Virus record (IMG/VR): IMGVR_UViG_3300035498_000530
Location: 64,001 to 128,000 of that record
Length of the DNA: 64,000 nucleotides
Source of the DNA: a virus
Taxonomy: Duplodnaviria; Caudoviricetes
Strand: one strand, 5' to 3'
Position 1 is the first letter of the stretch. The number at the start of each line of letters is the position of its first letter. Position numbers and translations under genes: made by a program. This document shows, piece by piece, positions 1-64,000 of this stretch. Below the pieces are notes generated by a model. That model saw only the letters and a list, made by a program, of their open reading frames with translations, ran no database searches and was not told where the DNA came from.

Positions 1-810
1 TAAGAATTTAGCTTTTCTCATTGCATGCTCATTCTTAAGATGATCTGGTAATGAGACTGTTAAATCATCAACATTTGGCCCATTCAGTAATGCATTATAC
101 ATTCCACTACTAGAATTATTAGAATGCATATTGATAAGATCATTATATTGAGATCTATTATATATAGCACCGAGATTGGAATTCTTCTGTAATTTGGTTG
201 ACATAATTTCATCAGTATATTCTAATCCTTTGTCTTCCATTTTATTTCCAGTCATAAGTTCACCAAGACTAATATCTCCAAGCTCTTTATTTCTTTCAAT
301 ATTTCTATTGATAAGTTCCATAGCTTCGATTTGTTCTCTTGGTATCGGAATAGGATATTTTGGATAATCATTTCTCATATTATTAATAAGCTGCTGTTGT
401 TGTTGCATTCTTAATTGTTCTTCTTGAAAAGCTTTATATCCAAACTTATTTTCAAAATCATTATCAAATTCTTTTTCTTCTTCTGGACTAAGTGGTCCAT
501 TATAAAATTGGTCTAATGATTTGAATATATCTCTGAGTTTATTATATTCAGAGTTATATTGCTGTTGCTGCTGTAGTTCATACTGCTGCTGTTGTTGTTG
601 CATTGTATATGGGTTTACAAACCCTTGACCATAATAACCATTGTACCCCATATTATTATTGTACATATTATTTGGTCTGAAATAAGAATTATTGTTATTC
701 AATAAACTACCAATCGGTGCCGGTTGTGGCTGCATTGGACGATCATTCATATACGTTGCTGCCAAAGGACCTCTTGGTGGTCTGTTGTATTTTTGATTAA
801 AGTTGTCCAT
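1..810 (-). CDS. Partial (runs off window) hypothetical protein with N/Q/P/Y-rich low-complexity N-terminus
   Basis: Not in the ORF track. ATG at 810-808 with SD AAGAAAGGAC upstream; reads MDNFNQKYNRPPRGPLAATYMNDRPMQPQPAP...QQQQQQYELQQQQQ and stays open to position 1; early-type CATATTATA near 849-857. Confidence 0.85.
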   Translation of the reverse strand, partial: MDNFNQKYNRPPRGPLAATYMNDRPMQPQPAPIGSLLNNNNSYFRPNNMYNNNMGYNGYYGQGFVNPYTMQQQQQQYELQQQQQYNSEYNKLRDIFKSLDQFYNGPLSPEEEKEFDNDFENKFGYKAFQEEQLRMQQQQQLINNMRNDYPKYPIPIPREQIEAMELINRNIERNKELGDISLGELMTGNKMEDKGLEYTDEIMSTKLQKNSNLGAIYNRSQYNDLINMHSNNSSSGMYNALLNGPNVDDLTVSLPDHLKNEHAMRKAKFL

Positions 811-953
811 AATAAGTTTTGTCCTTTCTTGTTTCGACTTTCAACTTTATAATATGTATTTATAAAGTAAAATACCCCAAAGCGTAACTAAACGCTTTGG
901 TATATTCTTTATTCTTAAGTTTGATATTTTATAAAAAGTTACCCACAAAGGCA

Positions 954-1643
954 TTAAAAGCCTTTGTGGTTTATTAGCCTTGAATACACATCCATCTCGT
1001 CCCTCGAAGGTATACATACTATAGCTTGAGTTGGATGATTTGGTGGGTCAAAGCAAGACAAATAATTATTATAATATTCTTCTAGAAATGTTCTTGTATC
1101 GAAGTCTATTTTGTTATTATAGTAGATAAACATCTCTAGAGTTTCTCTATTAATAGCGAATCCATTTACTTTAATAAAACTTCTATAAGCTTCCTTAATT
1201 TTGGATTCATTAGATAATAATATATGTCCTCTTATATGATATAGATTGAACTTAAGATTATTTTGTATAATAAAATTAACACAATCCATAATTATTTGCT
1301 GATTCTTAACTGGCTCATCAGATGATGATACTAAAGTCAAATCAGGCTTTATATTATTCATCCATCTATAAATCCAGTCTTTAAAAGTTTCAACACATAA
1401 TCGAGAATCGCTTATTATATTTATTTGATCATATGATTCTCTATACTTTAAAGCAAGTTGAAGAGCCATTTTAATTCCAGTAAGTTCTGACATATTATTT
1501 GTAAATCCATATAATACTTCTTTGGTCTCTTCAACTACATCTTTATTCCCATAAACTGCTACTGCACCTGCACAACCGATACTAGTATTATTTCTAGGAT
1601 CCGTCATCATTGATGCATCACTAAATATGTTTAAAATTTTCAT
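954..1643 (-). CDS. rnhA: Ribonuclease HI
   Basis: RNase H motifs IFSDAS, TNNMSELTGI, ISDSRLCV, YHIRGH, NNKID. Confidence 0.85.
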   Translation of the reverse strand: MKILNIFSDASMMTDPRNNTSIGCAGAVAVYGNKDVVEETKEVLYGFTNNMSELTGIKMALQLALKYRESYDQINIISDSRLCVETFKDWIYRWMNNIKPDLTLVSSSDEPVKNQQIIMDCVNFIIQNNLKFNLYHIRGHILLSNESKIKEAYRSFIKVNGFAINRETLEMFIYYNNKIDFDTRTFLEEYYNNYLSCFDPPNHPTQAIVCIPSRDEMDVYSRLINHKGF

Positions 1644-1664
1644 TTTCTTTATCTCCTTATTAGA

Positions 1665-2333
1665 TTATTCTTGGTAAACTAATTCTTTTCCGGTACTCCT
1701 CTCCCAGAAACTTATGATTGGTTCAAATATTGTTTTCAAATCATTGTATACAAGATCTATACCAAAATAGTCTGCACCTTTATTAATATGACCATTTTTA
1801 TCTATATGAAATATAGCTAGATTAAAGTATCTCTTATGACTATCATTTTCAGTGAGTTTAATACTCATAAAGGTTCTACCTTTATCATCATATCTCTTGT
1901 TGGACATCTTCATCTGAATATAATATTTTCCAGTAATATTCTTCCATTCATATCCATATTTAAGAATAATATTTTTGATATATGCTAATTGTTTATCTGT
2001 ATCATCATATATTTCCTTAGACATCTTTCTATTTGGTTCTATGATTCCACTAGTAAACAAATTATCAGCAAAGTCTTCTATACTGATTTCAAGGCCATCG
2101 TCGTTGGTATCTTCTCTTATCATTTTAATAACACTTATAGTTTTCTTAAAATGCCTTCTATGATGTTCATCCTTCCTATATAACTTCATCAGAGTTTGTT
2201 GATTTCTCGACGAAACTTCTATATCGAAATAAACACTATTATTATCCTTGGTCCATTGATGGGCCCATTTGTAATATTTCTTAAATAGCATGCTATCATC
2301 CTCCTTAAGTATTATTAAATCTATAATATACAA
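1665..2333 (-). CDS. Hypothetical protein (true start probably the internal MLFKK, which follows an AAGGAGG SD)
   Basis: 222-aa ORF, no recognisable motif. Confidence 0.7.
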   Translation of the reverse strand: MYIIDLIILKEDDSMLFKKYYKWAHQWTKDNNSVYFDIEVSSRNQQTLMKLYRKDEHHRRHFKKTISVIKMIREDTNDDGLEISIEDFADNLFTSGIIEPNRKMSKEIYDDTDKQLAYIKNIILKYGYEWKNITGKYYIQMKMSNKRYDDKGRTFMSIKLTENDSHKRYFNLAIFHIDKNGHINKGADYFGIDLVYNDLKTIFEPIISFWERSTGKELVYQE

Positions 2334-2399
2334 TCTCTTTTTACATTATAAAAGGCTTTAGCAGTATAAAACCGCTAAAGCCATATGGAAAGGAGAAAG

Positions 2400-2852
2400 T
2401 TAAAATGATTTTGACTTTACAATCTTAATATTATTCTGTTTGAGATCGTTAATAGCAGAAAGCATACTACTTGCTGCTCTAGACTTTCTCTGTTTTGGTG
2501 CGGTATTTTCTTCAATAAAGTTTCTAATACTTGCATTTGATTCTATTACTACAAAACAATTGTCTGCATTAATAGAATTAGCATTAGCTACAGTAAATAC
2601 TGCTTCAGAGATACTCATATTCTGATCTTTAGCAAGTCTAGCAACATTCTCAATTTCCATAAAATAGTTACCTTTTGATTCGATTACAGTTACCATTTCT
2701 GGAGTAAACTCCATTACACTTTCTGGTACAGTTCTACAACTTTCAACTTCGTTCATAAGTTCATCAATAACATAACTATCTGTAGCATTTTCTACAACAG
2801 AAGTTTCTGCTTTGACAGATTCAGTTATGATGTTATATGCACTATTAAGCAT
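2400..2852 (-). CDS. Hypothetical protein, possibly virion-internal
   Basis: AAGGAGG SD; acidic, with ITES/VVEN/EVES/VIES motifs like prohead-protease substrates. Confidence 0.65.
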   Translation of the reverse strand: MLNSAYNIITESVKAETSVVENATDSYVIDELMNEVESCRTVPESVMEFTPEMVTVIESKGNYFMEIENVARLAKDQNMSISEAVFTVANANSINADNCFVVIESNASIRNFIEENTAPKQRKSRAASSMLSAINDLKQNNIKIVKSKSF

Positions 2853-2869
2853 AGTATTTCCTCCTTTAT

Positions 2870-3352
2870 TTAATCTTTATTATATGTTTCCTTAATTTTA
2901 TGAACTAAACGACCATTATGTAGTTCTACATAAGAATCGATAATATCCTCATACCTTTTCAATATTCCAGAGCCAGTAATATATGCATTACCATATACTT
3001 GAATAGCTCCTTCTAATTCAACATCTTCTCCAACTCTTGCACATCCTTTAATGCAGCAACTTCCCCCAACAATAGCATTATCCATCAATATAGCATTACC
3101 AGATATGCAAGCTTCATCTTTAAGTATGGCATTATTTAAAACGATTGCTTTAGAGTATGCTCTAGCGTCCCCGTAAATCCAGCTTGTACCATACTGGGAA
3201 AGATTATATTCAGATTGAACATATCCTCCGATATCCCCTGCCTTCACGTCATTAAAATCCTTTAATGCTTTTATCCTATGTAATATCATACCATGTCCAT
3301 ACTTATGTATCGTAATATATAAATCTGGACATATTATATACTTTTCAGCCAA
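2870..3352 (-). CDS. Hexapeptide-repeat (left-handed beta-helix-like) phage protein
   Basis: RIKALKDFNDVKAGDIGGYVQSEYNLSQYGTSWIYGDA followed by (I/V)xGxA hexapeptide repeats. Confidence 0.75.
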   Translation of the reverse strand: MAEKYIICPDLYITIHKYGHGMILHRIKALKDFNDVKAGDIGGYVQSEYNLSQYGTSWIYGDARAYSKAIVLNNAILKDEACISGNAILMDNAIVGGSCCIKGCARVGEDVELEGAIQVYGNAYITGSGILKRYEDIIDSYVELHNGRLVHKIKETYNKD

Positions 3353-3366
3353 CCTCTATCCTCCTT

Positions 3367-4113
3367 TCAATCAGAGACATTTAAACCAATACTTTCCTTA
3401 CTAGATTTAGACATAATATCTTTCATCATATTTATAATTTCCTGTTTTGTAGGAAGATTCCAAGATCCAGATGCATCTACATAGATATAGTGTTTATCTA
3501 AGAATTGATAAGCGTCAGAGCTATTCCATATCTTAGTATATTCTTCTATTCTATTTAATACATCCATCTGATCTGGAGTTATAAAGTCCTCATACTCGTT
3601 AGCGAATTCTCTATACTTACCCATTACATGTGTTGTGGGGATAAATATGTACTGATTATGAACAAGTTCATGAACAGTTTCAGATAATGGTATAAGACCA
3701 ACTTTAAGTTGATAATGAAGTTTAATAACTTCTTCTGCAACAAGCTCTACATCTAATGATTCATACATAGCTTGTCTTTTTCTTACAACAATCCATATTA
3801 TATCTTCAATACAAAATGGATCATGATGTATATGTATCTTTATATTAGCTGATTCAGCATTAGATACACTTTCATAAAAACTACATTTATTCATGTCAAG
3901 ATTTTCTCTCATAAACTGAATCAATGTTTGATATTCAAAAGATCCTCTGCATATACGTTTAATATCTAATATATACCTTTGAAATTCTTTATCATCTGAT
4001 AGATTATAGTCAGGGATGTCATAGTCAGGAACTTGATTAAGTTTAACTACGCTGACTCTATCGGAATCAAATACAGGCTGTATAAGATTACTGGGATCCC
4101 TCATTTGTACCAC
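3367..4113 (-). CDS. Putative HNH-like nuclease-fold protein
   Basis: KCSF...IHIHHDP...LIPLSETVHELVHNQ resembles the beta-beta-alpha-Me core; late-type promoter AACA-TTATAG-TA upstream. Confidence 0.5.
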   Translation of the reverse strand: MVQMRDPSNLIQPVFDSDRVSVVKLNQVPDYDIPDYNLSDDKEFQRYILDIKRICRGSFEYQTLIQFMRENLDMNKCSFYESVSNAESANIKIHIHHDPFCIEDIIWIVVRKRQAMYESLDVELVAEEVIKLHYQLKVGLIPLSETVHELVHNQYIFIPTTHVMGKYREFANEYEDFITPDQMDVLNRIEEYTKIWNSSDAYQFLDKHYIYVDASGSWNLPTKQEIINMMKDIMSKSSKESIGLNVSD

Positions 4114-4164
4114 CTTCCTTATATAAATACTTTACTATAATGTTTAATGTACCGAAAATGGACA

Positions 4165-4286
4165 AAAAATAAAAAAGGGGTGCCGTAGGATATCTATCCT
4201 ACGGCAAGTTCTTGTAATGAAAAATGACTATAGTTTAAACACTAAATACTTAAACACAAGGAGTATTTATTGCTTTTTACTTCATC
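4165..4286 (-). ncRNA. Candidate small RNA (~120 nt)
   Basis: Promoter AACT-ATACAA-TG (4297-4286); internal hairpin 4243-4269 with CCUUGUG loop; terminator 4181-4206 plus U-tract; no ORF. Confidence 0.5.
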
Positions 4287-4314
4287 ATTGTATAGTTAGT
4301 ATTGTAATAATTTA

Positions 4315-5049
4315 TTACACATCTTGTATTTTGATAAGTAAAGACTTTAAGTAGCTTAATGTATCAGCTGCAAAATAGTTATACTTTTCAAATTTAGATT
4401 CAAATAACAAAGAATTTTCATAAAGATGTAAATTATCCAAAGCATTTTCTGGATCATCAATGTTATTTACTCTATAGTTTAAAGATAATAACACATCATG
4501 AAGATATTGTATTAATCTTTTTGCTTCTTCTTTATCTACATTATCAGGAACTCTATGATCAATATTGATCTGTGTATCACTTGTATCTTTTTGCTTAATA
4601 GTAAGCTCGTAATCTTTAAGAAGATCTAATGAATAATTATATAAGAACTCTGTTGCAATATTAAGAATATCGCATATAGGTCCTTCTTTCATATTGCTAC
4701 TATTTAAAGATCCAGAATTTGTCAAATCAATAAATCGCCTAATATATTTATCTTTTTTAGGATCATATTCTTCCATAGATATATTTCTATCAAATTCATG
4801 CTTATCTACTATATACTCATCAAGTTCCCAACCCCTTTTCATAATTTGGTGCATCTCAATATTTGAAATTCTACAAGCATGAATTATAAGATGTATTGCA
4901 TCTACATAACTAAATTTAGAATTCTTTATATACTTATCGTAATCTATAAGTGATACTAATTCATAAACAGATATAATATCTACATCTGTATTCATTGCCT
5001 TCTTCAATATTGAAATTGTTGCTTCTTTAAGTTTCATGTAGTTTTCCAT
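4315..5049 (-). CDS. Hypothetical protein, paralog family A
   Basis: Shares EYDPKKD.YIR and DI.NIATE.LY..SL.LLKDYE with 5049..6722. Confidence 0.8.
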   Translation of the reverse strand: MENYMKLKEATISILKKAMNTDVDIISVYELVSLIDYDKYIKNSKFSYVDAIHLIIHACRISNIEMHQIMKRGWELDEYIVDKHEFDRNISMEEYDPKKDKYIRRFIDLTNSGSLNSSNMKEGPICDILNIATEFLYNYSLDLLKDYELTIKQKDTSDTQINIDHRVPDNVDKEEAKRLIQYLHDVLLSLNYRVNNIDDPENALDNLHLYENSLLFESKFEKYNYFAADTLSYLKSLLIKIQDV

Positions 5050-6722
5050 TATTCATCCTCCTCAATATTCTTTCCCACAGAAGGTGACTTTAAATATCCG
5101 ATTATACTAGATGCAAATGCTGCGCATTGGGCACCTGATAATTCTTTTGCCTTGGTTTCATAAAAATTTAAAAAAGATAAAGTATTTTTTGCATGATGCT
5201 GTACTCCATCTAAAACTTTGTTTACAAATATTAACATGTCTTCAGCATCTTCTTTAATTGATGATTTTATTACTGAATATAATCTTGATTCTATGTTTTT
5301 CTGAATATGCCTTGGTTCTTCAATTCTATTCTTATCTGGCATATAAAGAATACTTATAAAGAATTCATAGTTATCTTTAAGTCTATATTCTAAATCATAC
5401 TTGAAGAGATAGTCTGCTCTCTGTCTTAAAATAAATTTAATAGCAGAATAGTATGTGTCTTTAAAATCATCTAATAATACCATATTGATAAATCGTATAG
5501 ATTTAGATGATTTTAATTCATATATTGATTCTGTTATATCATTTATAAAAATATTTATAAAATGACTATACTTTAATTTTATTAGCTCATCATCTATATT
5601 ATAGACTGGCTTTTTGAAAAATACAGAATCAATATATCCGTTTAATATACAATTGCTAATATAATTAATTCTTTCTCTAAAGAAATCCACGTAATTATCA
5701 ATGATTTTCATAATACCATCATAGTCTTCTTTATATTTATAATCATAGATATAATATTTATTGATAAATTGTCTTTTGACACTATCCATATCAAATTCTG
5801 CTTTAGAATCTTGTGAATCTGTAGAATTATCAGATTTCTCATTATCAGATAACCAATTTTCTTTTTCTGATATTCTCTTAATCATAGATTGAATATCATT
5901 ACAGATATACTTAATCATATTATATAAAGAAATAGCATCTTTATTTTCTAAGCGTGTTCCATCTGGAACTTTTGTTCTACTATAGACATATTCAAATAAA
6001 TCTTTATCTGTTATAAATCTTTTTTCTTTTATACACTTTGAAAGAATTTCGTCTGCTGCCATTATACTACCATATATCATATCAAAAAACAATGTGTCTC
6101 CACCAAAATAAATATTACAGAAAAGCGTTGCTTTACCGCCTGCAAATCTTCTATAATATTCAGCATCTTCAGAATAGCATGAAATGAGATCATCTAATTC
6201 TTCATCTAGTTCTGTATTGCCTTCATAATCTTTAAGAAGATTTAATGAATGATCATATAATAATTCTGTTGCAATATTGATTATATCATCCATAATACTC
6301 CCTATACTAGGAATACTATTAACGCTTACAGTATCAGGAGATTTATTCGTAGATAAGTAATGTCTAATACAATTATCCTTCTTAGGATCATAGTCTTCTT
6401 CTGACTCTTCTTTACAGAAATTATGTCTTGAGCAAATATATTCATAAAGATCTCCATTATGCCTTATAATACTCTGCATTTCTTGCTCTTGCTTACAGCA
6501 ATAAAATGCTACATTAGCTATATTATGACACATAGAAAATCCTATTTCTGATGCAAATAATGGACCTCTAAATATACTCATTTCATCATTATCTGGAGCA
6601 GTAATAGTTGATACATAATCAAATATTCTATCTGCAGCTCTATCTGGTCTACCTTCATTCATTGCGTCTGTTAAAGCTTCCTCCACTTCAACTCTAAGTT
6701 GATCATAGTTATAGTTTTTCAT
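5049..6722 (-). CDS. Hypothetical protein, paralog family A (long form)
   Basis: 557-aa ORF, SD AAGGAGG, early-type promoter at 6781-6789. Confidence 0.85.
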   Translation of the reverse strand: MKNYNYDQLRVEVEEALTDAMNEGRPDRAADRIFDYVSTITAPDNDEMSIFRGPLFASEIGFSMCHNIANVAFYCCKQEQEMQSIIRHNGDLYEYICSRHNFCKEESEEDYDPKKDNCIRHYLSTNKSPDTVSVNSIPSIGSIMDDIINIATELLYDHSLNLLKDYEGNTELDEELDDLISCYSEDAEYYRRFAGGKATLFCNIYFGGDTLFFDMIYGSIMAADEILSKCIKEKRFITDKDLFEYVYSRTKVPDGTRLENKDAISLYNMIKYICNDIQSMIKRISEKENWLSDNEKSDNSTDSQDSKAEFDMDSVKRQFINKYYIYDYKYKEDYDGIMKIIDNYVDFFRERINYISNCILNGYIDSVFFKKPVYNIDDELIKLKYSHFINIFINDITESIYELKSSKSIRFINMVLLDDFKDTYYSAIKFILRQRADYLFKYDLEYRLKDNYEFFISILYMPDKNRIEEPRHIQKNIESRLYSVIKSSIKEDAEDMLIFVNKVLDGVQHHAKNTLSFLNFYETKAKELSGAQCAAFASSIIGYLKSPSVGKNIEEDE

Positions 6723-6821
6723 TTTCGTTGTCCTCCTTATTGATCTTATAGTGTATTATATAACTTCTGTTATACAGATCTATAATATATAGTCAAAGCA
6801 TATTTAAATTATAAAAAATAA

Positions 6822-6849
6822 AACCCTAGAGCTATTACACTCTAGGGTT
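6822..6849 (-). terminator. Intrinsic terminator (CCCTAG family)
   Basis: AACCCTAGAG...CTCTAGGGTT stem followed by a U-tract on the minus strand. Confidence 0.8.
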
Positions 6850-6888
6850 ATTATTACAATAATATCAAGACTCATGCTTTGAATCTAT

Positions 6889-8322
6889 TCATTCTTTAAC
6901 ATGATTTTTAATATCAATATCTTTATCTGTAGTACTTGATGTTGGATTATTACTTAAGCCAGCCATACTATTATACAAATCCTGTTCAGATGGATCTACT
7001 ACAGGTTTAGGATCACACTTAGGTCCAGTATATGCAGTATTCTGATTAAAACTATATATGGGTGCTCCATAGTTAAGCTGCTGACCATAGTCAAATGGCA
7101 ACTGCTGATAAGGTTTAAATCCTGGATAATACTGCTGCGGCTGACCATACTGCATATGTGGGGTAAACGGATTCCAAGATTCATTCTTACTAGGATCATT
7201 ACTATAGTATTTTCTCTTATCTTCAAGTATAACCCTACAGCATTTATGCACCTCATTCATTATTCTTTCATCAAATAAATACAATAAAAAGTTCTTTTGA
7301 TTACCTGATAATGACTCGTTATCATATATACTATGTCTTATTTCATCGATTTCAAGTACTACACAAGAAAATGCTTCTACCTTGTTATTATGCTGTATAT
7401 TGATACTTGCATACAAATTAACAGAAATATTAAATAATTTATCGAGATATTCACGTAACCATTCAAAGCTACTTTCATTTTTACAATATTCTGAAAATTT
7501 GTTTTCTATATCATCAAATTCTTTTCTGATATAACCAGGTTTATTTAATGATAATACATAACCAATACAGTCATATGCAATAGAATACCTAGATCCGAGC
7601 AAATTAAAAAGAACAAAATCAAATGATATTTTATTATGCAGTTCTTCTATGAATTCATCATACATTTTCAAATTGAAGTACTCTTTAATAATATCAGGAA
7701 TGCATTTTACTAAATATTCAGTAAATAAGATTTGAGTAGACTCTTTATAATCTGCTAAATCTTTCTCTATATTAATAGCAGTATCCATCCTATAATTTAT
7801 ATGATCCATAAAGTATTCAATCCAGTCAGCGCTATAATTGCTGCATGAAAATGGAAAACGACTTTTTAATGCTATGATTCTGTCATTTAATGAACTTTCT
7901 GAAGAGTTTATACTTGTGCATCCATGATGCATAAAATCTATAGCTAAAAGTTTTTCATAATTACGATCATACATAGAATCATATAAACTCATACCAATCA
8001 ATATATCATGATCGTTGAATCTTAATGAAGAATAAGAATAGATTACTGCAGGATCCAATGATACCATATCTTTTATTTTAGATACAATATAATTAAAAAG
8101 ATCATTAACTTTAGCTATTTTCTTATCCTCCAATGTAATTCTACAATATGATTTTCCATTAGAATCTGGTGTATAGAGCAACAAAGCTACATCTTTTGTA
8201 AATTTCTTATAAATGTCTTGATCATTAACAATATTATCAACCGAATATACTACTTGCTTTTGATCTTGATAAATAAAATCACCCATCTCCATTACTTCGT
8301 TTAAAAGTTCTTTTCTAATCAT
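6889..8322 (-). CDS. Hypothetical early protein, paralog family B
   Basis: KFTKDVALLLY, IPDIIKEY and KNFLLY motifs shared with 8503..9642 and 13375..14553; Q/Y/P-rich C-terminus. Confidence 0.85.
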   Translation of the reverse strand: MIRKELLNEVMEMGDFIYQDQKQVVYSVDNIVNDQDIYKKFTKDVALLLYTPDSNGKSYCRITLEDKKIAKVNDLFNYIVSKIKDMVSLDPAVIYSYSSLRFNDHDILIGMSLYDSMYDRNYEKLLAIDFMHHGCTSINSSESSLNDRIIALKSRFPFSCSNYSADWIEYFMDHINYRMDTAINIEKDLADYKESTQILFTEYLVKCIPDIIKEYFNLKMYDEFIEELHNKISFDFVLFNLLGSRYSIAYDCIGYVLSLNKPGYIRKEFDDIENKFSEYCKNESSFEWLREYLDKLFNISVNLYASINIQHNNKVEAFSCVVLEIDEIRHSIYDNESLSGNQKNFLLYLFDERIMNEVHKCCRVILEDKRKYYSNDPSKNESWNPFTPHMQYGQPQQYYPGFKPYQQLPFDYGQQLNYGAPIYSFNQNTAYTGPKCDPKPVVDPSEQDLYNSMAGLSNNPTSSTTDKDIDIKNHVKE

Positions 8323-8409
8323 AGTAGTTTCCTTTCTTGTATCTTAGTAGATACCTATGTATTATTATTTAGCTCAACATAATTGCTATATTATTACTAT
8401 TATAATATG
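8323..8409 (-). promoter_or_regulatory. Conserved early promoter + structured 5' leader, copy 1
   Basis: CATATTATA; UAGC-AAUUAUGUUGA-GCUA; AAUAAUACAUAG; GUAUCU-ACUA-AGAUAC; SD AAGAAAGGA. Confidence 0.8.
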
Positions 8410-8440
8410 TAACCATATGTACTAAGAATAGCAAAAAATA

Positions 8441-8468
8441 AACCCTAGTAGAATGAACTACTAGGGTT
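8441..8468 (-). terminator. Intrinsic terminator (CCCTAGTAG family)
   Basis: AACCCTAGTAG-AATGAA-CTACTAGGGTT. Confidence 0.85.
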
Positions 8469-8502
8469 ATTATTAATCAACAACATTAGTGCTTATGATC
8501 AT

Positions 8503-9642
8503 TTATTTTCTTCCATCATATGATGGAAAATTCTTATCTGGTGCTACAGTATTTAAATTATCCATCCAAGAAGTATTTCTATTATTAAATAAAGCCGCAC
8601 CAGCATCATATGGATTATTAGAATTAGACTCTAATGATGAAACTCTATATTCATCTTTACTTAATGAGAATATAGAATCTTTTATAGATTCGATAAGCTT
8701 TTGAGAAATATATAATAAAAATTCTTTTTCATTCTTAGACATTCTTGATCTTTTAATAGAATCTTCTATATTTTCAATTTCAGAAGAAGCATTTACATAA
8801 TTACGTTTCTTAAATATAGTAAATCGCAAATTATCTTTAATTGAGTCATATGGCATATTAAGTTCTTTACAAGAAGATATAGACTCAAGTAATTTTATTA
8901 TAAATTCATATGATTTTTGTTTTGGCTGGTATGATTCATCAAAGTATTTTGAATATTCATCATCAAATAACTTAAAATACTCATAAGTTTGTTTATCATT
9001 ATTACGACTCTCTAAATTAATCATTAGATCATATATTCTTGAATAATGGGCTGGATTTTGTCTATATAAAAATAAGGTGAATGGTATTTCATCTGTTTTA
9101 TCATCCAGATTATAATTAGCAACATAAGTTGCAAGATAGTATCTAAATATATCTGGTATACTATCATATATAAACTTTGCCAATAGTATATAATTAGGAG
9201 TTTTGCAATCTCCTAAAAATTGTTTAATATCAAACTTTCCCTTAAAAGCATAGCACCATGAACAATTATATATTCTTTCACCATTTGCGCCAGTATAATT
9301 AGTATTATATAAAATACTGTATAATATATCTACTTTATTTACATTAACACCCTGATTATATAAAGATTCAGCATTTAAAAGTTCATAATGCGGTATTTGA
9401 AGATATTTAGTATAAAAATCATCTGATGATCTTATATATTTACTGATTGGATCAATAATCCTATAAAAATCATCATTTATGGTTTTATAATTTGAATTAT
9501 CAAACAAATCTATAGTTGTACCTTCATATAAAGCAATAGTTAAACTACTCATAAATTCATGATATGATCTTTGATTAGAAATGATATCATATAACTTATA
9601 ATTATAATTTTGAGTATTGTTGCAATTTTCTTTCTTGTCCAT
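8503..9642 (-). CDS. Hypothetical early protein, paralog family B
   Basis: IPDIFRYY and EIENIEDSI...KEFLLY align with 6889..8322. Confidence 0.85.
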   Translation of the reverse strand: MDKKENCNNTQNYNYKLYDIISNQRSYHEFMSSLTIALYEGTTIDLFDNSNYKTINDDFYRIIDPISKYIRSSDDFYTKYLQIPHYELLNAESLYNQGVNVNKVDILYSILYNTNYTGANGERIYNCSWCYAFKGKFDIKQFLGDCKTPNYILLAKFIYDSIPDIFRYYLATYVANYNLDDKTDEIPFTLFLYRQNPAHYSRIYDLMINLESRNNDKQTYEYFKLFDDEYSKYFDESYQPKQKSYEFIIKLLESISSCKELNMPYDSIKDNLRFTIFKKRNYVNASSEIENIEDSIKRSRMSKNEKEFLLYISQKLIESIKDSIFSLSKDEYRVSSLESNSNNPYDAGAALFNNRNTSWMDNLNTVAPDKNFPSYDGRK

Positions 9643-9735
9643 AATTCTTATCCTTTCTTGTATCTTTTAAGATACTTATGTACATATTTATTATTAGCTT
9701 AGTACAATCGCTATATTTTATACTAATATAATATG
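9643..9735 (-). promoter_or_regulatory. Conserved early promoter + structured 5' leader, copy 2 (divergent loop)
   Basis: CATATTATA; UAGC-GAUUGUACUAA-GCUA; AUGUACAUAA; GUAUCU-UAAA-AGAUAC; AAGAAAGGA. Confidence 0.75.
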
Positions 9736-9767
9736 TGGTTAAATGGCATTTAACAAAAAATAAAACC

Positions 9768-10325
9768 CTAGTAGTATGAACTACTAGGGCTATTACTAAT
9801 CATAATATTAATATTTAAGTATTTACTACCAAATTCTTTTTCTAAATCTTCTAATATTTCATCTAACCATTCCATACGATTGTAAATAGGTGTAACAGGA
9901 TAAGTATTATTATTTTGCTCAATCTCAATAATAGGACTTATAGTAGGAATTAATGTTTTAATAGGTTTCAATTGATTATATTCTTCTGATCTATGAATTT
10001 CAGCTATAACATAGTAATCATAGAATCTATTTTCTCCTATATCATTAGCAGATTCTATAGTAGAATAGTCATCGCCTATATCTATAATCTTAAATCCGTA
10101 TCCATCAATATTGTTCAAGGAACATAGTTTATTAGTAATTCCAATACCAAAATCACTATATCTCCACTTTACATATTCATACTCTATATAATAGTATGGA
10201 GTTTCTTTTCCATTACCACTATAATACTTTATTGTATCTGCATAAGATAACTCTCTATAAAGATTCTTTATCTCTTCAAATGCTTTATTTTCGCATAATA
10301 TTATTACCTGAGATCTGAATCCCAT
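9768..10325 (-). CDS. Hypothetical protein
   Basis: 185-aa ORF; its stop lies inside the terminator hairpin 9766-9789. Confidence 0.75.
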   Translation of the reverse strand: MGFRSQVIILCENKAFEEIKNLYRELSYADTIKYYSGNGKETPYYYIEYEYVKWRYSDFGIGITNKLCSLNNIDGYGFKIIDIGDDYSTIESANDIGENRFYDYYVIAEIHRSEEYNQLKPIKTLIPTISPIIEIEQNNNTYPVTPIYNRMEWLDEILEDLEKEFGSKYLNINIMISNSPSSSYY

Positions 10326-10837
10326 AATTGATCATCCTTTCTATCTTCATCTTCTTCATAAATTATAGACATTGCTGATTCAATATCAAGACTAAAAATA
10401 TCAGTTTTATCTTGATATATAATTGGATATACAACTACAGACCTAATAACACAATCGTATTCGGGATGAGCATCACTAAATATATCTTTATTATGATTGT
10501 ATAATGCTATTGCTTCTGTTTTTGCTTCGTGCAGTGATGTGTAAATATCAGTACTATGACAAACAAAAGTACCCTGTCTAAATCCATCTACATGAAATAC
10601 TTCTGTAAATTGCCCAAAATAGTAAGTATTTGATTCTGGTTCCAGAAGCATTATAGTTTTAATAGAAGATTCATCATCATCCCATCTATCGGACTCTTTT
10701 AAATACTCTATTAATTTTTCTTTAGACTCAGAGAAACAATCAACAAGTCCATATACATTATTATACATTTTATGATAATGAATATAGAATAACTTTCTTT
10801 TGATTTCTCTTACATTGTCCTTGGTTTCAGCATCCAT
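10304..10837 (-). CDS. Hypothetical protein, family C (one SESKE domain)
   Basis: FSESKEKLIEYL...LEPESNTYYFG. Confidence 0.8.
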   Translation of the reverse strand: MDAETKDNVREIKRKLFYIHYHKMYNNVYGLVDCFSESKEKLIEYLKESDRWDDDESSIKTIMLLEPESNTYYFGQFTEVFHVDGFRQGTFVCHSTDIYTSLHEAKTEAIALYNHNKDIFSDAHPEYDCVIRSVVVYPIIYQDKTDIFSLDIESAMSIIYEEDEDRKDDQLWDSDLR

Positions 10838-10839
10838 AT

Positions 10840-11751
10840 TTAATCATCCTTTCTATTATATCCAGTTGTAAAATAATTGTAACGTTGAAAATGATAAATG
10901 CCATCTTCTTTGAATTTAACGCTTCTGTATAAATATATACATTTATACATATACTCGACTCTTTCATATCTAGAATCGCATTTACCATAAAAATTATCCA
11001 TAATCCTTTTGGTATCCTTTATTGCTTCTCTATATGAAACATATATGGTTGGAGACCAAGCGCTAACAATAGGATCATCATCTTCACTAGTATTTGAATA
11101 CCAATGGCTTTCTGTAATAAAATATGATGATGATTCTGGAACTCTTATAGTACTTATATAGCTATCATTATAATAACCATCAATATTATTACGTTTATCT
11201 GTAAGATACTCTATTAATTTTTCTTTAGATTCTGACATTACTCTGCATGCATCTCTAAAATAAATATAAAAAGTTTTAATTTTATTATCATCTACATTAT
11301 CATCGTAATCCAGGAGTTCAATATTACTATCTTCATAATAGTCTCCAATTTCTTCAGAATGAACTTTAGATATTATAATAACAGTTTTATATGCTTCCTT
11401 TCCTTCCTTAAAATGATTATTATACAATTCATTAGATTTGACTTTTGCATAATCATAATCTGTATATACATTATCATAATAGTTCAAAGCATCACAATTA
11501 TCAGAACATATTGTATTCCAATAAACTGCCTCTGTATATCCTGACTGATAATAAGTTTCAGCTTCAGGAAGATATATTGTTTCTACAATAGGATTATCCA
11601 CACACTGCAGAAGATTTGATACTTGATCTTCTGATTTGCATATAAATCTCACTCGCCTACCAGAAACAACATTAATTCCCTTTTCATATATTGCATAAAG
11701 CATCTCTACGCAATTATTCTTTATTGGATTGGTTTTTCTTTCTTCTTCCAT
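10840..11751 (-). CDS. Hypothetical protein, family C (two domains)
   Basis: KSEDQV...LPEAETYYQSGY and MSESKEKLIEYL...VPESSSYF. Confidence 0.85.
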   Translation of the reverse strand: MEEERKTNPIKNNCVEMLYAIYEKGINVVSGRRVRFICKSEDQVSNLLQCVDNPIVETIYLPEAETYYQSGYTEAVYWNTICSDNCDALNYYDNVYTDYDYAKVKSNELYNNHFKEGKEAYKTVIIISKVHSEEIGDYYEDSNIELLDYDDNVDDNKIKTFYIYFRDACRVMSESKEKLIEYLTDKRNNIDGYYNDSYISTIRVPESSSYFITESHWYSNTSEDDDPIVSAWSPTIYVSYREAIKDTKRIMDNFYGKCDSRYERVEYMYKCIYLYRSVKFKEDGIYHFQRYNYFTTGYNRKDD

Positions 11752-11835
11752 AATTTGTCCTTTCTTGTACTTATTGTACTTATGTATTATTTAATGACTC
11801 AACATAATTGTCATATTATACAAATCTATAATATA
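11752..11835 (-). promoter_or_regulatory. Conserved early promoter + structured 5' leader, copy 3
   Basis: TATATTATA; AUGAC-AAUUAUGUUGA-GUCAU; AAUAAUACAUAA; GUAC-AAUAA-GUAC; AAGAAAGGA. Confidence 0.8.
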
Positions 11836-11868
11836 TAGTCATATGGTATTTAAATTATAAAAAATAAA

Positions 11869-11894
11869 ACCCTAGTAGAATGAACTACTAGGGT
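11869..11894 (-). terminator. Intrinsic terminator (CCCTAGTAG family)
   Basis: ACCCTAGTAG-AATGAA-CTACTAGGGT, same core as 8443-8466. Confidence 0.85.
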
Positions 11895-11902
11895 ACTTTT
11901 AT

Positions 11903-12334
11903 TTAGTCTTCGATAGTGCTTATAGTTTCAAGAACATAAGCATCTTCTCCTCTGCCTTTGATAAGCATATATAATGTTTTCTCTGATGATTGCAATTCAT
12001 ATGTCTGATTTTGTCTGCAAAACATACCTTTATTATTTCTATAAAGATCTTCAAGATTCTCTTTAGATTTAGTAGATAATATGCAGATATTTCCATAATA
12101 TGGAATAAATTTTTCGTCTCCTTCATCATTAGAGACCCATTCAGCATATTCAGCTTGATAATATGCATCTTGTTCTGGAAGTCTCAAAGTTATTAATCTT
12201 TTATTAATATCTTCTTGATTCTTCCATCTTTTGCTTATATATTGATATACTAGTTCTTTTGACTCAGACATGTATCTTACAAGGCCTCCGTCATTATAAG
12301 CATAAAATATCTTTGAATTTCTATCAAATAACAT
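11903..12334 (-). CDS. Hypothetical protein, family C (one domain)
   Basis: YMSESKELV...LRLPEQDAYYQAEY. Confidence 0.8.
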   Translation of the reverse strand: MLFDRNSKIFYAYNDGGLVRYMSESKELVYQYISKRWKNQEDINKRLITLRLPEQDAYYQAEYAEWVSNDEGDEKFIPYYGNICILSTKSKENLEDLYRNNKGMFCRQNQTYELQSSEKTLYMLIKGRGEDAYVLETISTIED

Positions 12335-12336
12335 AA

Positions 12337-13218
12337 TTAGTTATCCTCTTTTCTTATTACTTTACTAAGACTCTTATAGTTGTTAAGACAATAAAAGCCG
12401 TCTCCATCTTCTTCATATGAATATATAGTCACGTTACCAAAAAGATATTTGTATTTATTAGAAGTAATTTTATTATCTTCATAAATATCAAATGCTCTTC
12501 TTTCTGCTTCAGCGGCTGATAAACAAACGTTAGTATTATAAGATTTAGACATAACAGGATTTTTACCAAAACTAAACCATTCTTCATAGCATCCTATATA
12601 ATAAATATCACTACTTGGAAGTTTCAATTCAATTATTGCATCTTTATTGATGTTATTCCAACTTGATATTTCACTAATAAGATCTTCTTTAGACTCTGAC
12701 ATTATTCTTATTACACCCTGTTCAACATAAGCATAAATCGTTTTAAAATCTTTATTATCAGTATCCTTTTTATCATCTATATATTCAGTATTAGTAACTG
12801 CATAGTATTCCCCAATATAGCGAGTATTTACTTTGGATATTGTGTTTATTACATTATATGACTCTACTCCTTCTTTAGAATGATCATTATATAATCTTTC
12901 ACCATCCATTACAGCATCATTATAGTTTGCATATACATCACCATAATATTCAATAGTATCACGAACATAATCTCTATTTACTTTACGATAAATTACTTCA
13001 TGATATCCCGCCTGATAATATACATCTGATTTTTGAAAGTGGAGTTTCATAGCACATAAATTTTTATTTCTCAACAGTTTAAATGCCTGATCCTCTGAAT
13101 CACTTAAATATTTGATTTTAAAGTGACCTTCTGATAATGAATAACGTACTACATAATCATCTTTAGTTTCATTTGCATTTTCGTTTTCATTAACTTTCAT
13201 TTCTTCATTTTCTTCCAT
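12337..13218 (-). CDS. Hypothetical protein, family C (two domains)
   Basis: Colinear paralog of 10840..11751 (SEDQ...YYQAGYHE; MSESKED...LPSSDIYY). Confidence 0.85.
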   Translation of the reverse strand: MEENEEMKVNENENANETKDDYVVRYSLSEGHFKIKYLSDSEDQAFKLLRNKNLCAMKLHFQKSDVYYQAGYHEVIYRKVNRDYVRDTIEYYGDVYANYNDAVMDGERLYNDHSKEGVESYNVINTISKVNTRYIGEYYAVTNTEYIDDKKDTDNKDFKTIYAYVEQGVIRIMSESKEDLISEISSWNNINKDAIIELKLPSSDIYYIGCYEEWFSFGKNPVMSKSYNTNVCLSAAEAERRAFDIYEDNKITSNKYKYLFGNVTIYSYEEDGDGFYCLNNYKSLSKVIRKEDN

Positions 13219-13306
13219 AATCTTGTCCTTTCTTGTACTTATTGTACTTATGTATTATTATTTAGCTCAACATAATTGCCATATTATTATACAGATCTAT
13301 AATATA
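13219..13306 (-). promoter_or_regulatory. Conserved early promoter + structured 5' leader, copy 4
   Basis: TATATTATA; UGGC-AAUUAUGUUGA-GCUA (G-U pair); AAUAAUACAUAA; GUAC-AAUAA-GUAC; AAGAAAGGA. Confidence 0.8.
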
Positions 13307-13374
13307 TAGTCAAAGTATATTTAAATTATAAAAAATAAAAGACTGCCATAAGACAGTCTTTATTTATTAATCAA

Positions 13375-14553
13375 TCAGTAATGTACATTATACATATTCT
13401 CATAATCCCGAACAATACTATCCATGAAAATTAATTTTTTCTTTTCTTTGTTTAAATATGTATTATTATTAAAATACAACTTATCATACATCTCATCAGA
13501 AATTGTATCTTTGATTGATTCTTCATATTCTTTCATTACCCTATAGCACTCCTTATAAAGTTCTATTAATCCCTTTCTAATACCAGAATTATAATCTTTA
13601 TCAAAAAGACTAATGTTTGATATAATATAAATCATTTCATCAATAAACTTTGTCATATCTTCAAAATTAACCCTATTTATTATTACAGGCATTGAATTTT
13701 CTGATGATGGCTGCTTTACTACATATCTATGATGCTTATAAATCAATATAGCCTCAACCAATGCGTATATATATGTCAGCATAGCATTTAAAGACTCTTC
13801 ATCATGTAAACCACGACTTTCATTAAAATAACTCTGTATTTTGTTAGCATCTATTGTAGGTTTTGGTTTATTGTTTAATGAAAAAGGATCATAGTAATCT
13901 GGTGCTGGATGCATTATAGTATTGTATATATCAGTATGCTCAGATTCTGATATTTCAATATATGAATGAAAACTAATAACCCATTTAAAATTAAGCGGAT
14001 TTCTCTTAGTAAATTTCTCAAATATATTATCAAAATGTATATGTATATATCTTTGAATAATACTAGGAGCCATGTATGCAAAGATTGACATAAAAGCGGC
14101 AGAAGAATTAGTTATTTCATCTTTCTTATAATTTTCATAATTTCTTATATTGGTATATCTAATATTATTTGGATTGATCAAATTACGAGCTATATTAGTA
14201 TAGAATATATTGGATCGATTATCATTTATCAATCTATCCTGTAAATAATTAAAAAATCCATCAGGATCACGATAATTAGATTTATTGTATTCATAGTGGT
14301 ATCTAATAAATTCATCATCTGAAACAGAATACAGCATTTTAAACTCTTTAGAATCCACATTATCTTTAATAGTATTTATAAATTCTATAAAATAATTATA
14401 AACTATTGGATCATCAGACATATATGGTTCTACGTACTTCCAAATACTGTCTACATCATTTTTACGATATATCATATTTGCAATATCTCGTGTAAATTTG
14501 TAATACAGTGTTGAACTTGTCATGATACTAAAAATAGTTTTCTTTTCTTCCAT
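13375..14553 (-). CDS. Hypothetical early protein, probable family B
   Basis: KFTRDIANMIY and APSIIQRY resemble family B motifs. Confidence 0.8.
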   Translation of the reverse strand: MEEKKTIFSIMTSSTLYYKFTRDIANMIYRKNDVDSIWKYVEPYMSDDPIVYNYFIEFINTIKDNVDSKEFKMLYSVSDDEFIRYHYEYNKSNYRDPDGFFNYLQDRLINDNRSNIFYTNIARNLINPNNIRYTNIRNYENYKKDEITNSSAAFMSIFAYMAPSIIQRYIHIHFDNIFEKFTKRNPLNFKWVISFHSYIEISESEHTDIYNTIMHPAPDYYDPFSLNNKPKPTIDANKIQSYFNESRGLHDEESLNAMLTYIYALVEAILIYKHHRYVVKQPSSENSMPVIINRVNFEDMTKFIDEMIYIISNISLFDKDYNSGIRKGLIELYKECYRVMKEYEESIKDTISDEMYDKLYFNNNTYLNKEKKKLIFMDSIVRDYENMYNVHY

Positions 14554-14643
14554 AATCTTATCCTTTCTTATATCTTCTTAAGATACCTATGTATTATTTA
14601 ATGACTCAACATAATTGTCATATTATTATACTACTATAATATA
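14554..14643 (-). promoter_or_regulatory. Conserved early promoter + structured 5' leader, copy 5
   Basis: TATATTATA; AUGAC-AAUUAUGUUGA-GUCAU; AAUAAUACAUAG; GUAUCUU-AAG-AAGAUAU; AAGAAAGGA. Confidence 0.8.
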
Positions 14644-14710
14644 TAATCATGTATACTAAAAATAACAAAAAATAAAACCCTAGTATTAATTACTAGGGTT
14701 ATTATCTTGT

Positions 14711-15253
14711 TTAAACTGATTCTTTTTCAGTTAATAATCTTAATCTGATTTCTCTCATCTTATCTGCACTCAACTCAGGTTTAGAATAACTGCTTATATT
14801 TATATTATCAAATAATCCAATAGCAAGTTGTAAATCTTGTTCATAAGTATATTCATCTTTTTCAATATCAGATTGGTACTTCTCTTGGTTGTGCACATGA
14901 TGTTCCTTAAGAAGTATTAATGTAATCCCTCTTAAAACATTTTCAACTATATTACCATAAATAATATGATAATCGCTAGGTAAATTTTCTTTAACTTTAC
15001 TTACAAGAATATTATGTAATTTAGTTATGCCTTCATCTGTAAACATATCATCAATGTTTCTATCTTTTGACAAATAATGAAAAATATATAATTCCTTTAA
15101 TCTATTTTCATAAATCTCAATAGTATTATTGATACATTGTTCTACTTCAGCCTTGATATATTCATCAAAATTAATTTGTTCAGTTAATCCACGTCTAATA
15201 CGTTCAATTGATTCTTCGCTTAATTTTCCATTACACATGTTTTCTTTATTCAT
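14711..15253 (-). CDS. Hypothetical early protein (start corrected to MNKENM at 15253)
   Basis: The SD AAGAAAGGA and the conserved leader sit just upstream of ATG 15253; the track start (15277) falls inside the leader hairpin. Confidence 0.8.
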   Translation of the reverse strand: MNKENMCNGKLSEESIERIRRGLTEQINFDEYIKAEVEQCINNTIEIYENRLKELYIFHYLSKDRNIDDMFTDEGITKLHNILVSKVKENLPSDYHIIYGNIVENVLRGITLILLKEHHVHNQEKYQSDIEKDEYTYEQDLQLAIGLFDNINISSYSKPELSADKMREIRLRLLTEKESV

Positions 15254-15340
15254 AACTTTTTCCTTTCTTGTACTCATTTGTACCTATGTATTATTATTTA
15301 GCTCAACATAATTGCTATATTATTATACTACTATAATATG
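15254..15340 (-). promoter_or_regulatory. Conserved early promoter + structured 5' leader, copy 6
   Basis: CATATTATA; UAGC-AAUUAUGUUGA-GCUA; AAUAAUACAUAG; GUAC-AAAUGA-GUAC; AAGAAAGGA. Confidence 0.8.
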
Positions 15341-15369
15341 TAATCATTGTAATTATATTTAACAAAAGA

Positions 15370-15404
15370 TATCCCTAAGGAATTTACTATGTTCCTTAGG
15401 GATA
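15370..15404 (-). terminator. Intrinsic terminator
   Basis: TATCCCTAAGGAA-TTTACTATG-TTCCTTAGGGATA; core repeated at 25847-25875. Confidence 0.8.
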
Positions 15405-15409
15405 AATGT

Positions 15410-15742
15410 TTAGTCGTCTTTAAATGCTACATTTAGAATTCTTAGTCTTACTGTCTCATAATACTTAATAAGCATATTTTTTCCATATCTTACTTCCATG
15501 GTTTCAATATCTTCTATAAATTTTCTTTTTACGTTATATATGATTCTGTTAGCAACAGATTCATCTAATCCAAAATCTCTAGCTAATATCATTAGTTCTC
15601 TATCCTGAGATTTAAAATCATGTGTAGTCATAGAGTTTAACTTCTCTTGAGAATATGACATATTAGCTCTTTTATTTTTATCATAATATTGATCTGGTCC
15701 GTATGTATAATCATATTGAATTGAACCATAATGGGTCGACAT
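15410..15742 (-). CDS. Hypothetical protein
   Basis: 110-aa ORF in an operon with thyX. Confidence 0.75.
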   Translation of the reverse strand: MSTHYGSIQYDYTYGPDQYYDKNKRANMSYSQEKLNSMTTHDFKSQDRELMILARDFGLDESVANRIIYNVKRKFIEDIETMEVRYGKNMLIKYYETVRLRILNVAFKDD

Positions 15743-15744
15743 AC

Positions 15745-16200
15745 TTATACCTCCGATGTGTTATTTTCGACTATCAAGTCAGTTACTCCTAAATATATGT
15801 AATGAGCAATTATATCAAATGGATCACTAAAATACATAAATAATACAGTTAATATCTGATCTGATATTCTATATTTAACACGACTGAGGACTTGCTTTCG
15901 AAGATCCATTTCATCTTCTTCTGTAAGATATTCTTTATTCTGAATCGTCGTAGGATTCAATATTAATACTTCTTTTATAGATTCATCTACAATAAGCTTT
16001 ATATATTCTATAGTATTCTTATATCCTTGAACTATATCAAGCTGAGATACCATAGTATTAGATGTATATATAGCTTTTCTCTCAAAGAATAATGAGATAA
16101 GAGCTTTTCCAATGAAGTACATTCCTGTATATAATATTACAAAGAATACTATCATCATAATAGCCATAAATATCTGGTAATTAAGCATCGTATATGTCAC
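15745..16200 (-). CDS. Hypothetical membrane-anchored protein
   Basis: N-terminal hydrophobic helix IFMAIMMIVFFVILYTGMYFIG. Confidence 0.75.
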   Translation of the reverse strand: MTYTMLNYQIFMAIMMIVFFVILYTGMYFIGKALISLFFERKAIYTSNTMVSQLDIVQGYKNTIEYIKLIVDESIKEVLILNPTTIQNKEYLTEEDEMDLRKQVLSRVKYRISDQILTVLFMYFSDPFDIIAHYIYLGVTDLIVENNTSEV

Positions 16201-17341
16201 CTCCTAATGATCTTATGTATGGAGTTAATACTTTATCTAAAGACAAAGCATACTTTCTTATCTCATCCTGAGCATGTGGATCTGTTCTTAACTCTATAAA
16301 CTTCTTATAATTACCCAAAGTCATAGTCATATACAATTCATAACAGTTTGTATTATTAAGAAGTACTGCTCTAGCATCTTCTTTTTTAATACCCTGTGAT
16401 ACTAAATTTGAATAATTATTAGTAGCATTGTAAAAGAGAAGATTACATAACTGACTGAATTCGAATTCTCCTTCAAGACCTTCAACACTATATAACTGTC
16501 CTTTATAAGCATCCGGATTAGGAACAGTAAATGAAGCATGAGAAGAATCTACATATCTCTGACTCTGCTGAGTAATACCATTTCTATGTCTTACTAATTG
16601 ATGAGTTGCTGTTCTAGAAGCATTAATGAATCTTACAGTTACAGTACTAGTATTAAGTATATCAAGTGGAAGATTTCTATATCTATTATTAGATATCTCA
16701 GAAAATGTAGTATCTCCTGATATAATCTCTACATACTTATCATCTACACCAAATAACTTCTTTCCTTCTTCTTTCAATTCTTCATTAAGCTTCTCTATAT
16801 CTTCTGGACTATATGTATTCAAGCTATCTGACTCTGAAAATACATCAAATTCACTAATCGGGAATGTTTCTGCATAATCAACAGATCCAAATAAATCTTT
16901 TCCCCATGATGTATTTTCTATTATAGCTATAAGCATTTCTTCTATAATTAAGCATATTGAATCATCATCATATAACTTTGAATCTGCATATACCATATTA
17001 AATAAATGGATATATCCTCTAATAGATCCACTTATAATAATAGATGCTAACAAATCTTCATTCTCATAAGAATAATCCTTCAACTGGAATACGTTAAGAT
17101 ATTTACAATATGTAAGTAATGTAATTATATCTTCCAAACACAAAGCATAAGAGATATCAACTCTCATAGATATATTAGAGTGCTCTAATACGCTAGTATG
17201 ACCACTCTTTATTCTTCTCTTAATATAATCAAGTTTACCTTCTCTATCCTCAGGTAATTTAGTATTATAGCATGATGAGCATGCCTTACTACAAATATCA
17301 ACAGCATCATTATATCCTAAAATCTCTATATCTACACACAT
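16181..17341 (-). CDS. thyX: FAD-dependent thymidylate synthase with a large central insertion
   Basis: GHTSVLEH; SRTATHQLVRHRNGITQQSQRY; EDARAVL; LRTDPHAQDEIR. Confidence 0.9.
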   Translation of the reverse strand: MCVDIEILGYNDAVDICSKACSSCYNTKLPEDREGKLDYIKRRIKSGHTSVLEHSNISMRVDISYALCLEDIITLLTYCKYLNVFQLKDYSYENEDLLASIIISGSIRGYIHLFNMVYADSKLYDDDSICLIIEEMLIAIIENTSWGKDLFGSVDYAETFPISEFDVFSESDSLNTYSPEDIEKLNEELKEEGKKLFGVDDKYVEIISGDTTFSEISNNRYRNLPLDILNTSTVTVRFINASRTATHQLVRHRNGITQQSQRYVDSSHASFTVPNPDAYKGQLYSVEGLEGEFEFSQLCNLLFYNATNNYSNLVSQGIKKEDARAVLLNNTNCYELYMTMTLGNYKKFIELRTDPHAQDEIRKYALSLDKVLTPYIRSLGGDIYDA

Positions 17342-17342
17342 A

Positions 17343-18089
17343 TTATTTATCCTCCCTTGATTCGTCTATTATACGTTTTATAATATCCATTACATATGAA
17401 TTGAAATAATCAGTAACTTCTCTATTTTCATCAAAACATGAAAGACTATCTACAAGCAATAGCATACTACGACCTGGAATCTTAGCATAGTCTTTTGAGT
17501 ATTCATGTATCATATAAAACTTTTCACTATAGTGATAGTCATATACTTTAGAAAGATAGTCAGTATTACTCTCTATCTTATCTAATTTATCTGTTCTAGC
17601 TTTCATTAATTCTAAAGCTTTATCATAACTTTGTCTAAGAAGAACTACAAGATTTGGTAATGGTATACCAAATTCATTGTGTTCCATATTAGTTATGATA
17701 TTATAATCTTCTATATCATTAGCTTGATATATTATATTTGATAAAGTCCATCTATCTGTAACTATGATAGCATTCGGATCTTCAAATATTTCTTTATTTT
17801 TCATAACAGTATCGAATCTATTCATACAATAAAAGTATGCTGGGATCTTGCCTGTAAATTCAGATGGATCTCCATATACTCCATTTACATAATTCCTTAC
17901 AAATATAGATTCTTCTGCTCCATATGTTATACTATTAAAGAGATATACCTTTGCCTCAGGATATATCTTTTTCAATAAACCTACAACAATAACTGCTATT
18001 GTTGATTTAAAACTGTAATCTGGACCTTCAAAGTCTATTATAGTAGCTTTACAATCTACCATAGGACTTGTAGATCTAGTATTTTCCAT
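17343..18089 (-). CDS. tmk: Thymidylate (dNMP) kinase
   Basis: P-loop EGPDYSFKST, TDRWTLSNIIYQ, PNLVVLL; adjacent to thyX. Confidence 0.8.
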   Translation of the reverse strand: MENTRSTSPMVDCKATIIDFEGPDYSFKSTIAVIVVGLLKKIYPEAKVYLFNSITYGAEESIFVRNYVNGVYGDPSEFTGKIPAYFYCMNRFDTVMKNKEIFEDPNAIIVTDRWTLSNIIYQANDIEDYNIITNMEHNEFGIPLPNLVVLLRQSYDKALELMKARTDKLDKIESNTDYLSKVYDYHYSEKFYMIHEYSKDYAKIPGRSMLLLVDSLSCFDENREVTDYFNSYVMDIIKRIIDESREDK

Positions 18090-18146
18090 ATAAATCGACC
18101 TCCATATTTTATATTTATTTTAAAGTTCTTCCAGTATTATATTATT

Positions 18147-18283
18147 AAACAAAGGAGCGCCCAGTAGACCGATCCTACTGGGCATAATTTGTAACAATAC
18201 ATACAAGAAAGGTTTAATGGAAATCTTATATTCCAACTTATGAAACTTAAGGGACATTTATGGACAATATTTTATTGACCCTC
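18147..18283 (-). ncRNA. Candidate trans-acting sRNA antisense to the conserved early leader
   Basis: Promoter AACA-TATAAG-TG (18294-18283); terminator stem 18159-18183; contains UUCCAU-UAAA-CCUUUCUU-G-UAUGUAUUGUU. Confidence 0.65.
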
Positions 18284-18312
18284 ACTTATATGTTATTAGT
18301 TTATAATATTTT

Positions 18313-18591
18313 ACAAAGTGTATCCCGTATGGGGTCATAACTTCCATACGGGATAGGAGAAATTGTATGCATGAACCATGCCATACCTGATACGCATTAA
18401 CCAATGGAATGGAAAATGTGTTTTTGTTGTAAGGTTTAATTTTATCGCAATCTCAGGAACAGAGTAGAATATGATATAGTATTGTGTATTTTTATATTGA
18501 TTTGAGGATTGTTATAAAACATGTATAAAAAGTAACAATAAAATTTTGTAAAATCTTTATACTATATCAATCTTCTGTTATATTAAACCTC
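18313..18591 (-). ncRNA. Candidate rod-shaped structured RNA (~280 nt)
   Basis: Promoter AACA-TATATT-TG (+1 at 18591); nested stems 18432-40/18582-90, 18472-81/18560-69, 18508-14/18533-39; terminator 18321-18355. Confidence 0.65.
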
Positions 18592-18621
18592 AAATATATG
18601 TTATTAGTGTATAATTTTTTA

Positions 18622-18838
18622 CAAAAGAAATCCCGTATGGCTCACAGGTACCATACGGGATATATCTAAGGAAAATAAGCAGCAAAATGGCAAGTCAAGT
18701 CGCTTTCCAAAGGGTGCACCTTTATATATTTACAAGGAATTTTTATTGAATAGAAATGTATTAGATTTGTAAAATTAAGTAAATGCTACAATACTACATC
18801 CTTACCGGAAGCAAGTCGGCTATTTTATACTTATCTTC
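18622..18838 (-). ncRNA. Candidate small RNA (~215 nt)
   Basis: Promoter AACA-TTTATT-TG (+1 at 18838); terminator 18630-18661 with the same TCCCGTATGG stem as 18321-18355; no ORF. Confidence 0.55.
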
Positions 18839-18863
18839 AAATAAATGTTATTCTTGTAATAAA

Positions 18864-21800
18864 TTATTGTAACTTCTTTTCATGAAGCATTGGTTCGTAT
18901 TTAATACCCATTATATCTTTTACAGACCTTGCCAATTCTACAAGAACTTTATTTATACCACCAGATACTTCAATAGAACATACCATTCTACTACTTACTG
19001 AAAGTGTAGATAAGAATAAGTCTATTGGTTCTTCTGGTCTGAATGAACTATATGGTTCTTTTCCTTCTGGGAATATATCTTTACAAACAGCTTTAAGAGC
19101 TGACTGAGTAACAAGCTTATCACCTACAGAGAAGTCATCTTGGTACTTAATGTAAAATTCAATCTTAACACCATCTGAAGTATCCTTTAATTTACCAGTT
19201 GGAGCAAGTTTTTCATCTGAACCAAAGTTTGGAGTTACAGCATAATCATTAACAGATCCTTTAGCTGCTTTCTTTAATTTCTTAACTCCAGATTCATAAG
19301 AATTACATATCTTCTTCAATGAAGGAGATAATTCTTCTGTATCTACAGTTCTATATACTTTAATATCTTGTACAATACCGGTATTCTTAGACTTTATAGG
19401 AATTCTACCGATATCTGATACTATTTCTTCATCATCAGAAAGTTGTTTAAGAAGAGCATTCATATCATCTTCATCAAATGTATTCTGGAATAATATGAGT
19501 GTTTCGCCTTCCTGAATATTCTGTCCTTTCTTTACCATAGATAATACATTTGTCGTCTTAGGTAAAGTTACTTCTTTCTTTACTACTACATCTGAAGACA
19601 ATGCTTTAGATAACCATGGTGATACAATACCAGAGTCTTCATAACCTTCATCTGTAGTTATAATAGCTACTTTAGCAAGAGTACCTATCTTATATCCTAT
19701 ACTATTAGGATTTCCTATTTCATTGGAATATGATGATTTATCATATGCTAATATCTGATTTGGTTTTACTTTAGATCCTTTCTTTAAGTCAGAATCTAAC
19801 TTAAGAGTTACATAGAAACCACCATCAGAGTTCTTTTCAACTCTTTCTCTAAGATCTATAAACTCTGTTGTATTATTATTATATTTCACTTTAAGATATT
19901 CTGGAGTTGCTTCTATTACTTCTCCAGCACCTTTAGCCTTATGAGCAAATATATCTGTAGTCAAATATGGTAATGCTTCGTCTGCACCATTGGTAATCAA
20001 TGCAGGAGAAGATTTTCTAACTCTCATACCATGTTTTGCTGTCTGTACAAATGTCATAGCAGATCTAAATGGATCATCATGCGTAGTACCAAATGGAGTA
20101 AGTGCTTCTGTCATACACATAGATTTAACACTACCCATATCTTCTTTAGATCCAGATTTTAAATATCCTCTACTATTACCAACACCCATATCTATAGTAG
20201 CCTGTCTAGTAATACCTACATTGCCAGCAAAACCAGTAGACATAGCTAATACATTTGTCATTGAATCGTCAAACGTACGTTTATCAAGACCATAGCTTCT
20301 TTCTGAGTTCATACCAGATAATCCCTTAAAGGTTACTGCATTAGAAGTCTCTATTTCAAGAAGTGGTGTAAGAATAGATGCATCTGCCATCGTAGGATCA
20401 AGCATTACAAGATCTATTACAGCAGACTGTTTCATAGTCATAGGAGCTTTTTTAGTTCTCTTTAATTGATTTCTATAAGCACCATATGATTGTGCTAAAG
20501 CTTTATATACATAACCAGCAACAATTTCATTCTTTCTAAATCTATTACCAGATATATCTACATGCTTATTATATTTATTATCAGTAAGTAATCCATTAGC
20601 ATAAGCCAATGCTGTTACATAATCTGACGGTAAATCAAAGTCTTTACATACAGATACCGTTATAGGATCCATCATCAAATCATAGAAGTTATCAAGACCA
20701 TCTGCTTTAATTCTTCCACCAAAGTTATCTAACTGTTCTACCCATGTAGATTTCTTATTAAGATCTGCTATACTCATTTCATTAGTATCACATATTCTAA
20801 GACCATTCATAAGAAGATCTGCACTTGCTGTTGATTCATAATATAATAAACCATCTTTAAATTTGATTTTATCATACATACTAGTTTCAAAGTCAGGATT
20901 CTTCTTTTCAAAAAGTCTATAATTTATATTAGCTTTATTAAGAGCTGATACCAATCCTTCAGCATGAGCCATAACTACTATAGTTGGTATCTTTGAATCA
21001 AGAATACTACAAACTGAATAAGCACAGTTGCTTGGTGCTGAAGTATCATCATAATCTCTTTGGAATTCTTCGCTAGATTGACATAATAAGTTAACTAAAT
21101 ATGTTGAGAATCTATCTCCAGATTCTTGACCAAAATATAATAACTTACTATTCTCTTTAGTGTAAACAACTGGAATACCATATTTTAAATCATACTTATA
21201 ATTCTTTCTGATCTCATCTTGGTTAAGATATATAATAAAATCTTTAGTTTCAATTTTACTAAATGCTCTTCCTATATCTACATAATCCATTGGAAGATCG
21301 TATTTAATAGATATCTTTTCTGTATTACCTTCGGTAGCATCAATATCTTTATATCTATTCTTTGTAAGAAGCTTAATTACTTTATTAGCAGCTACATTAG
21401 ATTTACCAACAGAATTATTTTGTATCTGCAAGAAAATCTTATTATAGTTTGATACAATTTGGCATACATCTGGGTCTGTTTTTATTATTGGTAATAATAA
21501 TAATTGACCCTGGATTGATTTTAGGTTGCCTCTGAGCCTCATAAACTGATTGTCTACGAACAGTGGAACGTCAAATTTGAGCTTGAAGCGCTGTCCAAGT
21601 GCATCTTCACAGTCAAGTGTCCAAGTCTCTATTAAATCCTCAGATGTGGATGTATTTTGTACATCCATAGATCTAACCACTACAGGTATAGTTTTATCTT
21701 TAAAGCTATTTATAATCTTTACAATATCTTCATTTATATCATAAGTCTCATTAAATTTAGCATAACTAAGATGTTTCCATTCTTCATTAATACTATCCAC

Positions 21801-23363
21801 AGGAACAGAAGTTTCTTTAATCTCTTTAGGTTTATCTTCTTCAAGATAATCTTTTACTGTTTTATTATGGACTTTAATATTATCAAAAGATTTACCTACT
21901 TCAGATAATCTCTTACTTCGAGCAGCATTTATCTTAATAGTATTTTCTTCATCTTCTGATACTGTATCCATAATTTTAGATATATATTCATTATTAGATA
22001 ATTTATCTACAGCATCTTCTACAGAATTACTAGAATTAGCCACAGCTTTAATATTATCCAATAATTCTTCCTTAAGTTCATCAGATATTTCTTTCTTAGC
22101 TTTAGTTTCATTCTTATTAATATTTGTAGTTTTTTCTGGTCTTGCTTTCTTTACACTTGTTTGCTTTTTATTATCTGGAGACATAGAAAGTACTGATATT
22201 TCTTTTGGCTTAATTGTTCCAGATTTACCAGTAAGTCCTTTATACTTAATTGGTCTTTCATTATTTTCAAGACTATCAGTAATAGTTGCAATAATAACTT
22301 TTGGAGAATCTGTATCTGGGTCTCCTAAATCATCTGTATTTGCATCTTTTGCTATTACTCTTTTTATAAGATTAATGAACTTTATAGATTTAGTTTTATC
22401 AAAGTCTTTAAAATCCATCTTAAAGTAATTATTTTCTCCTACGAAGATTATATTAAATCCTTTAAGGGTTTCTTGGACATGTTCTGGATATCTATAAGCC
22501 ATTCTTATTATAACTGATACTGGATTAATAGTTTTCTTATAATCCCACATATTACCATTCTTAATATTCCAATCCAATATAGGAATAAATATAGTTTTAT
22601 GTGTATATCCATATTGATCATATCTGCCATCATTAAGAAGTCTTATCATAAAATCATAATAAAGCTGTACAGCTTTGTCAGCTTTCCAGAAATTATTCTT
22701 AAAGAATGCTTCAGTATAATATGATAAATCAGCAAATAAGTTAAGTCCTTTATATAATTTAAGATTACTAAAAGTCTTCATTATAAATGGACATTCAGCT
22801 TTAACCTCTTTGTATATATCAAATACATTCTTATTAGTTTTAAGTCTTTCATTATATAATAACTTTCTTAATTGTGTATCATTCTTACCGTCTTCGGTTA
22901 AATATGCATCTCTAAATATAGTAATAGCATTTCTTCCTCTGAGATATTCATCTGTCATTTCACAATCTTTAGATATAAATGTAGGTCTATAATCTATATC
23001 TTCATTTACAGATTCTACATTATTTATTATATCTGAATTATATAATAAATCTTCAACAGATTCTTCTAATTCTACCGATTCAGAATCTGGATATAATATA
23101 TTATATCTATTATCTACTGGAGCAGATTCCTGTAGATAATTCTTACTGTTTATATAATAAGTAACATCTTTATCAAGATAGTAAGCCTGATAAGATTTTG
23201 CTCTATTTATAAACATTGGATTTTTCATAAGATTAATACTAGATTTAAAATTTGGAGTCAATAAGTAAATCATAGCACCATGTTTCTTATCATTCTCGTT
23301 TATTGGTAATAAGCATTTCTTCTTAAGTAATTTATTTGGAATTACTTCATCTAAAAATAGCAT
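18864..23363 (-). CDS. Multisubunit RNA polymerase beta subunit (split, N-terminal/main part; probably the virion RNAP)
   Basis: GNVGITRQ, TPFGTTHDDPFRSAMTFVQ, GYEDSGIVS, VGDKL, PIDLFLSTLSVSSRM; ends before the beta C-terminus; late-type promoter AACT-ATAAAA-TA upstream. Confidence 0.9.
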   Translation of the reverse strand: MLFLDEVIPNKLLKKKCLLPINENDKKHGAMIYLLTPNFKSSINLMKNPMFINRAKSYQAYYLDKDVTYYINSKNYLQESAPVDNRYNILYPDSESVELEESVEDLLYNSDIINNVESVNEDIDYRPTFISKDCEMTDEYLRGRNAITIFRDAYLTEDGKNDTQLRKLLYNERLKTNKNVFDIYKEVKAECPFIMKTFSNLKLYKGLNLFADLSYYTEAFFKNNFWKADKAVQLYYDFMIRLLNDGRYDQYGYTHKTIFIPILDWNIKNGNMWDYKKTINPVSVIIRMAYRYPEHVQETLKGFNIIFVGENNYFKMDFKDFDKTKSIKFINLIKRVIAKDANTDDLGDPDTDSPKVIIATITDSLENNERPIKYKGLTGKSGTIKPKEISVLSMSPDNKKQTSVKKARPEKTTNINKNETKAKKEISDELKEELLDNIKAVANSSNSVEDAVDKLSNNEYISKIMDTVSEDEENTIKINAARSKRLSEVGKSFDNIKVHNKTVKDYLEEDKPKEIKETSVPVDSINEEWKHLSYAKFNETYDINEDIVKIINSFKDKTIPVVVRSMDVQNTSTSEDLIETWTLDCEDALGQRFKLKFDVPLFVDNQFMRLRGNLKSIQGQLLLLPIIKTDPDVCQIVSNYNKIFLQIQNNSVGKSNVAANKVIKLLTKNRYKDIDATEGNTEKISIKYDLPMDYVDIGRAFSKIETKDFIIYLNQDEIRKNYKYDLKYGIPVVYTKENSKLLYFGQESGDRFSTYLVNLLCQSSEEFQRDYDDTSAPSNCAYSVCSILDSKIPTIVVMAHAEGLVSALNKANINYRLFEKKNPDFETSMYDKIKFKDGLLYYESTASADLLMNGLRICDTNEMSIADLNKKSTWVEQLDNFGGRIKADGLDNFYDLMMDPITVSVCKDFDLPSDYVTALAYANGLLTDNKYNKHVDISGNRFRKNEIVAGYVYKALAQSYGAYRNQLKRTKKAPMTMKQSAVIDLVMLDPTMADASILTPLLEIETSNAVTFKGLSGMNSERSYGLDKRTFDDSMTNVLAMSTGFAGNVGITRQATIDMGVGNSRGYLKSGSKEDMGSVKSMCMTEALTPFGTTHDDPFRSAMTFVQTAKHGMRVRKSSPALITNGADEALPYLTTDIFAHKAKGAGEVIEATPEYLKVKYNNNTTEFIDLRERVEKNSDGGFYVTLKLDSDLKKGSKVKPNQILAYDKSSYSNEIGNPNSIGYKIGTLAKVAIITTDEGYEDSGIVSPWLSKALSSDVVVKKEVTLPKTTNVLSMVKKGQNIQEGETLILFQNTFDEDDMNALLKQLSDDEEIVSDIGRIPIKSKNTGIVQDIKVYRTVDTEELSPSLKKICNSYESGVKKLKKAAKGSVNDYAVTPNFGSDEKLAPTGKLKDTSDGVKIEFYIKYQDDFSVGDKLVTQSALKAVCKDIFPEGKEPYSSFRPEEPIDLFLSTLSVSSRMVCSIEVSGGINKVLVELARSVKDIMGIKYEPMLHEKKLQ

Positions 23364-23407
23364 ATACTTACCTCCTTTAATTTATCTTATTTTATAGTTC
23401 AATTTGC

Positions 23408-23774
23408 AAAAAAGGATGAGATAGGCATTTCTGCCTATCTCATAGAGGTGTTCATTTAGGTTAAATAATATATATCATATCATAGTCAGTGTCTGGAACA
23501 TTGTGTGCGATTGTCTATATTATTTTAATTTTTCGGAGGTTAACTTTTGTAATTGAAAGCAATTCGTGAAATTTTTAGTTATTGCACCGAAAGCGTTGTT
23601 ATATTTTGGCATTTATTGTTTGTTTTTATTTAACCTAAATGTGAAAAATGTCTATAGATTATATTTATCTCAATTATATATCTATCTTTTGTGCATTATT
23701 TATAAATACTACATAATTGTGTACGCAGGTTTTAAAAGGAAACTTTGTAGTATCTGATCCTATATAATCTATTT
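23408..23774 (-). ncRNA. Candidate structured RNA (~370 nt)
   Basis: Promoter AACA-TCTAAT-TA (+1 at 23774); stems 23654-64/23762-72 (11 bp) and 23453-68/23626-41 (16 bp); terminator 23416-23443. Confidence 0.65.
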
Positions 23775-23799
23775 AATTAGATGTTAAGTTTGGAATTAT

Positions 23800-24205
23800 C
23801 AGATTTGGTTTTCCCTCTCTCCCCCCTTACACCCCCCTCTCTCTCTTTCCATCTTAATTTTTATTATACTATATTATGCCTCATTGGACTTTTACTATAT
23901 TATTTTATCCTTCTCTCTTTTATACGTTTATTTCTTAAGTATTATTATTTTATTACCAATTGGTATATTACTATCTGCTCGCTCGGCGCTCGCTTTAGGG
24001 TTTTCTTTTTCTATACCTATTGGGCTCTCTACTGTTTGATTTTACCCCCCTACCCCCCATGGTAACTTTTTACCATGAGGAGTAATGAGTGATTTGCTAT
24101 CCAAAAACTGGTACCAATATAGATACTATAGCCCCTATGGAATCTATCTTTGAAATATACGGTAGGTCTCCAGTCCAACACAATAGCCAGTCCGTCGCTC
24201 TCTAT
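23800..24205 (-). other. G-rich non-coding element at the divergence point; candidate replication origin / primer RNA
   Basis: C-runs on + at 23813-23846 and 24045-24058; GC-rich CTGCTCGCTCGGCGCTCGCT at 23975-23994; promoter AACT-AAAAAG-TA (+1 at 24205). Confidence 0.4.
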
Positions 24206-24235
24206 ACTTTTTAGTTATGTACTAAGTATTTTTTT

Positions 24236-24434
24236 ACAAAAGAGGACCAGGTAGTCCGAGTGACTACCTGGATTTTTTGGATGTTTGAGATCCACATTTT
24301 GGCTGAGTGTGTTAATTTGTGTTTCTCTTTGTTGACATGAACTAAGAAAGGAACAAACCTTGATGTGCGTAAACAAGTGAAAATTACATTCCGAGAAGGT
24401 ACTTTTAAATAGCAATCATATAATAATCCCTTGT
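24236..24434 (-). ncRNA. Candidate small RNA (~200 nt)
   Basis: Promoter AACA-TTATAA-TA (+1 at 24434); terminator 24247-24271; anti-SD GUUCCUUUCUUAG. Confidence 0.55.
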
Positions 24435-24455
24435 ATTATAATGTTATGTACTGTA

Positions 24456-24967
24456 TAAAATAAAACCCGAAGGATTTTTATTATCCTTCGGGCATAATAT
24501 TATTGATTGCTGAAATAATTGTTATTGTTAGCATAGAACTATGCTTGTATAAATATAATTTTACTTATTATTTTTCCGCATATTAAATTACTATAGTTAT
24601 AATCTGCTGTCTCGCACGAAATATAGGTACTATTATATAGTAGTATTTCATATAAGCGTTTTTGTTATTCACACTAAATAAAGCAATTAATATTTTTGTT
24701 TTTGTTTTTGAAAGTTACTGTTAATTGGGGACAAAAACCCTTGCTATGTCTTTGCTTTATAATAGTAGTTATGAGTAATAACATGTGAGTGTTTTTTATG
24801 TTTTTACGCATAGTTTCAGCAATAAATATTATGGATACTTGATACTTTGACTATAGATTTATGACGTTCCCCTCTTTGAAAATGATTGAACTTACTTAGT
24901 TCTTTAGTGTAATTACTTTATGAGATTGCTAAATCACAATTTTTTCGGTCAAATTATTTTTATACCT
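24456..24967 (-). ncRNA. Candidate long structured RNA (~510 nt)
   Basis: Promoter AACA-ATATAG-TA (+1 at 24967); long bulged stem 24493-24515/24814-24833; terminator 24466-24492; no ORF of 60 aa or more. Confidence 0.6.
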
Positions 24968-25002
24968 ACTATATTGTTAAGATACATATTAAAATATAAA
25001 TA

Positions 25003-25054
25003 TATATTATAAACCTGTAATGTAATAAATATATATTACAAAAACTATACAATA
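25003..25054 (+). promoter_or_regulatory. Rightward promoter cluster
   Basis: TATATTATA (25003-25011), TATATTAC (25032-25039), AACT-ATACAA-TA (25043-25054). Confidence 0.6.
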
Positions 25055-25072
25055 AGAAAGAGGTGATCTAAA

Positions 25073-25192
25073 TTGACTAAGAAGGACTTTTTAGACATAA
25101 TAACAACTTATGACCCGAAAGAACTAAATGATCTAATCAAAGAGAAGGGTAAAAAGCCTAAAATCATAACCCCAATTATATTCTTTGATTGA
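25073..25192 (+). CDS. Small protein (39 aa), below the ORF-track cutoff
   Basis: SD GAGGTGA, TTG start, MTKKDFLDIITTYDPKELNDLIKEKGKKPKIITPIIFFD. Confidence 0.7.
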   Translation: MTKKDFLDIITTYDPKELNDLIKEKGKKPKIITPIIFFD

Positions 25193-25237
25193 TATATAGA
25201 TCAAGAGAGGGTAAATAATAGAAAGGAAAGATAACTT

Positions 25238-25516
25238 ATGAAATCAAAAATTAATAAAACAGTACTTACAGCTGAAGAATATGTAATGTTTATTACTGAA
25301 AAATCTCATACTCTTAATACCAAAGAGGATGATGAAATTCAGATAGAAAAAATTTTAAACGATGAAGGATATGATATATGGTCTTATCCTTTAGATGAAG
25401 TTGACGAGGCTATGGAAAATAATGATCATATTGCTCTTGTTAAGCTTAATCATTATAGGAATGGTAAAGTCAGCTATTCTGAACATAGATGGTACGAGGT
25501 ACCAATATTAGACTAA
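25238..25516 (+). CDS. Hypothetical protein
   Basis: 92-aa ORF with SD GAAAGGA. Confidence 0.75.
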   Translation: MKSKINKTVLTAEEYVMFITEKSHTLNTKEDDEIQIEKILNDEGYDIWSYPLDEVDEAMENNDHIALVKLNHYRNGKVSYSEHRWYEVPILD

Positions 25517-25539
25517 TATTTACTTAAAGGAGAAAACAC

Positions 25540-25836
25540 ATGAAAAGAAATATAGATTATAATAGAATAAAAAAGAGTCATGTCATTTTTAATGACATCA
25601 AAGGAAACGAATATGAAGGAGAATTTACTTCAGAAAGAGTAGAAAGAACAACAGTTCCAGAAGGATTATATACCTATGAATGTAGGCATAATGATGATGG
25701 ATATGTTGATGTTCCTGCAACTATTGAAGACAAAGTCTTTGTAAACTTCTGTGGAACTTTCTTTACAGATAAGAAAGTGTATTTCCCAGATAAGATGGAC
25801 CATTGTATTGTAATAGACAAAATAAACTACAAGTAA
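25540..25836 (+). CDS. LPD28-like (large polyvalent protein-associated domain) protein
   Basis: FTSERVERTTVPEGLYTYECRHNDDG...PATIEDKVFVNFCGT matches the LPD28 pattern as I recall it. Confidence 0.7.
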   Translation: MKRNIDYNRIKKSHVIFNDIKGNEYEGEFTSERVERTTVPEGLYTYECRHNDDGYVDVPATIEDKVFVNFCGTFFTDKKVYFPDKMDHCIVIDKINYK

Positions 25837-25904
25837 GAAAACTATCCCCTAAGGAATTTACTATGTTCCTTAGGGAGTTTTATATATCATAGGAGGAATT
25901 AATT

Positions 25905-27107
25905 ATGAAAAAGAGAATTGCAAAATACGATTCCGATCAAATGGAGCAAATCCGTTTGGGATTGGAAGATGGTCTGGATGTAAGTTGGTATGCTGATCCA
26001 AGATATGATAGCGAGCAAATGAATCGTATAAGAACTGGTCTTAAAGAAAATTTGTATGTAAAATGGTATGCAAATCCAGATTTTAACAAAATGCAAATGA
26101 GAGAAATCATGATAGGACTTAGAAATGGTTTAGATGTAAAATGGTATGCTAAACCAGAGTTTAACCAATATCAGATGGAACAGATAAGATATGGACTTGA
26201 AGAAGGACTCGATCCAAAATATTATGCTGATCCTGCATATAAGCCATATCAAATAAAACAGATCATTCTCGGATTAAAATCCAAGGTTGATGTTTCTATA
26301 TATTCAGAGATCATTGAGGTTGAAGAAGAGGAAGATAAAGAAGAAAATAATACTTCTAATCCTTATTATGCTGGTATAGCTTTATTTGGAAATTCAGAAA
26401 ATAAATCTAATGATAAGAATGAACTTTTTACTTTTGATTCTGATAATAAGAATATTGTTAATATATATAAAGGAAAGGGGGTTATAGAAGATATATGTCC
26501 CGATTTCGATATTAATATAAATGATATTATTAATAAAAATCCAGAAGATTTAACAGATGATGAAAGATCTGTATTATTGGATATTAACTTATTTAGTAAT
26601 CGTAGTAGATATCTTGATGGAGACGATTCTTTTTATCTTGATATTAAGAGAATTATTCATGAGCGATTTGGAATTGAAGATTCTGATGATTATATCCATC
26701 AGATGATTAAAATATCTAGTTTATCTGAAGAGTCAGAAGAAGATGAAGAATATGAATCTAGTGAAAAAGATTATGAAGAATCTAATGAAGATAATTCTTC
26801 ATCTGAAGACGAAGATGCTGATGATACTTCAACTACAAAAGAGTCTCCTATAAAGAAAGTATTATCTTTCTTATCAAGAGGTGCATATAACGAAGATCAA
26901 TTACATCAGATTAATTTAGGAAAAGAGCATGGAGTTGATACTTATGTATATTCTGATCCAAGACTTAATGCTAAGCAAATGAAACAGATAAGAAAAGGAT
27001 TAGAAGATGGACTTGATGTATCACTATACGCAAAAACTTGGGTTGATCATAAGTACATGAAGAAAATGAGAAAGAAACTTAAGAAAGTGCAGAAATTTTT
27101 TGAATAA
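25905..27107 (+). CDS. Repeat protein (~24-aa YAxPxFxxxQMxQIRxGLxxGLDV units) with an acidic linker
   Basis: Five N-terminal and two C-terminal repeat units. Confidence 0.85.
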   Translation: MKKRIAKYDSDQMEQIRLGLEDGLDVSWYADPRYDSEQMNRIRTGLKENLYVKWYANPDFNKMQMREIMIGLRNGLDVKWYAKPEFNQYQMEQIRYGLEEGLDPKYYADPAYKPYQIKQIILGLKSKVDVSIYSEIIEVEEEEDKEENNTSNPYYAGIALFGNSENKSNDKNELFTFDSDNKNIVNIYKGKGVIEDICPDFDININDIINKNPEDLTDDERSVLLDINLFSNRSRYLDGDDSFYLDIKRIIHERFGIEDSDDYIHQMIKISSLSEESEEDEEYESSEKDYEESNEDNSSSEDEDADDTSTTKESPIKKVLSFLSRGAYNEDQLHQINLGKEHGVDTYVYSDPRLNAKQMKQIRKGLEDGLDVSLYAKTWVDHKYMKKMRKKLKKVQKFFE

Positions 27108-27138
27108 TATGATTTTTATATAAGAAAGGAAGATTATT

Positions 27139-27966
27139 ATGGACAATACATTGAAAACATTTTATGCAGAAATAGGTACAGACGATTATATATATTCTGT
27201 ATCTCAATCAAAAGAGAAAGTATTAGCAGAAGCATTAAAAGAAAAGGGTCATTTTAAAGGAAGAGTTGCAAGGATTATAAGTATGCAACTTCCAGAAAGA
27301 GATATATATTATCAACCTATGTTAAATGTAACTCTCAATGATGGTGAACTTTTATATCAAATTTGTGAAAATGAAATTATAGATTCATGGGAAGATGCAG
27401 TAAAAAGATCTCATGAATTATATATTAAATATAATTCTAAAATTGATAAAGATTATACATTAGAAGAAGCAGTTTCTTATATGGAAGAATTAGAACCTGG
27501 TAGTGGGCTTTATATGGTTAATTTTGATGATCCTGAAAAGGTAATTAGAATAATAAGTTCATCTGAAAGAGGATGTGATATGAAATTAGGTAAGTTTTTA
27601 ACTGTAAAATTAAATGGAAAAACAATAGAGCCAATTACTTTATCTAATTTAAAGAAACGCATTGAGTCTATTAATAAAGAATCTAGAGATGATATTTCTA
27701 TAGGAATATCATATACTGTAGACCTTTTGCCAGAGGCAAAGTATAATGCCGATCAATTAAGAAAAATATTCTATGGTATTGAAAACGGTGTCGATATATC
27801 TAAATATTATGATCCAGAATTTGATGCTGATCAAATGGCTCAAATATATTTAGGCTTACAACATGGTATAGACTTATCGGTTTTAGGGCATGACTGTGAT
27901 TATACTAAAATGGAAAATATCAGGCTTCAGTTAGAAAAATTGTTAGAAAAGAAATCAGAAGAATAA
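27139..27966 (+). CDS. Family C domain fused to QMxQIxxGL repeats
   Basis: SQSKEKVL...LPERDIYYQP; C-terminal YNADQLRKIFYGIENGVDISKYYDPEFDADQMAQIYLGL. Confidence 0.85.
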   Translation: MDNTLKTFYAEIGTDDYIYSVSQSKEKVLAEALKEKGHFKGRVARIISMQLPERDIYYQPMLNVTLNDGELLYQICENEIIDSWEDAVKRSHELYIKYNSKIDKDYTLEEAVSYMEELEPGSGLYMVNFDDPEKVIRIISSSERGCDMKLGKFLTVKLNGKTIEPITLSNLKKRIESINKESRDDISIGISYTVDLLPEAKYNADQLRKIFYGIENGVDISKYYDPEFDADQMAQIYLGLQHGIDLSVLGHDCDYTKMENIRLQLEKLLEKKSEE

Positions 27967-28056
27967 ATAATTATTAAGGGCTACCAATTTGGTAGCCTTA
28001 TATTTTTTGCTACTAAGGACATTATATTAAAAATACTAAAGGAGTATAATAAAATT

Positions 28057-28440
28057 ATGAATAAGAAAAAGAAGAGAGAATTTATAAATGGTCTTGATAA
28101 GTTAGATAATGAATTGAATGATAAGATTAGCTCTATAGACAATAATGTCAGAATTATGACTCCAGAAGGAATCAATAATCAGCTTAATAAATTATCTATA
28201 GTAGAATTAGAGTATTATGCTAATAAGCTTATAGCACATGCCGATGATGATACTATAGGAAAAATATTTAATTATCTTCAAGATACATTTAATATAGGAA
28301 ACAAAGAATTTGATGTCATATGCCCTAAGAAGGATAAGAGAGAGTTAATGGATTTTACTTTAGCTTGGTTTAAGAGTAGAAACGGAGAATCCATAAAACT
28401 TCTTATACTTAAATTTAAGGCATTAGAAGCAGTAGCATAA
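28057..28440 (+). CDS. Hypothetical protein
   Basis: 127-aa ORF with SD AAGGAG. Confidence 0.75.
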   Translation: MNKKKKREFINGLDKLDNELNDKISSIDNNVRIMTPEGINNQLNKLSIVELEYYANKLIAHADDDTIGKIFNYLQDTFNIGNKEFDVICPKKDKRELMDFTLAWFKSRNGESIKLLILKFKALEAVA

Positions 28441-28455
28441 GAAAGGATAATTAAT

Positions 28456-28830
28456 ATGAAAGAGAAACAAAAATTTTATGTTTTAATAGATGATGATCAT
28501 GTTATTATAAATATATCAAAAAATAAGGATCTTATTTCTAGCTTGGTAAAAGAAGAGGAAGGTAAACGTTTACAAGAATGGAATATTGAAGAAGAAGATT
28601 ACTATTACCAGCCTGTATATTCTGAAACTTATACTGATAATAATTTGGAAGAAGAATATATCTACGGAGGTAAGATCTGTTCAACAAAGAAAGAAGCAAT
28701 AGAAGATTATCATCGATTATATACTAGCTATTATGAGAATGAAGATAATTCATGTGGATTCATTAATTTTATTTCTAAAGAAACTGATGGTGATGAATTA
28801 TATAAAGTCTTATATAGTGAATTTGTATAA
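28456..28830 (+). CDS. Hypothetical protein, family C (one domain)
   Basis: ISKNKDLI...EEDYYYQPVYSETY. Confidence 0.75.
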   Translation: MKEKQKFYVLIDDDHVIINISKNKDLISSLVKEEEGKRLQEWNIEEEDYYYQPVYSETYTDNNLEEEYIYGGKICSTKKEAIEDYHRLYTSYYENEDNSCGFINFISKETDGDELYKVLYSEFV

Positions 28831-28837
28831 ACAGAGT

Positions 28838-28863
28838 ACCCTAGTAGTATGAACTACTAGGGT
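28838..28863 (+). terminator. Intrinsic terminator (CCCTAGTAG family)
   Basis: ACCCTAGTAG-TATGAA-CTACTAGGGT plus T-tract; core identical to 9766-9789. Confidence 0.85.
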
Positions 28864-28943
28864 TTATTTTTTGTATAATAGTAATTTTATCAATATATTA
28901 TAACTATGTATTAAATATATTTATCTTAAGGAGGATAATAAAA

Positions 28944-29474
28944 ATGGAAAATGTAAAAGACCTTATAAAGGATATCCATGATAATTTAAAACAAGCTTCA
29001 GCTTCTTCTAAGGATGAAGTTAAAGTTATGAAAGCTATGCTTAATGACAAAGACTTTACTGTAGATATCTATGGTAAAGATGGTAAGGTTGGAGAATATA
29101 ATCCATCTTCAGAAGTAAGATCTGCTATTGGTGGTATCATTGCTTCAACAACTAAGATTACTAAGACAGAAGCAGAAGGAATGATTGGCAATTATGAATT
29201 TAAGAATTCAGAAGCTGAAGCATTCGTTAATCTGTCTAAGGAGTATGTAAATACTTATCTTGATACAGGTAGAAAACTTTCACTTGGTTCAAGAAAAGAA
29301 TCAGACATCTCTCTTCTTAGAAAGGAAGAGAAAGAAGGATATGTATCATATCCTAAGAAGATTGGTGAAAAAGATGGTGTTGCTATTTATGATAAAGGCA
29401 AGACATTTGTTCCGGCACATAAAGGCATCAAAGTTATTTCACCTTGTCCAGAACATTTAAGATCAGATAAGTAA
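28944..29474 (+). CDS. Putative HU/IHF-like DNA-binding protein
   Basis: Helical N-terminal half, then GRKLSLG and FVPAHKGIKV resembling the HU beta-arm; both promoter types upstream. Confidence 0.45.
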   Translation: MENVKDLIKDIHDNLKQASASSKDEVKVMKAMLNDKDFTVDIYGKDGKVGEYNPSSEVRSAIGGIIASTTKITKTEAEGMIGNYEFKNSEAEAFVNLSKEYVNTYLDTGRKLSLGSRKESDISLLRKEEKEGYVSYPKKIGEKDGVAIYDKGKTFVPAHKGIKVISPCPEHLRSDK

Positions 29475-29711
29475 TAAAAACAAAGGGTTTCCCCATAGGA
29501 TTACGGTCCTATGGGGAATTTTATTTTTTGTGGTAGTATTTTTATTTTTTCGCAAATTTAATGAAAGGAAATTTTATTTTATGATCTTCGAATTAAGGAC
29601 TGCACCACAAAAAATAATTTTGTCGTCATCTGTTAACAACTTAATTTAATCAGGAGAAATTTCCAATGATGAACATACGAAAATACGGCTAACTAAATTC
29701 ATACATCCATT
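29475..29711 (-). ncRNA. Candidate small RNA (~235 nt)
   Basis: Promoter AACT-ATTATA-TA (+1 at 29711); stem ~29521-34/29604-16 enclosing anti-SD UUUCCUUUCA; ends at bidirectional terminator 29489-29518. Confidence 0.55.
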
Positions 29712-29897
29712 ATATAATAGTTATGTTGTAATTTGTTTATTTTTTCAATTCTCAGAGTATTACCATAGGTATAATTAGAGCATTTCCATACATTTTATTA
29801 CTGCCAACATATTAGTAAATCACATATAAAAGGAGGATAGAATCCATTCTAGATAACTAATAAAATTATAAATATTGAAGAAAGGAGGACATATGAT

Positions 29898-32800
29898 ATG
29901 GCGTTGAAAAATGTTTCATCATATATCAAGAATTTAGGTAAATCTGTTAAATACGCTGCTGCAGATGAATTCGAGAAGAGAATGCCTGCGGCATCAGAAT
30001 TTGTGCAAACAAACCAAGAGTTGTTTCAAGAGATATATAAGTCTGCTTCAGACTTAAGAAAAACAGCTACACGTATTACTAGATCTATTCAGAAGTCTAA
30101 TGTATATGCTGCTGCTGATTCTGGTATCAAGAATGTTCTTGAAGATATCCAGACAGGTAAATTCTATAATAAAGAACGTGATGAAGATGTTGCTGCTAAA
30201 GTTCTTGGTCTTAATGCTGATGATTATTCATCTGATGAAGAATTCGATTGGGATTCAGATGATTTTGGTTCAGAAGGATCAAGCAGTAGTAGTAAAAGTT
30301 CAGGTGGTGCTGGTGTTAAAGTTGCAACTGGACTTAGTATTATGAGTGATACTACAAAAGCTGGTTCTACTATGGTATCAACTACTATAGCTAAAACTGG
30401 TATGGCTATTATTGACTCTAACAAAGCATCAACCAATTTATTATTCCAGCAGAATACTAGATTATTAAACAATCTTCATGCTAGCATATATAGTATGAGC
30501 AATGTTATTTCTGAGAATCTTGGAAATATGGGACAAGCATTTAATACTTATGCTGACAACAGCAAAATTTTCTATGAGAGTATGACTAAGAATACCAATG
30601 AAATCAAAGGTATGCTTGGTGAACTTCTTGAAATGGAAAGAAATAGATACGCTACAGAACAGGAGAAAGAGAAGAAAGGCAAAACTTCATATAGTGAAAT
30701 TGCTGGTGCTGAAGGTACTCCTGATCTTAAAGCTTATTTCGGTAGAGTTAAAGCTAATGCTAAAGGTATGGGTGGTATGTTCGAGATGCTTAATGCATTC
30801 GAAGGTAATGCTCTTGAATCTTTAGTATCATCACCACTCAAATTTATACCAGAAGCTGTTGTTAAAATGGCAGTCCCAGCTACAGTTGGATTTGCTATGG
30901 ATCAGCTTGATAAGACACTTAGCGGTGTATTTGGTAATATGATCAGCAAGTTCAATGAAATGGCTGCTGATGAAACAAGTGGTTTCCTTGCAAAGAACTT
31001 AGGAAAACTTCTTGGTATCAAGAATACCATTACTGAACTTAAGCCTACTAGAGTAGATGCTAATGCAGTTCCATTTGATAATGTAGTTAGAGAAGCAATT
31101 ATTACAGAAATCCCTACATATCTTAGAAAAATCTTGTCATATATTAGTGGCGAAGAAGAAATGATTTTCAATCGTGATTCTGGTTCTTTTGTAACTGGTA
31201 GACAGTTACAGGAAGAATTAGAGAATGTCGAAAAGAACGCAATATCTAGTGCATTTAGCGATTTCAATAGTGAACTCGATAATATGCTTAAAAAGATCAG
31301 ATTTGAATCTGGTGAATCTAGAGATAATTTCGACAAAACCAGAAAGAAAATTAATAAGTCACAATACCGACGTGGATTTGTTGGTAATATAAATAATATG
31401 GATTTTGAGAAAGCCATGGACTTATTCGGACTTGACTATAGTGACGAAGAGGCTTTCTATATCTATAAATCTTTATTTAAGAATGTTTCCAAGCAGAATA
31501 CAATGAAGCTTGCTGGAAATATTATGTCTGGTAGAGACAAGCAGAACCAAAGAATGCAAGACTTGCAGAACAGAGGTGTATATGGTGCTCTATCAAATAA
31601 TTCCAATGTAACGCAGTTTACTAAGGTAGACAAGTATGGTAATAACCTTTCTAAAGGTATAAAAGGATTAGCTTCAGGTAAAGATGCAGGTGGAGTATTA
31701 GGACTTGATAAGTATAATAATGATATATTCTATTATCTTAGATCATCAACTAATGAACTCATAAATCTTAGAAACGCAGTTACTATGATGATTAATGAGG
31801 GTTTAGTTGGAGGTGGAAGTTCTAAACGTAAAGGTGGAAAGAAGTACACATTTACTCCTGCTTCTGAAGACTTTAATATACAAAAGCAAAAGACTAAAGA
31901 TCCTACAAAGCTTAGTAAAGATCTTGAAAGAAAAGCTAAAGATAAATATACAGACGAAACTAAAGACTTAAAGAATAATAAAGACAAACGTAATAAGTTC
32001 GTTAATAATGGTGGAATTTTCTTAGGCGATAATTCAGATGCCGAGAATCTTGAAGCCAGAATAAAAGCTGTTCTTGATTATGACTTAGAGAAGATGGCTA
32101 AGGAAAATAAAAAGAAAGCTTTTAAGGATTATAAGGACGAATACAGAAATGATAATTTCATTGTAAAGCAAATCGATGAAATTATTCTCGATAGAGAAAA
32201 GAAAGCAAGAAAGGAAGACTTCAATGTTGAAGGTACTTCTAGAGACGCTAATAGAGATTCAGTTCCTAAGGATAAGAAAGATCTTCTTAAGATGGCTGGA
32301 GAAATTGTTAAGCAACCTTCAAAGTGGGTTGAGGATGTTTTAACAGCTACCGAGGGAAGAATATATAACTTATTCTTTGGTAAGCAACAGAAACTTGACG
32401 AAACTGGTAAACCAATTGAAGGCCTTGGTGAAAGAATTGCTTACGAATTCAGACAAGTTTGGAATAAAGTAAGTGAAACTTTCCAAGAGAAATTCATTGA
32501 TCCATTAAGAGAAAAACTGGGTTTAGATGAAGACGAATCCCTCTTCAGGGGAATCCTTCGCAAACTGGGACTTGAAGACGCTGTTTATGGCGAAGAAGGT
32601 ATCTGGACTCAAACAAAAGAGCAGCTTCAGGCTGCTGGTAAATGGGTTATGGATCAGCTTGAAGGTACATATAAAGATATCAAGAAAGTTATAGATCCTA
32701 ACGCAGATAAGAAGGGTGTCAGTGAAGAAACTCAGACAGCTACAACTGATGTAGAAAGTATCAAGAAAGAAATGGGTGATATTCAGGAGCAATATAATAC

Positions 32801-35800
32801 TGCAAATGAAACTATCATTAATTCTATTCATGATATGGCTGAGAATAATGCTGAAAGATTCCAGCAGTTAGTTGATGAACTCTATGATGGTGAAAATGGT
32901 GATCTTACTAAGGCTAAGAAAGCTCATAGTGCCGCTGTAACTGATATTAGTAAGTATGATAGTAAGACTATTGAAGCTCTTAAATCTAAGTATGCTGGTA
33001 CTGTAAAAGCTGGTAAGAATGGTAATGAAATCTTTGATTACAAGCAAATGATGGGTGCTTATAACTCATTATTATCTACAGACCAAAGTGATGAAGCAAA
33101 TGCTGTAAGACAGTGGTATTCTAATGTAATGGATACTAAGAAGCAAGTAAATATCCAGAAGAAGAATAAAGAAAATATGAAAAATCTTATGGATAATTAC
33201 CAAGCTTATCAGGCTTATGATGAAAAGGCTAATAATAGACGTAAGACTCTTGAGAATATTGAATCTTCTAAAGGTCTTAGACCAGAAGAAGCTGAAGAAC
33301 TTAAGAGACTTCAATCTCAGGCTTCTAAGAGCAAGGGATATGAAGCTGCTATAAGCAAACTTCGTTCTAATACTGATATTAGTTCTAAGATGGCTAAAGA
33401 ATCTGATGCTTTAAAGAATGACGATATCAAAGCTTTACTCGCTGAACTTCTTAAGTCAAGAAAGAAAGATGGTTCTTATGATGAGAATGCAATGAAGAAA
33501 TATCAGGATTCTGTAGAAAAGAACTCAAAGGCTCAAGAAGAAAAACTTGATAAAATCTTAGAGAATATTGATATTAATAAGAGCGGAATCAAGAATCAGA
33601 AGAAGAGATATAAGAGTGGTGCTATTGATAAGGAAACTTATGATAGTAGTGTTGAAGGTCTTAGAAAGCAGATAGATGATCTTACAGAGCAGTACAATAA
33701 TATGCTTAGTTCAAGCGGTGTAGCTGCGGTTAAGACAAAGAAAGATAAGAAAGCTGAATATGACAAGAAGTTAAAAGAACTTCAAGAAGCAGAAACTAAG
33801 AGAAAAATAGAAGCTAATATTGATAGAATCCAGAAAATGGGTGGAGAAGATTTCGAAAGATATGTTACTTCTATTAGAGCTATAAAGGGTTATGCTTCTA
33901 AAGTCGGTATAAAGTATGATGATAAAGACTTTGAGAATCCTGACTCTGCTCAGAGAGCAATTGAAAGAATTATCAAAGAATCTACTACAAAGATCGGCAA
34001 GAAGGGTATTACTCTTAATGATCATAATAAAGCTAAGCAAGTTGCTGAACAGGCTATATCTTCAAGAAATAATATAAAGCAAGATACTTCTGGTATTCAG
34101 AATATACTTGATGTACAGGGTATCTTTGAAAAGCTCGGTCTTAAAGATTCTGAAGAAGATGATGAAAAGACAGCAGAAAAGAAGAAATCTAATAGATCTT
34201 CATTAGCAGATCATATCTTTAATAATTTAGGTACGAATATAGCTGAAATCGGAGAGGACACTATATTCAACTTATTTAAAGGATTTAAGAAAGATGATTT
34301 CTTCACAGGTGAAGGTAAGAAAAAGAAGAAGCAAAAGGTTAATGGTTTTGATTGGGACTTTGTTAAAGATATTCAAGAGAAATTCAAACCTGCAGAGCCA
34401 GAATCACATGCAAATGGTGGTGTGATTGGTGGTAAAGTTCTTGCTACTCTCTCCAAAGGCGAAAGAGTTCAGTATGGTAATTCTAAATCTGTTGTAAAAG
34501 ATACGGGATTATATGCTCTTAAACCAGGCGGAGTAGTTCATCCTAATGCTGATAAGAATCAGAGAAATTCTAATCTTAAGAAAGAGAATAGTCTTATTTC
34601 TGCTATTAAGAGATATGCTTTCGGCGGTCCTATAGAAGATGATTCTATCAATAATGATAAGACTGATTCATTGCTTGAACAACAATTTGAGTTAGAAAGA
34701 GCTGCTAAGGAAGAAAAAGAAGAACGTAAGAAATTCAAATCCAAAGTCAATCCAGATGACACTCTTGTTGGTCAGACTATTGACACTGCTAGACAAGGTA
34801 TAGATGCTGTATTTAATGCTTTATTTGATCCAGGTGATGATAAGAGACTTAAAGAAGCATCAGCTGATGTTTTTGAAAATATCAGAGAATATGCTCCTAG
34901 TGGATTAGCTGGTGGTATTATTGGTGGTGGTATTGGTCTTCTTGTTGGTGGTCCATTACTTGCTGCTGCCGGTGGTGCTGCTATAGGTATTGCTAAGAGA
35001 TCTGATAAAGTTAAGAATTGGCTCTTTGGTGAAATTGGAGATGATGGAGAGCGTTCTGGTGGTGTTATCTCTAAAGACACACAACAGACTTTGAAGAAAT
35101 ATGTTCCAGATATTTCTAAATATGGTGTAACTGGTGCTATTGCTGGTTTATTAACTCCATTTGGTCCTGTTGGTGGTCTTATGATTGGTTCTGCTGTTGC
35201 ATGGGCTAAGAATAATGATGAAATAAGAAATTCACTCTTTGGAGATACAGATGGTCTTCTTAATAAAGAACGCCGTGAAAAAATTAAGAAAGCATTCCCT
35301 AATATTGCTCTTGCTACACTTGGTTTTGTAATTGGTGGTCCATTTGGTGGTATACTTCCTAATGCTGTACTTGGTGCTGGTTTAGGTTTGGTATCTACTA
35401 CAGATCAGTTTAAAGAAGCTATATTTGGTAAAGAAGATGAGAATGGTGAGAGGCAAGGTGGTCTTTTAGGTGTTCTTAAAGATAATGTAATTGAACCTCT
35501 TAAGGATTTCGCTGCAAATCTTAAAGATGATGTTACAGATTTCGTTATAGAGCATATGATAGATCCTTTGAAACAGGCTATTCAACCTATAGCAAAACAG
35601 GCTGCTGTTATTACAAAGACTGTATTTAGTTCTATGGGTAGAGCTATTGGTTGGATTTATGATAAGACCCTTGCAAGTCCTATAGGTGTTTTTGTTAAAG
35701 AAAAGATTATAGATCCAGCATCTAATATAGTAAAGAAATTATTCAATGCTGCTATAGCTCCTGCGAAATTTGTATTAAGTGCTCCTTCAAAAGCTATCGG

Positions 35801-38800
35801 ATTTATCGGTGATAAACTTAGAAATCGTCAGATTAATAAGGGTAATGCTGATTATATGACGGCTTCAGAGCGTCTTGAATACAGAGATAGGAAACCAAGA
35901 AGAAATAAAGGTCTCTTTGGAAAAGCTGATAAGTATGAACAAGTAGATCAGATGCTTGCTGATGCTGATGTTGAACAGCTTGAAAGTATCAAGAAGAATA
36001 TTGAATATTCTCAAATGGGTGATAAACAGCTTAAGAAGAAGCAAAGAGAATTTAAGAAAGATATATTCAATGATGTCAATGAATACTTTGATGATAAGCA
36101 TGAGTTTGCTATTGGTACGAAACAGAGAAGCAAACTTGTTAGACTTATTCAGAAAGGCGATTCTGCAAAGGCTATCAAATTACTTGGAACTTTCAAAGGT
36201 AAAGACGGTCAGAAGTTGGATAGAAGTGAAATTGAGAATCTTGTAGGTAAGTTTAAAGAATCTGGTAAAGCCATGAAAAACCTCAAAGCCAACAGAGAAA
36301 GTTGGGGACAGATGAGGAAAGAAGGTAAGCAGAATCTTAAAGCACTTGGTGTAAAAGACTTTAGTGGAGATTACCTTGATAAGCTTTTATCATATACTAA
36401 GACAGAACTCAAAGACAGAAAAGAGAATGGCGGAGTAGAAGAAGCTACAGGAAAAGGAACTTTGACAGGAAAGTTCTTTGAAGATGTAACTTCAAAGAAT
36501 ACAGATAGAGTTATAGAGTCTATTAATAACCTTACTGAGAAGATGGAATACTTCACAGAACATTGGGAAGAAGGTTATGTAGATTCTGGTAATAAGCTTG
36601 TTGATGCTAAGAATCGTGCTGCTCTTAAGAGATTTGATAAGATGAATATTAAAGCTGAAGATAAGCTTATGGGTAAACTCCAGAAGTATGAAGATACTGT
36701 AACTGAAGTTCTTAAGAATACAGTTGGATTGTCTGATAAAGAAATAGCAAGTCTTGATAGAGATGCTTTAACAAATGGTACATTGATTAAGTTTGTTAAA
36801 CCATTCATTCTTGATGGCACTGCTGCTCGTAATAAACCTATGATAACTTATCTTTTCTCTAAAGAAGGTAAGAAAATTCATGAGAATAAAACTAACTATG
36901 CTAGAGCTAAGGGTATGCTTAAGAAGGATGCTTATACTAGCGTTGGTGATCTTGAAAATGCTCTTAAACTTACAGACAATCAATTTAATAGATTCTATGG
37001 TATGATGGATAAAACCAATCTTTATGCTACAGATTCAAATAAAAAGATGAATGATGCATATGAAAAGAAGATTGGTAGAGCATTAACCAAAGAAGATAAG
37101 AGATCTAAAGACTATGATGAATTCACAAATAGATTTAGATCAGAACAGACTTATACTGATCTTGCTGGAAAGATAGCAATGAACAGAGACTACAATGGCG
37201 CTGCTGATGATTCTTGGAAGAAGTTTGGTAAAGACGTTCCTACTGTACCAAGAATGTTTGAGCATGCTGATCGTGCTGTAGAAGCTGCTGTTGTTAAACC
37301 AGTTAAAGGTATCGGTAAAGCATTAGGTGGTATTAGTAATGCGCTTTTTGGAAAGAAGAGTGAAGACAGAGGATCTATTGTATCTGGAGATCCTAAATTC
37401 TTCAAGAGACTTCAAGAAGCTGGTATTATTAAAGACTACAATGATCATAATGTTCATGAACTTCTTAACTTTAAGAAGAATAAGAAGAAATGGTTAAAGA
37501 AAGCTGATGCTGTTATCGGAGGTAAAATGTCTCTTGAAGATGCACTTAAGGGTGCTATTGAGAGAAAAGCTGAAGGTGGTATCATTGGTGATGAGACATA
37601 TGGTGTATTCTCTCCAGAAGATAAACCGTATGCAACAAAACAGAATATACAAGCTTTCCAAGATGGTATATTATCTCAGATTGCTAAATTTGATGATATT
37701 AAGAAATATGCTGAAGGTGGTACTGTCGAAGGTATTATCGAAGGAGCATCATCTGATGAAAAGAAATCAGATAAAGAGAAAACTGGTATTCTGAATGATT
37801 TGTTAAGTAAAGTCAAAGGATTTAATATTGGCGGAAAGAAGAAATCTTCTGAAGAAGAAAAAGAAAAGAAACCTAAAGCTAAATCTTATGTTCAGACTGT
37901 ATTTGACTCAATGGGTAGAGCTAAGAATTACTTCATAAAGAAACCTGCAGCAGATGATAAAGCTCCTGATGTAGATCTTATGAAAGATTCAGCTACTAAC
38001 GAGACTCTTAAAGAGGAAGAAGCAGAGCAGAACGAATCAAGAGGATTATTTAGCCGTCTTGGTGATAGACTTAGTGGTATCGGCGATTGGCTTAAAGCTG
38101 CTATATTACCAGAAGACGCTGAGGATAAATATGCTGGATTGAAGAGCTTCTTGCTTAAAGCATTCCTTGGTGCTACTGCACTTGGTGCTTTGCCTCACTT
38201 ATATAATCTTTACAAAGATAAAGTAGTTCCAGCTGTACAAGGCTTGTATCAGAATGTAATGGTTCCTTTCTATGAAGATAAGATTAAACCATTCTGGAAT
38301 GAACATGTTACACCATGGTTTAAAGAAAAAGTTGATACTGTTATAGATAAGCTTCACAATATTTGGGAAGGTATTAAAGCTGTACCAAGAACTATTTTAG
38401 ATTTCTTTAGTAATGGATTCCTTCCATGGTTTACAGGTAATAATGGTAATTCTGAATACGTAATGGTCGGCGATAAATTAAAACTTATGACATTCCCATA
38501 TATCATAAGAAAGAAAATTATCCCATATTATGTAGGTGGTTTCTCATTCCTTATTAAAAATGTAATACCTGCTGTATGGTCTGTGGCTAAACAGGTTCTT
38601 CCTGATATGCTTAATGCAGCATTCCAGGGATTTAGAAACCTTATGGCTATAGACTTGACAGATGTATTCTCTACAAAGAGTGCTAAGAAACATAGCACTA
38701 TGGATAAAGAGAATAATACAGAAAATCAAGGTAAAGCCGATGATAATGATAAATTATTCTATTTTGGAAATTTCTCTAAAGAATATGAAAGTGATTTCGG

Positions 38801-41800
38801 ATCATCATCTGATAAAACAAAAGTTCTTGAGAAGAATAAAAAGGGTAGTACATTATCATCTTCTAGTCTTTTTGATGATATCCATGCATCTGTAGATGTC
38901 AATAATAGTGGCGGAGGATCAACTAGTTATGATTCTAGCAGTTCTAGTTATGATTCTGGTGGTACTGGCTCTGGTGAAGGCGAAGGAGATACAGATTTTG
39001 TTCCAGAAGGAATGACTAAAGAAGAGTATGAGGCTGAAATTGCAGAAAATGCAAAGTTTAAGAAAGATACTCATAAAACTCTTGGTGGAACAATATTATA
39101 TGGCTTATTTAGAAACTTTATGACCGGCGGTTTGTATGGCGCTGGAGCTAGTAAAGTATTAAAGCCTGTTAGTAATCTTCTTGGAAAAATTCCTGGTGTT
39201 GGTACATTTGTATCTGGTGGTGTTAATAAGAGTCTTGATGCCTTCGATGCAGTTGGTAATGCTGGAAAGAAAACACAAGATAAAATAAAAGAATGGATTA
39301 CTGGTAAAGCTGAAAAGAATGTAGAAAAAGAAGCTGCTGAAGGAGCATCTAAAGAATCCGCTGAACAGGCTGCTAAAGAAGCCGCAGAAAAAGCTGCCAA
39401 AGAAGCAGAAGAAAAAGCTGCCAAAGAATCTGCTGAAAAAGCATCTAAAGAAGCCGCAGAAAAAGCTGCCAAAGAATATGCAGAAAAGACAGCCAAAGAA
39501 GCCGCAGGAAAAACTGCTAAAGAAGAGGCAGAGAGTGCTGCTAAAAAAGCATCAACAAAGGCGGCAAAGGAAGCTGCAGAGAAGGCTGCTGAAGCTAAAG
39601 CATTAGCTGGTGCTGGTAAAGAAGCTGCAGAGAAAGCTTCTGAAAATGCATTAAATGAATCTATAGAGTCTACTGCTAAATTAGCTTCTGAAAGAGTTAA
39701 AACTGCATATAGTAGAATGGATACATGGACATATGAATATTTTTCTAAGAATGGATATGGATTTAGCGATTATATACTTGCTAATGGATTGGCAGATAGT
39801 GATGAAAGAAATAAGATGTTTGCTAATCTTTATAGTAGTAGCGAAGATTTTAGAAATGCATTAGAAAAATCATATGGTGATGATGAAATTTTCAAAAACT
39901 ATATTGGTGATTTGAAAAATTCTGTATCTAAAAATTCTGATAAAGCTGTAAACAAAGTATCCAGCGAAGTTATAGATGATGCTGCTAAAAAAGCGTATGA
40001 TGATGTAATAAGTCAGAGCAAATCTTTACTCTCCGACACATTCAAAAATAGTGTTTCTGGAGATGCTGAGACAGCATTTGGTGATTATGTTCTTTCAAAT
40101 GGATTAGGTTCTACTCCAGAATCAAGAGCTAGTTTCTTTAATCTTTATAATAATAGTGAAGATTTTAGAAAGACATTAGAGAAGACATATGGAGATTCAA
40201 AATCATATAAAGATTTTATAGCACCATATGAAACTCATAGAGTCAAACTTCAAAATCAATTAGACGAAGTTGCAAAACAGAGAGAGATTATTAATGCAAC
40301 TAAAGAAAAAGCTCAAAAAGAAGTAGAATATCAGAGAATGAGAGAAGCAGCAGAAGCTGCAAAGAAAAAAGCAGAAGGTGCTGAAAAGTCAGTTTGGGGA
40401 GTATATAAAGAATCAGCTGAAGGAGCTGCTAAAGAAACAGCAGAAACTGCAGCTAAAGAAACAGCAGAAACTACAGCTAAAGAAACAGCCGAAGCTGCAG
40501 CTAAAGAAGCTGCTGAAGATATTGGAAAAAATAAAGGATTACTTGGTGCTGTTTCAGATAAAGTCAAAGGAAGTTTTGGTCAAATTGGTAAAGATATCAA
40601 AGGAAGTTTCACTCAAACATTTGAAGATATCAAGGGAATTGGAACTAAAACTAAAGGGGCTGCTGAGTCTGTACTTGGATTTGGAAAAGAAACAGCTGGA
40701 GCTATAGGAGAAGCAGGATCAGAGTTTGGAAGATCTATTAAAGGTGCTGCTAGCGATGTAGCAGGAGATGTTACAAGAATAGGCCAATCTGTTAAAGAAT
40801 TTGGAACTGGTGCTAAAAATACCGTTGAAGCTTTCGGTAAAGCTGTAAAAGGTAATAATGCTGTAGGTGAAGCCACATATGCAGCTAGACAAAAGTTAAG
40901 AGAGATAGATCCCAATCTACTTAAGAGTCTTAATGGTGATGAACTTAAAGATGCTATAACTTTAATGAACCAAAGAGATGTCGAGAAACTTACTGAGCTT
41001 GTTGAAAGTAAAGGACTTAGCGTATCTAAGGATAATCTTTCTAATATAATGACTAAAGGTAATACTATAGATAAACTTTGGACTAGCAAAAGATTCGATA
41101 AGAATGCTTCTAAACTTAATAATATTATTACTAATATGGAAGAAGGACAATCATCTGATCTTATGTCATCTATTTATGGTGCATTTAAAGATGATAAAGA
41201 GGGACTTTCAAAGATATTGAAAGATAGTGGATTAGATGATAAATCAGCTGGTATTATTTTAAATGCTCAAGAATCAAAAGTTACAAAGAAACTTGGCCAA
41301 GGATTTGGTACTCAATCTGCGAAAGGAGATCTCTTAGAGAGTGTAATGACTAATTTAAGAGATGATCCTGATACCCTTAAAGAAATCCTTGGTAATAGTG
41401 GTCTTGATGATAAGCAAATAAATAAAATTCTTGATACAAGATCAATTACTCAGAAAGCTAAAGATGCTGTAACTGGTGGCATAGAAACTATTGGCAATAA
41501 GGCTAAATCTGGTGCTGAGTTTGTAGGAAACAAAGTTAAAGGTGGAGCTGAATGGGTTGGCAATAAGGCTAAATCTGGTGCTGAGTTTGTAGGAAACAAA
41601 GTTAAAGGTGGAGCTGAATGGGTTGGCAATAAGGCTAAATCTGGTGCTGAGTTTGTAGGAAACAAAGTTAAAGGTGGAGCTGAATGGGTTGGCAATAAGG
41701 CTAAAGACGGATTGTCAATTGTAAAAGATCAGTTAGAAACAATTGGTACTAATATTAAAAGTGCTCTTGAACCTGTAAGTAAAACTGTAAAAGAAGCTTT

Positions 41801-44800
41801 TGAAAAAGTTAGTACAAATGTTAAAAATATTACTGAAACAGTTTCAAAAACAGCAAAAGATGCTTTTGAAAAACTCGGTAAAAATGTTAAAAATATTACT
41901 GAAACTGTATCTAAAGCTACAAAAGAAACTTTAGAAAAAGCTAGTAAAAGTATAAAGTCTGGTGCTGAGATTGCTGGAAACTTCATAAAAGAAAAAGCTG
42001 GAAATATAAAGGCTGGAGCAGAAGCAATAGGATCTAAAGTAAAATCTGGTGCTGAAGCTGCTGGTAAAGCTATAAAAGAAGGAGCAGAGAAAGCAAAAGC
42101 TGGAGTTAATGCTGTAAAAGAAAAAGCTGGAAAAATTGCAGAAGATGTTGCTAATTCTGATGCAGTAAAGGCTATGAAAAATGCAGCAGAAAATGTACAA
42201 GATTTAGCAGCTGGTACAAAAGATATGATAAGTGGTATATCAGAAGATATGAAATCAGTTGCTAAAGATAGTAAATCTGTTGTAGAAGAAGCTACCAAGA
42301 GTACAAATATTGTAGAAGGGGCTTCAGACGTTATAAATACAACAACTAAAAATATTGATGACGTCACAAAAGTAGCAGCAGAAAATGCATCTGAAATAGC
42401 TAGTGCTGCAACTAGTGAAGTTGATGATGTAATAAAGAATGCTGCTGAGAATGCTCCAGAAACTGCGGCAAATGCAGCTAAAAACAATGCTGATGATGTT
42501 GTTAAGAATGCTACAAAAGAAGCTGATGATGTAGCAAAAGCAGCAAAAGGAAAAACAGATGATATCATAAAAGGTGCTACTGAAGGTGCTGATGATGTAG
42601 TCAAAGCAGCCAAAGGTCAAACTGATGATATTGTGAAGACAGCTGCTGAAAATGCTGATGATATTGCTAAAGCTGCAAAAGGACAAACTGATAATATCTT
42701 GAAGGGTGCTGAATCTACTATTACTAGTGGTGCAGAAAGTGCATTAGATGTAGCGAAGAGTCAAATGGATAACGCTGCAGAAGCAATAGCTGGATCAAGT
42801 GCTACTGATGTATTAAAAGATGCAGCTAGTGCTGCAGAAGCAGCTGCATCTAATTCAAAGAGTTTATTGGATGATGTTGCTAAGGGTGCAGTTGATATAG
42901 TTGAAAACGCTAATATAGGTACTGAAGTTGCTAATGTTGCTAAAGAAGCATTAGAATCAGGTAGTAAAGAAACTGTAGAAGCAGCTGCAAAAGAAGCTGT
43001 TGAGCATGGAACAGAAGAGTTGATTGAAACTGGATCTGGTGGTGTTATAAAGAAATTTATGACATTCATTAAAGATGGTTTTGCTAAACTTGCAAAAAAT
43101 CCAAAAGTTGCCAAAGCACTTGGTAAAGAGGGTGCTGAAGGTATGGAGAAATTTGCTGAAGCTGCAGCCAAAGAAGCAGCTGAACAAGGCTCAAAGCAAT
43201 TAACTAAAGAAGCAGAAAAGAAGTTAAGTGTAAAAATGGCTACTTGGCTTGCATCTGGTGGTCTTATTAACTTAGGTTTTGCTGTTGTCGACTTCCTTAA
43301 TGGTTATAATGATGCTGCTGCAATTCTTGGTATTGATAAACCTGATGTAGTATCTAAGGTATTGGCTGGTACTTATAATGCTGCTAAGAACTTCTTCATG
43401 CTTACTGCATTGATACCAGACAGCGTAGTATTTACGCTTTTACAGGACTATCTTTGTCCTGCATTTGGTATAGATACAACAGAATGGCAAAATGCTCAAG
43501 ATAGTGCAGAACAAGATTGGCTTAATTATAATCATAAAATGGGATTCTCTCATACAGAAACAAATGAAAACGGTGAAGAAGAAGAAGTAATTGATAATGA
43601 AGAAGGATACCTTAGTAAAGAGGATTATCTTAGAAAGAAAAATGATAATGCTTGGAACAAAGGCAAACGTGCATTATCAGAAACAGTTGGTAAAGTAACA
43701 AGTAAAGTTGCTGATACATATAAAAATAATGCTAAAGGCGCTGCTATTGGTGCTGGTGTTGGTGCTATAGCTGGTGGTGCAATTGGTGCTGCTCTTGGTG
43801 GTCCTTTGGGTGCCGCTATTGGTGGAGCTGCTGGTGCTGCTCTTGGTTCTCTTGGTGGTGCATTTATATCAGATTTCTGTAAAAAGAATGAAGGTGTTCC
43901 TTATTATCCAGTAAATGGTAATGGTTCATACTATCTTGTAACCAATGGTAAAGTAGAGCAATATAGTTCTACAGGTGAAAAGATTGAAGGACTTCCAGAA
44001 GTAACTCCAGAAGAACTTCTCCAAATGGAAACAAATGGTGAAGTTACAGCTGGTGCAACAATTGTAAAAGAAAGTAAAGCTGCTTCTTTAAGTACTAAAT
44101 TTGCTGAATTTACAGAAAAGCATAAGGCTTTATGGACTGCTGCTTCTGTAGCTATTGGTATAGCAAATCCTGCTCTTGGTGCTGCGATGCTTGCTGCTCC
44201 TAAAGTTATAAAAGCATTTAAATCTAAGAGTGGATATCCATACTATCTTAGTGATGGTACTTACTTTGTTCAAGATGGAGAAACTGTAAGATATTTTTCA
44301 TCTGCTGGTGAAGAAATAGAAGGATTCAACTTTAGAAAAGAAATTATGGATAATGGTTGGATTGAGAATGCTGATTCTACACAGTTAGGTAAAATGTCTG
44401 ATGGTGAACTTCTTGGTATACTTATTAAGAGTGGTGCTGTTAAACAAGGTGACAAAGTAATTAAATTTGAGAAATCCACTGTTGGTAAAGCATTTGATAA
44501 AGTAGCTGAAGCCGGTAAGAAATACTGGAATAAGCTTATGGAATTTGAGGATAAGCATCCTTTATTAGCTGCTGCAATTAATACACTCAATCCTACTGTT
44601 GGTATACTTCGTGCAGTTACTGCATTCAAAGCTAAGAAAGGATATCCATATTATATAAGTGAATTACAAGATGGTGAATACTTTGTTCTTGATGGAGATA
44701 AAGTTAGATATTTCTCAGCTACCGGTGAAGAAGTAGAAGACTTTAACTTCAGAGAATGGGCTTTGGAAAATTATGAAGATGCAAGCTCAGATGGAAATCT

Positions 44801-47800
44801 TAAAAAGAAATTATCAAGCATGACAGAAGAAGAAATCTTGATGAGTATGGCTAATACTGGTCAGCTTACTAGAGGTGATAAGAAAGTAACTATAGAAAAA
44901 TCTAGGGTTGCTAAGTCATGGGATAAGATAAAAGATACTATTAAAAAAGCATGGGATGTGGCAAATAAAACTGCTGAAATGACTGATGAGGAATTTAATA
45001 AATATATTAAAGATAAAGGACTTGGTGGTCAGATAGCAGCTGTTGGCTTAAGATGCTTTGGTAAAATTAAAAATGGTCTTAAGAATTTCTTTACATCTGA
45101 TAAGGAAGACGGATTTATCAATGTTCAAGATGGTACAGGATATATTATTAAAGATGATGGTACTGTAGAAGTATATAGTAAATCCGGTGAAAAGATGGGT
45201 GATGTTACTCTTACTGAAGATGAAATATATGATATGAGAACATCTGGTCTTGTTACAGTAGGAAAAGTTACAACAAGAGAATCTGGTCTTGGTAAGCTTT
45301 GGGGCAAAGTTACAGAAAAGGTTGGAGAACTGTGGAATGATGCCAAAGATTATGTATCAAAAACATATGAAGAATATGGTGTAATTGGTGGCACCATGAA
45401 GATATATAAAGATGCACGTAAAAAGTTCTTCCAAGGTGCATTCGGTATTGATGAAACATTAAAGGCCGGAGAATGCTTTGTTGCTATGGATGGTACATTC
45501 TATGCTGAAGATGATACTCCTGGTAATTGGAGTCATTATGATTTAAATGGTCGTAAAGTTGGAGTCAAAACATATACTCAAGAAGAAATCAATGGAATGA
45601 TTAGCCAGGGTTTGCTTACAAAGAGTACTGAAAAGAAAACAATTAAAAAAGATTCAAACTTTATGGCTGTTGCAAAGAAGCTTACCTTAAAACTTGCAGA
45701 CGCATGGGATGCTGGTAAAGAGCACCTTTCAGCAATGCTTAAGGATACAGAACTTGGATATTTCTTACAAGAAGCAAAGAAAGGTATTACTGGCTGGTTT
45801 GGTACTCATACAGTTGATGGCGCATATGTAGCTCCTGACGGTTCATATTATGTTGAACTTGAAAGTGGTGTAGTAGAATACTACAATATACAAGGTAATA
45901 AATTAAAGAACTTAACAAAAGAAGAATTTAGTAGTATGAAGGGACTACTTCAGTATATGACTCCAGAAGAGGCCAAAGAAGCTGGTTTTACTTCAGCTAT
46001 GACTCAAGATGCAGCAGGAGCATCAATGTGGGGAGAACTTGGAACTAGAATCAGAGGAACATTCGAGAAAGGTTTCAAAAAAGCATATGAATTTTTTGAT
46101 AATCTTGGTGAAGGTATATCTGATTGGGCTATAAATCTTAGTGAATCTCTTAGTATTGCTGGTGATAGTGCTTGGGTTACTACATATGGTGACTATTACA
46201 TGAAAGGTTCTAGTGGCGAATGGATACGTTATAATGTAACTGGTAGTGTTATAGAAAAAGGTGTAGATGCTGGGGTTGTAGAGAAAATGATAGAGCGTGG
46301 TGCCCTTACAGAAAAAAAGGATGTTCACCCTATCAAAGATGCAATTGGTGGATTCTGGGACGATCTTACTACTAATGTAGCAGATTGGATGGAAGGAATT
46401 GCAACTGCTGCTAAAGAGGCATGGAAAACTGCAGTAGATGGAATAACAGCTTGGTTTAAAAATACATTCCAATCAAAATCTGATAGAATTAATGAATCTG
46501 TTGTTGCTGCAAATCTTAAAGGAACTTATATAGATGCTACAGGTGTATTGTACAAGCCAGGTAGTAATGGTAATTTCACTATGTATAATGCTGTAGGTGC
46601 AAATATTGGTACTTGTACAGCTAATGATATGGCTGATAAACTTACTAGTGGACAGCTTACAGAAGCCAAGTCAACAGATACGGTAGAAAGCAGAAAGAAA
46701 ACAGCACAAGATAATGCAACTAAAGCTGCAACAGATACTGCAGGTAGTTTTAATAGTACTGCTACAGAAACATCAACTGGTACTGGTAATATTTTCAGTA
46801 AAATGAAAACAAAATTTAAATCATTATTTGGCTCAGGAAAAGGTGATTCTACTTATAATATTACATATCAATATGGTACTGGTAATCCTAGAATACGTTA
46901 TGGAAAAGCTAAATATGGTATGGGAGCTAGTGCTAGAGTTGCAGGAGAAGCTCCAGATGATGTAGCTGGTGAAATTGGAAATGTTGAAGTTGTAGCAGCA
47001 GCAATGTTTAACAGTATGAAAAAGACTGATCAAAAAGCTGCTATAAAAGCATCTAAGATATCTAGCTATGGTGATAGAGAATACGGTATGGGCAAGAGAC
47101 CAAGATATGGTACTGCTAAACCTGGTCAAGATAAGATGATGAATTATAGTGGAGTATCTTATAATGCTCCAGGAGATACAATTCGTCAGACTATTGGAGA
47201 TTCTGGTTGTGGTGTTGTAGCTGGTGTAAATGCTGTAAACTCTATAGCAGGAAGTAATCAGGCTAATGTAAAAGATGCAGCTAATATGTCTATTAAGAAT
47301 GGTTTCAAGGAGAAAGATGGCGGCACAAAACCAGCATTCTTTAAGAAATTATTTAAAGATAATGGTATTAGTTCTTCTATGTCTGAAAATAAGAATACTA
47401 TTGAAAGTAACCTTAAGAGCGGAAAACCTACTGTTCTTATGGGTATTAATAAAAATAGTGGTCTTAGAACTCCTTATGGTAGTGAAAATCCACACTATGT
47501 GCTTGCTACTGGTATTGATAAATCTGGTAAAATGATTGTTCAAGATCCTCAAGAATCATCATCTAATCAGAAATTTAATACTAAAGATGTACTTAGTAAG
47601 ACTCAGTTTGGTATTAGTACTAATAATTCTGTATTTGGTACTGGTGATAATGGATATGAGTTTACTCCTAAGAAAGAGTCAGATAGTATTATTGATTATG
47701 GTACTGGTGAAGATACAGTTGGATTTGTTAATCCTATGATCAACGTAGATGATCCTAAATCTGGAACCACTCCTTATGGCGAAATACAAAGAAAATCTGG

Positions 47801-50800
47801 TATGGGCGGCGGTGAAATCGGTGATACCGAAACCAATGCTAAGAAGATCTATAAAGTATTGAGTGAACTTGGAGTTCCTGATATTAATATAGCTGGTTGT
47901 CTTGGTAACTGGCAACACGAATCCGGAATCGACCCTACTGGTGTAGAAGGCGTATATACAGAAAAATTCCAGATGGGTCCAAAGAAAACTGCTGCTATGG
48001 CCGATCATGCAAATTATACTCAAAAATTATTTGGTATGTATAAGTTCTCTGTTAACAGAAAAGCTTATATAGGTGATGATGGTCAGTATTGGCCTGGTAT
48101 TGGTCTTGGTGGTTTTACTGGTCCTGCTGCAACGAAGTTAATGAATGATGCAAAATCAAATGGATTAGACTGGTATACAATGGATGAGCAGATTAAATAT
48201 GCTACTAATCCAAGTGTAGGTTATAGACCTGGATTTTTCCAGAAGTGGACAACACCTGCAGCTAGTACTGCAGCAGCAGCTAAATACTTCTTGAATAAAT
48301 GGGAAGGATGCTCTGTAATAGCACTTGACAAGAGACAAGCTAATGCAGCAAATTGGTATAATAAGATGAAAGATAGTAGTTGGGTTAGTGCAGCCAAAGC
48401 AATGGTTATTGGTGGCAATAATAGTTCTTCTTCATCTAGTTCTTCATCATCAGGAAGTGGTGGAATAGTTTCAGTTGATATTAAAGAAGACCTTCTTCCA
48501 AAGAGTAGTCTTCATAGACCTGGAGATTCTATAACACCTACAATGGTTGTAGTTCATTATACAGGTACTCCTGGTGGTACAGCTGCTAATATTAGATCAT
48601 ATTTTGCAAAGGTAGATAAGTCTGTATCTTCACATTATGTAGTAGGTCTTGATGGTGAAATATTAAGACTTATTCCAGAAAATGAAATATCATATGCTAG
48701 TAATGATGAAAATAATACTAGTATTAGTATTGAAACTTGCCATCCAGATGAGACAGGTAAGTTTAATGATGTTACAGAATCAAAACTTATTGATCTTTGT
48801 GCTAATATCTGTGGTAGACACAATTTCAATCCAGAAAGTGCTATTATAAGGCATTATGACTGTCATAAGAATGGTACTCCATATCAGAAGTGCTGTCCAA
48901 GATGGTGGTCACCAAATGGTCCTAATAAGAATGCTGATGCAGACTTTGCTGCATTCAAAGCTAAAGTTAAAGCAAAGATGGATGAAGCTGCAGCTTCTGG
49001 TAGTAGTTCATCAAGTTCAACTACAGAAACTAAGTCTACTCCAACTACAATTTATGATAAAGCATTTGCTCCATTTACAGAACTGGCTTCAAAGATTACA
49101 ACTGAATCTGGTAATGTTGCTACTTCTTTGGGCAAAGCATTTGGTGAAGATGTATTTGGATCTGACTTGTTGGCTGAACTTGGTATTAGCGGAAGCTCTA
49201 CTAAGACTGAAACAACAACAGAATCTACAACAACAGATAGTACATCAACAAGTGGTAGTGCAGCTGGCAAAATTCCAGATGGTACTGCAGATGCATTGCA
49301 GGATTGGGCATTCTATAGACAAGGTGATCCACGTTGGAAAGCAAAACCATATTCTGGTGGTACATATAGTAGTAGTGCATGTGGACCAACATCATTTGCT
49401 ATGATTACAACTGGTCTTCTTGGTAATAGATACTATCCTACAGAATTCCCTCCAAAATACGGAACAACTGTCGGTACAACAGATCATAGTGGTTTTGCAA
49501 GAGCTGGTAAAGATTATGGTATTGAACAGACAGCTACTTGGGGTAGTAATGGCCCTAATAGTGTTCTTACTGATACTGGTTTGAAACAGTATAAATCTGA
49601 GATTGATGCTGGACATCCGGTAATCTTTAGTGGTACTAAATGGTCATCAGGTGATAGAGGAACTGGATCATCACCTTTCACTAGTGCTGGTCACTTTGTA
49701 GTTTCACAAGGTTATATATCTGACTCTAGTGGAAATATAAAGGGTATTATTATTAATGACCCTGCTAATAAGTCTGGTGTATATGAAAACCTTGCTGCTA
49801 TGAAACAAGATACTAAGAAAGCATTTGCATTCACATTATCTGATAAATCTAAAGCTCCTACACCTAGTAGTGGTGATAGTCCATTCCCATCATGTCAGAC
49901 AGTTAAGGGTGCTTGGGCTACAGGAACTGCAAGTACATCAACAGATTCTTCAAATTCAGGTACCACTTCAACAAAGAAAGCATCTGAATGGTTTACTAGT
50001 CTTGAAGGATTTAATAATGTTTCTTCAGGATATGGTCCTAGAAATATTGGTAATGGTAATGAATTCCATAATGGTATTGATATTGCTGCTGCTAAAAATG
50101 CTAAGATCAGAACTCCTATAGGAGGAACAATAGAACTTTATAGAACAGAAGCACAATCTAATGGTTATGGTAATGAAGCTGTTCTTAAAGATGCTAAAGG
50201 TATGTATCACTGGTTCTGCCATATGACATCTAGTGCCGTTAAGCAGGGAGATACAGTTAAGGCTAATGATATAATTGGTTATGTCGGTAGCACTGGTCAG
50301 AGTACTGGTAACCATTTACATTATACAATTTCATCACAGCCAAAAGGAAACCATTCAACAGGCGGCGATATAGATCCTGATACATATAGTTACACTTCAG
50401 CGGCTAGTGGTACAGGAAAGAAGAACAATATCGTTACTGCTGGTATGGGTGTTAAGAAAGCTATATATGGTTTAGGAAAACTTACTCCAGAGCAAGCTTT
50501 GAATATAGATACTACAGCAACCGAACCTTCTGGCTCAGACTCTATAACACCATATAGTAGTCTTAGTAGTCAAGATAAGAAAGTTGTAAATGAATATGAT
50601 AAGATGCCTGGACACAAGAATTATAATGCATCATCATTCAACCATATTAACTCCAGTCCAACTGCAGTTGGTGGTAGTACATATGATGGTATTGATTATA
50701 CTGGATTGCTTAATATGGTTATCAGCCTTCTTCAGCAGATAACTAATAATACAAGCCAGTTGTCAAATCTTACAACTATAATAGACTTGCTTTCACAGCA

Positions 50801-50999
50801 ATTTGATATTGCAGTAGCTACAAGTTCAGAAGATACAGATAAGATTTCTAAATTAAATCAGATTAAGAAGAAACTTAAAGAAATTCAAGGTAGAAGTGCG
50901 ACTACGAATCAAGGATCTTCAACTGGATTTGGAAATTCTTTAATGAATCAAGATATGGAATACTTAATGACTGCAATGAGCTCAATTGCTACAACTTAA
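29898..50999 (+). CDS. Giant tape-measure-like tail protein with C-terminal peptidoglycan hydrolase/peptidase domains (C39-like x2, phage tail lysozyme, Amidase_2, M23)
   Basis: Coiled-coil and 11-aa repeats, glycine zippers; DSGCG..HYV..QDP; GNWQHESG; VVHYTG..SSHY..SIETC..RHYD..KCCP; QGDPRW..SACGPTS..GHFV..NDP; HNGIDIA..HLHY; late-type promoter AACA-TATTAG-TA at 29806-29817. Confidence 0.9.
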   Translation: MALKNVSSYIKNLGKSVKYAAADEFEKRMPAASEFVQTNQELFQEIYKSASDLRKTATRITRSIQKSNVYAAADSGIKNVLEDIQTGKFYNKERDEDVAAKVLGLNADDYSSDEEFDWDSDDFGSEGSSSSSKSSGGAGVKVATGLSIMSDTTKAGSTMVSTTIAKTGMAIIDSNKASTNLLFQQNTRLLNNLHASIYSMSNVISENLGNMGQAFNTYADNSKIFYESMTKNTNEIKGMLGELLEMERNRYATEQEKEKKGKTSYSEIAGAEGTPDLKAYFGRVKANAKGMGGMFEMLNAFEGNALESLVSSPLKFIPEAVVKMAVPATVGFAMDQLDKTLSGVFGNMISKFNEMAADETSGFLAKNLGKLLGIKNTITELKPTRVDANAVPFDNVVREAIITEIPTYLRKILSYISGEEEMIFNRDSGSFVTGRQLQEELENVEKNAISSAFSDFNSELDNMLKKIRFESGESRDNFDKTRKKINKSQYRRGFVGNINNMDFEKAMDLFGLDYSDEEAFYIYKSLFKNVSKQNTMKLAGNIMSGRDKQNQRMQDLQNRGVYGALSNNSNVTQFTKVDKYGNNLSKGIKGLASGKDAGGVLGLDKYNNDIFYYLRSSTNELINLRNAVTMMINEGLVGGGSSKRKGGKKYTFTPASEDFNIQKQKTKDPTKLSKDLERKAKDKYTDETKDLKNNKDKRNKFVNNGGIFLGDNSDAENLEARIKAVLDYDLEKMAKENKKKAFKDYKDEYRNDNFIVKQIDEIILDREKKARKEDFNVEGTSRDANRDSVPKDKKDLLKMAGEIVKQPSKWVEDVLTATEGRIYNLFFGKQQKLDETGKPIEGLGERIAYEFRQVWNKVSETFQEKFIDPLREKLGLDEDESLFRGILRKLGLEDAVYGEEGIWTQTKEQLQAAGKWVMDQLEGTYKDIKKVIDPNADKKGVSEETQTATTDVESIKKEMGDIQEQYNTANETIINSIHDMAENNAERFQQLVDELYDGENGDLTKAKKAHSAAVTDISKYDSKTIEALKSKYAGTVKAGKNGNEIFDYKQMMGAYNSLLSTDQSDEANAVRQWYSNVMDTKKQVNIQKKNKENMKNLMDNYQAYQAYDEKANNRRKTLENIESSKGLRPEEAEELKRLQSQASKSKGYEAAISKLRSNTDISSKMAKESDALKNDDIKALLAELLKSRKKDGSYDENAMKKYQDSVEKNSKAQEEKLDKILENIDINKSGIKNQKKRYKSGAIDKETYDSSVEGLRKQIDDLTEQYNNMLSSSGVAAVKTKKDKKAEYDKKLKELQEAETKRKIEANIDRIQKMGGEDFERYVTSIRAIKGYASKVGIKYDDKDFENPDSAQRAIERIIKESTTKIGKKGITLNDHNKAKQVAEQAISSRNNIKQDTSGIQNILDVQGIFEKLGLKDSEEDDEKTAEKKKSNRSSLADHIFNNLGTNIAEIGEDTIFNLFKGFKKDDFFTGEGKKKKKQKVNGFDWDFVKDIQEKFKPAEPESHANGGVIGGKVLATLSKGERVQYGNSKSVVKDTGLYALKPGGVVHPNADKNQRNSNLKKENSLISAIKRYAFGGPIEDDSINNDKTDSLLEQQFELERAAKEEKEERKKFKSKVNPDDTLVGQTIDTARQGIDAVFNALFDPGDDKRLKEASADVFENIREYAPSGLAGGIIGGGIGLLVGGPLLAAAGGAAIGIAKRSDKVKNWLFGEIGDDGERSGGVISKDTQQTLKKYVPDISKYGVTGAIAGLLTPFGPVGGLMIGSAVAWAKNNDEIRNSLFGDTDGLLNKERREKIKKAFPNIALATLGFVIGGPFGGILPNAVLGAGLGLVSTTDQFKEAIFGKEDENGERQGGLLGVLKDNVIEPLKDFAANLKDDVTDFVIEHMIDPLKQAIQPIAKQAAVITKTVFSSMGRAIGWIYDKTLASPIGVFVKEKIIDPASNIVKKLFNAAIAPAKFVLSAPSKAIGFIGDKLRNRQINKGNADYMTASERLEYRDRKPRRNKGLFGKADKYEQVDQMLADADVEQLESIKKNIEYSQMGDKQLKKKQREFKKDIFNDVNEYFDDKHEFAIGTKQRSKLVRLIQKGDSAKAIKLLGTFKGKDGQKLDRSEIENLVGKFKESGKAMKNLKANRESWGQMRKEGKQNLKALGVKDFSGDYLDKLLSYTKTELKDRKENGGVEEATGKGTLTGKFFEDVTSKNTDRVIESINNLTEKMEYFTEHWEEGYVDSGNKLVDAKNRAALKRFDKMNIKAEDKLMGKLQKYEDTVTEVLKNTVGLSDKEIASLDRDALTNGTLIKFVKPFILDGTAARNKPMITYLFSKEGKKIHENKTNYARAKGMLKKDAYTSVGDLENALKLTDNQFNRFYGMMDKTNLYATDSNKKMNDAYEKKIGRALTKEDKRSKDYDEFTNRFRSEQTYTDLAGKIAMNRDYNGAADDSWKKFGKDVPTVPRMFEHADRAVEAAVVKPVKGIGKALGGISNALFGKKSEDRGSIVSGDPKFFKRLQEAGIIKDYNDHNVHELLNFKKNKKKWLKKADAVIGGKMSLEDALKGAIERKAEGGIIGDETYGVFSPEDKPYATKQNIQAFQDGILSQIAKFDDIKKYAEGGTVEGIIEGASSDEKKSDKEKTGILNDLLSKVKGFNIGGKKKSSEEEKEKKPKAKSYVQTVFDSMGRAKNYFIKKPAADDKAPDVDLMKDSATNETLKEEEAEQNESRGLFSRLGDRLSGIGDWLKAAILPEDAEDKYAGLKSFLLKAFLGATALGALPHLYNLYKDKVVPAVQGLYQNVMVPFYEDKIKPFWNEHVTPWFKEKVDTVIDKLHNIWEGIKAVPRTILDFFSNGFLPWFTGNNGNSEYVMVGDKLKLMTFPYIIRKKIIPYYVGGFSFLIKNVIPAVWSVAKQVLPDMLNAAFQGFRNLMAIDLTDVFSTKSAKKHSTMDKENNTENQGKADDNDKLFYFGNFSKEYESDFGSSSDKTKVLEKNKKGSTLSSSSLFDDIHASVDVNNSGGGSTSYDSSSSSYDSGGTGSGEGEGDTDFVPEGMTKEEYEAEIAENAKFKKDTHKTLGGTILYGLFRNFMTGGLYGAGASKVLKPVSNLLGKIPGVGTFVSGGVNKSLDAFDAVGNAGKKTQDKIKEWITGKAEKNVEKEAAEGASKESAEQAAKEAAEKAAKEAEEKAAKESAEKASKEAAEKAAKEYAEKTAKEAAGKTAKEEAESAAKKASTKAAKEAAEKAAEAKALAGAGKEAAEKASENALNESIESTAKLASERVKTAYSRMDTWTYEYFSKNGYGFSDYILANGLADSDERNKMFANLYSSSEDFRNALEKSYGDDEIFKNYIGDLKNSVSKNSDKAVNKVSSEVIDDAAKKAYDDVISQSKSLLSDTFKNSVSGDAETAFGDYVLSNGLGSTPESRASFFNLYNNSEDFRKTLEKTYGDSKSYKDFIAPYETHRVKLQNQLDEVAKQREIINATKEKAQKEVEYQRMREAAEAAKKKAEGAEKSVWGVYKESAEGAAKETAETAAKETAETTAKETAEAAAKEAAEDIGKNKGLLGAVSDKVKGSFGQIGKDIKGSFTQTFEDIKGIGTKTKGAAESVLGFGKETAGAIGEAGSEFGRSIKGAASDVAGDVTRIGQSVKEFGTGAKNTVEAFGKAVKGNNAVGEATYAARQKLREIDPNLLKSLNGDELKDAITLMNQRDVEKLTELVESKGLSVSKDNLSNIMTKGNTIDKLWTSKRFDKNASKLNNIITNMEEGQSSDLMSSIYGAFKDDKEGLSKILKDSGLDDKSAGIILNAQESKVTKKLGQGFGTQSAKGDLLESVMTNLRDDPDTLKEILGNSGLDDKQINKILDTRSITQKAKDAVTGGIETIGNKAKSGAEFVGNKVKGGAEWVGNKAKSGAEFVGNKVKGGAEWVGNKAKSGAEFVGNKVKGGAEWVGNKAKDGLSIVKDQLETIGTNIKSALEPVSKTVKEAFEKVSTNVKNITETVSKTAKDAFEKLGKNVKNITETVSKATKETLEKASKSIKSGAEIAGNFIKEKAGNIKAGAEAIGSKVKSGAEAAGKAIKEGAEKAKAGVNAVKEKAGKIAEDVANSDAVKAMKNAAENVQDLAAGTKDMISGISEDMKSVAKDSKSVVEEATKSTNIVEGASDVINTTTKNIDDVTKVAAENASEIASAATSEVDDVIKNAAENAPETAANAAKNNADDVVKNATKEADDVAKAAKGKTDDIIKGATEGADDVVKAAKGQTDDIVKTAAENADDIAKAAKGQTDNILKGAESTITSGAESALDVAKSQMDNAAEAIAGSSATDVLKDAASAAEAAASNSKSLLDDVAKGAVDIVENANIGTEVANVAKEALESGSKETVEAAAKEAVEHGTEELIETGSGGVIKKFMTFIKDGFAKLAKNPKVAKALGKEGAEGMEKFAEAAAKEAAEQGSKQLTKEAEKKLSVKMATWLASGGLINLGFAVVDFLNGYNDAAAILGIDKPDVVSKVLAGTYNAAKNFFMLTALIPDSVVFTLLQDYLCPAFGIDTTEWQNAQDSAEQDWLNYNHKMGFSHTETNENGEEEEVIDNEEGYLSKEDYLRKKNDNAWNKGKRALSETVGKVTSKVADTYKNNAKGAAIGAGVGAIAGGAIGAALGGPLGAAIGGAAGAALGSLGGAFISDFCKKNEGVPYYPVNGNGSYYLVTNGKVEQYSSTGEKIEGLPEVTPEELLQMETNGEVTAGATIVKESKAASLSTKFAEFTEKHKALWTAASVAIGIANPALGAAMLAAPKVIKAFKSKSGYPYYLSDGTYFVQDGETVRYFSSAGEEIEGFNFRKEIMDNGWIENADSTQLGKMSDGELLGILIKSGAVKQGDKVIKFEKSTVGKAFDKVAEAGKKYWNKLMEFEDKHPLLAAAINTLNPTVGILRAVTAFKAKKGYPYYISELQDGEYFVLDGDKVRYFSATGEEVEDFNFREWALENYEDASSDGNLKKKLSSMTEEEILMSMANTGQLTRGDKKVTIEKSRVAKSWDKIKDTIKKAWDVANKTAEMTDEEFNKYIKDKGLGGQIAAVGLRCFGKIKNGLKNFFTSDKEDGFINVQDGTGYIIKDDGTVEVYSKSGEKMGDVTLTEDEIYDMRTSGLVTVGKVTTRESGLGKLWGKVTEKVGELWNDAKDYVSKTYEEYGVIGGTMKIYKDARKKFFQGAFGIDETLKAGECFVAMDGTFYAEDDTPGNWSHYDLNGRKVGVKTYTQEEINGMISQGLLTKSTEKKTIKKDSNFMAVAKKLTLKLADAWDAGKEHLSAMLKDTELGYFLQEAKKGITGWFGTHTVDGAYVAPDGSYYVELESGVVEYYNIQGNKLKNLTKEEFSSMKGLLQYMTPEEAKEAGFTSAMTQDAAGASMWGELGTRIRGTFEKGFKKAYEFFDNLGEGISDWAINLSESLSIAGDSAWVTTYGDYYMKGSSGEWIRYNVTGSVIEKGVDAGVVEKMIERGALTEKKDVHPIKDAIGGFWDDLTTNVADWMEGIATAAKEAWKTAVDGITAWFKNTFQSKSDRINESVVAANLKGTYIDATGVLYKPGSNGNFTMYNAVGANIGTCTANDMADKLTSGQLTEAKSTDTVESRKKTAQDNATKAATDTAGSFNSTATETSTGTGNIFSKMKTKFKSLFGSGKGDSTYNITYQYGTGNPRIRYGKAKYGMGASARVAGEAPDDVAGEIGNVEVVAAAMFNSMKKTDQKAAIKASKISSYGDREYGMGKRPRYGTAKPGQDKMMNYSGVSYNAPGDTIRQTIGDSGCGVVAGVNAVNSIAGSNQANVKDAANMSIKNGFKEKDGGTKPAFFKKLFKDNGISSSMSENKNTIESNLKSGKPTVLMGINKNSGLRTPYGSENPHYVLATGIDKSGKMIVQDPQESSSNQKFNTKDVLSKTQFGISTNNSVFGTGDNGYEFTPKKESDSIIDYGTGEDTVGFVNPMINVDDPKSGTTPYGEIQRKSGMGGGEIGDTETNAKKIYKVLSELGVPDINIAGCLGNWQHESGIDPTGVEGVYTEKFQMGPKKTAAMADHANYTQKLFGMYKFSVNRKAYIGDDGQYWPGIGLGGFTGPAATKLMNDAKSNGLDWYTMDEQIKYATNPSVGYRPGFFQKWTTPAASTAAAAKYFLNKWEGCSVIALDKRQANAANWYNKMKDSSWVSAAKAMVIGGNNSSSSSSSSSSGSGGIVSVDIKEDLLPKSSLHRPGDSITPTMVVVHYTGTPGGTAANIRSYFAKVDKSVSSHYVVGLDGEILRLIPENEISYASNDENNTSISIETCHPDETGKFNDVTESKLIDLCANICGRHNFNPESAIIRHYDCHKNGTPYQKCCPRWWSPNGPNKNADADFAAFKAKVKAKMDEAAASGSSSSSSTTETKSTPTTIYDKAFAPFTELASKITTESGNVATSLGKAFGEDVFGSDLLAELGISGSSTKTETTTESTTTDSTSTSGSAAGKIPDGTADALQDWAFYRQGDPRWKAKPYSGGTYSSSACGPTSFAMITTGLLGNRYYPTEFPPKYGTTVGTTDHSGFARAGKDYGIEQTATWGSNGPNSVLTDTGLKQYKSEIDAGHPVIFSGTKWSSGDRGTGSSPFTSAGHFVVSQGYISDSSGNIKGIIINDPANKSGVYENLAAMKQDTKKAFAFTLSDKSKAPTPSSGDSPFPSCQTVKGAWATGTASTSTDSSNSGTTSTKKASEWFTSLEGFNNVSSGYGPRNIGNGNEFHNGIDIAAAKNAKIRTPIGGTIELYRTEAQSNGYGNEAVLKDAKGMYHWFCHMTSSAVKQGDTVKANDIIGYVGSTGQSTGNHLHYTISSQPKGNHSTGGDIDPDTYSYTSAASGTGKKNNIVTAGMGVKKAIYGLGKLTPEQALNIDTTATEPSGSDSITPYSSLSSQDKKVVNEYDKMPGHKNYNASSFNHINSSPTAVGGSTYDGIDYTGLLNMVISLLQQITNNTSQLSNLTTIIDLLSQQFDIAVATSSEDTDKISKLNQIKKKLKEIQGRSATTNQGSSTGFGNSLMNQDMEYLMTAMSSIATT
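41491..41706 (+). repeat. Perfect 66-bp tandem repeat (about 3.3 copies) in the tape-measure gene
   Basis: Encodes (GNKAKSGAEFVGNKVKGGAEWV)x3. Confidence 0.95.
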
Positions 51000-51067
51000 T
51001 ATAAATGTGTTGGGAAGGTACATGAGTACCTTCCCAACTATATATTAAATAAAAGGAGGTGCTTCGC

Positions 51068-53887
51068 ATGGCAGAAGTCAAAATTCCTGATAGTAAATTA
51101 ATGAAGAATACCAGAACGTATGTTACAACAGGTAGCGATGATATTTATATATACTATGATGGAGATGGATCACAAAAGACAGGACGATATATAAGTGCTG
51201 GTCAGACTATCATGGTATATACTGATACAGAAACTTCTAATGGTTATGTATTTTTAACTACAAAATTAGGATGGGTTAGTTTAATAGATGGAAATCTTAT
51301 GGGTAAAGATATTATAGATAGTCATATAGAGACTGTCAATTATACCCTTAAGGTAACAAGAGATGAAGTACAAGTACACAGTTCTCCGGGCGAAGGATAT
51401 TCTGTAACTCGTACACTTAATACTGGAGATAATTTTAAATGTACACAGAAATATGTAAATCCAGATAGTGGAGCAACATGGTATAGAATAGAAGATAGTG
51501 AAGAATGGGTATACTCATTATATCTTACTAAAACTAATACTATAGATCTTAAATCAGATTCTCTCGGAGTATCAAAACCGGCTACAATTGAATCTGGTGT
51601 AAAAAAGTTTGATAGTACAATGCTTGTACTTTGTGGATATACTCAAAACTTGAGAACATATCCTAGTATGGAATCTGGTACAGCATTAAAAGGATCAGTA
51701 ACCAATGGTCAACAATATATAGTATCTTATTTATGCGATAGTTCAGATGGTACATGGTATTATCTTGCTGATGGTAGTGGTTGGTTTTGTGCAACTTATG
51801 GAGAAAATGAAATAAGTACAATTATCACTGCTTGTAATGAAGAAGGCAAGATAGATAATATGTACTTAGTAACTGCCGATACATTGAACTTTAGATCAGA
51901 TCATGATGGATCTAAAGAAGATAATATCCTCGGTAAGTTCTATAAAGGTGATAAAATCACTATATTAGATACATATACTAAAAAATATGGTGACGAAGTA
52001 ATAGAAGAATGGGTAAAAACAACCGGAAAGAATAATAAAGGAGAAACAGTTACAGGTTGGGTATGTATAAATTATAAAGGTACGTCTAATGTATCTAATG
52101 ATGCTATGGCTTTGAATACTCCTAGTGACCTGTATGTAGCTAATGAACAGATTACTACATATGCAGAACCAGGTGGCACTGTAGTTGGTACTATTCTTAA
52201 AGGCGACGATTTGACTCTTACTGGCGAAAGTAAGGTTATTAAAGTTAAAGATGAAAAAGGTAAAGAAACAGAAGTTACGTATTTAAAAACTGCATCTGGT
52301 ACATGGATTGTTGCTAATAAAGATGCATATACACAATATACTCAAGAAACATATATTGCTAAATTACAAGCAATGCAAAATAGAGCAGATGCAGAAGCAT
52401 TAGTAGCATTAAATGAAGATATAGTTGATTTTACTGATTTTGAAACCAGTATGGGTAAACTTAGGGTTAAAGATACATATGCTGTATTAGGATCACCATA
52501 TCAGTTTAATAGATTAGCAGATTATAGAATAGATGAAGATAACTATAAGTTTGGTAGGGTATATGCTGATAAAATTGTAACCAAATTTCCTATGCTTATA
52601 CTTATGCCTGGTATCCCTACATTCATGGGTGATGCGTCTACAGAAGAACAGAAGAAAGGTCTTCTTGAGACTATTAAATCTGCTTATACTGTAGAGAAAA
52701 TGACAGATGATTTTTTAGGAAAGGAAACAAGATTCTACACATTATCTCAAGCATTTGATGACTACTTTAATTATGTAAATCCATTGTGTAGGGCTGGAGC
52801 TTTCTTCTTAGGTATAGAAGATACAAAGATATCTTTCGGTAAAGAGAACTCTCCATTGAAATCTTTCAACTGGCAAAATATATACACAGAGGGCGTATTC
52901 CAAGAAGTATTTAGTGGTATGGCCAACTGTGTATCATTCTTTGTAAGTTCTGAAGTTACTGTATCAGACTCATGGTCTAACTCAACAGCAGAACCATCAT
53001 TTGCATCTAATATGGATAGTATATCAGAACAGGCTAGAGAAATAAACTATCTTATTGGTAACGTAAATGCATCAGCCGGTGGTACATTTGACGATGTGCT
53101 TAAAGAATTTGGTTTGTCTGAAGAAGTAAACATATCAAATCTTGAAGAAAATATTAATAGTATTATCAATGGATCTTTCTTAAAGAATACATCTGTTGGT
53201 GGTATATTAAAGACAGCATCTAAACAAGCATCTGGTCTTATTCAGGGTGCTAAAATGATATTCCCAGAACTTTGGTCAGATTCTAGTTATGGTTCAGAAC
53301 ACTCTGTAACTATGAAGTTTATGACACCAGATGGAGATAAACTTAGTTGGTTTATGAATTGCTGGGTTCCAATGTGCTTCTTAATAGCACTTGTTGCTCC
53401 TAGAACACTTACTTCAATGCATATGTATCATTCTCCATTTATAGTAAATGCTAATTATAAGAGCCAGTTTAGCTGTCCTATGGGAATTATAACATCATTG
53501 ACATTCTCCAAAGGACAAGAAGGTGCATGGACTATAGATGGCCTTCCTACGGTTGTAGAAGTAAGTTTATCTATAAAAGAATTATATACATCATTTGCTA
53601 TTACATCAGCTATGGCCGATTCTAAAGATCTTGGTATTACTAAGACTACTCTTGGTGGTTTGGTTACAAATGCATTTATGAATAATAACTTGCTTATGGA
53701 TTATATAGCAAATTCCTGCGGTATCAATATTAATGAACCTGACTTGGAAAGAGATTTTAAGATGTGGAAATCTTTCCAGATAACAAATAAAATTGAAGAT
53801 ACTATAGATAATGTATTCGGACGATTAAGATCATTCTTTACAGCAAAGGCTGTAAATATCTTGAATGGTATATTCAAGAAAGTGTAA
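51068..53887 (+). CDS. Baseplate/tail-tube-initiator-like protein with N-terminal SH3b-like repeats
   Basis: LKVTRDEVQVHSSPG and VTADTLNFRS SH3-like units; C-terminal GIITSLTFSKG..WTIDGLPTVVEVSLSIKEL; SD AAGGAGGT favours ATG 51068. Confidence 0.7.
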   Translation: MAEVKIPDSKLMKNTRTYVTTGSDDIYIYYDGDGSQKTGRYISAGQTIMVYTDTETSNGYVFLTTKLGWVSLIDGNLMGKDIIDSHIETVNYTLKVTRDEVQVHSSPGEGYSVTRTLNTGDNFKCTQKYVNPDSGATWYRIEDSEEWVYSLYLTKTNTIDLKSDSLGVSKPATIESGVKKFDSTMLVLCGYTQNLRTYPSMESGTALKGSVTNGQQYIVSYLCDSSDGTWYYLADGSGWFCATYGENEISTIITACNEEGKIDNMYLVTADTLNFRSDHDGSKEDNILGKFYKGDKITILDTYTKKYGDEVIEEWVKTTGKNNKGETVTGWVCINYKGTSNVSNDAMALNTPSDLYVANEQITTYAEPGGTVVGTILKGDDLTLTGESKVIKVKDEKGKETEVTYLKTASGTWIVANKDAYTQYTQETYIAKLQAMQNRADAEALVALNEDIVDFTDFETSMGKLRVKDTYAVLGSPYQFNRLADYRIDEDNYKFGRVYADKIVTKFPMLILMPGIPTFMGDASTEEQKKGLLETIKSAYTVEKMTDDFLGKETRFYTLSQAFDDYFNYVNPLCRAGAFFLGIEDTKISFGKENSPLKSFNWQNIYTEGVFQEVFSGMANCVSFFVSSEVTVSDSWSNSTAEPSFASNMDSISEQAREINYLIGNVNASAGGTFDDVLKEFGLSEEVNISNLEENINSIINGSFLKNTSVGGILKTASKQASGLIQGAKMIFPELWSDSSYGSEHSVTMKFMTPDGDKLSWFMNCWVPMCFLIALVAPRTLTSMHMYHSPFIVNANYKSQFSCPMGIITSLTFSKGQEGAWTIDGLPTVVEVSLSIKELYTSFAITSAMADSKDLGITKTTLGGLVTNAFMNNNLLMDYIANSCGININEPDLERDFKMWKSFQITNKIEDTIDNVFGRLRSFFTAKAVNILNGIFKKV

Positions 53888-53960
53888 TAGATTATATAAA
53901 AAATAACTAAAGATTAAAGGTATTAACGCCTTTAATCTTTATTTTTTAGGAGATATTATA

Positions 53961-54689
53961 ATGCATAAATCAAGACAAACTAAAGCTATCGAATATGAAG
54001 AAAAATATGCTAGAGTTCCTAAAGATTTTAGAGAACGATTAGACTGGATGTATGATAAGTATAAAGTTACTGATAAAAAGGCTTTAGAAATTCTGAATAC
54101 CAGAGATTCAATGATACGAGATATGTATTATGAGACTATTAAAGTAATATTATACGAAGATCCAGAAGGAAGTCCAAGACCTAGATTCAGATTGGTTAAT
54201 AGATACAACCTTAGTGATGTTGCAAAGTCTAATTCAAGTTTTGTTCATGTTTATTCTATAACAGGAAAAGAAGATAATGCATACATGAAAAGATTGGTTT
54301 CATCTAAAGACTTTGAGCATCTTGATGGTTTAATATGTACTCCATGTGATGTAGAATATAGGGTATACTTTAAGACTCCTTCATCATTTAATATAACACA
54401 AAAATTCTTATGTGAAATGGGATTAATAAGACACATTGTTAAACCAGACTGGGATAACATAGGCAAGAAATATTCAGACATGTACAATGGTAATGTATGG
54501 ATCGATGATACATTAACTGTAGATGGAACTGTAAGAAAGTTTTATTCTGAATTACCAAGAGTGGAGATAAATTTAATGTATATGAATATGGTATACACTA
54601 AGCAACAGTACAAATCTATAATCAACAGAGTTGATTATAGTGAAGATTTTAATTTAAATTACTTTGGGAGTGAGGATAAATATGTTTAA
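53961..54689 (+). CDS. rusA: RusA-family Holliday junction resolvase
   Basis: PEGSPRPRF, KPDWDNIGK..SD....WIDD. Confidence 0.8.
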   Translation: MHKSRQTKAIEYEEKYARVPKDFRERLDWMYDKYKVTDKKALEILNTRDSMIRDMYYETIKVILYEDPEGSPRPRFRLVNRYNLSDVAKSNSSFVHVYSITGKEDNAYMKRLVSSKDFEHLDGLICTPCDVEYRVYFKTPSSFNITQKFLCEMGLIRHIVKPDWDNIGKKYSDMYNGNVWIDDTLTVDGTVRKFYSELPRVEINLMYMNMVYTKQQYKSIINRVDYSEDFNLNYFGSEDKYV

Positions 54690-55062
54690 TATGAGTAATA
54701 TTGGTAAGATCCGAGCTGGTCTTATAGAAGAATTTTATACTAGAGAGATAGTACAAGAAATACAAGCCTGTTTGGAAGATTCAAATGCTATGGTAATATA
54801 TAATGGTTTTTCATTTAATATTGAAACAACTGTTGAGAATGCTAAGAATGTTATTACGGCATTCGAATCTAAATTGCAGGAACTATTAAAGAATGCAAAT
54901 AGAAATGAAATTATAAACTTTATTATTGATGAAGAATCAGATCGAAATTTGTATTATCAGATTTTTGATTATGTTATAGATAATCCATCATTAATATATT
55001 GTAAGACTTTGATTCCTGCTATGGAATCTACTAATAATATTATAATATACATCAGTTTATAA
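54682..55062 (+). CDS. Hypothetical protein
   Basis: ATG at 54682 after GAGGA SD, overlapping the end of rusA. Confidence 0.7.
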   Translation: MFNMSNIGKIRAGLIEEFYTREIVQEIQACLEDSNAMVIYNGFSFNIETTVENAKNVITAFESKLQELLKNANRNEIINFIIDEESDRNLYYQIFDYVIDNPSLIYCKTLIPAMESTNNIIIYISL

Positions 55063-55067
55063 AAACA

Positions 55068-55096
55068 ACCCCGATTAGGATATTTCCTAATCGGGT
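55068..55096. terminator. Bidirectional terminator between convergent genes
   Basis: ACCCGATTAGGA-TATT-TCCTAATCGGGT. Confidence 0.85.
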
Positions 55097-55109
55097 ATCT
55101 TTTTGTTTC

Positions 55110-56075
55110 TTAGAGTTCTTCTACAAGATCTCTTATATAGTTTTCATTTACTCTTATCATTTTAGAAGTATTAGCAAGCTCAAGAAGAGTATATGTAAGT
55201 TCACAACTTTCGAGAACCTGATCCATATTGATTCTATTGTTCTCCATATATTCTTTATGCATACTTTCATTCTTAATAGCCTGTTCTGCAGTACTGTAAA
55301 CCATATGCTCAAACAATGTAGTTGGTTTTGAGTTCTTGATCTTATTAATCTTTTCTCTACATACCGCTTTATAACTCTCTTCGAGTTCTTCTTTCTCTTC
55401 ATCTGTGTAATCATCTTCAGAATCAATTTTATCAATCTTATCCTGAGTATCAGCAAGAACATTCTGAATATCCAACTTATACTCAGTATTCTTATTAATA
55501 AACTGAGCAATAGAATCAGATACTCTATTTCTAACTGCAATAATTACATCTTCATTATCAACCTTAGCAAGATCTTCAAAGAAGTCAGATGATGTATCTG
55601 GATCAATATAGTATTCTGTATCATCCTCAGCATCTTCTGTTTCTTCTACAATTCTCTTATAATATTTATTGATAATATTAGCATATTCTGAAAGCATAAG
55701 AGATGCAGTTTTAAATCTTTCAAGAAGTTTATCTGCACCATTCTCATCTACAAAATTTGTTACAAGATGATCTTTTACTACATTATAAGATTCATCACAG
55801 CATTTTTTGCTACAGCTCTTATTAAGAAGATCCTTTATAGCTGTAGTAAGAAGCATTGGTTTAATACCAGCAACAAAGTTACTATGCTTCATTTTCTTTA
55901 CTTCATCATCTATAGATATATTAACTAATCCATCATTATAAGGATTACCATCTTTATCTATTCTTGCATCCTGATTAGGTTCAGAAGATTCATTAATCAA
56001 ACCTTTAACAAATTCCTTTGTAGGCATTGATCTATAACTATATTCAAACTCTTCTTCGTTTGATTTTCTTTTCAT
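55110..56075 (-). CDS. Acidic late protein, probably virion structural
   Basis: Late-type promoter AACA-ATATAG-TA; LINES/IVEE/LEES/VLES motifs. Confidence 0.7.
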   Translation of the reverse strand: MKRKSNEEEFEYSYRSMPTKEFVKGLINESSEPNQDARIDKDGNPYNDGLVNISIDDEVKKMKHSNFVAGIKPMLLTTAIKDLLNKSCSKKCCDESYNVVKDHLVTNFVDENGADKLLERFKTASLMLSEYANIINKYYKRIVEETEDAEDDTEYYIDPDTSSDFFEDLAKVDNEDVIIAVRNRVSDSIAQFINKNTEYKLDIQNVLADTQDKIDKIDSEDDYTDEEKEELEESYKAVCREKINKIKNSKPTTLFEHMVYSTAEQAIKNESMHKEYMENNRINMDQVLESCELTYTLLELANTSKMIRVNENYIRDLVEEL

Positions 56076-56112
56076 AGATATTTATCCTCCTTTTTAATAT
56101 ATTACTATATTG

Positions 56113-59100
56113 TTAAACTAGTTCTATCACTATATCTGGGGCACTGAATTCATTATTTCTGATATTAAGGAATTCAGGAGTATGATCAAGTTTTCCATCA
56201 TCACCAATATCTTCAATATGTTGACTACCAGGACCATAGTAATCTGTACCAGTAATTTCTTCCACAACACTATGAGTTTTACAAAATCCAGTATTGTTTC
56301 CATTACCATCTACTAAATATATATGACCACCATTTTCATCTGTATCATATTCAATGTATTCCTTTGTAGAAATTACATCATCATAGTTGAATGATACAAA
56401 TTCAAAGTATGTTATATATTCCTGATATTCTGTAGTTACATAAGTTATTATATTAGGAATATGAATATCTCCAACTTCATCTAAGTCTTCAACATATTCC
56501 TTTATATAATCCTTGATATTATCAATTATATTAGCATAAGAGTTATTTATAAGCTTAAGTCTAAACTTAAGTGTTATATCTACTCTATTTATAGGTATAG
56601 CTTCTTCACTATTATAAGAAATATAGTATCTATTAGAAGGACCATATGTATTGAAGAATTTGAAGTCTATATCAAGAGCATCTTCAAGAATTTCAAGACA
56701 ATATTCAATATAACTTCTCTTAGTTTCCAGAGCTTCAATAAATTCCTTCATCATAGATTCAGCTGTACTATTATCTGTTCCTTTGTTGATATAGCTATCA
56801 CTTATAACTGGCATATTTCTTATAAATCTAGTCTTTATAGTAGTACCAGATTCAGACTCTTCTTCATTTATAGCTATTTCAGATTCCATAATATTAGTGA
56901 AGTTATGATAGAACTCCAATCCATCTACTATAGAATATACATTAGTTAAAGCATAGTTATTATTAAGAAAAGATTTATTATTACCAGTAATATCTATGAT
57001 CTCATTCAAGATCTCGGCATCATCTGGTTTATTAATATCTACATATGACAATGGTGGTTCTCTAAGCATTACAAATATTCTTACATTTACATTTGGTTCG
57101 AATGCTTCTGCAGAAGAAGAACAACTCATTTCAATACTCATTTTAGGGAAATTAAAGTATTCATCTTTTGGTATCAAAAGATTACTTCTTAATTCTTTTC
57201 TTTCTCCATCTACATATTCTTGTCTGTTTATTATATTGATTCTGTTATTTTCAGTAACCTGATCATCTGTATAGAAATCAAATTTAAAGCTATATGTGAA
57301 ACTCTCTGAATCATAATCAGTAAGTTCACCAACACTATATCTCAATGGTGAAGTATATCCTGTATCATCTGTAGCATAAAATACTGCTATAGCAACTATA
57401 GAATTTATATCTTTTATATCAGTCCATTGAGATTCTGTAGAACTATCTATATTATAGTCTGTAGAATATATTCCAGATTTTTCATCATATTTAATAAGAC
57501 CAAAATCACTTCCGATATTTTGAAGAAGGTCTACATTTAATGTATACTTAAATATATTACCAAATTCTGATATTTCATCACTAAATGGAGTAATTATATC
57601 AGAATCCTTATCTCCGACTTCTGAGAATTCTCTAATCCATTGAGCTGTTGTAGCAACGAACTGTAATGTGGTATTAGAGTTTATATAATCAAAGGTAAGT
57701 TCCTTAGTTGTATCCATTGTGGTAAGATAGTAAGATACATAATTTTCATCTATGTTTATATCACAAAGGAATGGTGATATATAGACATATGCGCTTGGAT
57801 TTAGTTGTTTCACAGTTATATTTCCATCATCATTTACATATACCTCTTCATCAATATAATCTGTTGTATTTGCAAAATGTGCATAAGTATCTCCAGGGTT
57901 AAGATATATTCTTCTCTTTCCTGGATTTACTGTAATCTTATCTAATATCTCTCCGCCTGGGGCTATCATATCTTTTGGAAGCTCTATATTAAGAGTATTA
58001 GTTGGAATTATATTTCCAAAACTATTTCTTAACAGCATAAATGCATAATAGATTACTTCTCTAAGATTATGCCTTTTCTTATAGAAGTATAACTTGCTAT
58101 CATCATCAGATAATGAGTTAAAGAAGTTCTCAAGATCTGTTGTATTAGTTACACTACCTCTGGCTAAGGCTTCTTTTGCTATAGCTTTCTTAATTACATC
58201 TATAGACTTTTTATCAGAACCAAATTCACTACCAGTCTGAGGAGATAATGCAATATATAATCCACTGTAGTCATATTCATTAGACTCAAGTCTAACAGCA
58301 ACATCAGTTTCATAATTAAAGTTTGCACTTGCTCCCTGAGTAAGATATGAATGTATAGTTACATCGGCATTTAATGTTGGTTCATATGAATCTCTATTGA
58401 ATTTTACTCTTATAGTATTTTCATCTATATAAGTATAATTACAATATAATTCTGTTGTAGTAGTATAAGTTCCTTCATATACAGGAGTAAGATATATAGG
58501 ATTGTCTTCTCCAGTTTCTTCTACTTCTACATAAAAATCAGCAAGCTGTTGATCAAATTCAAATGTAATAATCTTATTCTCTATAGGATTAGTAGTAAGA
58601 ATCTTTCTTGTTACATCATATAATTCTACTTGCCTGATTTGTACCAATGGTATAGCAACCATTGTTTGAGAACCAGAAAGATTAATTCTGCTTACAGATG
58701 CAAGATAAGGATTAGTAATATCAGATAAAGTATTTACTTTATCTATTATATATCTTGCTGAATATGTGTAAGTTACAGAATTATCATTTGTTATGTATTT
58801 ATCTGGTCTACCTGCACGTCTTGTTATAAGTATATCATAATCTGTATGATATTCGTATCCTTCGATTATGATTGGCACTTTATGACTAAATAAGAATTGA
58901 TCTGCAGTTCCTGTATTACCCATCTTCTTAGATAATTCATCTTCTGGGAAGCACATAAGAACTACCATTCTAGCTGGTACAGCATTGATATTACTCATAC
59001 CCATAGATAAGGCATGAGTCATTATATTCTTTTCAAATTTAGCTTTAGTTGGTATTGCTTCATTACAATATTGAGATGCGACTCTAATAGCATTTTGAAG

Positions 59101-59244
59101 TTCATTAGAGAACATAGCTGACATGTATCCATAGATACCCATCATCAGTGTTTCTTCTGTTTCATCTTCTACATACTTTTGTTTTATTTGCTCTACATAT
59201 TCTGCAATATCATATATATCTGCACTTAAATAACTATCCGCCAC
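56113..59244 (-). CDS. Baseplate wedge protein (T4 gp6-like)
   Basis: ALARGSVTNTTDLENF parallels the gp6 R-A-V-T-x-x-D motif; TQGASANF; NEAIPTKAKFEKNI. Confidence 0.7.
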   Translation of the reverse strand: MADSYLSADIYDIAEYVEQIKQKYVEDETEETLMMGIYGYMSAMFSNELQNAIRVASQYCNEAIPTKAKFEKNIMTHALSMGMSNINAVPARMVVLMCFPEDELSKKMGNTGTADQFLFSHKVPIIIEGYEYHTDYDILITRRAGRPDKYITNDNSVTYTYSARYIIDKVNTLSDITNPYLASVSRINLSGSQTMVAIPLVQIRQVELYDVTRKILTTNPIENKIITFEFDQQLADFYVEVEETGEDNPIYLTPVYEGTYTTTTELYCNYTYIDENTIRVKFNRDSYEPTLNADVTIHSYLTQGASANFNYETDVAVRLESNEYDYSGLYIALSPQTGSEFGSDKKSIDVIKKAIAKEALARGSVTNTTDLENFFNSLSDDDSKLYFYKKRHNLREVIYYAFMLLRNSFGNIIPTNTLNIELPKDMIAPGGEILDKITVNPGKRRIYLNPGDTYAHFANTTDYIDEEVYVNDDGNITVKQLNPSAYVYISPFLCDINIDENYVSYYLTTMDTTKELTFDYINSNTTLQFVATTAQWIREFSEVGDKDSDIITPFSDEISEFGNIFKYTLNVDLLQNIGSDFGLIKYDEKSGIYSTDYNIDSSTESQWTDIKDINSIVAIAVFYATDDTGYTSPLRYSVGELTDYDSESFTYSFKFDFYTDDQVTENNRINIINRQEYVDGERKELRSNLLIPKDEYFNFPKMSIEMSCSSSAEAFEPNVNVRIFVMLREPPLSYVDINKPDDAEILNEIIDITGNNKSFLNNNYALTNVYSIVDGLEFYHNFTNIMESEIAINEEESESGTTIKTRFIRNMPVISDSYINKGTDNSTAESMMKEFIEALETKRSYIEYCLEILEDALDIDFKFFNTYGPSNRYYISYNSEEAIPINRVDITLKFRLKLINNSYANIIDNIKDYIKEYVEDLDEVGDIHIPNIITYVTTEYQEYITYFEFVSFNYDDVISTKEYIEYDTDENGGHIYLVDGNGNNTGFCKTHSVVEEITGTDYYGPGSQHIEDIGDDGKLDHTPEFLNIRNNEFSAPDIVIELV

Positions 59245-59248
59245 AATA

Positions 59249-60316
59249 TCACCTCCATCTTAATCTATATATTCTAGCTTCATCTACTGAAGCATCATTA
59301 TCTCTTGTTACATACGGAACAGTACACCATTCACCATTTACAGAACCTATCTCAGTATCATATAATGGTATATCTGTTGTATCTGTTGATATATTATTTG
59401 TTAGAGAATTAAACTCTGCTAATATGATAGGATCACTATCTTCAACATAAGTAGCTTTAAATGGAACTGTAAACTTTAATCCATTTGTACTAGAAGTCAT
59501 ATCTGAGAATGCATCTCTAGGAGCACCCAATGGCATAACTCCAGTAAGTTTAGCAAAGAATAATATTGTATATCCATCATTATCTACGATGAACTTATAT
59601 ACACTAAATTGGTCATGTAATATCTTTTGTAAAGTATAACCTTGGTCTGGCACTGTTACAAGACCATCTGCCTTTACTCTTTGATATTCATCATATATTT
59701 TGAATAGCATATATACTGTAAGATCTCTACAATCTTCGAATTCTAGAGAAAATTCATGATCATGATCAGAAGCTACAGATGTTTTTCTATAGAAAATTTT
59801 ATTACCATCTATAGTCTGAGAAGTTTCAAAGAAACCACCAGTTAACGTAGGTAGTTCCAATGATGTTGTACTTGATAAACAATTGGTAAGTAGATTCATA
59901 AATGGAGAATATGTATCTACTTTAGAGTCCCAACCATTTGATGTGGTAGCAGCACCACCACGATATACACTATACTGTAACTGTTTCATTACAGCTCTAT
60001 ATCTTTTATGACAATCTCTGAAGAAGTTCATTCTGCTTAATTCTTCATTTAATTCTTCAGTACCAGGGGTAAATAAATGTAAATCTGGCTTGGTAAAGAA
60101 TATATATTCTCTTGTATTTGTAATAGATATATTTGGTGTCATAGAACCAAATCTTTTAAATGCACTATACCACCTGTTAGCAGTATAAGAATCAGAATAT
60201 ATACCGTTACTACGTTCTATTCTATTAAAAAGATCATCATCAGTAAACATGTTTTTTAAGGAAGTATTTCCATAAAAAGATGGTGATGTATATACACCAT
60301 TAGAATCTATAGGCAT
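59249..60316 (-). CDS. Virion structural protein, tube/baseplate-hub fold
   Basis: EYIFFTKPDLHL; FSLEFED; AKLTGVMPLGAP; late-type promoter AACA-TCATAT-TA. Confidence 0.65.
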   Translation of the reverse strand: MPIDSNGVYTSPSFYGNTSLKNMFTDDDLFNRIERSNGIYSDSYTANRWYSAFKRFGSMTPNISITNTREYIFFTKPDLHLFTPGTEELNEELSRMNFFRDCHKRYRAVMKQLQYSVYRGGAATTSNGWDSKVDTYSPFMNLLTNCLSSTTSLELPTLTGGFFETSQTIDGNKIFYRKTSVASDHDHEFSLEFEDCRDLTVYMLFKIYDEYQRVKADGLVTVPDQGYTLQKILHDQFSVYKFIVDNDGYTILFFAKLTGVMPLGAPRDAFSDMTSSTNGLKFTVPFKATYVEDSDPIILAEFNSLTNNISTDTTDIPLYDTEIGSVNGEWCTVPYVTRDNDASVDEARIYRLRWR

Positions 60317-60502
60317 TATATTATCTCCTTTCTTAATAGTATTTAATATGATGTTGACTGTAGCAAAATTGCCCTAAAAATAATATTAAATACATATTAT
60401 AACTTTGAATTAATAGACAAATGTATCTATTGGATGTCAGATCTCCGCATACAAAAAATTGTTGTAACAATAATATTCTAAATAAAAAGGAGACTGATAA
60501 AA

Positions 60503-60775
60503 ATGAGATTATCAAATGCAAATGGATTTCTTGGAGAATTATGGAGTGCTATAAATGATGGAGCAATGGGAGGAAGTTATGATGTACCAGAAAGACCACA
60601 ACAGATTACTGTAGTAGAAAAGAAAGAAGAAAGTAATCCTGTGAGTATGGAAGGTATTGAACAACTTGTCAGTGCTATATCTGAATCTACAAGAAAAGCG
60701 GCAGAAATCGGAGCTACCGATGACAATAGAGTTTTAATTGTTAATAACTTTAATTTTATTTTCTGTAAGAAGTAA
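60503..60775 (+). CDS. Hypothetical protein
   Basis: SD AAGGAG; promoter motifs near 60393-60412. Confidence 0.7.
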   Translation: MRLSNANGFLGELWSAINDGAMGGSYDVPERPQQITVVEKKEESNPVSMEGIEQLVSAISESTRKAAEIGATDDNRVLIVNNFNFIFCKK

Positions 60776-60877
60776 TACAATTAGATAATTGGTAGATGCA
60801 TTTGTTTATTTTTTCTATTATATATTATAAAGATGTAACCTAGAGTTACAATACTACAATGGGAGGAAGTAGTATAT

Positions 60878-61192
60878 ATGGAAGAAAAAATTCCAAAATA
60901 TATTGATCTGGAAAAGCAGATTATGTATAATTCTGCTGAACTAGCAACAATATATAATACTGGAAAAGATCTACTTTTTTTAAAAGAGAAAGAGGATGAA
61001 TTCCTTAGCAGTATAAAGGAAGATTTTCATACTCTTTCTTCTGAAGAACAGTTGTATGTTCTTATAATAATGGAAGGTCCATATAGATGCTTGTTTGTAG
61101 AGCAGAATACAAACTCTATTGGATCTGGTTATTATAAGAAGCAGTATGAGCTACTAAAGGAGGTATACAATACAAGCTCGAATTTAGTTTAA
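60878..61192 (+). CDS. Hypothetical early-type protein
   Basis: TATATTATA at 60821-60829, SD GGAGG. Confidence 0.75.
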   Translation: MEEKIPKYIDLEKQIMYNSAELATIYNTGKDLLFLKEKEDEFLSSIKEDFHTLSSEEQLYVLIIMEGPYRCLFVEQNTNSIGSGYYKKQYELLKEVYNTSSNLV

Positions 61193-61231
61193 GGGAAGTA
61201 CAAAAAATAAAACTTATGGAGGAAACTTAAG

Positions 61232-61579
61232 ATGCTTTGTGATATTAAAGGAATTGCAGAAACAGAAAAGGAAATAGAATTAATAGCTACAATACAGGAA
61301 AACATAAATAAGCTAAATAACCAAGGCGGAACAGATAAAGAGGCTTTGGATATGGCAGAAGATTTAAAGAAGAAATTCTTTGATTCTAAAGAATGTACTA
61401 GTATATTCTTATACCTATTGTACAAATATTTAACTCCAAAAGATTCAAATGCAGAAATAATAAATCTTTTAGGACATGAAGCAAAAGTATACATACAGAG
61501 TATTACTGGTATTCTGTATGAAGATTATAAATACAAATTGAGCAGAGGGGCTACATATGTAAGTAGAGCAATATTCTAA
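61232..61579 (+). CDS. Hypothetical protein
   Basis: SD GGAGG; terminator ~61597-61621 downstream. Confidence 0.75.
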   Translation: MLCDIKGIAETEKEIELIATIQENINKLNNQGGTDKEALDMAEDLKKKFFDSKECTSIFLYLLYKYLTPKDSNAEIINLLGHEAKVYIQSITGILYEDYKYKLSRGATYVSRAIF

Positions 61580-61707
61580 TGCTTATAGGGTTCACATGGA
61601 GATGCTATTATTTGCATCTCCTTTTATTTTTTGTCTTATTAGCCCCTATTAACATTATTCTAGAAAGAACATATTATTAAATTAAAAGATAAAGGAGGTA
61701 AACCTTA

Positions 61708-63006
61708 ATGAGTAGTACAGAGTACATACATGAAACTATAATTAAAGATATAGTTGATGTTGCTACTGATGTAAAAGATATGGATGAAATAAAAGGCTTT
61801 CTCAAAGGTAGAGGATCTTCATATAAATCTATAGCGCATGCATCAGAAGAGTTAACATTAGTATTTCCAGTAATATGTACTAGAAATATGGATATAACAA
61901 ATGCTCAGATGATTTCTAAAGCAATAGAAAGAAAATGTACAATAATGCTTCAAATATTGTTTAATTCTGTTGCTTATTCTGACTATAGTAATGCACAAGA
62001 GTATATATCAAAATTCCATACTAATATAAAGCTTAGTAATAATTTTGATCTTGATGAATTCTTAGATGCTACAGAAAAGCTTTTGCCAGAATCTGCAGAT
62101 ATGACCAATAGTAAATGGGCAATGAATCAGATTAAAGAATCTTTGATAGCTGATAGAGATAGATATAAGAATGTCTATGCTCCAGAAAATGTTTCTGAAA
62201 ATGCTATAAATGATTATAAGATTTTGAATAACATGTATGGTGATAATAATGTTGTTCTTAATAAAGTAACTACTAATGAAGGATCAGCACAAGATGTTAG
62301 TGCTTCAATCAAAGCTCAAAAAGACAATCAGGATATATTAAGAAATCAGATAATAGATACTGATATAAAAAAGGCTAATGAGCTTATTCCTACAACTATG
62401 GTTGTAAACTTTATGTCATATAAAAATGGTGCAGTAATACCAACACAATGCATTGTTGGTGTTAAAGCTAAGCTGTATCCAGCAGCTAGTGAAGATATAG
62501 TAAGTCATCTCTCTGGTAAATATTCTGATAATAATAAACTTAATAAGTTTGTCAGAGCAACAACAAGAGAGATTTCATTCTTTAAAGATTTTTTGTTTGC
62601 TATTGATAAAGCAAAGTTTGATGCTATTTCCTCTGCAGATAGAAGTTCTTCTGCTAAGATGTGGAGAGTTCTTGAAAGAAGATCTAAGAAGAGTAAATTA
62701 AGAAGAGCTATGGGCTCAAAGAATGATGCAAGCGCAATAACAACTCTTGTTGTAAATCAAGAAGAGATTGAATATGCAAAGAAGATGTATAATATTGACT
62801 TTTCAAATCCTGCGGTTATTAGAGGAATAATGGAATCTTATAACCTTATGTGTTTTGTAATCGTTGATGAAGTAAATGAATATGCTAAGTTCTTATTTGA
62901 TACTGGTGAAGATTCATTTGAGACTCTTTCCTTTAGTAGTCTTGAAAGAGAATCTTCTGATAGTACATATAAGAAAGTAGTAAACCTTATGACTAAAATG
63001 AAATAA
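61708..63006 (+). CDS. Late protein, probably virion structural
   Basis: Two late-type promoters (AACA-TTATTC-TA, AACA-TATTAT-TA); SD AAGGAGGT. Confidence 0.75.
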   Translation: MSSTEYIHETIIKDIVDVATDVKDMDEIKGFLKGRGSSYKSIAHASEELTLVFPVICTRNMDITNAQMISKAIERKCTIMLQILFNSVAYSDYSNAQEYISKFHTNIKLSNNFDLDEFLDATEKLLPESADMTNSKWAMNQIKESLIADRDRYKNVYAPENVSENAINDYKILNNMYGDNNVVLNKVTTNEGSAQDVSASIKAQKDNQDILRNQIIDTDIKKANELIPTTMVVNFMSYKNGAVIPTQCIVGVKAKLYPAASEDIVSHLSGKYSDNNKLNKFVRATTREISFFKDFLFAIDKAKFDAISSADRSSSAKMWRVLERRSKKSKLRRAMGSKNDASAITTLVVNQEEIEYAKKMYNIDFSNPAVIRGIMESYNLMCFVIVDEVNEYAKFLFDTGEDSFETLSFSSLERESSDSTYKKVVNLMTKMK

Positions 63007-63024
63007 TAAGGGAGGTAAACCTAT

Positions 63025-64000
63025 ATGTTTCAGAATTCTCAAACGGCGTTTGATCATGTTGTAATGGAACATTTTGATATCATGGATAATGAAACAAGAA
63101 CTGTTCTTATGAATATAGACGAAGCAGATCAAACACAAGTTCTGGTATCATTAACTTCTAAATTATATGAAGCTATAGTTGAAAAAGTAGATGATATAGA
63201 TTTTGGTGATATTCCTGCAACTAAGGGTGATATCACAAAATTGCCTAATTATGAAAAGTTAGTTGATTCTCTTAATATAATGGAAGAATTGATTACAAAG
63301 ATGGGTCAGAAACCTGACGCTATTATAACTATAAGCAATGCTATAGAAAATATAAAATTAAGAAAATCTATATTCGAGAAAGGATATAGACTTAATCTTG
63401 AGTTACCTATGATGATTTATAGTACTATGACACTTGCATGTATTAGTGCTACATCATATATGATTTCTACATGTATTGACTTTATCAAAACCCCTAATCA
63501 GGATGGTTTTGAAATATCTCTTAATAAAGTAGCTCTTGCTAAGAGTAAAGAGCACTTATTATTTGATAATCTCAGGAAGTTCAATGAATCTTGTAAGAAA
63601 GGTGACATTGATAGAGTTCTTGAGTATACTATAAGTAAGAATGTAAAAGGCTTTGTTGGTACAGCTAGTGGTACTGGTGTATTTGTTGCTACTGTAGCTA
63701 TAACAGCATTAGCTCTTTCTATTATTCCTATGATAAGAGAACTTATTTTCTTCTTCTTCTACAGCAGAACCAGAGTATCTCAGTATTTCGATCTTCAGGC
63801 AGATCTCTTGCAGATGAATGCTCATAATATTGAAATAAATGGTACTCAGGATAAAGAGACTAAGAAGAAGATAACAAGTAAGCAGATGGGAATAGTTAAG
63901 GTATTTAGAAATATTGCTAACTTCTTTGCTATTAAAGGTAAAACTGCTGAGACAGAAGCTCACAAGGAAATTACTAATAATACAAAGAAATATAAAATTG
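63025..64000 (+). CDS. Partial late protein with a hydrophobic segment (runs off window)
   Basis: SD GGGAGGT; MFQNSQTAFDHVVMEHF... stays open to the window end; GVFVATVAITALALSIIPMIRELIFFFF. Confidence 0.8.
   Translation, partial: MFQNSQTAFDHVVMEHFDIMDNETRTVLMNIDEADQTQVLVSLTSKLYEAIVEKVDDIDFGDIPATKGDITKLPNYEKLVDSLNIMEELITKMGQKPDAIITISNAIENIKLRKSIFEKGYRLNLELPMMIYSTMTLACISATSYMISTCIDFIKTPNQDGFEISLNKVALAKSKEHLLFDNLRKFNESCKKGDIDRVLEYTISKNVKGFVGTASGTGVFVATVAITALALSIIPMIRELIFFFFYSRTRVSQYFDLQADLLQMNAHNIEINGTQDKETKKKITSKQMGIVKVFRNIANFFAIKGKTAETEAHKEITNNTKKYKI

Follow-up and report, generated by a model that had tools for sequence, protein, structure and literature searches.

The few large non-coding gaps of this 167-kb phage genome, a relative of Bacillus phage AR9, are occupied by nine protein-less mini-genes with late-type promoters. 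Seven of them (units A, B, C, E, G, H and I) fit an anti-Shine-Dalgarno (anti-SD) description while units D and F do not, and because the seven mirror ribosome-binding sites (RBSs) they may produce small RNAs that block translation. Statistically, the bias toward anti-SD and anti-start words is real, and it is specific to one strand. We give a probability of about 0.4 to the reading that these are late RNAs without open reading frames (ORFs), about seven of which block initiation on mRNAs through unpaired anti-SD tracts, with early mRNAs as the best candidate targets.

Late-type promoters and terminators in the gaps

Late promoters of AR9 have the consensus AACA-N6-T(A/G), the last position of which is the transcription start (PMC5312081). 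In the present genome the motif behaves as an AR9-type late promoter, judging from its placement. It has 56 matches 10–100 nt upstream of start codons when 16.4 are expected, with a peak at 20–29 nt; virion structural genes are among those it precedes, as is the giant amidase/peptidase gene, and the copy before the RNA polymerase beta gene is also kept in relatives. The sole tRNA gene of the genome has a late-type promoter, with its start predicted 3 nt ahead of the tRNA 5' end, and is followed by a hairpin terminator; thus, the architecture already serves a real non-coding RNA.

A preliminary description of this DNA had listed nine +1 positions, and we found AAC(A/T)-N6-T(A/G) on the minus strand at every one, reading TAAC in all nine units. 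The +1 nucleotide is G in four units (4286, 18283, 18591 and 18838), which is rare among gene-proximal promoters of this genome, and A in the other five. The same description placed a terminator at the far end of each unit except the one starting at 24205, and this is what we observed: a hairpin with a T-tract follows the promoter on the minus strand in 8/9 units, none being present at 24205. The distance from a terminator to the next +1 is 28–48 nt, seen seven times, and 19 terminator-like sites lie within 17900–30000, as compared to 3.2 in shuffled sequences; three terminators are bidirectional. Across four gaps, minus-strand motif matches reach 15 per 3.3 kb, three-fold above the genome-wide 1.4 per kb.

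No frame is open across the gaps, whether read with the standard genetic code or with any of three recodings. Within the window (the 64,000-nt stretch analysed here), ARAGORN detected no tRNA and no Rfam 15 covariance model matched at its gathering score; at E<=1 over the two large gaps, the sole match was the trpB motif at a chance-level E=0.43. The units had been called a family, which holds for their shared architecture but not for homology, since the nine have none to one another and repeats are confined to the A/B/C junctions, the promoter-terminator junctions of B and C being 83% identical. The bodies of five units have fold z-scores of -2.2 to -2.8 against shuffles. Altogether, the in silico evidence makes them look like genuine late transcription units that are independent of one another and ORF-less.

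Anti-SD tracts on the predicted RNA strand

Anti-SD words were defined as seven 5-mers complementary to the phage's own SD cores, and they were counted in the unit bodies minus terminators (2,181 nt). The predicted RNA strand has 30 of them while 7.2 are expected (ratio 4.15), and on the same strand SD-like 5-mers are depleted, with 5 against 17.7 expected (ratio 0.28); coding DNA gives ratios of ~1.05. Such counts were not attained in any of 1000 dinucleotide shuffles, so that the enrichment for which the preliminary description had proposed a check is indeed found. Among pyrimidine 5-mers, enrichment is limited to those complementary to SD sequences. In absolute terms, however, anti-SD words are not denser here than in ordinary genes read on the antisense strand, where 22.3 +/- 6.4 occur per 2.16 kb (p=0.13). 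In Listeria phage LPJP1, a crude orphan-promoter test gave no anti-SD enrichment (29 vs 29.2).

Each of the SD-like strings previously quoted for the opposite strand was found on the plus strand, and on that strand a start-like codon lies 4–13 nt after the tract for 14 of the 17 tracts (p=0.0006). Several tracts had also been assigned to predicted loops; they do tend to be unpaired (probability 0.58 vs 0.46, p=0.026), but the single tract of unit F lies buried in a hairpin.

Units A, B and C, all on the minus strand, lie next to each other. Unit A (18622–18838, ~215 nt) has a TAACA-N6-TG promoter with +1 at 18838 (matrix score 8.9, rank 70 among ~335,000 positions), an ORF-less body (fold z=-2.6) with UUCCUU tracts at RNA positions 100 and 166, and a terminator at 18661–18630. 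Unit B (18311–18591, ~275 nt) starts at 18591 and ends in a terminator at 18355–18321, which has an 11-nt loop, was overlooked by the scanner and was identified by reading the sequence. Its body (z=-2.6) carries UCCUC, UUCCU and a UUUCUCCU tract, the complement of TAGGAGAAATTGTATG, that abuts the terminator on its 5' side. In unit C (18147–18283, ~135 nt; +1 at 18283, terminator at 18184–18158) a CCUUUCUUGUAU tract with an unpaired probability of 0.88 complements the SD region of six early-gene leaders, and two more anti-start segments are present.

Four further minus-strand units share the gap before the RNA polymerase beta gene. Unit G (23405–23774, ~370 nt; +1 at 23774, terminator at 23443–23416) adjoins that gene's own promoter on the upstream side, and its tracts UUUCCUUUU and AACCUCCG have unpaired probabilities of 0.77 and 0.52, with a fold z of -2.2. 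Unit E (24238–24434, ~195 nt; +1 at 24434, terminator at 24271–24247) has a UUCCUUUCUUA tract complementing UAAGAAAGGAA-type RBSs, those of the gene starts at 27139, 28456, 14553, 60316 and 8322. Unit D (24455–24967, ~510 nt; +1 at 24967, terminator at 24493–24465) is A-rich and structured (z=-2.8); its anti-SD content is one weak CUUUC, and it accounts for the chance-level Rfam match, having no other. Unit F (23775–24205, ~430 nt) has the promoter motif with +1 at 24205. Elsewhere on the minus strand, unit H (4165–4286, ~120 nt; +1 at 4286, terminator at 4206–4181) places its tract ACUCCUUG in a predicted loop, and unit I (29478–29711, ~235 nt; +1 at 29711, bidirectional terminator at 29518–29489) is antisense to the spacer separating an early operon from a giant structural gene, with the tracts UUUCUCCU, GUCCUUA and UUUCCUUUC and a fold z of -2.65.

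Candidate targets and competing explanations

The candidate targets are six early-gene leaders on the minus strand (8323–15409; gene starts 8322, 9642, 11751, 13218, 14553 and 15277), each with a TAYATATTATAG-type early promoter, two hairpins, and then AAGAAAGGA with the start codon. The early genes use AAGAAAGG as their RBS, and both C and E mirror it. Beyond real RBSs, intergenic AAGAAAGG is found at C and E only, and in antisense orientation it occurs once within ~155 kb of coding DNA. The duplex energy of unit C to the six leaders is -23.8 kcal/mol, as compared to -18.0 +/- 2.5 kcal/mol for shuffles, 4/150 of which are as good; among 128 initiation regions, the early leaders are not top-ranked as unit C partners. 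No complementarity of at least 18 nt was found between the units and any phage gene, and the phage late mRNAs bear strong AAGGAGG sites that are also open to GGAG-complementary tracts. The proposal that the units are a battery of antisense RNAs against initiation regions is thus borne out in part. An antisense-over-sense excess to phage initiation regions is clear in C and E, which complement early RBSs, and weak in H (8 vs 3), while none is seen for A, B, D, G and I; the anti-SD description does not suit D and F. Targets in the host or among defence genes are purely conjectural.

We infer transcription of the units, its late timing and action in trans on initiation regions. The phage non-virion RNA polymerase would read the units late, from AAC(A/T)-N6-T(A/G) promoters to intrinsic terminators, and the RNAs of A, B, C, E, G, H and I would expose mostly unpaired pyrimidine tracts that copy the 16S rRNA 3' tail (CCUCCUUUCU-like), often with CAU a few bases upstream. 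Such tracts, together with CAU, could pair with the SD and start codon of mRNAs and so exclude ribosomes. The phage's own early mRNAs with AAGAAAGGA-type RBSs, exactly mirrored by C and E, would be the best candidate targets, and early translation would give way to late translation through an RNA-based switch. A different role is probable for units D and F.

Unit F, which is G-rich (103 G vs 55 C) with G6-TA-G6 and G6-TGTAA-G6, is probably a separate conserved element and possibly a transcription-primed origin. In a doubtful but possible alternative, the 1.9-kb divergent gap (23364–25237) is a replication origin or DNA-level control region, where the terminator-less F transcript would prime DNA synthesis via a stable R-loop or G-quadruplex and neighbouring units would aid origin activation or insulation instead of controlling translation. 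Four of the five runs of at least six G/C in the genome are in unit F, all being G on the RNA-like strand, and they may resemble the block of G-runs at the origin of human mitochondrial DNA. Two distant relatives have a similar element: the only G6-N-G6 of LPJP1 follows a TAACA-N6-TA motif in the 1-kb divergent gap that precedes the RNA polymerase beta gene, and in the contig behind L005 the only such G-runs are in a 2.2-kb repeat-rich gap beside that gene; however, double G-runs are absent from PBS1, Fusobacterium phage JD-Fnp4 and the contigs behind L001 and L004, and the one of Staphylococcus phage S6 is located elsewhere. The global cumulative GC-skew minimum falls at ~24,600, but GC skew in this genome largely tracks gene orientation. 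An origin also leaves units A–C, H and I, which occupy other gaps, and the anti-SD statistics unexplained. A composite, in which about seven unrelated 16S-tail mimics mask early AGAAAGGA-type RBSs and start codons, perhaps also residual host messages, and adjoin a transcription-primed G6-TA-G6 origin that distant relatives retain close to their RNA polymerase beta gene, seems unlikely to hold as a whole.

We also consider it unlikely that real late non-coding RNAs are made from the units but that their tracts do not act in trans on RBSs, serving instead in protein binding or in tuning RNA stability or termination, or arising as a by-product of selection against ribosome loading, while the RNAs have other roles, for example as scaffolds, host-RNase decoys or defence sensors, or in insulating the RNA polymerase gene transcriptionally. 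For most units no specific target is predicted, D and F have no usable tracts, several tracts adjoin terminator stems, the terminator tails reading CUCCUUU, UCCUCUUUU or AUCCUUUUUU, and the folding of five units exceeds that of shuffles, as expected of structural RNAs. Ribosome avoidance does account for the SD depletion, yet not for a four-fold anti-SD excess confined to SD-complementary words, nor for the spacing of start-like codons and the exactness with which C and E complement AAGAAAGG. That same spacing could point to a meaningful plus strand, with SD and start modules that initiate mini-ORFs (micropeptides or minigenes) or that are decayed duplicated initiation regions, the minus-strand signals being incidental. 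The complement of unit C resembles three consecutive initiation regions, the plus strand of unit I is sense for both flanking genes and has mini-ORFs of 22 and 8 codons behind SD-like text, and there are the three bidirectional terminators. What makes a plus-strand function quite improbable is that the mini-ORFs are 1–9 codons long with one exception, that the plus strand of the gaps 18090–18863 and 4114–4314 has no early or late promoter and is antisense to both neighbour genes, that plus-strand composition is not coding-like, and that the minus-strand promoter-terminator phasing is regular over seven repeats. Finally, the core motif is short, with 471 matches across the genome, and on an extended matrix the nine promoters score only moderately (5.7–9.7, ranks 60–212 of ~335,000 positions, vs mostly 10–17.5 for gene-proximal promoters, a self-scored training set). 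Chance matches in AT-rich spacer with no discrete RNA would nevertheless have to produce the minus-strand motif enrichment, the terminator phasing and a strand-specific k-mer bias beyond all shuffles, and we regard this as very improbable.

Comparison with known systems

The phage shares with AR9 the AACA-N6-T(A/G) promoter consensus, which extends up to the start site, and a single tRNA gene in the late class (PMC5312081, PMC5449584). Seven late promoters of AR9 drive antisense transcription (PMC5312081). The antisense RNAs reported for AR9 overlap genes, whereas the present units are predicted to be free-standing, ORF-less, terminator-bounded, intergenic and anti-SD-biased; no such battery of units is evident from the AR9 paper (PMC5312081). 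The RNA polymerase beta protein is ~30% identical to its PBS1 counterpart and 41–47% identical to those of the closest relatives, none being above 47%, and for the tmk-like protein encoded next to it one match was obtained, at 48%.

Trans-acting small RNAs of Firmicutes, namely RsaE/RoxS, S. aureus RNAIII and FsrA, bind SD sites with C-rich/UCC seeds; these are pyrimidine tracts, left unpaired in a loop or linker, that pair with G-rich RBSs and stop initiation. The units resemble them in that no chaperone signature is needed and strong SD sequences are present in the system. They differ in having no sequence or Rfam relationship, in being encoded by a phage under a phage-specific late promoter, and in existing as many copies of unrelated sequence. 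The c4 RNA of P1/P7 and DicF of the Qin prophage are short phage RNAs that use exposed bases to pair with the RBS region of a target; they are single RNAs with defined targets from temperate elements, and no Rfam model identified anything of the kind at these units. In T4, the RegB endoribonuclease and the RegA repressor shut off early mRNAs via the SD/start region as infection proceeds. Both are proteins, while the effector proposed here would be RNA, its timing read solely from promoter type. If the proposal is true, an early-to-late translation switch made only of RNA would do in this phage the job that RegB and RegA do in T4.

Predicted late promoters, terminators and the probable non-coding status of the nine units

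The phage record comprises 167,464 bp at 30% G+C and is ~93% coding under the standard code, the window being the reverse complement of its bases 8087-72086. In phage AR9 the late promoter consensus is AACA-N6-T(A/G), ending at the start site, while the early one is AAATATATATTAT-N6-G (PMC5312081). The corresponding late motif AAC(A/T)-N6-T(A/G) has 471 matches genome-wide, 14.6% of them in intergenic DNA, which makes up 7.1% of the genome, and 56 matches have a same-strand start codon 10-100 nt downstream, where chance would give 16.4; these distances peak sharply at 20-29 nt. It stands ahead of the giant 7033-codon gene and several virion structural genes, and upstream of the RNA polymerase beta gene both here and in relatives. 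A late-type promoter also precedes the sole tRNA gene of the genome, Lys-UUU (genome 130718-130790; window ~-58703 to -58631, outside the window); transcription is predicted to begin 3 nt ahead of its mature 5' end, and a terminator hairpin comes after the gene. This parallels AR9, whose single tRNA gene belongs to the late class (PMC5312081). Since the motif is enriched upstream of starts and precedes virion genes, the RNA polymerase beta gene and the tRNA, the promoter logic of the preliminary description is sound. The AR9-like early element TAYATATTATAG is found at the head of six common leaders and of a plus-strand operon starting near 25002.

The minus-strand late motif is present at all nine +1 positions from which ORF-less units had been proposed to start, here named A (18838), B (18591), C (18283), D (24967), E (24434), F (24205), G (23774), H (4286) and I (29711), and a G+C-rich hairpin with a T-tract closes eight of them, again as described. 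Terminator-like sites number 19 in 17900-30000 versus 3.2 in shuffles. On seven occasions a terminator is followed 28-48 nt on by the next predicted start, which is that of another unit or the downstream gene's own promoter (18116, 23388, 4133). The four gaps concerned (3.3 kb) hold 15 motif matches on the minus strand and 4 on the plus strand, the genome mean being 1.4 per kb per strand. When scored with an extended matrix trained on promoters close to genes, the nine units reach 5.7-9.7, below most training sites, and rank within the best 60-212 of ~335,000 positions; four of the nine start with G.

Besides, a high-scoring late motif with its +1 at 910 lies in a minus-strand element at 811-953, where a hairpin and T-tract come ~10 nt downstream and an early promoter follows, so that the element resembles a miniature unit of promoter and terminator. 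Some late motifs, among them those of units A and H and of the 25054 promoter, have a GTAATAAATTATTAC-type palindrome 10-20 nt upstream (for example at 4290-4312, 18845-18870 and 25022-25045). A genome-wide scan for the GTAA...TTAC palindrome gave no convincing result.

Reading the gaps with the standard code or with TGA=W, TAG=Q or TAA=Q opened no frame; the apparent large gaps in L004 and L005, loci of relatives, were also rejected as cases of recoding, being partly an ORF that runs off the locus end. Rfam returned nothing usable at the gathering score in the window or at E<=1 in both large gaps, and ARAGORN found no tRNA or tmRNA in the window. Five unit bodies fold more stably than dinucleotide shuffles (z -2.2 to -2.8), which is not so for C, E, F and H. 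Nor are the units paralogous: the only repeats lie where terminator and promoter meet in A, B and C, blastn finding no other mutual similarity, and a search of the rest of the genome gave no convincing further unit. A 39-codon plus-strand ORF at 25073-25192, with a good Shine-Dalgarno (SD) sequence (GAGGTG), a TTG start, the C-terminal sequence ...TPIIFFD and both an early and a late promoter ahead, means that the right end of the "1.9-kb gap" is coding; by eye it resembles small genes (KKxEFLExI...) that run divergently to the RNA polymerase beta gene in the relatives' loci L001 and L005. Altogether, units A-I are probably real late non-coding transcription units, a reading to which we give a probability of about 0.7.

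Strand-specific anti-Shine-Dalgarno bias and predicted targets

Nearly all phage genes have strong ribosome-binding sites, mostly AAGGAGG, and a separate AAGAAAGGA class is concentrated in early blocks. We took seven 5-mers from SD cores, counted their complements in the unit bodies (2,181 nt, terminators removed) and derived expected counts from first-order composition. The anti-SD 5-mers occur 30 times versus 7.2 expected (ratio 4.15), while SD-like 5-mers on the same strand occur 5 times versus 17.7 expected (ratio 0.28). In coding DNA both ratios are ~1.05, random draws of nine antisense coding pieces never reached 4.15, and none of 1000 dinucleotide shuffles attained the observed anti-SD counts. 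Hence the suspected anti-SD enrichment is borne out, and it is strand-specific. The enrichment is measured against the composition of the units themselves: in absolute terms, a density of 30 per 2.2 kb does not exceed the 22.3 ± 6.4 seen on the strand antisense to ordinary genes (p=0.13). Among 5-mers made of C and T only, enrichment falls exactly on the SD complements CUCCU, CUUUC, UCCUU, UUCCU, UCCUC, CCUUU and CCUCC; UCUUC, UCUCU, CUCUU, CUCUC, CCCUC and CCCCU do not occur in the unit bodies.

Merging gave 17 tracts with a mean unpaired probability of 0.58, versus 0.46 in random windows (p=0.026); unit D has one weak tract, and the single tract of unit F is fully paired. On the plus strand ATG, GTG or TTG follows 4-13 nt after 14 of the 17 tracts (7.1 ± 2.0 expected, p=0.0006), and ATG alone after 6 (2.9 expected, p=0.05). 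Because start-like codons follow within this range, the tracts mirror whole initiation regions, as the pairing of SD-like and start-codon text had suggested. That spacing would also suit a meaningful plus strand, made of mini-ORFs or relics of duplicated initiation regions, and unit I has both its neighbouring genes encoded on the plus strand, which there carries ORFs of 22 and 8 codons. Elsewhere, however, plus-strand ORFs have 1-9 codons, the gaps at 18090-18863 and 4114-4314 are without plus-strand promoters, and the regular minus-strand phasing is hard to explain away; we thus consider a plus-strand function improbable.

For minus-strand RNAs, the best single mechanism is that most units would mask ribosome-binding sites, above all in early genes, which we put forward tentatively and at somewhat less than even odds. 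Intergenic AAGAAAGG in sense orientation is always a real ribosome-binding site, except for two antisense copies in units C and E; within ~155 kb of coding DNA the word is found once in antisense orientation. Six near-identical early leaders (8323-15409, minus strand) consist of an early promoter and two hairpins, then AAGAAAGGA. The CCUUUCUUGUAU tract of unit C is perfectly complementary, over 11-12 nt, to the leaders of genes 8322, 9642, 11751, 13218 and 15277, and the predicted duplex reaches over the AUGGAA start; the mean for the six leaders is -23.8 kcal/mol versus -18.0 ± 2.5 for shuffles, 4 of 150 shuffles being as good as the real sequence. In unit E, UUCCUUUCUUA matches the sites of genes 27139, 28456, 14553, 60316 and 8322. 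Unit H has 8 antisense versus 3 sense matches to phage initiation regions, while for units A, B, D, G and I antisense matches are no commoner than sense ones, and no complementarity of at least 18 nt to any phage gene was found. Duplex energies of whole unit bodies against 128 initiation regions, where early leaders ranked 6th-7th for C, were set aside as uninformative without controls.

Unit F and its G-runs

Unit F (23775-24205, minus strand) is an element of another kind: it is the one without a terminator, and holds 103 G versus 55 C. Four of the five runs of six or more G/C in the genome lie within it, as G6-TA-G6 and G6-TGTAA-G6. The sole G6-N-G6 (GGGGGGTTGGGGGG) in the 223.6 kb of Listeria phage LPJP1 is in a divergent gap of 1 kb that precedes the phage's RNA polymerase beta gene; a TAACA-N6-TA motif lies ~270 nt upstream of it. 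In the 231-kb contig behind L005 the only such runs occur in a repeat-rich 2.2-kb gap adjoining the RNA polymerase beta gene, and here a TAACA-N6-TA motif precedes them by ~75 nt. The G-run regions outside the window are L006 4225-4245 and L005 9885-9960. Double G-runs were not found in PBS1, Fusobacterium phage JD-Fnp4 or the contigs behind L001 and L004, and Staphylococcus phage S6 has one G5...G5, located elsewhere. Cumulative GC skew has its global minimum at ~24,600, although skew in this genome largely follows gene orientation.

A transcription-primed origin is a reasonable reading of unit F, not of the unit family as a whole. Double G-runs beside an RNA polymerase beta gene and downstream of a late-type motif are, in themselves, a candidate origin or R-loop element. 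A structured RNA was rejected for unit F (z=-1.5 for the first 241 nt, -0.7 overall), the alignment with LPJP1 and L005 being common only in the G-runs. Likewise, a 94-codon plus-strand ORF at 23781-24065 was rejected as a gene by reading: it has no SD, and stop codons are depleted because its strand is pyrimidine-rich.

Relatives, generality and known systems

The RNA polymerase beta gene (18864-23363, minus strand) encodes 1499 residues and matches phage "RNA polymerase beta subunit" families, with ~30% identity to its counterparts in Bacillus phage PBS1, LPJP1 and staphylococcal jumbo phages. Scans of IMG/VR and metagenomes with this protein gave uncultured relatives at 40-47% identity and none above 47%, and the tmk-like neighbour protein had a single match at 48%; therefore, the relatives are too distant for comparison at the nucleotide level. 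Megablast against the phage collection gave no close relatives for covariation, and comparing the gaps with those of the relatives by blastn yielded only AT-rich, composition-driven matches at 60-70%. Two further features were noted. At 16181-18089 (minus strand) a ThyX-domain protein with a long N-terminal extension adjoins a thymidylate-kinase-like protein, a pair that raises the question of whether this AR9 relative, which keeps an AR9-type late promoter, has thymine rather than uracil DNA. In the 7033-codon ORF (29898-50999, plus strand) the amidase and M23 peptidase/tape-measure-like matches are confined to near the C terminus, and the N-terminal 3500 residues have no match among phage families.

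After the RNA polymerase beta gene of L001, at 10389-10530, a late motif is followed by ~140 nt that contain UUUCCUC and UUUCUCCUU and no ORF, with a hairpin behind them; LPJP1 has a gap of similar look at ~41,600-41,740, each being a single, anecdotal case. A crude automated test of orphan promoters in LPJP1 gave no pooled anti-SD enrichment (29 vs 29.2, 0.99x).

Small RNAs of virulent phages are barely characterised: they have been predicted for only a few, and the one predicted in the phiKZ primary-transcriptome study was not confirmed by Northern blot (PMC8244752). The present case contributes a quantitative, strand-specific enrichment test, its interest lying mainly in the number of units and the clean strand-specific statistics. 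If the reading is true, nearly all the non-coding DNA of this phage would be given to late, terminator-bounded RNAs biased to the complement of ribosome-binding sites, and translation would be under RNA-based temporal control in a lineage whose transcription is already host-independent. Unit C or E with the common early leader makes simple testable pairs. For the transcription logic, the nearest known system is AR9 with its late and antisense transcripts, seven late promoters there driving antisense RNAs (PMC5312081); for the mode of action, the nearest are the C-rich sRNAs of Firmicutes, c4 and DicF.

Follow-up and report, generated by a model that had tools for sequence, protein, structure and literature searches.

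Why do six transcription units of one phage, each headed by a different ORFan gene, share nearly the same 5' leader, and what may that leader do? The question is raised by the window analysed here, a 64,000-nt stretch of a 167-kb contig, the source of which is, judged from its sequence, an uncultured AR9/PBS1-like giant (jumbo) phage. The initial annotation described six copies of a two-hairpin leader between a YATATTATA promoter and the Shine-Dalgarno (SD) sequence and proposed that they fold into a compact pseudoknot. The six copies and their position are confirmed, but the pseudoknot is not, and a different function of the leader is proposed below.

Six early-gene cassettes and their promoters

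All six copies (c1 to c6) lie on the minus strand. Their 3' ends, defined as the base preceding the ATG, are at 8323, 9643, 11752, 13219, 14554 and 15254, and each copy extends upstream to an invariant AYATATTATA. The 167-kb contig contains no full copy beyond these six; as it is 68% complete (CheckV), six is a lower bound. Every unit has the same order: an intrinsic terminator, an AYATATTAT-N-G(+1) early promoter, a 5' UTR of 70-81 nt, a strong open SD and the ATG of one of a set of ORFan paralogs. The c1 cassette (8320-8410; covariance model [CM] score, 94 bits) consists of the promoter (8401-8410), a predicted +1 G at 8397, a 75-nt leader with its SD at 8330-8338 and the ATG (8320-8322) of a 477-aa ORFan. 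The divergent copy, c2 (9640-9736; 73 bits), has its promoter at 9727-9736, +1 at 9723, an 81-nt leader, the SD at 9651-9659 and the ATG of a 379-aa ORFan. Exact ATATTAT-6N-G spacing is found in c3 (11749-11836; promoter 11827-11836, +1 11821, 70-nt leader, SD 11758-11766), whose 303-aa ORFan is followed by genes for 177 and 185 aa, and in c4 (13216-13307; promoter 13298-13307, +1 13292, 74-nt leader, SD 13226-13234), whose 293-aa ORFan is followed by a 143-aa gene. The remaining cassettes are c5 (14551-14644; promoter 14635-14644, +1 14631, 78-nt leader, SD 14561-14569), with a 392-aa ORFan, and c6 (15251-15341; promoter 15332-15341, +1 15328, 75-nt leader, SD 15261-15269), with a 180-aa ORFan starting at 15251-15253. 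The terminator preceding c1 is at 8441-8468 on the minus strand, and its equivalents are at 9764-9791, 11869-11894, 13338-13361, 14676-14700 and 15370-15404; a stem, CCCTAGTAG/CTACTAGGG, is common to four of them. Between 6600 and 15600, terminator-like sites are enriched tenfold (12 versus 1.2 expected from shuffles), and the late-promoter motif is absent from all the cassettes.

The leader promoter agrees with the early promoter of phage AR9, for which experimentally mapped starts give AAATATATATTAT-(6N)-G+1 (PMC5312081), which supports a position of the element within the transcript, between promoter and SD. Of 84 intergenic ATATTAT sites, 46 have T at +6 and 27 have G at +7, compared with 37% and 17% in coding sequence; many copies are placed 12-20 nt ahead of an SD. 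Given this enrichment of the AR9-type T-G geometry, +1 is predicted to lie ~10-12 nt upstream of stem 1. The leader transcripts most likely start at the conserved G of GUA, with an uncertainty of about 2 nt because this G is 4N, not 6N, from ATATTAT in c1, c2, c5 and c6. Of the phage's two RNAP beta-like proteins, one of 1499 aa is encoded next to the leader region and is ~30% identical to the virion RNAP beta region of PBS1/AR9. We propose that the early promoter of each cassette is served by a virion-packaged multisubunit RNA polymerase.

Promoter and leader are separable modules, because a seventh cassette (6720-6849, minus strand) combines a terminator and promoter of the c3/c4 type with an unrelated leader: it matches c3/c4 only up to GATCTGTATAA, and its own leader begins at +1 (6775) with a 7-bp hairpin (P = 0.93). 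At another early promoter (808-857, minus strand; +1 at 842), with a 32-nt leader, the ACAAGAAAGGAC SD block is reused without the hairpins. Among the six copies, the UTRs are 72-91% identical and are conserved more strongly than the region upstream of the promoter, while identity in the first 300 nt of the coding sequences is 55-60% (random-sequence baseline, 52%) and the downstream proteins are paralogs with only 27-38% identity. Promoter type and stem-1 type occur in each of the four possible combinations (c3, c4, c5 and c6), and these mosaic haplotypes indicate recombination among the cassettes. The leader CM matched neither relatives and metagenome candidates nor the first 100 kb of AR9, which restricts the leader to a single phage species.

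Paired stems, an invariant loop and an open SD

Stem 1 is UAGC/GCUA in c1 (8385-8388/8370-8373), c2 (9710-9713/9695-9698) and c6 (15314-15317/15299-15302), UGGC/GCUA with a G.U pair in c4 (13278-13281/13263-13266), and AUGAC/GUCAU in c3 (11810-11814/11794-11798) and c5 (14617-14621/14601-14605). Its 11-nt loop (c1, 8374-8384; c3, 11799-11809; c4, 13267-13277; c5, 14606-14616; c6, 15303-15313) is invariant in five of the six copies, and that of c2 (GAUUGUACUAA, 9699-9709) has five substitutions. Hairpin 2 (c1, 8339-8354; c2, 9660-9675; c3, 11767-11779; c4, 13235-13247; c5, 14570-14586, with 7 bp including a G.U pair; c6, 15270-15283) has the stem GUAC/GUAC in c3, c4 and c6 and GUAUC(U)/(A)GAUAC in c1, c2 and c5, and ends 0 nt ahead of AAGAAAGGA. 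Overall, 93.5% of cells are paired, double changes are found at 3 pairs, and the covariation score was matched by none of 500 column shuffles. Compensatory changes are present in both stems alike, and they derive from very few independent events. With that proviso, the initial descriptions of a stem 1 that covaries around the loop, and of a stem 2 that varies in sequence and length and abuts the SD, hold. c3 and c5 have the same stem-1 variant, which counts as one event, not two. Both stems are thermodynamically weak, with formation probabilities of 0.5-1.0 for stem 2 and 0.23-0.89 for stem 1, and the fold energies of whole leaders are not unusual relative to shuffles (z-scores, -1.1 to +0.35). 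The SD is never sequestered, its probability of being unpaired being 0.81-0.99 across all copies.

The similarity of the leaders could be a mere footprint of recent cassette spread or gene conversion, with complementarity arising by palindrome-templated mutation or chance. The mosaic haplotypes, the single c3/c5 event, the unremarkable fold z-scores and the restriction to one species all suit this explanation, which we nevertheless consider unlikely. Pairing is kept in the stem-1 switch from AGC/GCU to GAC/GUC with a new A-U pair, in the G.U intermediate of c4 and, for stem 2, in a symmetric change. Furthermore, variation falls in the stems and the hairpin-2 loop and spares the single-stranded blocks, the UTR outranks the promoter-upstream region in conservation, and the early-class-specific hairpins at +1 described below argue for selection on 5' structure.

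The same pattern of variation would suit sequence-specific recognition, with hairpin 1 as an operator for a phage or host RNA-binding protein that reads the invariant loop whatever the sequence of the stem beneath it. Such an operator, like the translational operators of T4 gene 43 and RegA, would coordinate six early genes and is compatible with the explanation that we favour. It is consistent with a loop that is invariant in five copies while stem changes compensate, and with the finding that no RNA in the contig is complementary to the loop in trans. However, the analysis yielded no candidate protein (nothing matched the RegA family, and the neighbouring proteins belong to no Pfam or PHROG family), the ~40 nt from hairpin 1 to the downstream SD are too many for simple steric occlusion, and the c2 loop carries its five substitutions. 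We consider a protein operator unlikely.

The proposed pseudoknot and the 5' end of the transcript

In the initial annotation, loop UUAUGU was paired with downstream ACAUAR (ACAUAG at 8355-8360 in c1, 14587-14592 in c5 and 15284-15289 in c6; ACAUAA at 9676-9681 in c2, 11780-11785 in c3 and 13248-13253 in c4) to form a compact H-type pseudoknot that would control translation in response to a ligand or protein. The pairing itself exists in all copies and its geometry is feasible, with a 2-nt L1 over a 6-bp helix and an A-rich L3 of 9-10 nt over a 4-5-bp stem. One-sided changes keep wobble pairs (U-A to U-G in three copies and A-U to G-U in c2), and mutual pairing would account for the invariance of both the loop and ACAUA. 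The pairing is, however, not above chance: a 6-bp match to ACAUAR arises with 23-27% of shuffled loops and with 10-12% of 11-mers drawn at random from intergenic sequence, both AT-rich, and no pseudoknot pair shows a double change in register across copies. Nor do both partners change in c2, as had been claimed; its ACAUAA is retained with UGUA inserted just before, a match of at least 5 bp is obtained in the corresponding test with 46-54% of random loops (P about 0.5), and two of the six pairs are broken in register. The SD lies 20-25 nt downstream, past hairpin 2, and is always open, which leaves no visible switching mechanism. These 5' leaders resemble preQ1-I riboswitches and the pseudoknot operator of T4 gene 32 only in allowing a small H-type topology to be drawn. 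An Rfam search with the leader matched no family, which removes the likeness to preQ1-I, and in contrast to both systems the pairing here is at chance level and the SD is outside any helix. The gene-32 operator controls one autoregulated gene for an ssDNA-binding protein, whereas the leaders precede six different ORFans. The 5' end of the transcript itself is, moreover, a rival partner for the AUAC of the proposed pseudoknot. Taken together, these results make a pseudoknot switch very unlikely.

In predicted early transcripts of this phage, the probability that nt 1-3 are paired is 0.59, versus 0.26 in shuffles (Wilcoxon p = 0.002; p = 0.006 without c3 and c4), and this bias peaks at a start offset of 0/-1. 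It is absent from the late transcripts (p = 0.13). Thus, early, not late, transcripts tend to begin with a hairpin exactly at +1, a feature that is new here. AR9 early transcripts with mapped starts show no such hairpins (0.16 vs. 0.21), so the feature is not transferable from experiment. In the leaders, +1 GUAU is complementary to AUAC of the invariant AAUACAUA, so that stem 1 would cap a 5'-terminal stem-loop, which is predicted to compete with the pseudoknot for AUAC. We propose that GUAU and AUAC close this structure, that an imperfect AU-rich helix follows, that stem 1 and its loop form the tip, and that the short second hairpin of variable sequence and then the SD lie 3' of it. The predicted probability of the closing helix is 0.84-0.98 in c3-c6 and 0.46-0.66 in c1 and c2; the helix depends partly on (AAU)n self-complementarity and, being invariant, is without covariation support. 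The MFE fold of c4 is a 5'-terminal stem beginning at +1.

Alternatively, the inverted repeat between +11 and +35 might act in DNA, as an operator or roadblock bound by a DNA-binding protein that ends early transcription. Its dyad symmetry, its position just downstream of +1 and, in c3, an inverted repeat that the promoter core forms with the stem's 5' strand (ATATTATA/TATAATAT) would fit, but we consider this highly improbable: the half-sites are only 4-5 bp, the 11-bp spacer is asymmetric and invariant, half-sites differ among copies yet stay complementary, which a single protein would not need, and +1 hairpins at other early promoters are unrelated in sequence.

Known counterparts and a proposed co-regulated, stabilising leader

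Among the closest counterparts are the promoter-early stem-loop (PeSL) cassettes described in T4-like phages (Arbiol et al., 2010, PMC2839356; Comeau et al., 2014, PMC4122927). Like the leader cassettes, PeSLs are small composite terminator-plus-early-promoter units repeated between variable ORFans in a plastic genome region, and both are points of homologous exchange; here a terminator stands before every copy and the haplotypes are mosaic. PeSL promoters are of the host sigma-70 type, whereas the cassettes have promoters for an AR9-type multisubunit virion RNAP, and the most conserved part of the cassettes is a structured 5' UTR of 70-81 nt downstream of the promoter, with which PeSLs have not been described. 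The early units of AR9, a member of the same phage group by virion RNAP beta identity (~30%), have the same promoter consensus and 6N-G start geometry as found here. A shared, uncharacterised motif has been reported in AR9 early UTRs (Lavysh et al., 2017, PMC5312081); unlike the leaders, these UTRs start with GAUA, are mostly short and have no +1 hairpins.

A hairpin near +1 with a strong SD is an arrangement known to block entry of RppH/RNase J1 or RNase E; BsRppH requires no fewer than 2-3 unpaired nt at the 5' end, and known stabilisers of mRNA are 5' stem-loops and strong SDs, including those of E. coli ompA, the B. subtilis aprE leader and the polypurine stabiliser of phage SP82 (PMC3997798). 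The leaders resemble these in having a hairpin at or within 1-2 nt of +1 and a strong SD close behind, and the same function is predicted here. They differ from a plain stabiliser in their long, AU-rich and imperfect stem and in the invariant loop at its apex, which simple stabilisation would not require. A stabiliser role alone leaves this 11-nt loop unexplained.

The option that the leader is sRNA-responsive gained computational support. An ORF-less unit at 18147-18283 (minus strand), with an AACA-N6-TG late promoter and a strong terminator hairpin, may encode an sRNA (fold z-score, -2.9) whose middle segment aligns to the leader antisense strand as an inverted partial copy of the leader 3' half. 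Its predicted duplexes with c3 (-27.8 kcal/mol) and c4 (-27.1 kcal/mol) rank first and second among 131 gene starts; the c6 leader is outside its top targets.

With moderate confidence, we favour the explanation that a single early-gene cassette, with an mRNA-stabilising, co-regulated leader and PeSL-like recombination, is present here in six copies. The paired 5' end and strong SD would shield early mRNAs from 5'-end-dependent decay, with translation constitutively on. Because one leader is common to all, the six units may form a regulon that can be switched off jointly, the best candidate agent being the late antisense-like sRNA, whose pairing would extend from stem 2 across the SD as far as the AUG. 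Recombination between copies would keep the cassettes alike and reshuffle them, as in the PeSL cassettes of T4-like phages.

Cassette architecture and the predicted early promoter

All genes between 6.8 and 17.3 kb of the window are on the minus strand, and the six intergenic regions were read in the transcribed sense and then aligned. From its upstream end, each cassette has an intrinsic terminator that is rich in G+C and ends in a T-run; about 30 nt of AT-rich DNA then separate it from an invariant AYATATTATA motif, which has a conserved GTA 4-6 nt downstream. These are followed by hairpin 1, in which a stem of 4-5 bp (stem 1) encloses an 11-nt loop (loop 1; AAUUAUGUUGA in five copies and GAUUGUACUAA in c2), by an A-rich linker with an invariant UACAUAR at its end, and by hairpin 2, whose stem of 4-7 bp (stem 2) is variable in sequence and length, with AAGAAAGGA directly after it and then 5-9 nt to the ATG. 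The copies (c1 to c6) end at 8323, 9643, 11752, 13219, 14554 and 15254, respectively, each position being the base that precedes a start codon, as the initial annotation had placed them. The terminator is 30-45 nt upstream of the promoter motif in all cassettes, i.e., in the six full copies and in a seventh (the 6781 copy, 6720..6849, minus strand) that has the same promoter and an unrelated leader, and terminators are enriched tenfold. These six are the only full leader copies in the 167-kb contig, and six is a lower bound because the contig is rated 68% complete and an identical downstream protein (303 aa) is also encoded on a 222-kb contig. At 808-857 (minus strand), an early promoter and the same SD block (ACAAGAAAGGAC) accompany a 32-nt leader without either hairpin, which makes the hairpin module an optional one, separable from promoter and SD. 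For the c6 gene (15251-15277, minus strand), public gene calls and the longest-ORF rule place the start at an ATG inside the hairpin-2 loop (188 aa); the ATG at 15253, whose distance from the SD matches that in the five other copies, would yield 180 aa and is more likely to be the start. Elsewhere in the window, one ORF of about 7033 aa (29898-50999, plus strand) carries long arrays of coding repeats, with units of 12, 24 and 33 nt (AKEAAEK-like and GAEFVGNKVKG-like).

The genome belongs to a jumbo phage of Firmicute type, within the AR9/PBS1 group, and encodes two RNA polymerase (RNAP) beta-like proteins, with two PF00562 matches above the family cut-off. The protein of 1499 aa, encoded just upstream of the leader region, matches the region of PBS1 genes 78-80, which is annotated as RNA polymerase beta subunit, and also RNAP beta proteins from jumbo phages of Listeria and Staphylococcus, with an identity of about 30%. 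In AR9, the annotation of g078 is that of a virion RNAP subunit. These matches indicate split multisubunit RNAPs, one of them a virion form. The early promoters of AR9, determined by dRNA-seq and primer extension, are AAATATATATTAT-(6N)-G+1 and are read by the injected virion polymerase (PMC5312081); here, the consensus ATATATTAT-(6N)-G+1 is found upstream of genes. AYATATTATA occurs 36 times in the genome and 17 times in the 64-kb window, where about five occurrences are expected, and is often just 12-20 nt ahead of an SD. Genome-wide, intergenic ATATTAT is followed by T at +6 in 46 of 84 cases and by G at +7 in 27 of 84, well above coding occurrences. Copies c3 and c4 and the 6781 copy have exactly the 6N spacing, and the conserved G is 2 nt closer in c1, c2, c5 and c6. 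Given the match to the AR9 consensus, the T and G enrichment and the proximity of SDs, we therefore take the AYATATTATA motif to be an early promoter. In this uncultured phage, transcription is expected to begin with the G of the conserved GUA, which is at 8397, 9723, 11821, 13292, 14631 and 15328 in c1 to c6, respectively, and the leaders would thus be 70-81 nt long with both hairpins inside the transcript. The +1 predicted from promoter geometry is upstream of stem 1, and the earlier view of the element as a transcribed, structured 5' leader with regulatory potential, located between a predicted promoter and the SD, is borne out to this extent.

The late motif AAC(A/T)-N6-T(A/G) is found in none of the cassettes. 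A host sigma-70 promoter was considered for TTGACT-16-TATAAT in c4 and the weaker ATGACT-16-TATAAT in c3 and was rejected, as such matches occur overall at chance level (80 vs. 83 expected). Around +1 (11813-11836 and equivalents), an inverted repeat is made up of the promoter core ATATTATA and the initial bases of the transcript, TATAATAT; in c3 the repeat is perfect, and c4-c6 carry an additional AAT. Because of this inverted repeat, ATATTAT is also present on the opposite strand of every leader, where an antisense promoter is unlikely, with no G at the right spacing.

Hairpins, predicted paired 5' ends and the pseudoknot reading

In the six-copy alignment, standard pairs occupy 93.5% of the proposed-pair cells. 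In two pairs of stem 1 both partners are changed (A-U to G-C in one, G-C to A-U in the other), with a G.U intermediate in c4, while one pair of stem 2 switches between C-G and U-A, in addition to symmetric lengthening; the covariation score was reached by no column shuffle. The stem-1 variant common to c3 and c5 counts as one event. Promoter type and stem-1 type occur in all four possible combinations, and from these mosaic haplotypes it follows that segments move between copies. Folded from the predicted +1, stem 1 forms with P = 0.23-0.89 and stem 2 with P = 0.5-1.0. The stems and the hairpin-2 loop are variable, whereas loop 1, UACAUA, the base of stem 2 and the SD are not. UTR identity is 72-91%, compared with 55-60% at the gene starts and an unrelated-sequence baseline of 52%, and the encoded proteins are paralogs that are merely 27-38% identical. 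This pattern of variation argues for a function of the leaders. The two-hairpin leader of the initial annotation holds as to its copies, both hairpins and the compensatory changes, but the independent events are few and the fold energies are ordinary, being not better than those of shuffles (z from -1.1 to +0.35).

When c3 and c4 are folded from +1, stem 1 is prolonged into a long imperfect helix, at the base of which the +1 GUAU pairs with AUAC of AAUACAUA. This closing helix forms with P >= 0.95 in c5 and c6 if the RNA is begun at the conserved G; in c1 and c2 its P is 0.46-0.66. It has no covariation support because it is invariant, and the internal pairing of the 5' helix is partly due to (AAU)n self-complementarity. 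The leader of the seventh cassette forms a 7-bp hairpin from +1. Genome-wide, nt 1-3 are paired with P >= 0.75 in 11 of the 20 predicted early transcripts, the mean P(paired) for nt 1-3 being 0.59 vs. 0.26 in shuffles (Wilcoxon p = 0.002; p = 0.006 with c3 and c4 omitted), and the signal is maximal at a start offset of 0/-1 and lower on either side. Examples of +1 hairpins in predicted early transcripts are found at 6775, 25017 and 60835 of the window and at 84589, 91255 and 96018 of the genome. Late-promoter transcripts of the same genome lack this signal (0.26 vs. 0.16, p = 0.13). AR9 early transcripts with mapped starts have no +1 hairpins either (0.16 vs. 0.21), which rules out AR9 as experimental backing for them. 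As the signal is found in early transcripts and is absent from the late and AR9 transcripts, the predicted base-paired 5' end would be a lineage-specific trait of the early messages of this phage. The best view of stem 1 is that it forms the tip of a predicted 5'-terminal stem-loop.

A compact H-type pseudoknot had been proposed initially, in which UUAUGU of loop 1 pairs with ACAUAR, the segment between the hairpins. The pairing can be drawn and the loop lengths permit an H-type fold, but a 6-bp helix between an 11-nt loop and the linker is reached by 10-27% of controls (23-27% when loops are shuffled and 10-12% for random intergenic 11-mers), i.e., at chance level; in register, c2 loses two of the six pairs and no pair is double-changed among the six related copies. 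Both partners were thought to have changed in c2, but this copy still has the old partner ACAUAA, and its alternative pairing UGUAC/GUACA rests on the self-complementary GUAC and is equalled by 46-54% of random loops. Nor is the suggested likeness to preQ1-I riboswitches and the T4 gene-32 operator upheld. With cmscan of 6000-16500 at E up to 10, no Rfam match was found on any leader and sub-threshold matches were on terminators only; the family model and the sequence signature of the preQ1-I riboswitch (RF00522) are unmatched, and a pseudoknot 3' strand that sequesters the SD or controls a terminator, which is a trait of that riboswitch, is not found in the leaders. The SD is unpaired in all copies (P = 0.81-0.99), so no SD-sequestering switch is visible, and ACAUAR precedes the SD by 20-25 nt, with hairpin 2 in the gap. 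Location on the mRNA of an autoregulated ssDNA-binding protein, the gene-32 trait, is also absent, the six different genes being ORFans of two paralog families, neither of which matches Pfam or PHROG. The pseudoknot, possible but unsupported by these comparisons, is in our judgment improbable, and small pseudoknots seen by eye in leaders of 25% GC are expected by chance.

A candidate late RNA complementary to the leaders

A late ORF-less unit at 18147-18283 (minus strand) combines an AACA-N6-TG promoter with a strong terminator, and its fold z is -2.9. The middle segment of this candidate sRNA aligns to the antisense strand of c3 and c4, running through AUGGAA, the SD, the 3' arm of stem 2 and its 5' arm. 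Full-length RNAduplex of the sRNA against the leaders, in which huge interior loops are allowed, was uninformative, and the middle segment was used instead. Among all 131 gene starts (mean -14.1, sd 3.8 kcal/mol), c3 ranks first (-27.8 kcal/mol) and c4 second (-27.1 kcal/mol), c2, c1 and c5 are within the top eight, and c6 is outside them. At the level of sequence, the complementarity between sRNA and leaders is confirmed; it falls on the 3' half of the leader, outside hairpin 1. The middle of the sRNA (18180-18226, minus strand) resembles a partial copy, in inverted orientation, of a leader of the c3/c4 type (anti-AUGGAA, anti-SD and anti-stem 2), which suggests that the candidate sRNA was born by inverted duplication of a cassette.

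The leader could also be read as a two-conformer regulatory RNA that adopts either the closing helix GUAU:AUAC or the loop-ACAUAR pseudoknot and is toggled by a phage factor or the late sRNA, with the base-paired 5' end marking the early mRNAs of the lineage. If this were true, takeover genes would be switched from stable and translated to silenced, and the leaders would define a new kind of phage post-transcriptional regulon, without Rfam homolog. We regard this reading as a long shot.

Proposed function, relatives and significance

In Firmicutes, 5'-end decay requires unpaired nucleotides, of which BsRppH needs at least two or three, and 5' stem-loops and strong ribosome binding near the 5' end are established stabilisers (PMC3997798). 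Like these, the leader combines a predicted 5' stem-loop with strong ribosome binding, and its SD is kept open; with both features combined, a stable, efficiently translated early mRNA would be the most economical function. The common leader sequence would make the six units one regulon. We place the element among phage early regulatory cassettes, its 5' UTR being a probable stabiliser. The invariance of loop 1 is unaccounted for by a stabilising 5' UTR, and a protein that reads this loop would be a reasonable addition to the stabiliser model, but no candidate was found: the neighbours match no Pfam or PHROG family, and a RegA-type repressor was rejected for lack of a match. The contig contains no trans RNA complementary to loop 1. 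Loop 1 (8374-8384 and equivalents) holds an AUG with a 3-4-codon frame (MLS* or MLSH*), which is probably untranslated; a uORF at this AUG (AUG UUG AGC UAA) was rejected, there being no upstream SD and no AUG in c2. A MazF/EndoA site at the invariant UACAU was likewise rejected, the pentamer being not avoided in the genome (observed/expected 1.08).

Homologs of the cassette-driven proteins of both paralog families were sought with single sequences, with a profile against 5.8 billion proteins and with a full HMMER profile against 1.84 billion representatives; these searches returned the phage's own proteins only, with none from outside the phage. Near-identical contigs have identical leaders. 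The nearest other phages were found via ThyX, which is 53% and about 40% identical in them. The synteny RNAP-tmk-thyX-ORFans-RNase H is conserved there, as is the promoter geometry GTATATTAT-AATCAT-G; the leader is absent from them, the covariance model (CM) of the leader giving nothing at E < 1, and in the relatives of 40% identity other genes occupy the syntenic region. One relative of about 40% ThyX identity (L007) has its own repeated early promoter-leader cassettes before small genes (12893-13006 and 13309-13490, 88-90% identical), and repeated early cassettes may be common in this clade. By reading, each L007 cassette has a hairpin of about 14 bp starting near +3. Neither megablast of the region against 50,697 phage records nor an exact-pattern scan of viral contigs gave a match. 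The 27 single-hit loci of a metagenome pattern scan were dismissed as chance matches, the best having a CM score of 28 bits (E = 0.08) and neither hairpin 1 nor promoter.

In T4-like phages, PeSLs consist of a terminator and an early promoter, are repeated between lineage-specific genes and swap segments (Krisch and colleagues; PMC2839356, PMC4122927). The cassettes resemble them as composites of terminator stem-loop and early promoter that recur between genes, and in being located in a hyperplastic region of variable, lineage-specific genes. As to recombination, the mosaic haplotypes among the copies indicate exchange, the other genomes compared being near-identical ones. Whereas the PeSL promoter is of the host sigma-70-type of T4 early genes, the cassettes have a promoter of the AR9 virion-RNAP type; unlike PeSLs, they would use another polymerase and have an added conserved leader.

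Jumbo phages with their own RNA polymerases time their genes by promoter classes. To the best of our knowledge, almost nothing is known of post-transcriptional control in these phages. This region is a compact case, with six early ORFan genes that share one leader, a 5' end predicted to be paired from +1, an exposed ribosome-binding site and a 3' half that matches a late antisense-like RNA. The +1 hairpin trait of the early class and the proposed antisense sRNA link add weight to the finding, and its restriction to a single phage reduces it. If borne out by experiments, it would show a phage stabilising its early messages and then silencing them as a group, and terminator-promoter-leader cassettes driving gene turnover outside the T4 group.

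Follow-up and report, generated by a model that had tools for sequence, protein, structure and literature searches.

A predicted late small RNA of an uncultured AR9-like jumbo phage and its possible pairing with the shared leader of six early genes

The c4 RNA of phages P1 and P7 is a phage antisense RNA in which two short blocks pair with the remote icd-ant ribosome-binding site, blocking its translation. Lambda OOP and P22 sar are cis-antisense RNAs, and PAK_P3 and phiKZ make late cis-antisense RNAs against early genes. In Firmicutes, the host sRNAs RoxS and RNAIII, which end in a terminator hairpin of their own, present an accessible C-rich seed that pairs with the G-rich Shine-Dalgarno (SD) sequence, while in T4 proteins, the repressor RegA and the endonuclease RegB, shut off early mRNAs via their ribosome-binding regions. 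In jumbo phages that carry two RNA polymerases of their own, the shut-off of early genes is not well understood. Studies of AR9 and phiKZ describe promoters, together with numerous small or antisense RNAs that still lack an explanation, but none for which a set of target mRNAs is defined; nor did our search of the literature bring up a jumbo-phage sRNA known to have several defined target genes. The promoters of AR9 were mapped experimentally. Its late promoter, served by the non-virion RNA polymerase (nvRNAP), reads AACA-(6N)-TA/G, the last base being the transcription start, and its early promoter reads AAATATATATTAT-(6N)-G+1, also given as TATATATTAT-(6N)-G; its late promoters serve in addition for antisense RNAs, which are seen late in infection and overlap the genes they oppose (Lavysh et al. 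2017, PMC5312081). The PLE satellite encodes an sRNA, SviR, which is reported to act on transcripts of the satellite itself as well as on those of phage ICP1 (bioRxiv 10.1101/2022.04.08.487710).

The window considered here, a stretch of 64 kb, comes from a 167-kb IMG/VR virus record (30% G+C, estimated to be 68% complete), of which it represents the reverse strand. The same phage is present as an identical strain on a 151-kb JGI contig, and on a 223-kb contig too. It is a jumbo phage of an AR9-like uncultured lineage, related to Bacillus phage AR9. From position 1 to position 23363 the genes of the window lie on the minus strand. Among them an ORF of 1499 aa (18864-23363, minus strand) matches PHROG 3148 and 14872, 'RNA polymerase beta subunit' (E 7e-134), and, to judge from these matches, is the beta subunit of a phage multisubunit RNA polymerase (RNAP); Pfam and PDB sequence searches with it gave no matches. 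Between this gene and that of thymidylate kinase (tmk, 17343-18089, minus strand), which is followed by thyX, lies a gap of 774 bp devoid of credible genes, which holds three tandem ORF-less units with predicted starts at 18838, 18591 and 18283. The candidate sRNA, unit 3, is the tmk-proximal part of this gap. On the contigs of strain variants (L118-L122) the gap is identical to that of the window phage, and blastn of 17300-19300 against GenBank phages retrieved no match. Over the whole 64-kb window, Rfam 15 at the gathering score gave no match to an RNA family, and a scan for tRNA and tmRNA found none.

An early-type motif, N[AG][TC]ATATTAT, lies upstream of many genes of the window phage, including the six leader genes discussed below. 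The late-type motif in its TA form, AAC(A/T)-N6-TA, stands 10-60 nt 5' of 33 of the ORF starts, whereas control motifs occupy this position at 0-2 of them. The TG form, AACA-N6-TG, is found at nine intergenic sites, none of them ahead of an ORF, and it looks therefore reserved for ORF-less units; that it acts as a promoter we infer by analogy with AR9, from its repetition at 18602-18591 and from its conservation in L114. A set of 26 IMG/VR relatives, 47-59% identical in the C-terminus of RNAP beta, keep TATATATTAT-N6-GAAATAA. As the two promoter types are AR9-like and lineage-wide, we can therefore take it that the promoter assignments of the initial annotation rest on a real grammar.

Unit 3 (18148-18283, minus strand, about 136 nt) has the late, nvRNAP-type promoter AACATATAAGTG at 18294-18283, which fits AACA-(6N)-T(A/G) and would start transcription at the G at 18283. 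It closes on a terminator-like hairpin, GCCCAGUAG-gaucggu-CUACUGGGC, at 18184-18158, followed by the tail CUCCUUUGUU, which runs to 18148, so that both the promoter and the terminator that had been claimed for it are found in place. The hairpin was scored as terminator-like on both strands, there being four such sites in 17900-19000 against 0.3 expected; 3' of it, at 5 nt from the stem, there is a weak U-tract. The extended promoter box, ATAACATAT-N3-TGAGG, recurs at 18604-18588. The unit has a fold z-score of -3.2. Between its internal stem-loop and the terminator, at 18223->18194 on the minus strand, sits the tract UUCCAU-UAAA-CCUUUCUU-G-UAUGUAUUGUU, which reads just as first reported and is antisense, in this order, to AUGGAA, to an SD and to AAUAAUACAUA. 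Over nt 61-77 and 83-90, the RNA is for the most part unpaired in the ensemble of predicted structures, with an unpaired probability of 0.6-1.0 for the first of these segments. On the other side of the hairpin, tmk has a separate late promoter, AACTTTAAAATA (18116-18127, minus strand), 26 nt before its ATG at 18089, which is conserved as AACTTCTAAGTA in a related phage, L114; unit 3 is therefore not needed as a leader of tmk, into which transcription from unit 3 may pass by read-through.

The only close relative is known as three short contigs, L114, L115 and L116. In this L114-type phage, tmk is 48% identical to that of the window phage and the C-terminus of RNAP beta 85% identical, and one homologous unit is found 5' of tmk, to which unit 3 can be aligned (L114:1282-1418); a MAFFT alignment of the two was mis-registered in the middle. 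That the unit persists despite a tmk at 48% identity argues for constraint. The box ATAACATAT-N3-TGAGG is exactly kept, as is the 5' GAGG...UUGUCC, the 5' stem is maintained by compensation (GAGGG/CCCUU in unit 3, GAGGA/UCCUC in L114) and the internal stem-loop is present. The hairpin of L114, UGCCCAUAGGA-uuaauu-UCCUAUGGGCA, then CUUUGUCUUUUU, shows compensatory changes of its stem with respect to unit 3, and CUUUGU lies 3' of it, as in units 1-3. The sequence 5' of the anti-SD in unit 3 is conserved in L114, where the tract ACCUUU-GUGUAU-UUGUAU (ACCUUUGUGUAUUUGUAU) occupies a single-stranded position; its complement is AUACAAAUACA ... CAAAGG, and the CCUUU stretch has an unpaired probability of 1.0 in the RNAs of unit 3 and L114 alike. 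Among the start regions of the window phage, the L114 RNA ranks the six leaders 5, 7, 15, 35, 42 and 59. Searches for homologues of the early proteins returned only the strain variants L118-L122 or an unrelated contig, L123, and on contigs with a ThyX or a 151-aa protein of the L114 type no early leaders of the L114-type phage were found.

Unit 3 had been described as free of ORFs. This is right for ORFs led by an SD, but an ATG ORF of 45 codons without SD (18257-18120) is present, and crosses the terminator. Could the minus strand of the unit code for a small, hydrophobic protein, of 45 codons here and 37 in L114? In each of the two phages an ATG ORF does run without interruption across the conserved tract, with a common frame at CCU-UU... 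and AGG-AU..., but neither ORF has an SD, though the genes of this genome have strong ones, and the 45-codon ORF extends 40 nt past the terminator. The similarity of the two peptides is not significant (score 23 vs 17.6 +/- 3.8, p ~0.1), and the indels that separate the DNA of unit 3 from that of L114 are not multiples of three, so that we consider a coding role very improbable.

The plus strand invites a different interpretation. Read in this direction, unit 3 is collinear with an early module, displaying a hairpin that resembles a terminator and belongs to the CCCTAGTAG family, with ATAATTT, the box, the SD and ATGGAA, but without promoter core and without the hairpins 1 and 2 that characterize the leaders. 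This collinearity suggests that the RNA gene of unit 3 probably arose from an inverted copy of a leader, an origin which fits an exapted antisense regulator or a relic alike. If a relic, the locus would make no functional minus-strand RNA: it would be a decayed inverted copy of a terminator, promoter and leader, and its complementarity to the leaders would be homology seen on the other strand. The succession of TTATATTAT, hairpin, AACAATACATA-C-AAGAAAGG-TTTA-ATGGAA and an ORF of eight codons on the plus strand, which follows the leader minus hairpins 1 and 2, speaks in this sense, as do the plus-strand terminator score of the hairpin and the fact that all such units show a hairpin, an SD, an ATG and a tiny ORF on the opposite strand. 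Several observations make this explanation improbable, however. The candidate plus-strand promoter, ATTATATTAT, breaks the N[AG][TC]ATATTAT pattern of the early-type sites near genes (TTATATTAT at 18137 reads ATT-ATATTAT), there is no plus-strand gene for 5.4 kb beyond it, and it is lost in L114, where the minus-strand AACA-N6-TG box is exactly kept. The tiny ORFs differ (8 codons, against 24 in L114), and the unit can still be aligned with that of a phage whose tmk has only 48% identity, which would not be expected of neutral AT-rich DNA. In silico, the earlier choice of the minus strand over the plus strand is thus borne out. With a conserved box and hairpin, a poor plus-strand alternative and a tmk that has its own promoter, we can therefore understand unit 3 as a separate minus-strand unit. 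That it is a conserved and independent non-coding RNA unit of the late type is, as a prediction from these features, likely.

The proposed targets are the leaders of six early genes, with starts at 8322, 9642, 11751, 13218, 14553 and 15253, each having an early promoter and a leader of 70-80 nt on the minus strand: leader 1 at 8323-8395 (with hairpins 1 and 2, AAUAAUACAUA and AAGAAAGG behind the promoter ACATATTAT-N6-A), leader 2 at 9643-9721, leader 3 at 11752-11821, leader 4 at 13219-13292, leader 5 at 14554-14629 and leader 6 at 15254-15326. Terminators of the form CCCTAGTAG...CTACTAGGG precede the early promoters. Within a leader, hairpin 1 is followed by AAUAAUACAUA, hairpin 2, (C/U)AAGAAAGG, a spacer of 7-8 nt and AUG. 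Hairpin 1 has a covarying stem and the loop AAUUAUGUUGA, hairpin 2 is variable in sequence and length, and AAUAAUACAUA and the SD AAGAAAGG are invariant across the aligned leaders, leader 2 deviating in its upstream box. The alignment of the six agrees with the architecture proposed at the outset, including AUGGAA as the start at 11751, 13218 and 14553 (leaders 3, 4 and 5) and copy 2 as the deviant one. Some of the proteins encoded by the leader genes are paralogous to one another, and searches of protein families and contigs gave no family match and no homologues outside the strain. In viral contigs, the exact leader pattern and the exact 5' pattern of the sRNA had no match, a loose leader pattern gave single chance matches only, and single protein searches with tmk or the RNAP C-terminus found nothing; a metagenome scan with an RNAP alignment yielded one distant locus, L117, at 35% identity and without synteny. 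The 26 IMG/VR jumbo-phage relatives lack both the two-hairpin leader and the tmk synteny, so that they offer no test of the regulon. Cis-antisense action of the OOP/sar type was considered and rejected, as unit 3 shares its strand with the targets, which are 3-10 kb distant, and has nothing encoded opposite it.

The antisense tract of unit 3 is complementary to the AUGGAA of the leaders, to the SD AAGAAAGG (within the YAAGAAAGG block) and, with one G-U, to AAUAAUACAUA; the pairings announced in the initial annotation, of 6 bp, 8 bp and 11 bp (one G-U), are all correct by sequence. In six of six leaders, CCUUUCUUGUAU pairs contiguously over 11-12 bp with (A/G)UA(C/U)AAGAAAGG. What pairs corresponds exactly to the columns that do not vary in the leader alignment, while the variable hairpin 2 is skipped. 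When the whole RNA is cofolded with each leader, the energy change is -13.7 to -21.3 kcal/mol. It had been anticipated that the duplex would form a three-way junction leaving hairpin 2 whole, and for four of the six leaders cofolding does give this structure as the optimum, that of 14553 forming the AUGGAA helix as well; with 11751 and 13218, however, the RNA invades hairpin 2 by a contiguous helix of 12 bp and forms 6 bp more as well as the AUGGAA helix.

How specific is this pairing? Full-length duplex folding was rejected, as it produced unrealistically long duplexes, and ensemble dimer energies were used instead. Over 128 start regions, ensemble binding has a mean of -11.2 kcal/mol (SD 4.1), while the six leaders have a mean of -18.8 kcal/mol and are ranked 1 (leader 4, -22.0 kcal/mol), 2 (leader 6, -20.8), 3 (leader 3, -20.5), 10 (leader 5, -17.3), 15 (leader 2, -16.8) and 27 (leader 1, -15.2), with a Mann-Whitney p of 4e-6 that is to be read knowing that the leaders are paralogous and hence non-independent. 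Dinucleotide shuffles of the RNA body bind with -11.1 +/- 1.8 kcal/mol, none of 221 reaching the observed mean (z -4.1). When the anti-SD CCUUUCUU is kept, shuffles bind with -11.7 +/- 2.2 kcal/mol and one in 191 reaches that mean (z -3.2); the flanks of the anti-SD therefore matter. The complementarity to the leaders is thus beyond chance with respect to shuffled controls. The further expectation, that the leaders would rise above generic SD matches, is borne out in part: three of them top the list of 128, but with a margin of 1-2 kcal/mol over the best non-leaders (-19.7 and -19.3), and the others come 10th, 15th and 27th. The preference for the leaders is real, though of modest size. Among the 22,322 windows of a duplex scan over the whole genome, leader 3 is the second-best and leader 4 the third-best non-self window, and unrelated windows reach similar energies (-28.6, -27.0 and -26.9). 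No significance was reached when the plus strand of unit 3 was aligned with the leaders by plain local alignment with gaps (z 1.4), and the leader match escaped blastn-short of the gap against the genome, its pairing tracts being split.

The sequence CCUUUCU is also that of the 3' tail of Firmicute 16S rRNA, so that any SD of the AGAAAGG type would be bound. A real late non-coding RNA might then exist without the six leaders forming a specific regulon: it could be a generic anti-SD RNA that mimics the 16S 3' end and acts on many AGAAAGG-type start regions, whether of phage or host, a protein sponge, or an upstream transcript whose premature termination modulates tmk-thyX, the extra match to the leaders being the relic of an inverted leader copy. 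This possibility, which we find rather unlikely, is in keeping with the fact that generic start regions bind nearly as strongly as the leaders, and with the resemblance of the unit 3 hairpin to the terminators that stand before the early promoters.

The two other units of the gap have to be considered in the same context. Unit 2 (18315-18591, minus strand; promoter AACATATATTTG at 18602-18591, hairpin at 18354-18322) and unit 1 (18622-18838, minus strand; promoter AACATTTATTTG at 18849-18838, hairpin at 18661-18630) are ORF-less late units that have the promoter box and a AUCCCGUAUGG hairpin in common. Unit 2 ends with an anti-AUG, a spacer and an anti-SD right before the hairpin, and this succession of anti-AUG, spacer, anti-SD and hairpin terminates units 1-3, the L114 unit and, in the relative L146, a unit which is ORF-less, late, directly 3' of RNAP beta, and made of AACATTAAAATA, about 150 nt, UUUUUUCCUUUC and the hairpin CUCCCGUAUGA.... 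Compared with start regions, units 1 and 2 gave 12-nt perfect matches to unrelated ones, as arise by chance, and no specific targets; the anti-start tract of L146 gave, in its 230-kb genome, one 20/23 match that was judged not significant. The recurrence of this module could define a family of RNAs directed against start regions; it could equally reflect an anti-SD function of a generic kind that has nothing to do with the six leaders. A generic role would account for an anti-SD that recurs in units 1 and 2 5' of a hairpin of the CCCGUAUG or GCCCA type, for the absence of specific targets found for these units, and for the same module in L146, though L146 is without two-hairpin leaders; many intergenic or 5'UTR-derived sRNAs of unknown function also exist in 201phi2-1 and phiKZ (PMC11512511). 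Against it, when the anti-SD is fixed, the flanks still add about 7 kcal/mol to mean leader binding, a value attained by a single shuffle among 191; the blocks that pair are those that are invariant in the leaders; the tract 5' of the anti-SD is conserved in L114; and tmk has its own promoter.

Antisense control of the six early leaders by a late sRNA is, in our opinion, a plausible reading of these sequences and the best single explanation, though one that we hold tentatively, at somewhat less than an even chance. According to this scenario, nvRNAP would make, late in infection, a non-coding RNA of about 136 nt from AACA-N6-TG, running from 18283 to about 18148 on the minus strand and ending at the conserved hairpin. 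An unstructured stretch of this RNA would pair in trans with the leaders of six early genes, transcribed by the virion polymerase and located 3-10 kb away, where it would cover the AAUAAUACAUA box, the SD AAGAAAGG and, in three genes, the AUGGAA start. The variable hairpin 2 would be bypassed via a three-way junction, or invaded via the 12-bp contiguous helix. The onset of late transcription would thereby keep ribosomes off the early mRNAs, or expose these mRNAs to decay. We infer that such an RNA is made, and made late, and that in vivo it binds the leaders and so represses them; a leader pseudoknot, its breakage by the RNA and an ensuing early-gene shut-off would follow in the same conditional vein. 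Of the late sRNA-leader regulon put forward in the initial annotation, the unit and its pairing stand in silico, while the margin over SD matches is small and three leaders rank among ordinary start regions. The most extended version, in which a late sRNA of a lytic jumbo phage would silence six dispersed early genes by pairing with two invariant leader blocks on either side of hairpin 2, compete with a pseudoknot between loop and box, and belong to a wider set of RNAs directed against starts, we regard as doubtful.

Were the regulon true, it would be a clear example of a virus governing its switch from early to late genes by a trans-acting sRNA that it encodes, with a simple code of two invariant leader blocks and one seed, and it would explain the unusually long conserved leader of six early genes. 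If the link to the leaders fails, there is still a conserved late non-coding unit beside the gene for RNAP beta in an uncultured AR9-like lineage. Cassettes made of a promoter and a terminator may also serve as compact parts for phage engineering.

Set against the systems that we have considered at the start, the outcome proposed for unit 3 is the same as that of RegA and RegB in T4, with an effector that is a protein there and, by our proposal, an RNA here. RoxS and RNAIII have a similar pyrimidine seed, but they are host-encoded and their sequences are unrelated. OOP, sar and the antisense RNAs of PAK_P3 and phiKZ are phage RNAs that lower the expression of phage genes, from the opposite strand and with full complementarity, whereas unit 3 is a trans-encoded, partially complementary, multi-target candidate. 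The likeness with c4 is that of a short phage RNA with two short pairing blocks directed at a remote ribosome-binding region; c4, however, is processed from the transcript of the operon it controls, has one target and serves the immunity of a temperate phage rather than a switch from early to late genes, and the sequences are unrelated. With AR9 our phage shares the same late and early promoter grammar and the condition of a jumbo phage with multisubunit RNAP genes, but in contrast with the antisense RNAs of AR9, unit 3 is predicted to be a separate terminated unit with six dispersed candidate targets, 3-10 kb from it. SviR is also a trans-acting sRNA with several viral mRNA targets, yet it is encoded by a satellite against its helper phage and is not a means for a phage to time its own early genes (bioRxiv 10.1101/2022.04.08.487710). 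Finally, the sRNAs of 201phi2-1 and phiKZ are likewise short terminated units, some of them conserved in position as unit 3 is upstream of tmk; they belong to another lineage with another promoter grammar and have no known target or function (PMC11512511), whereas unit 3 comes with a proposed family of targets.

The RNA of unit 3, the candidate late sRNA at 18148-18283(-) that was proposed to act as an antisense of six early-gene leaders, carries a second complementary tract, UAUUGUCCAUAA (18257-18272(-), nucleotides 15-26 of the RNA). The gene at 27139(+) has a perfect complement of this tract, 12 nucleotides long, in its start region, and leader gene 9642 has one of 10 nucleotides in its start, UUAUGGACAA. 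The UUGUCC core of the tract is kept in the close relative L114. The leader of that same gene (copy 2, 9643-9721(-)) combines a hairpin-1 loop UUGUAC with a downstream box GUACAU, where the other five leaders have a UUAUGU loop and an ACAUAA box; the two elements differ together, and covariation of this kind in the sequence is consistent with a pseudoknot that would join loop and box within the leader. The gene starting at 6722 shares its terminator-promoter module (6723-6800(-)) with the leader genes, but its own leader is shorter and different from the six, with an AAGGAGG Shine-Dalgarno sequence; for the proposed regulon this gene would be a negative control supplied by nature.

Two further ORF-less units with late promoters lie in tandem with unit 3, unit 2 at 18315-18591(-) and unit 1 at 18622-18838(-). 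They have in common the promoter box ACTAATAACATAT, the hairpin AUCCCGUAUGG...CCAUACGGGAU and the order of their 3' parts, namely anti-AUG, spacer, anti-SD and then hairpin; across the 167-kb record no start region was found that matches the anti-start tract of either. Past the stem of every one of these non-coding RNA hairpins, in units 1 to 3 (tails at 18622-18629, 18315-18321 and 18148-18157, all on the minus strand) and in L114 (1410-1420), CUUUGU follows at a distance of 2-5 nucleotides in place of the classical U-run; it could signal termination or processing to the phage polymerase.

In the whole record (G000), the late promoter motif with a G start, AACA-N6-TG, occupies nine intergenic sites (window coordinates 18283, 18568, 18591, 18838, 23441, 24780/24782, -30692 and -95163), none of them 10-60 nucleotides before an ORF, a position where AAC(A/T)-N6-TA is found 33 times. 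Late promoters that start with G may serve non-coding units exclusively. Both tmk and the RNAP beta gene have a late promoter, AACT-N6-TA, 24-26 nucleotides before their ATG (18116-18127(-) and 23388-23399(-)), the latter gene with an additional early-type TATATATTAT at 23465-23474. Elsewhere, the late promoter AACATATTAGTA precedes a single ORF of 7033 codons (29898-50999(+)), and a tRNA-like sequence (GGUUCACUAGCUCAGUCGGUAGAGCA..., minus strand, at the equivalent of window position -58628) starts about 3 nucleotides downstream of the predicted start of the late promoter AACAATATATTA.

A comparable arrangement exists in the more distant relative L146 (IMGVR_UViG_3300029305_001599; RNAP beta 59% identical), where an ORF-less late unit placed directly after the RNAP beta gene (L146:11306-11480) consists of AACATTAAAATA, some 150 nucleotides, UUUUUUCCUUUC and then a hairpin, CUCCCGUAUGA...UCAUACGGGAG, which forms one family with the hairpins of units 1 and 2.

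Follow-up and report, generated by a model that had tools for sequence, protein, structure and literature searches.

What does viral DNA that is 93% coding hold in a 774-nt gap between two genes of the same orientation? The gap lies within a window of 64,000 nucleotides, the whole stretch of DNA that was analysed, which is the reverse complement of bases 8087-72086 of one 167,464-bp virus contig (30% GC; completeness ~68% by CheckV estimate; 131 genes and 93% coding content by a simple ORF call). Spanning 18090-18863 on the minus strand, it separates an RNA polymerase (RNAP) gene from a thymidylate kinase gene, and is the contig's second-largest gap and the largest among gaps between co-directional genes. 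The initial annotation had recognized this gap, sizing it at 770 instead of 774 nt, and had divided it into a tandem array of three promoter-payload-terminator cassettes. The flanking genes are:

18864-23363, minus strand: RNA polymerase beta-like gene, 1499 aa (phrog_3148/14872 'RNA polymerase beta subunit', E 7e-134)
17343-18089, minus strand: thymidylate kinase gene, tmk (PF02223, E 1.4e-8)

The nearest cultured relatives of the 1499-aa RNAP, at ~30% identity, are found in Listeria phage LPJP1, the PBS1/AR9 group, Staphylococcus jumbo phages and phiR1-37. By its sequence the source phage is an uncultured AR9-like giant phage with an AR9/PBS1-like RNAP. A homologue of AR9 gp226, a non-virion RNAP subunit according to the annotation of the AR9 record, is encoded outside the window at genome positions 150301-151500 (plus strand; 24% identity over 412 aa, E 5e-10); it was caught by tblastn, having been missed by the initial genome search. 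The window also contains a single ORF of 7033 aa (29898-50999, plus strand), exceptionally long for a phage gene. The gene next after tmk encodes ThyX (the two together span 16181-18089, minus strand), a protein of 386 aa whose Thy1 domain is confined to residues 221-368. Encoding both ThyX and Tmk, the phage may have thymine-based DNA; the pair is unexpected in a phage with uracil DNA such as AR9 or PBS1. The AR9 enzyme reportedly reads uracil-containing promoters, and possible thymine DNA counts against the late-RNA reading of the gap given below.

In AR9, 94 mapped late transcription starts fit AACA-(6N)-TA/G, transcription beginning at the last base; roughly twelve G starts appear in Table S3 of that study, of which several gave a high signal and which include strong promoters (Lavysh et al. 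2017, PMC5312081). Defining an AR9-type late promoter as AACA at -11 to -8, six bases, T at -1 and A or G at +1, we found one at the head of all three units (3/3), each in the form AACA-N6-TG. The three minus-strand starts that had been proposed earlier (18838, 18591 and 18283) coincide exactly with the G of these motifs.

18838-18849, minus strand: promoter P_A, AACA-N6-TG, +1 = G at 18838 (from sequence, by the AR9 late consensus)
18591-18602, minus strand: promoter P_B, AACA-N6-TG, +1 = G at 18591 (same basis)
18283-18294, minus strand: promoter P_C, AACA-N6-TG, +1 = G at 18283 (same basis)
18620-18838, minus strand: unit A, predicted ~218-nt RNA, rod-like, with its 5' end (18838-18828) pairing with 18681-18671 (motif and fold)
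18313-18591, minus strand: unit B, predicted ~279-nt RNA, with its 5' end (18591-18582) pairing with 18440-18431 (motif and fold)
18148-18283, minus strand: unit C, predicted ~136-nt RNA with two small 5' hairpins, an open stretch and a terminator (motif and fold)

The predicted lengths agree with the earlier sizes of ~215, ~280 and ~135 nt. One more AACA-N6-TG, the fourth, lies at 18568 without showing the T-W-T-A pattern of the real sites; it is probably a chance occurrence.

On the contig as a whole, AACA-N6-TR is 3.7-fold denser in intergenic than in coding DNA (3.56/kb vs 0.95/kb), and a similar excess was present in the relative G003 (4.55/kb vs 1.13/kb). Seven of the nine control patterns, built by shifting the spacing or permuting the letters, gave no intergenic excess; AACT-N6-TR was mildly in excess and is read as a promoter variant, and AAGA-N6-TR was commoner in coding DNA. 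The AACT-N6-TA variant lies 12-31 nt upstream of a Shine-Dalgarno (SD)-ATG start in 11 or more genes, RNAP and tmk among them. A sigma-70 promoter scan showed no excess (11 sites vs 14.4 expected). We also located 34 late-type sites close to genes, about 4-90 nt (most 12-60 nt) upstream of a start codon and mostly accompanied by an SD; 34/34 start with A (…TA-A) and 0/34 with G. Use of TG at this locus thus rests on analogy with AR9. A G at the predicted start occurs in the ORF-less units A, B, C and D and in those designated E and H, A to D being a single junction family, which makes the independent count small. This restriction to ORF-less units could point to a separate promoter class, or to G-start sites being weaker than assumed.

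The borders between units are copies of one another, much as the initial annotation had described. A direct repeat of 63 nt joins 18270-18332 and 18578-18640 at 83% identity, the second hairpin arms are also alike (18332-18355 vs 18639-18662), and a third copy consisting of the promoter only (J1, 18825-18858) shows 79% identity across 34 nt. Aligned locally with gaps, J2 (18662-18578) and J3 (18355-18270) scored 85 over 86 columns, against 17.0 +/- 2.8 for 1000 shuffles (z 24.6), and the alignment of J1 with J2 (z 7.1) was matched by 0/1000 shuffles. The module runs in a fixed order: terminator hairpin, tail, 20-nt spacer, promoter and the first ~14-15 transcribed nt.

18578-18662, minus strand: junction J2, the tA hairpin, tail, spacer, P_B and first ~14 nt of B (repeat and alignment)
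18270-18355, minus strand: junction J3, the tB hairpin, tail, spacer, P_C and first ~14 nt of C (repeat and alignment)
18630-18661, minus strand: terminator tA, 12-bp stem, -20.0 kcal/mol, tail TTTCTTTTGT (fold and scan)
18321-18355, minus strand: terminator tB, stem as in tA with another loop, -18.9 kcal/mol, weak T tail ACACTTTGT (repeat and fold)
18158-18184, minus strand: terminator tC, stem unrelated to tA and tB, -17.4 kcal/mol, tail CTCCTTTGTTT (fold and scan)

The tA and tB hairpins share identical stems (TCCCGTATGG/CCATACGGGA) around different loops, and the same stem recurs with a third loop at the end of a protein gene (genome 162679-162706). A simple terminator scan found 5 sites in 2 kb vs 0.5 expected, with tA and tC passing. 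The cassette layout proposed earlier is therefore borne out for the late-type promoter and hairpin of every unit and falls short in the T tail of unit B, which is poor enough that transcription of unit B may in part continue into C. We found no terminator between the RNAP stop codon and P_A, so unit A may also form the 3' UTR of the RNAP mRNA. A CRISPR-like guide array, with short regular repeats and evenly sized spacers, does not fit: the repeats are 86 nt long, hold a promoter and a terminator, and are spaced at 308 and 247 nt. Scanning other DNA with the junction pattern yielded 0 matches, scanning with the hairpin pattern yielded six unrelated phages of ~50% GC, and no similar DNA was found in a phage collection.

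Between these shared borders the inserts are mutually unrelated, as had been claimed; their pairwise local scores lie within the shuffle range (83/300, 111/300 and 45/300). No homologue of an insert was found in 980 kb of relatives' loci by blastn, nhmmer or tblastx, or in five whole relatives by blastn, and the sole match from these searches was a junction-like sequence in G003, where it heads another ORF-less unit. Rfam 15 gave nothing in the gap (a search of 17000-20000 at E up to 5 returned two chance matches, both outside it), and ARAGORN found no tRNA or tmRNA gene. A scan of 301 bacterial genomes from the family to which an uncultured Lachnospiraceae MAG (L074) belongs gave one non-trivial match: part of unit A (18684-18711, minus strand) agrees in sense at 27/28 nt with the interior of a SHOCT-domain gene (L085:1501-1528). 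With a weak protein-level E of 0.47 and a search-wide expectation of ~0.03, this is probably chance and not a pseudogene trace.

The same genome carries a solitary fourth member of the junction family:

4170-4297, minus strand: unit D, AACT-N6-TG, an ORF-less insert of ~125 nt and a terminator (J1 vs D z 4.4; J2 vs D z 5.4)

Downstream of unit D come an ordinary AACA-N6-TA promoter and then a gene, a layout like that of A-C. Two further ORF-less stretches with late promoters lie on the minus strand at 23388-23774 (~360 nt) and 24493-24967 (~470 nt); each ends in a hairpin right before a normal gene's promoter, and the first precedes the RNAP gene.

Among relatives, 55 IMG/VR loci carry an RNAP homologue at 40-57% identity. 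Homologous proteins with 80% (P0002) and 78% (P0003) identity exist; RNAP scans of viral, metagenome and genome contigs returned nothing closer than ~57%. The gap after the RNAP gene ranges in these relatives from -27 to 875 nt and is mostly below 100 nt, with a few ORF-less gaps among them. In L027 (RNAP 46% identity) the same slot after RNAP is occupied at 12312-12925 by two tandem late-promoter units without an ORF, which fold strongly (z -5.0 and -5.1) and have no Rfam match; L066 also carries an ORF-less late unit. The relatives' inserts are unrelated to one another and to those of A-C, indicating that the slot after RNAP is variable and that ORF-less late units recur in the clade. For the expandable array proposed earlier, these more distant relatives speak to variability of the slot and no more. 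An array on duplicated junctions was not seen elsewhere among the relatives examined (RNAP 40-57% identity).

Folding of whole units gave z scores of -4.6 for A, -4.5 for B and -3.2 for C, to which the terminators contribute much. Without terminators, the bodies scored -2.91, -2.93 and -0.68, and their reverse complements -0.26, -2.06 and 0.03, respectively. Coding windows as background have a mean z of -1.18, and 6.7% of them reach -2.9; the overall structure signal is modest against this genome background. The placement of the terminal helices is more specific. In A, a closing helix of 11 bp begins exactly at the predicted +1 (63/5000 shuffles), and no start offset between -40 and +39 gives a longer helix. 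In B the closing helix counts 10 bp when it starts at +1 and 11 bp when it starts at -1 (382/5000 shuffles). At their 5' ends A and B are paralogous, with several differences, and each partner strand fits its own version.

We lean, with some reserve, towards reading the gap as three discrete late non-coding RNA units (~218, 279 and 136 nt) bracketed by PeSL-like (promoter-early stem-loop) terminator-promoter cassettes. In its favor, the promoter motif equals the mapped late consensus of AR9 and is enriched between genes both here and in G003. The RNAP is AR9/PBS1-like, a gp226 homologue is encoded, and the hairpins are stable at -17 to -20 kcal/mol. The terminal helices of A and B begin at the predicted +1, the solitary unit D shares the layout, and ORF-less late units are present in L066 and L027. 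Inserts without homologues weaken the reading, since conservation and covariation then lend it no support. Under this model, the non-virion RNAP would begin transcription late in infection on the final G of every AACA-N6-TG and end it at the next hairpin terminator, yielding RNAs of ~218, 279 and 136 nt that would code for no protein, with A also produced as a 3' UTR on the mRNA of the preceding RNAP gene. The shared parts would be copies of one composite cassette, terminator plus late promoter, set around unrelated inserts. RNAs A and B would fold into closed rods in which the terminal helix begins at the first base, an arrangement that favors stability, and RNA C would be laid out like a base-pairing sRNA.

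The payloads had been called guide-like. We scored the ungapped pairing of each unit with positions -40 to +20 of all genes, using dinucleotide shuffles as the control. The best start-region match was equalled by 17/100 shuffles for A, 62/100 for B and 7/100 for C. The top six matches of unit C together were equalled by 1/100 shuffles; these six, being copies of one repeated leader, do not count as independent. Early genes on the minus strand at 4114-15409 of the window carry near-identical cassettes, each combining a terminator whose stem is of the CCCTAG type, an early motif like that of AR9 (TATATATTAT-N6-G) and a leader common to them; their terminator stems recur in families with differing loops. 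Scored against the early leaders, shuffles did as well in 103/300 cases for A, 111/300 for B and 18/300 for C (p ~0.06). Guide-like content is accordingly unsupported for A and B, which pair no better than shuffles and could not be given a target, and borderline for C, where the candidate seed is:

18194-18212, minus strand: candidate seed in C, 17/19 complementary to the Shine-Dalgarno region of the repeated early-gene leaders (18/300 shuffles)

A 15-nt match links the apical loop of unit A to the middle part of a gene of 889 aa; its E of 0.027 applies to a single query and loses significance once multiple testing is taken into account.

The repeated early leaders may have their ribosome binding site covered by RNA C, and translation of the early genes would then be damped in the late phase of infection; if transcribed, unit C would be a concrete candidate for the late shut-off of early genes. 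In a broader and rather doubtful proposal, A to D would be late non-coding RNA genes kept as a modular set, in which a portable cassette of terminator and G-start late promoter (four copies) lets recombination add or swap cargo, G starts mark RNA genes and A starts mark mRNAs, and at least one cargo, C, shuts off the early-leader regulon by masking its ribosome site.

The main competing explanation accepts the cassettes as real PeSL-like recombination modules or insulators and regards their cargo as dead, with the inserts being remnants of lost small genes or neutral filler and the RNAs functionless by-products. Inserts that resemble neither each other nor anything in relatives suit this idea, as does a slot that appears dispensable, given that most relatives have less than 100 nt after the RNAP gene. 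The targets of A and B do not rise above chance either, and the structure z scores reach only the 7% tail of the background. Against dead cargo, tblastx of the gap against relatives' loci detected no protein-level remnant, and filler of 774 nt that keeps three promoters and terminators intact would be costly in a 93%-coding phage. Neutral sequence also fits poorly with terminal helices that start at +1 and with a fold of A that is strand-specific. On balance we consider dead cargo possible, if on the unlikely side.

The discrete-unit reading also has to be weighed against a long regulated leader, in which three late promoters and leaky hairpins would tune or time the tmk-thyX operon by attenuation and read-through. 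Every element is co-directional with tmk, the T tail of tB is weak, and in AR9 the 5' UTRs reach as much as 491 nt and some genes have multiple promoters (PMC5312081). The position of the tmk promoter speaks against it:

18116-18127, minus strand: tmk promoter, AACT-N6-TA, predicted TSS 27 nt before the ATG (motif)

Because tmk has this promoter of its own, of a type found at 11 or more genes, RNAP among them, units A-C are unlike a tmk leader and a leader or attenuator role is less likely. In addition, three strong hairpins in series would leave little read-through, and the solitary unit D is likewise a unit followed by the downstream gene's own promoter. We judge the regulated leader improbable.

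Less probable still is an element acting as DNA, such as a replication origin, a packaging site or a recombination hot spot. AT-rich intergenic DNA with repeats and inverted repeats would suit such a role, but the GC-skew turning point and a divergent 822-nt gap both lie near 24,000-25,200 and not in the RNAP-tmk gap, each repeat element is accounted for as a promoter or terminator, and the fold of A is specific to the RNA strand. Least credible of all are very small proteins encoded in the inserts, since the ORFs of 20-45 aa that exist in the gap include none with a Shine-Dalgarno sequence, the longest cross terminators and promoters (the 45-aa ORF spans tC and the tmk promoter), and an exhaustive HMMER search with that ORF found 0 homologues among 1.84 billion representatives, in keeping with the earlier view of the payloads as ORF-less.

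Tandem sRNA arrays are familiar from bacteria, as in Listeria LhrC1-5 and Pseudomonas PrrF1/2, where head-to-tail promoter-sRNA-terminator units have bodies that are homologous paralogues. The units described here share the head-to-tail arrangement and differ in that only their expression signals are homologous, the bodies being unrelated. To our knowledge, non-coding RNAs have barely been charted in giant phages with transcription machinery of their own, and we know of none in the AR9-like group beyond antisense transcripts. AR9 itself offers the closest match in signals, with late promoters of the form AACA-N6-T(A/G) whose last base is the start, intrinsic terminators that end units, and late promoters that can drive transcripts other than mRNA (PMC5312081). 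The late non-coding RNAs reported there are antisense to genes, whereas those predicted here are free-standing tandem units on a duplicated junction, and here the G starts are confined to ORF-less units. In the jumbo phage 201phi2-1, ONT-cappable-seq identified 11 sRNAs, 3 of them intergenic, bounded by TSSs and TTSs (PMC11512511). These units too are short, lack a CDS and come from a giant phage that encodes RNAPs of its own; they were seen as RNA, whereas the gap units are predictions, and no tandem array with shared junctions was described (PMC11512511).

If untranscribed, the region would be a variable slot with duplicated regulatory signals. The nearest parallel to the cassettes themselves is the PeSL of T4-type phages, a repeated terminator stem-loop plus strong promoter found in variable regions with unrelated cargo (Arbiol et al. 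2010, PMC2839356). Both have a repeated composite of promoter and terminator (86 nt in J2/J3) and a slot that varies among relatives. PeSLs use host sigma-70 early promoters and carry ORFan cargo in hyperplastic regions, whereas the promoters here are of a phage-RNAP late type and the cargo is non-coding; we do not file the gap cassettes as PeSLs because they have no sigma-70 early promoter and their cargo is not ORFan genes. A PeSL would also be expected to show recombination between its copies, as indels or mini-circles. If transcribed, the phage-polymerase late promoter and terminator would constitute a reusable RNA-gene cassette, a non-coding counterpart of the PeSL modules that shuffle ORFans in T4-type phages.
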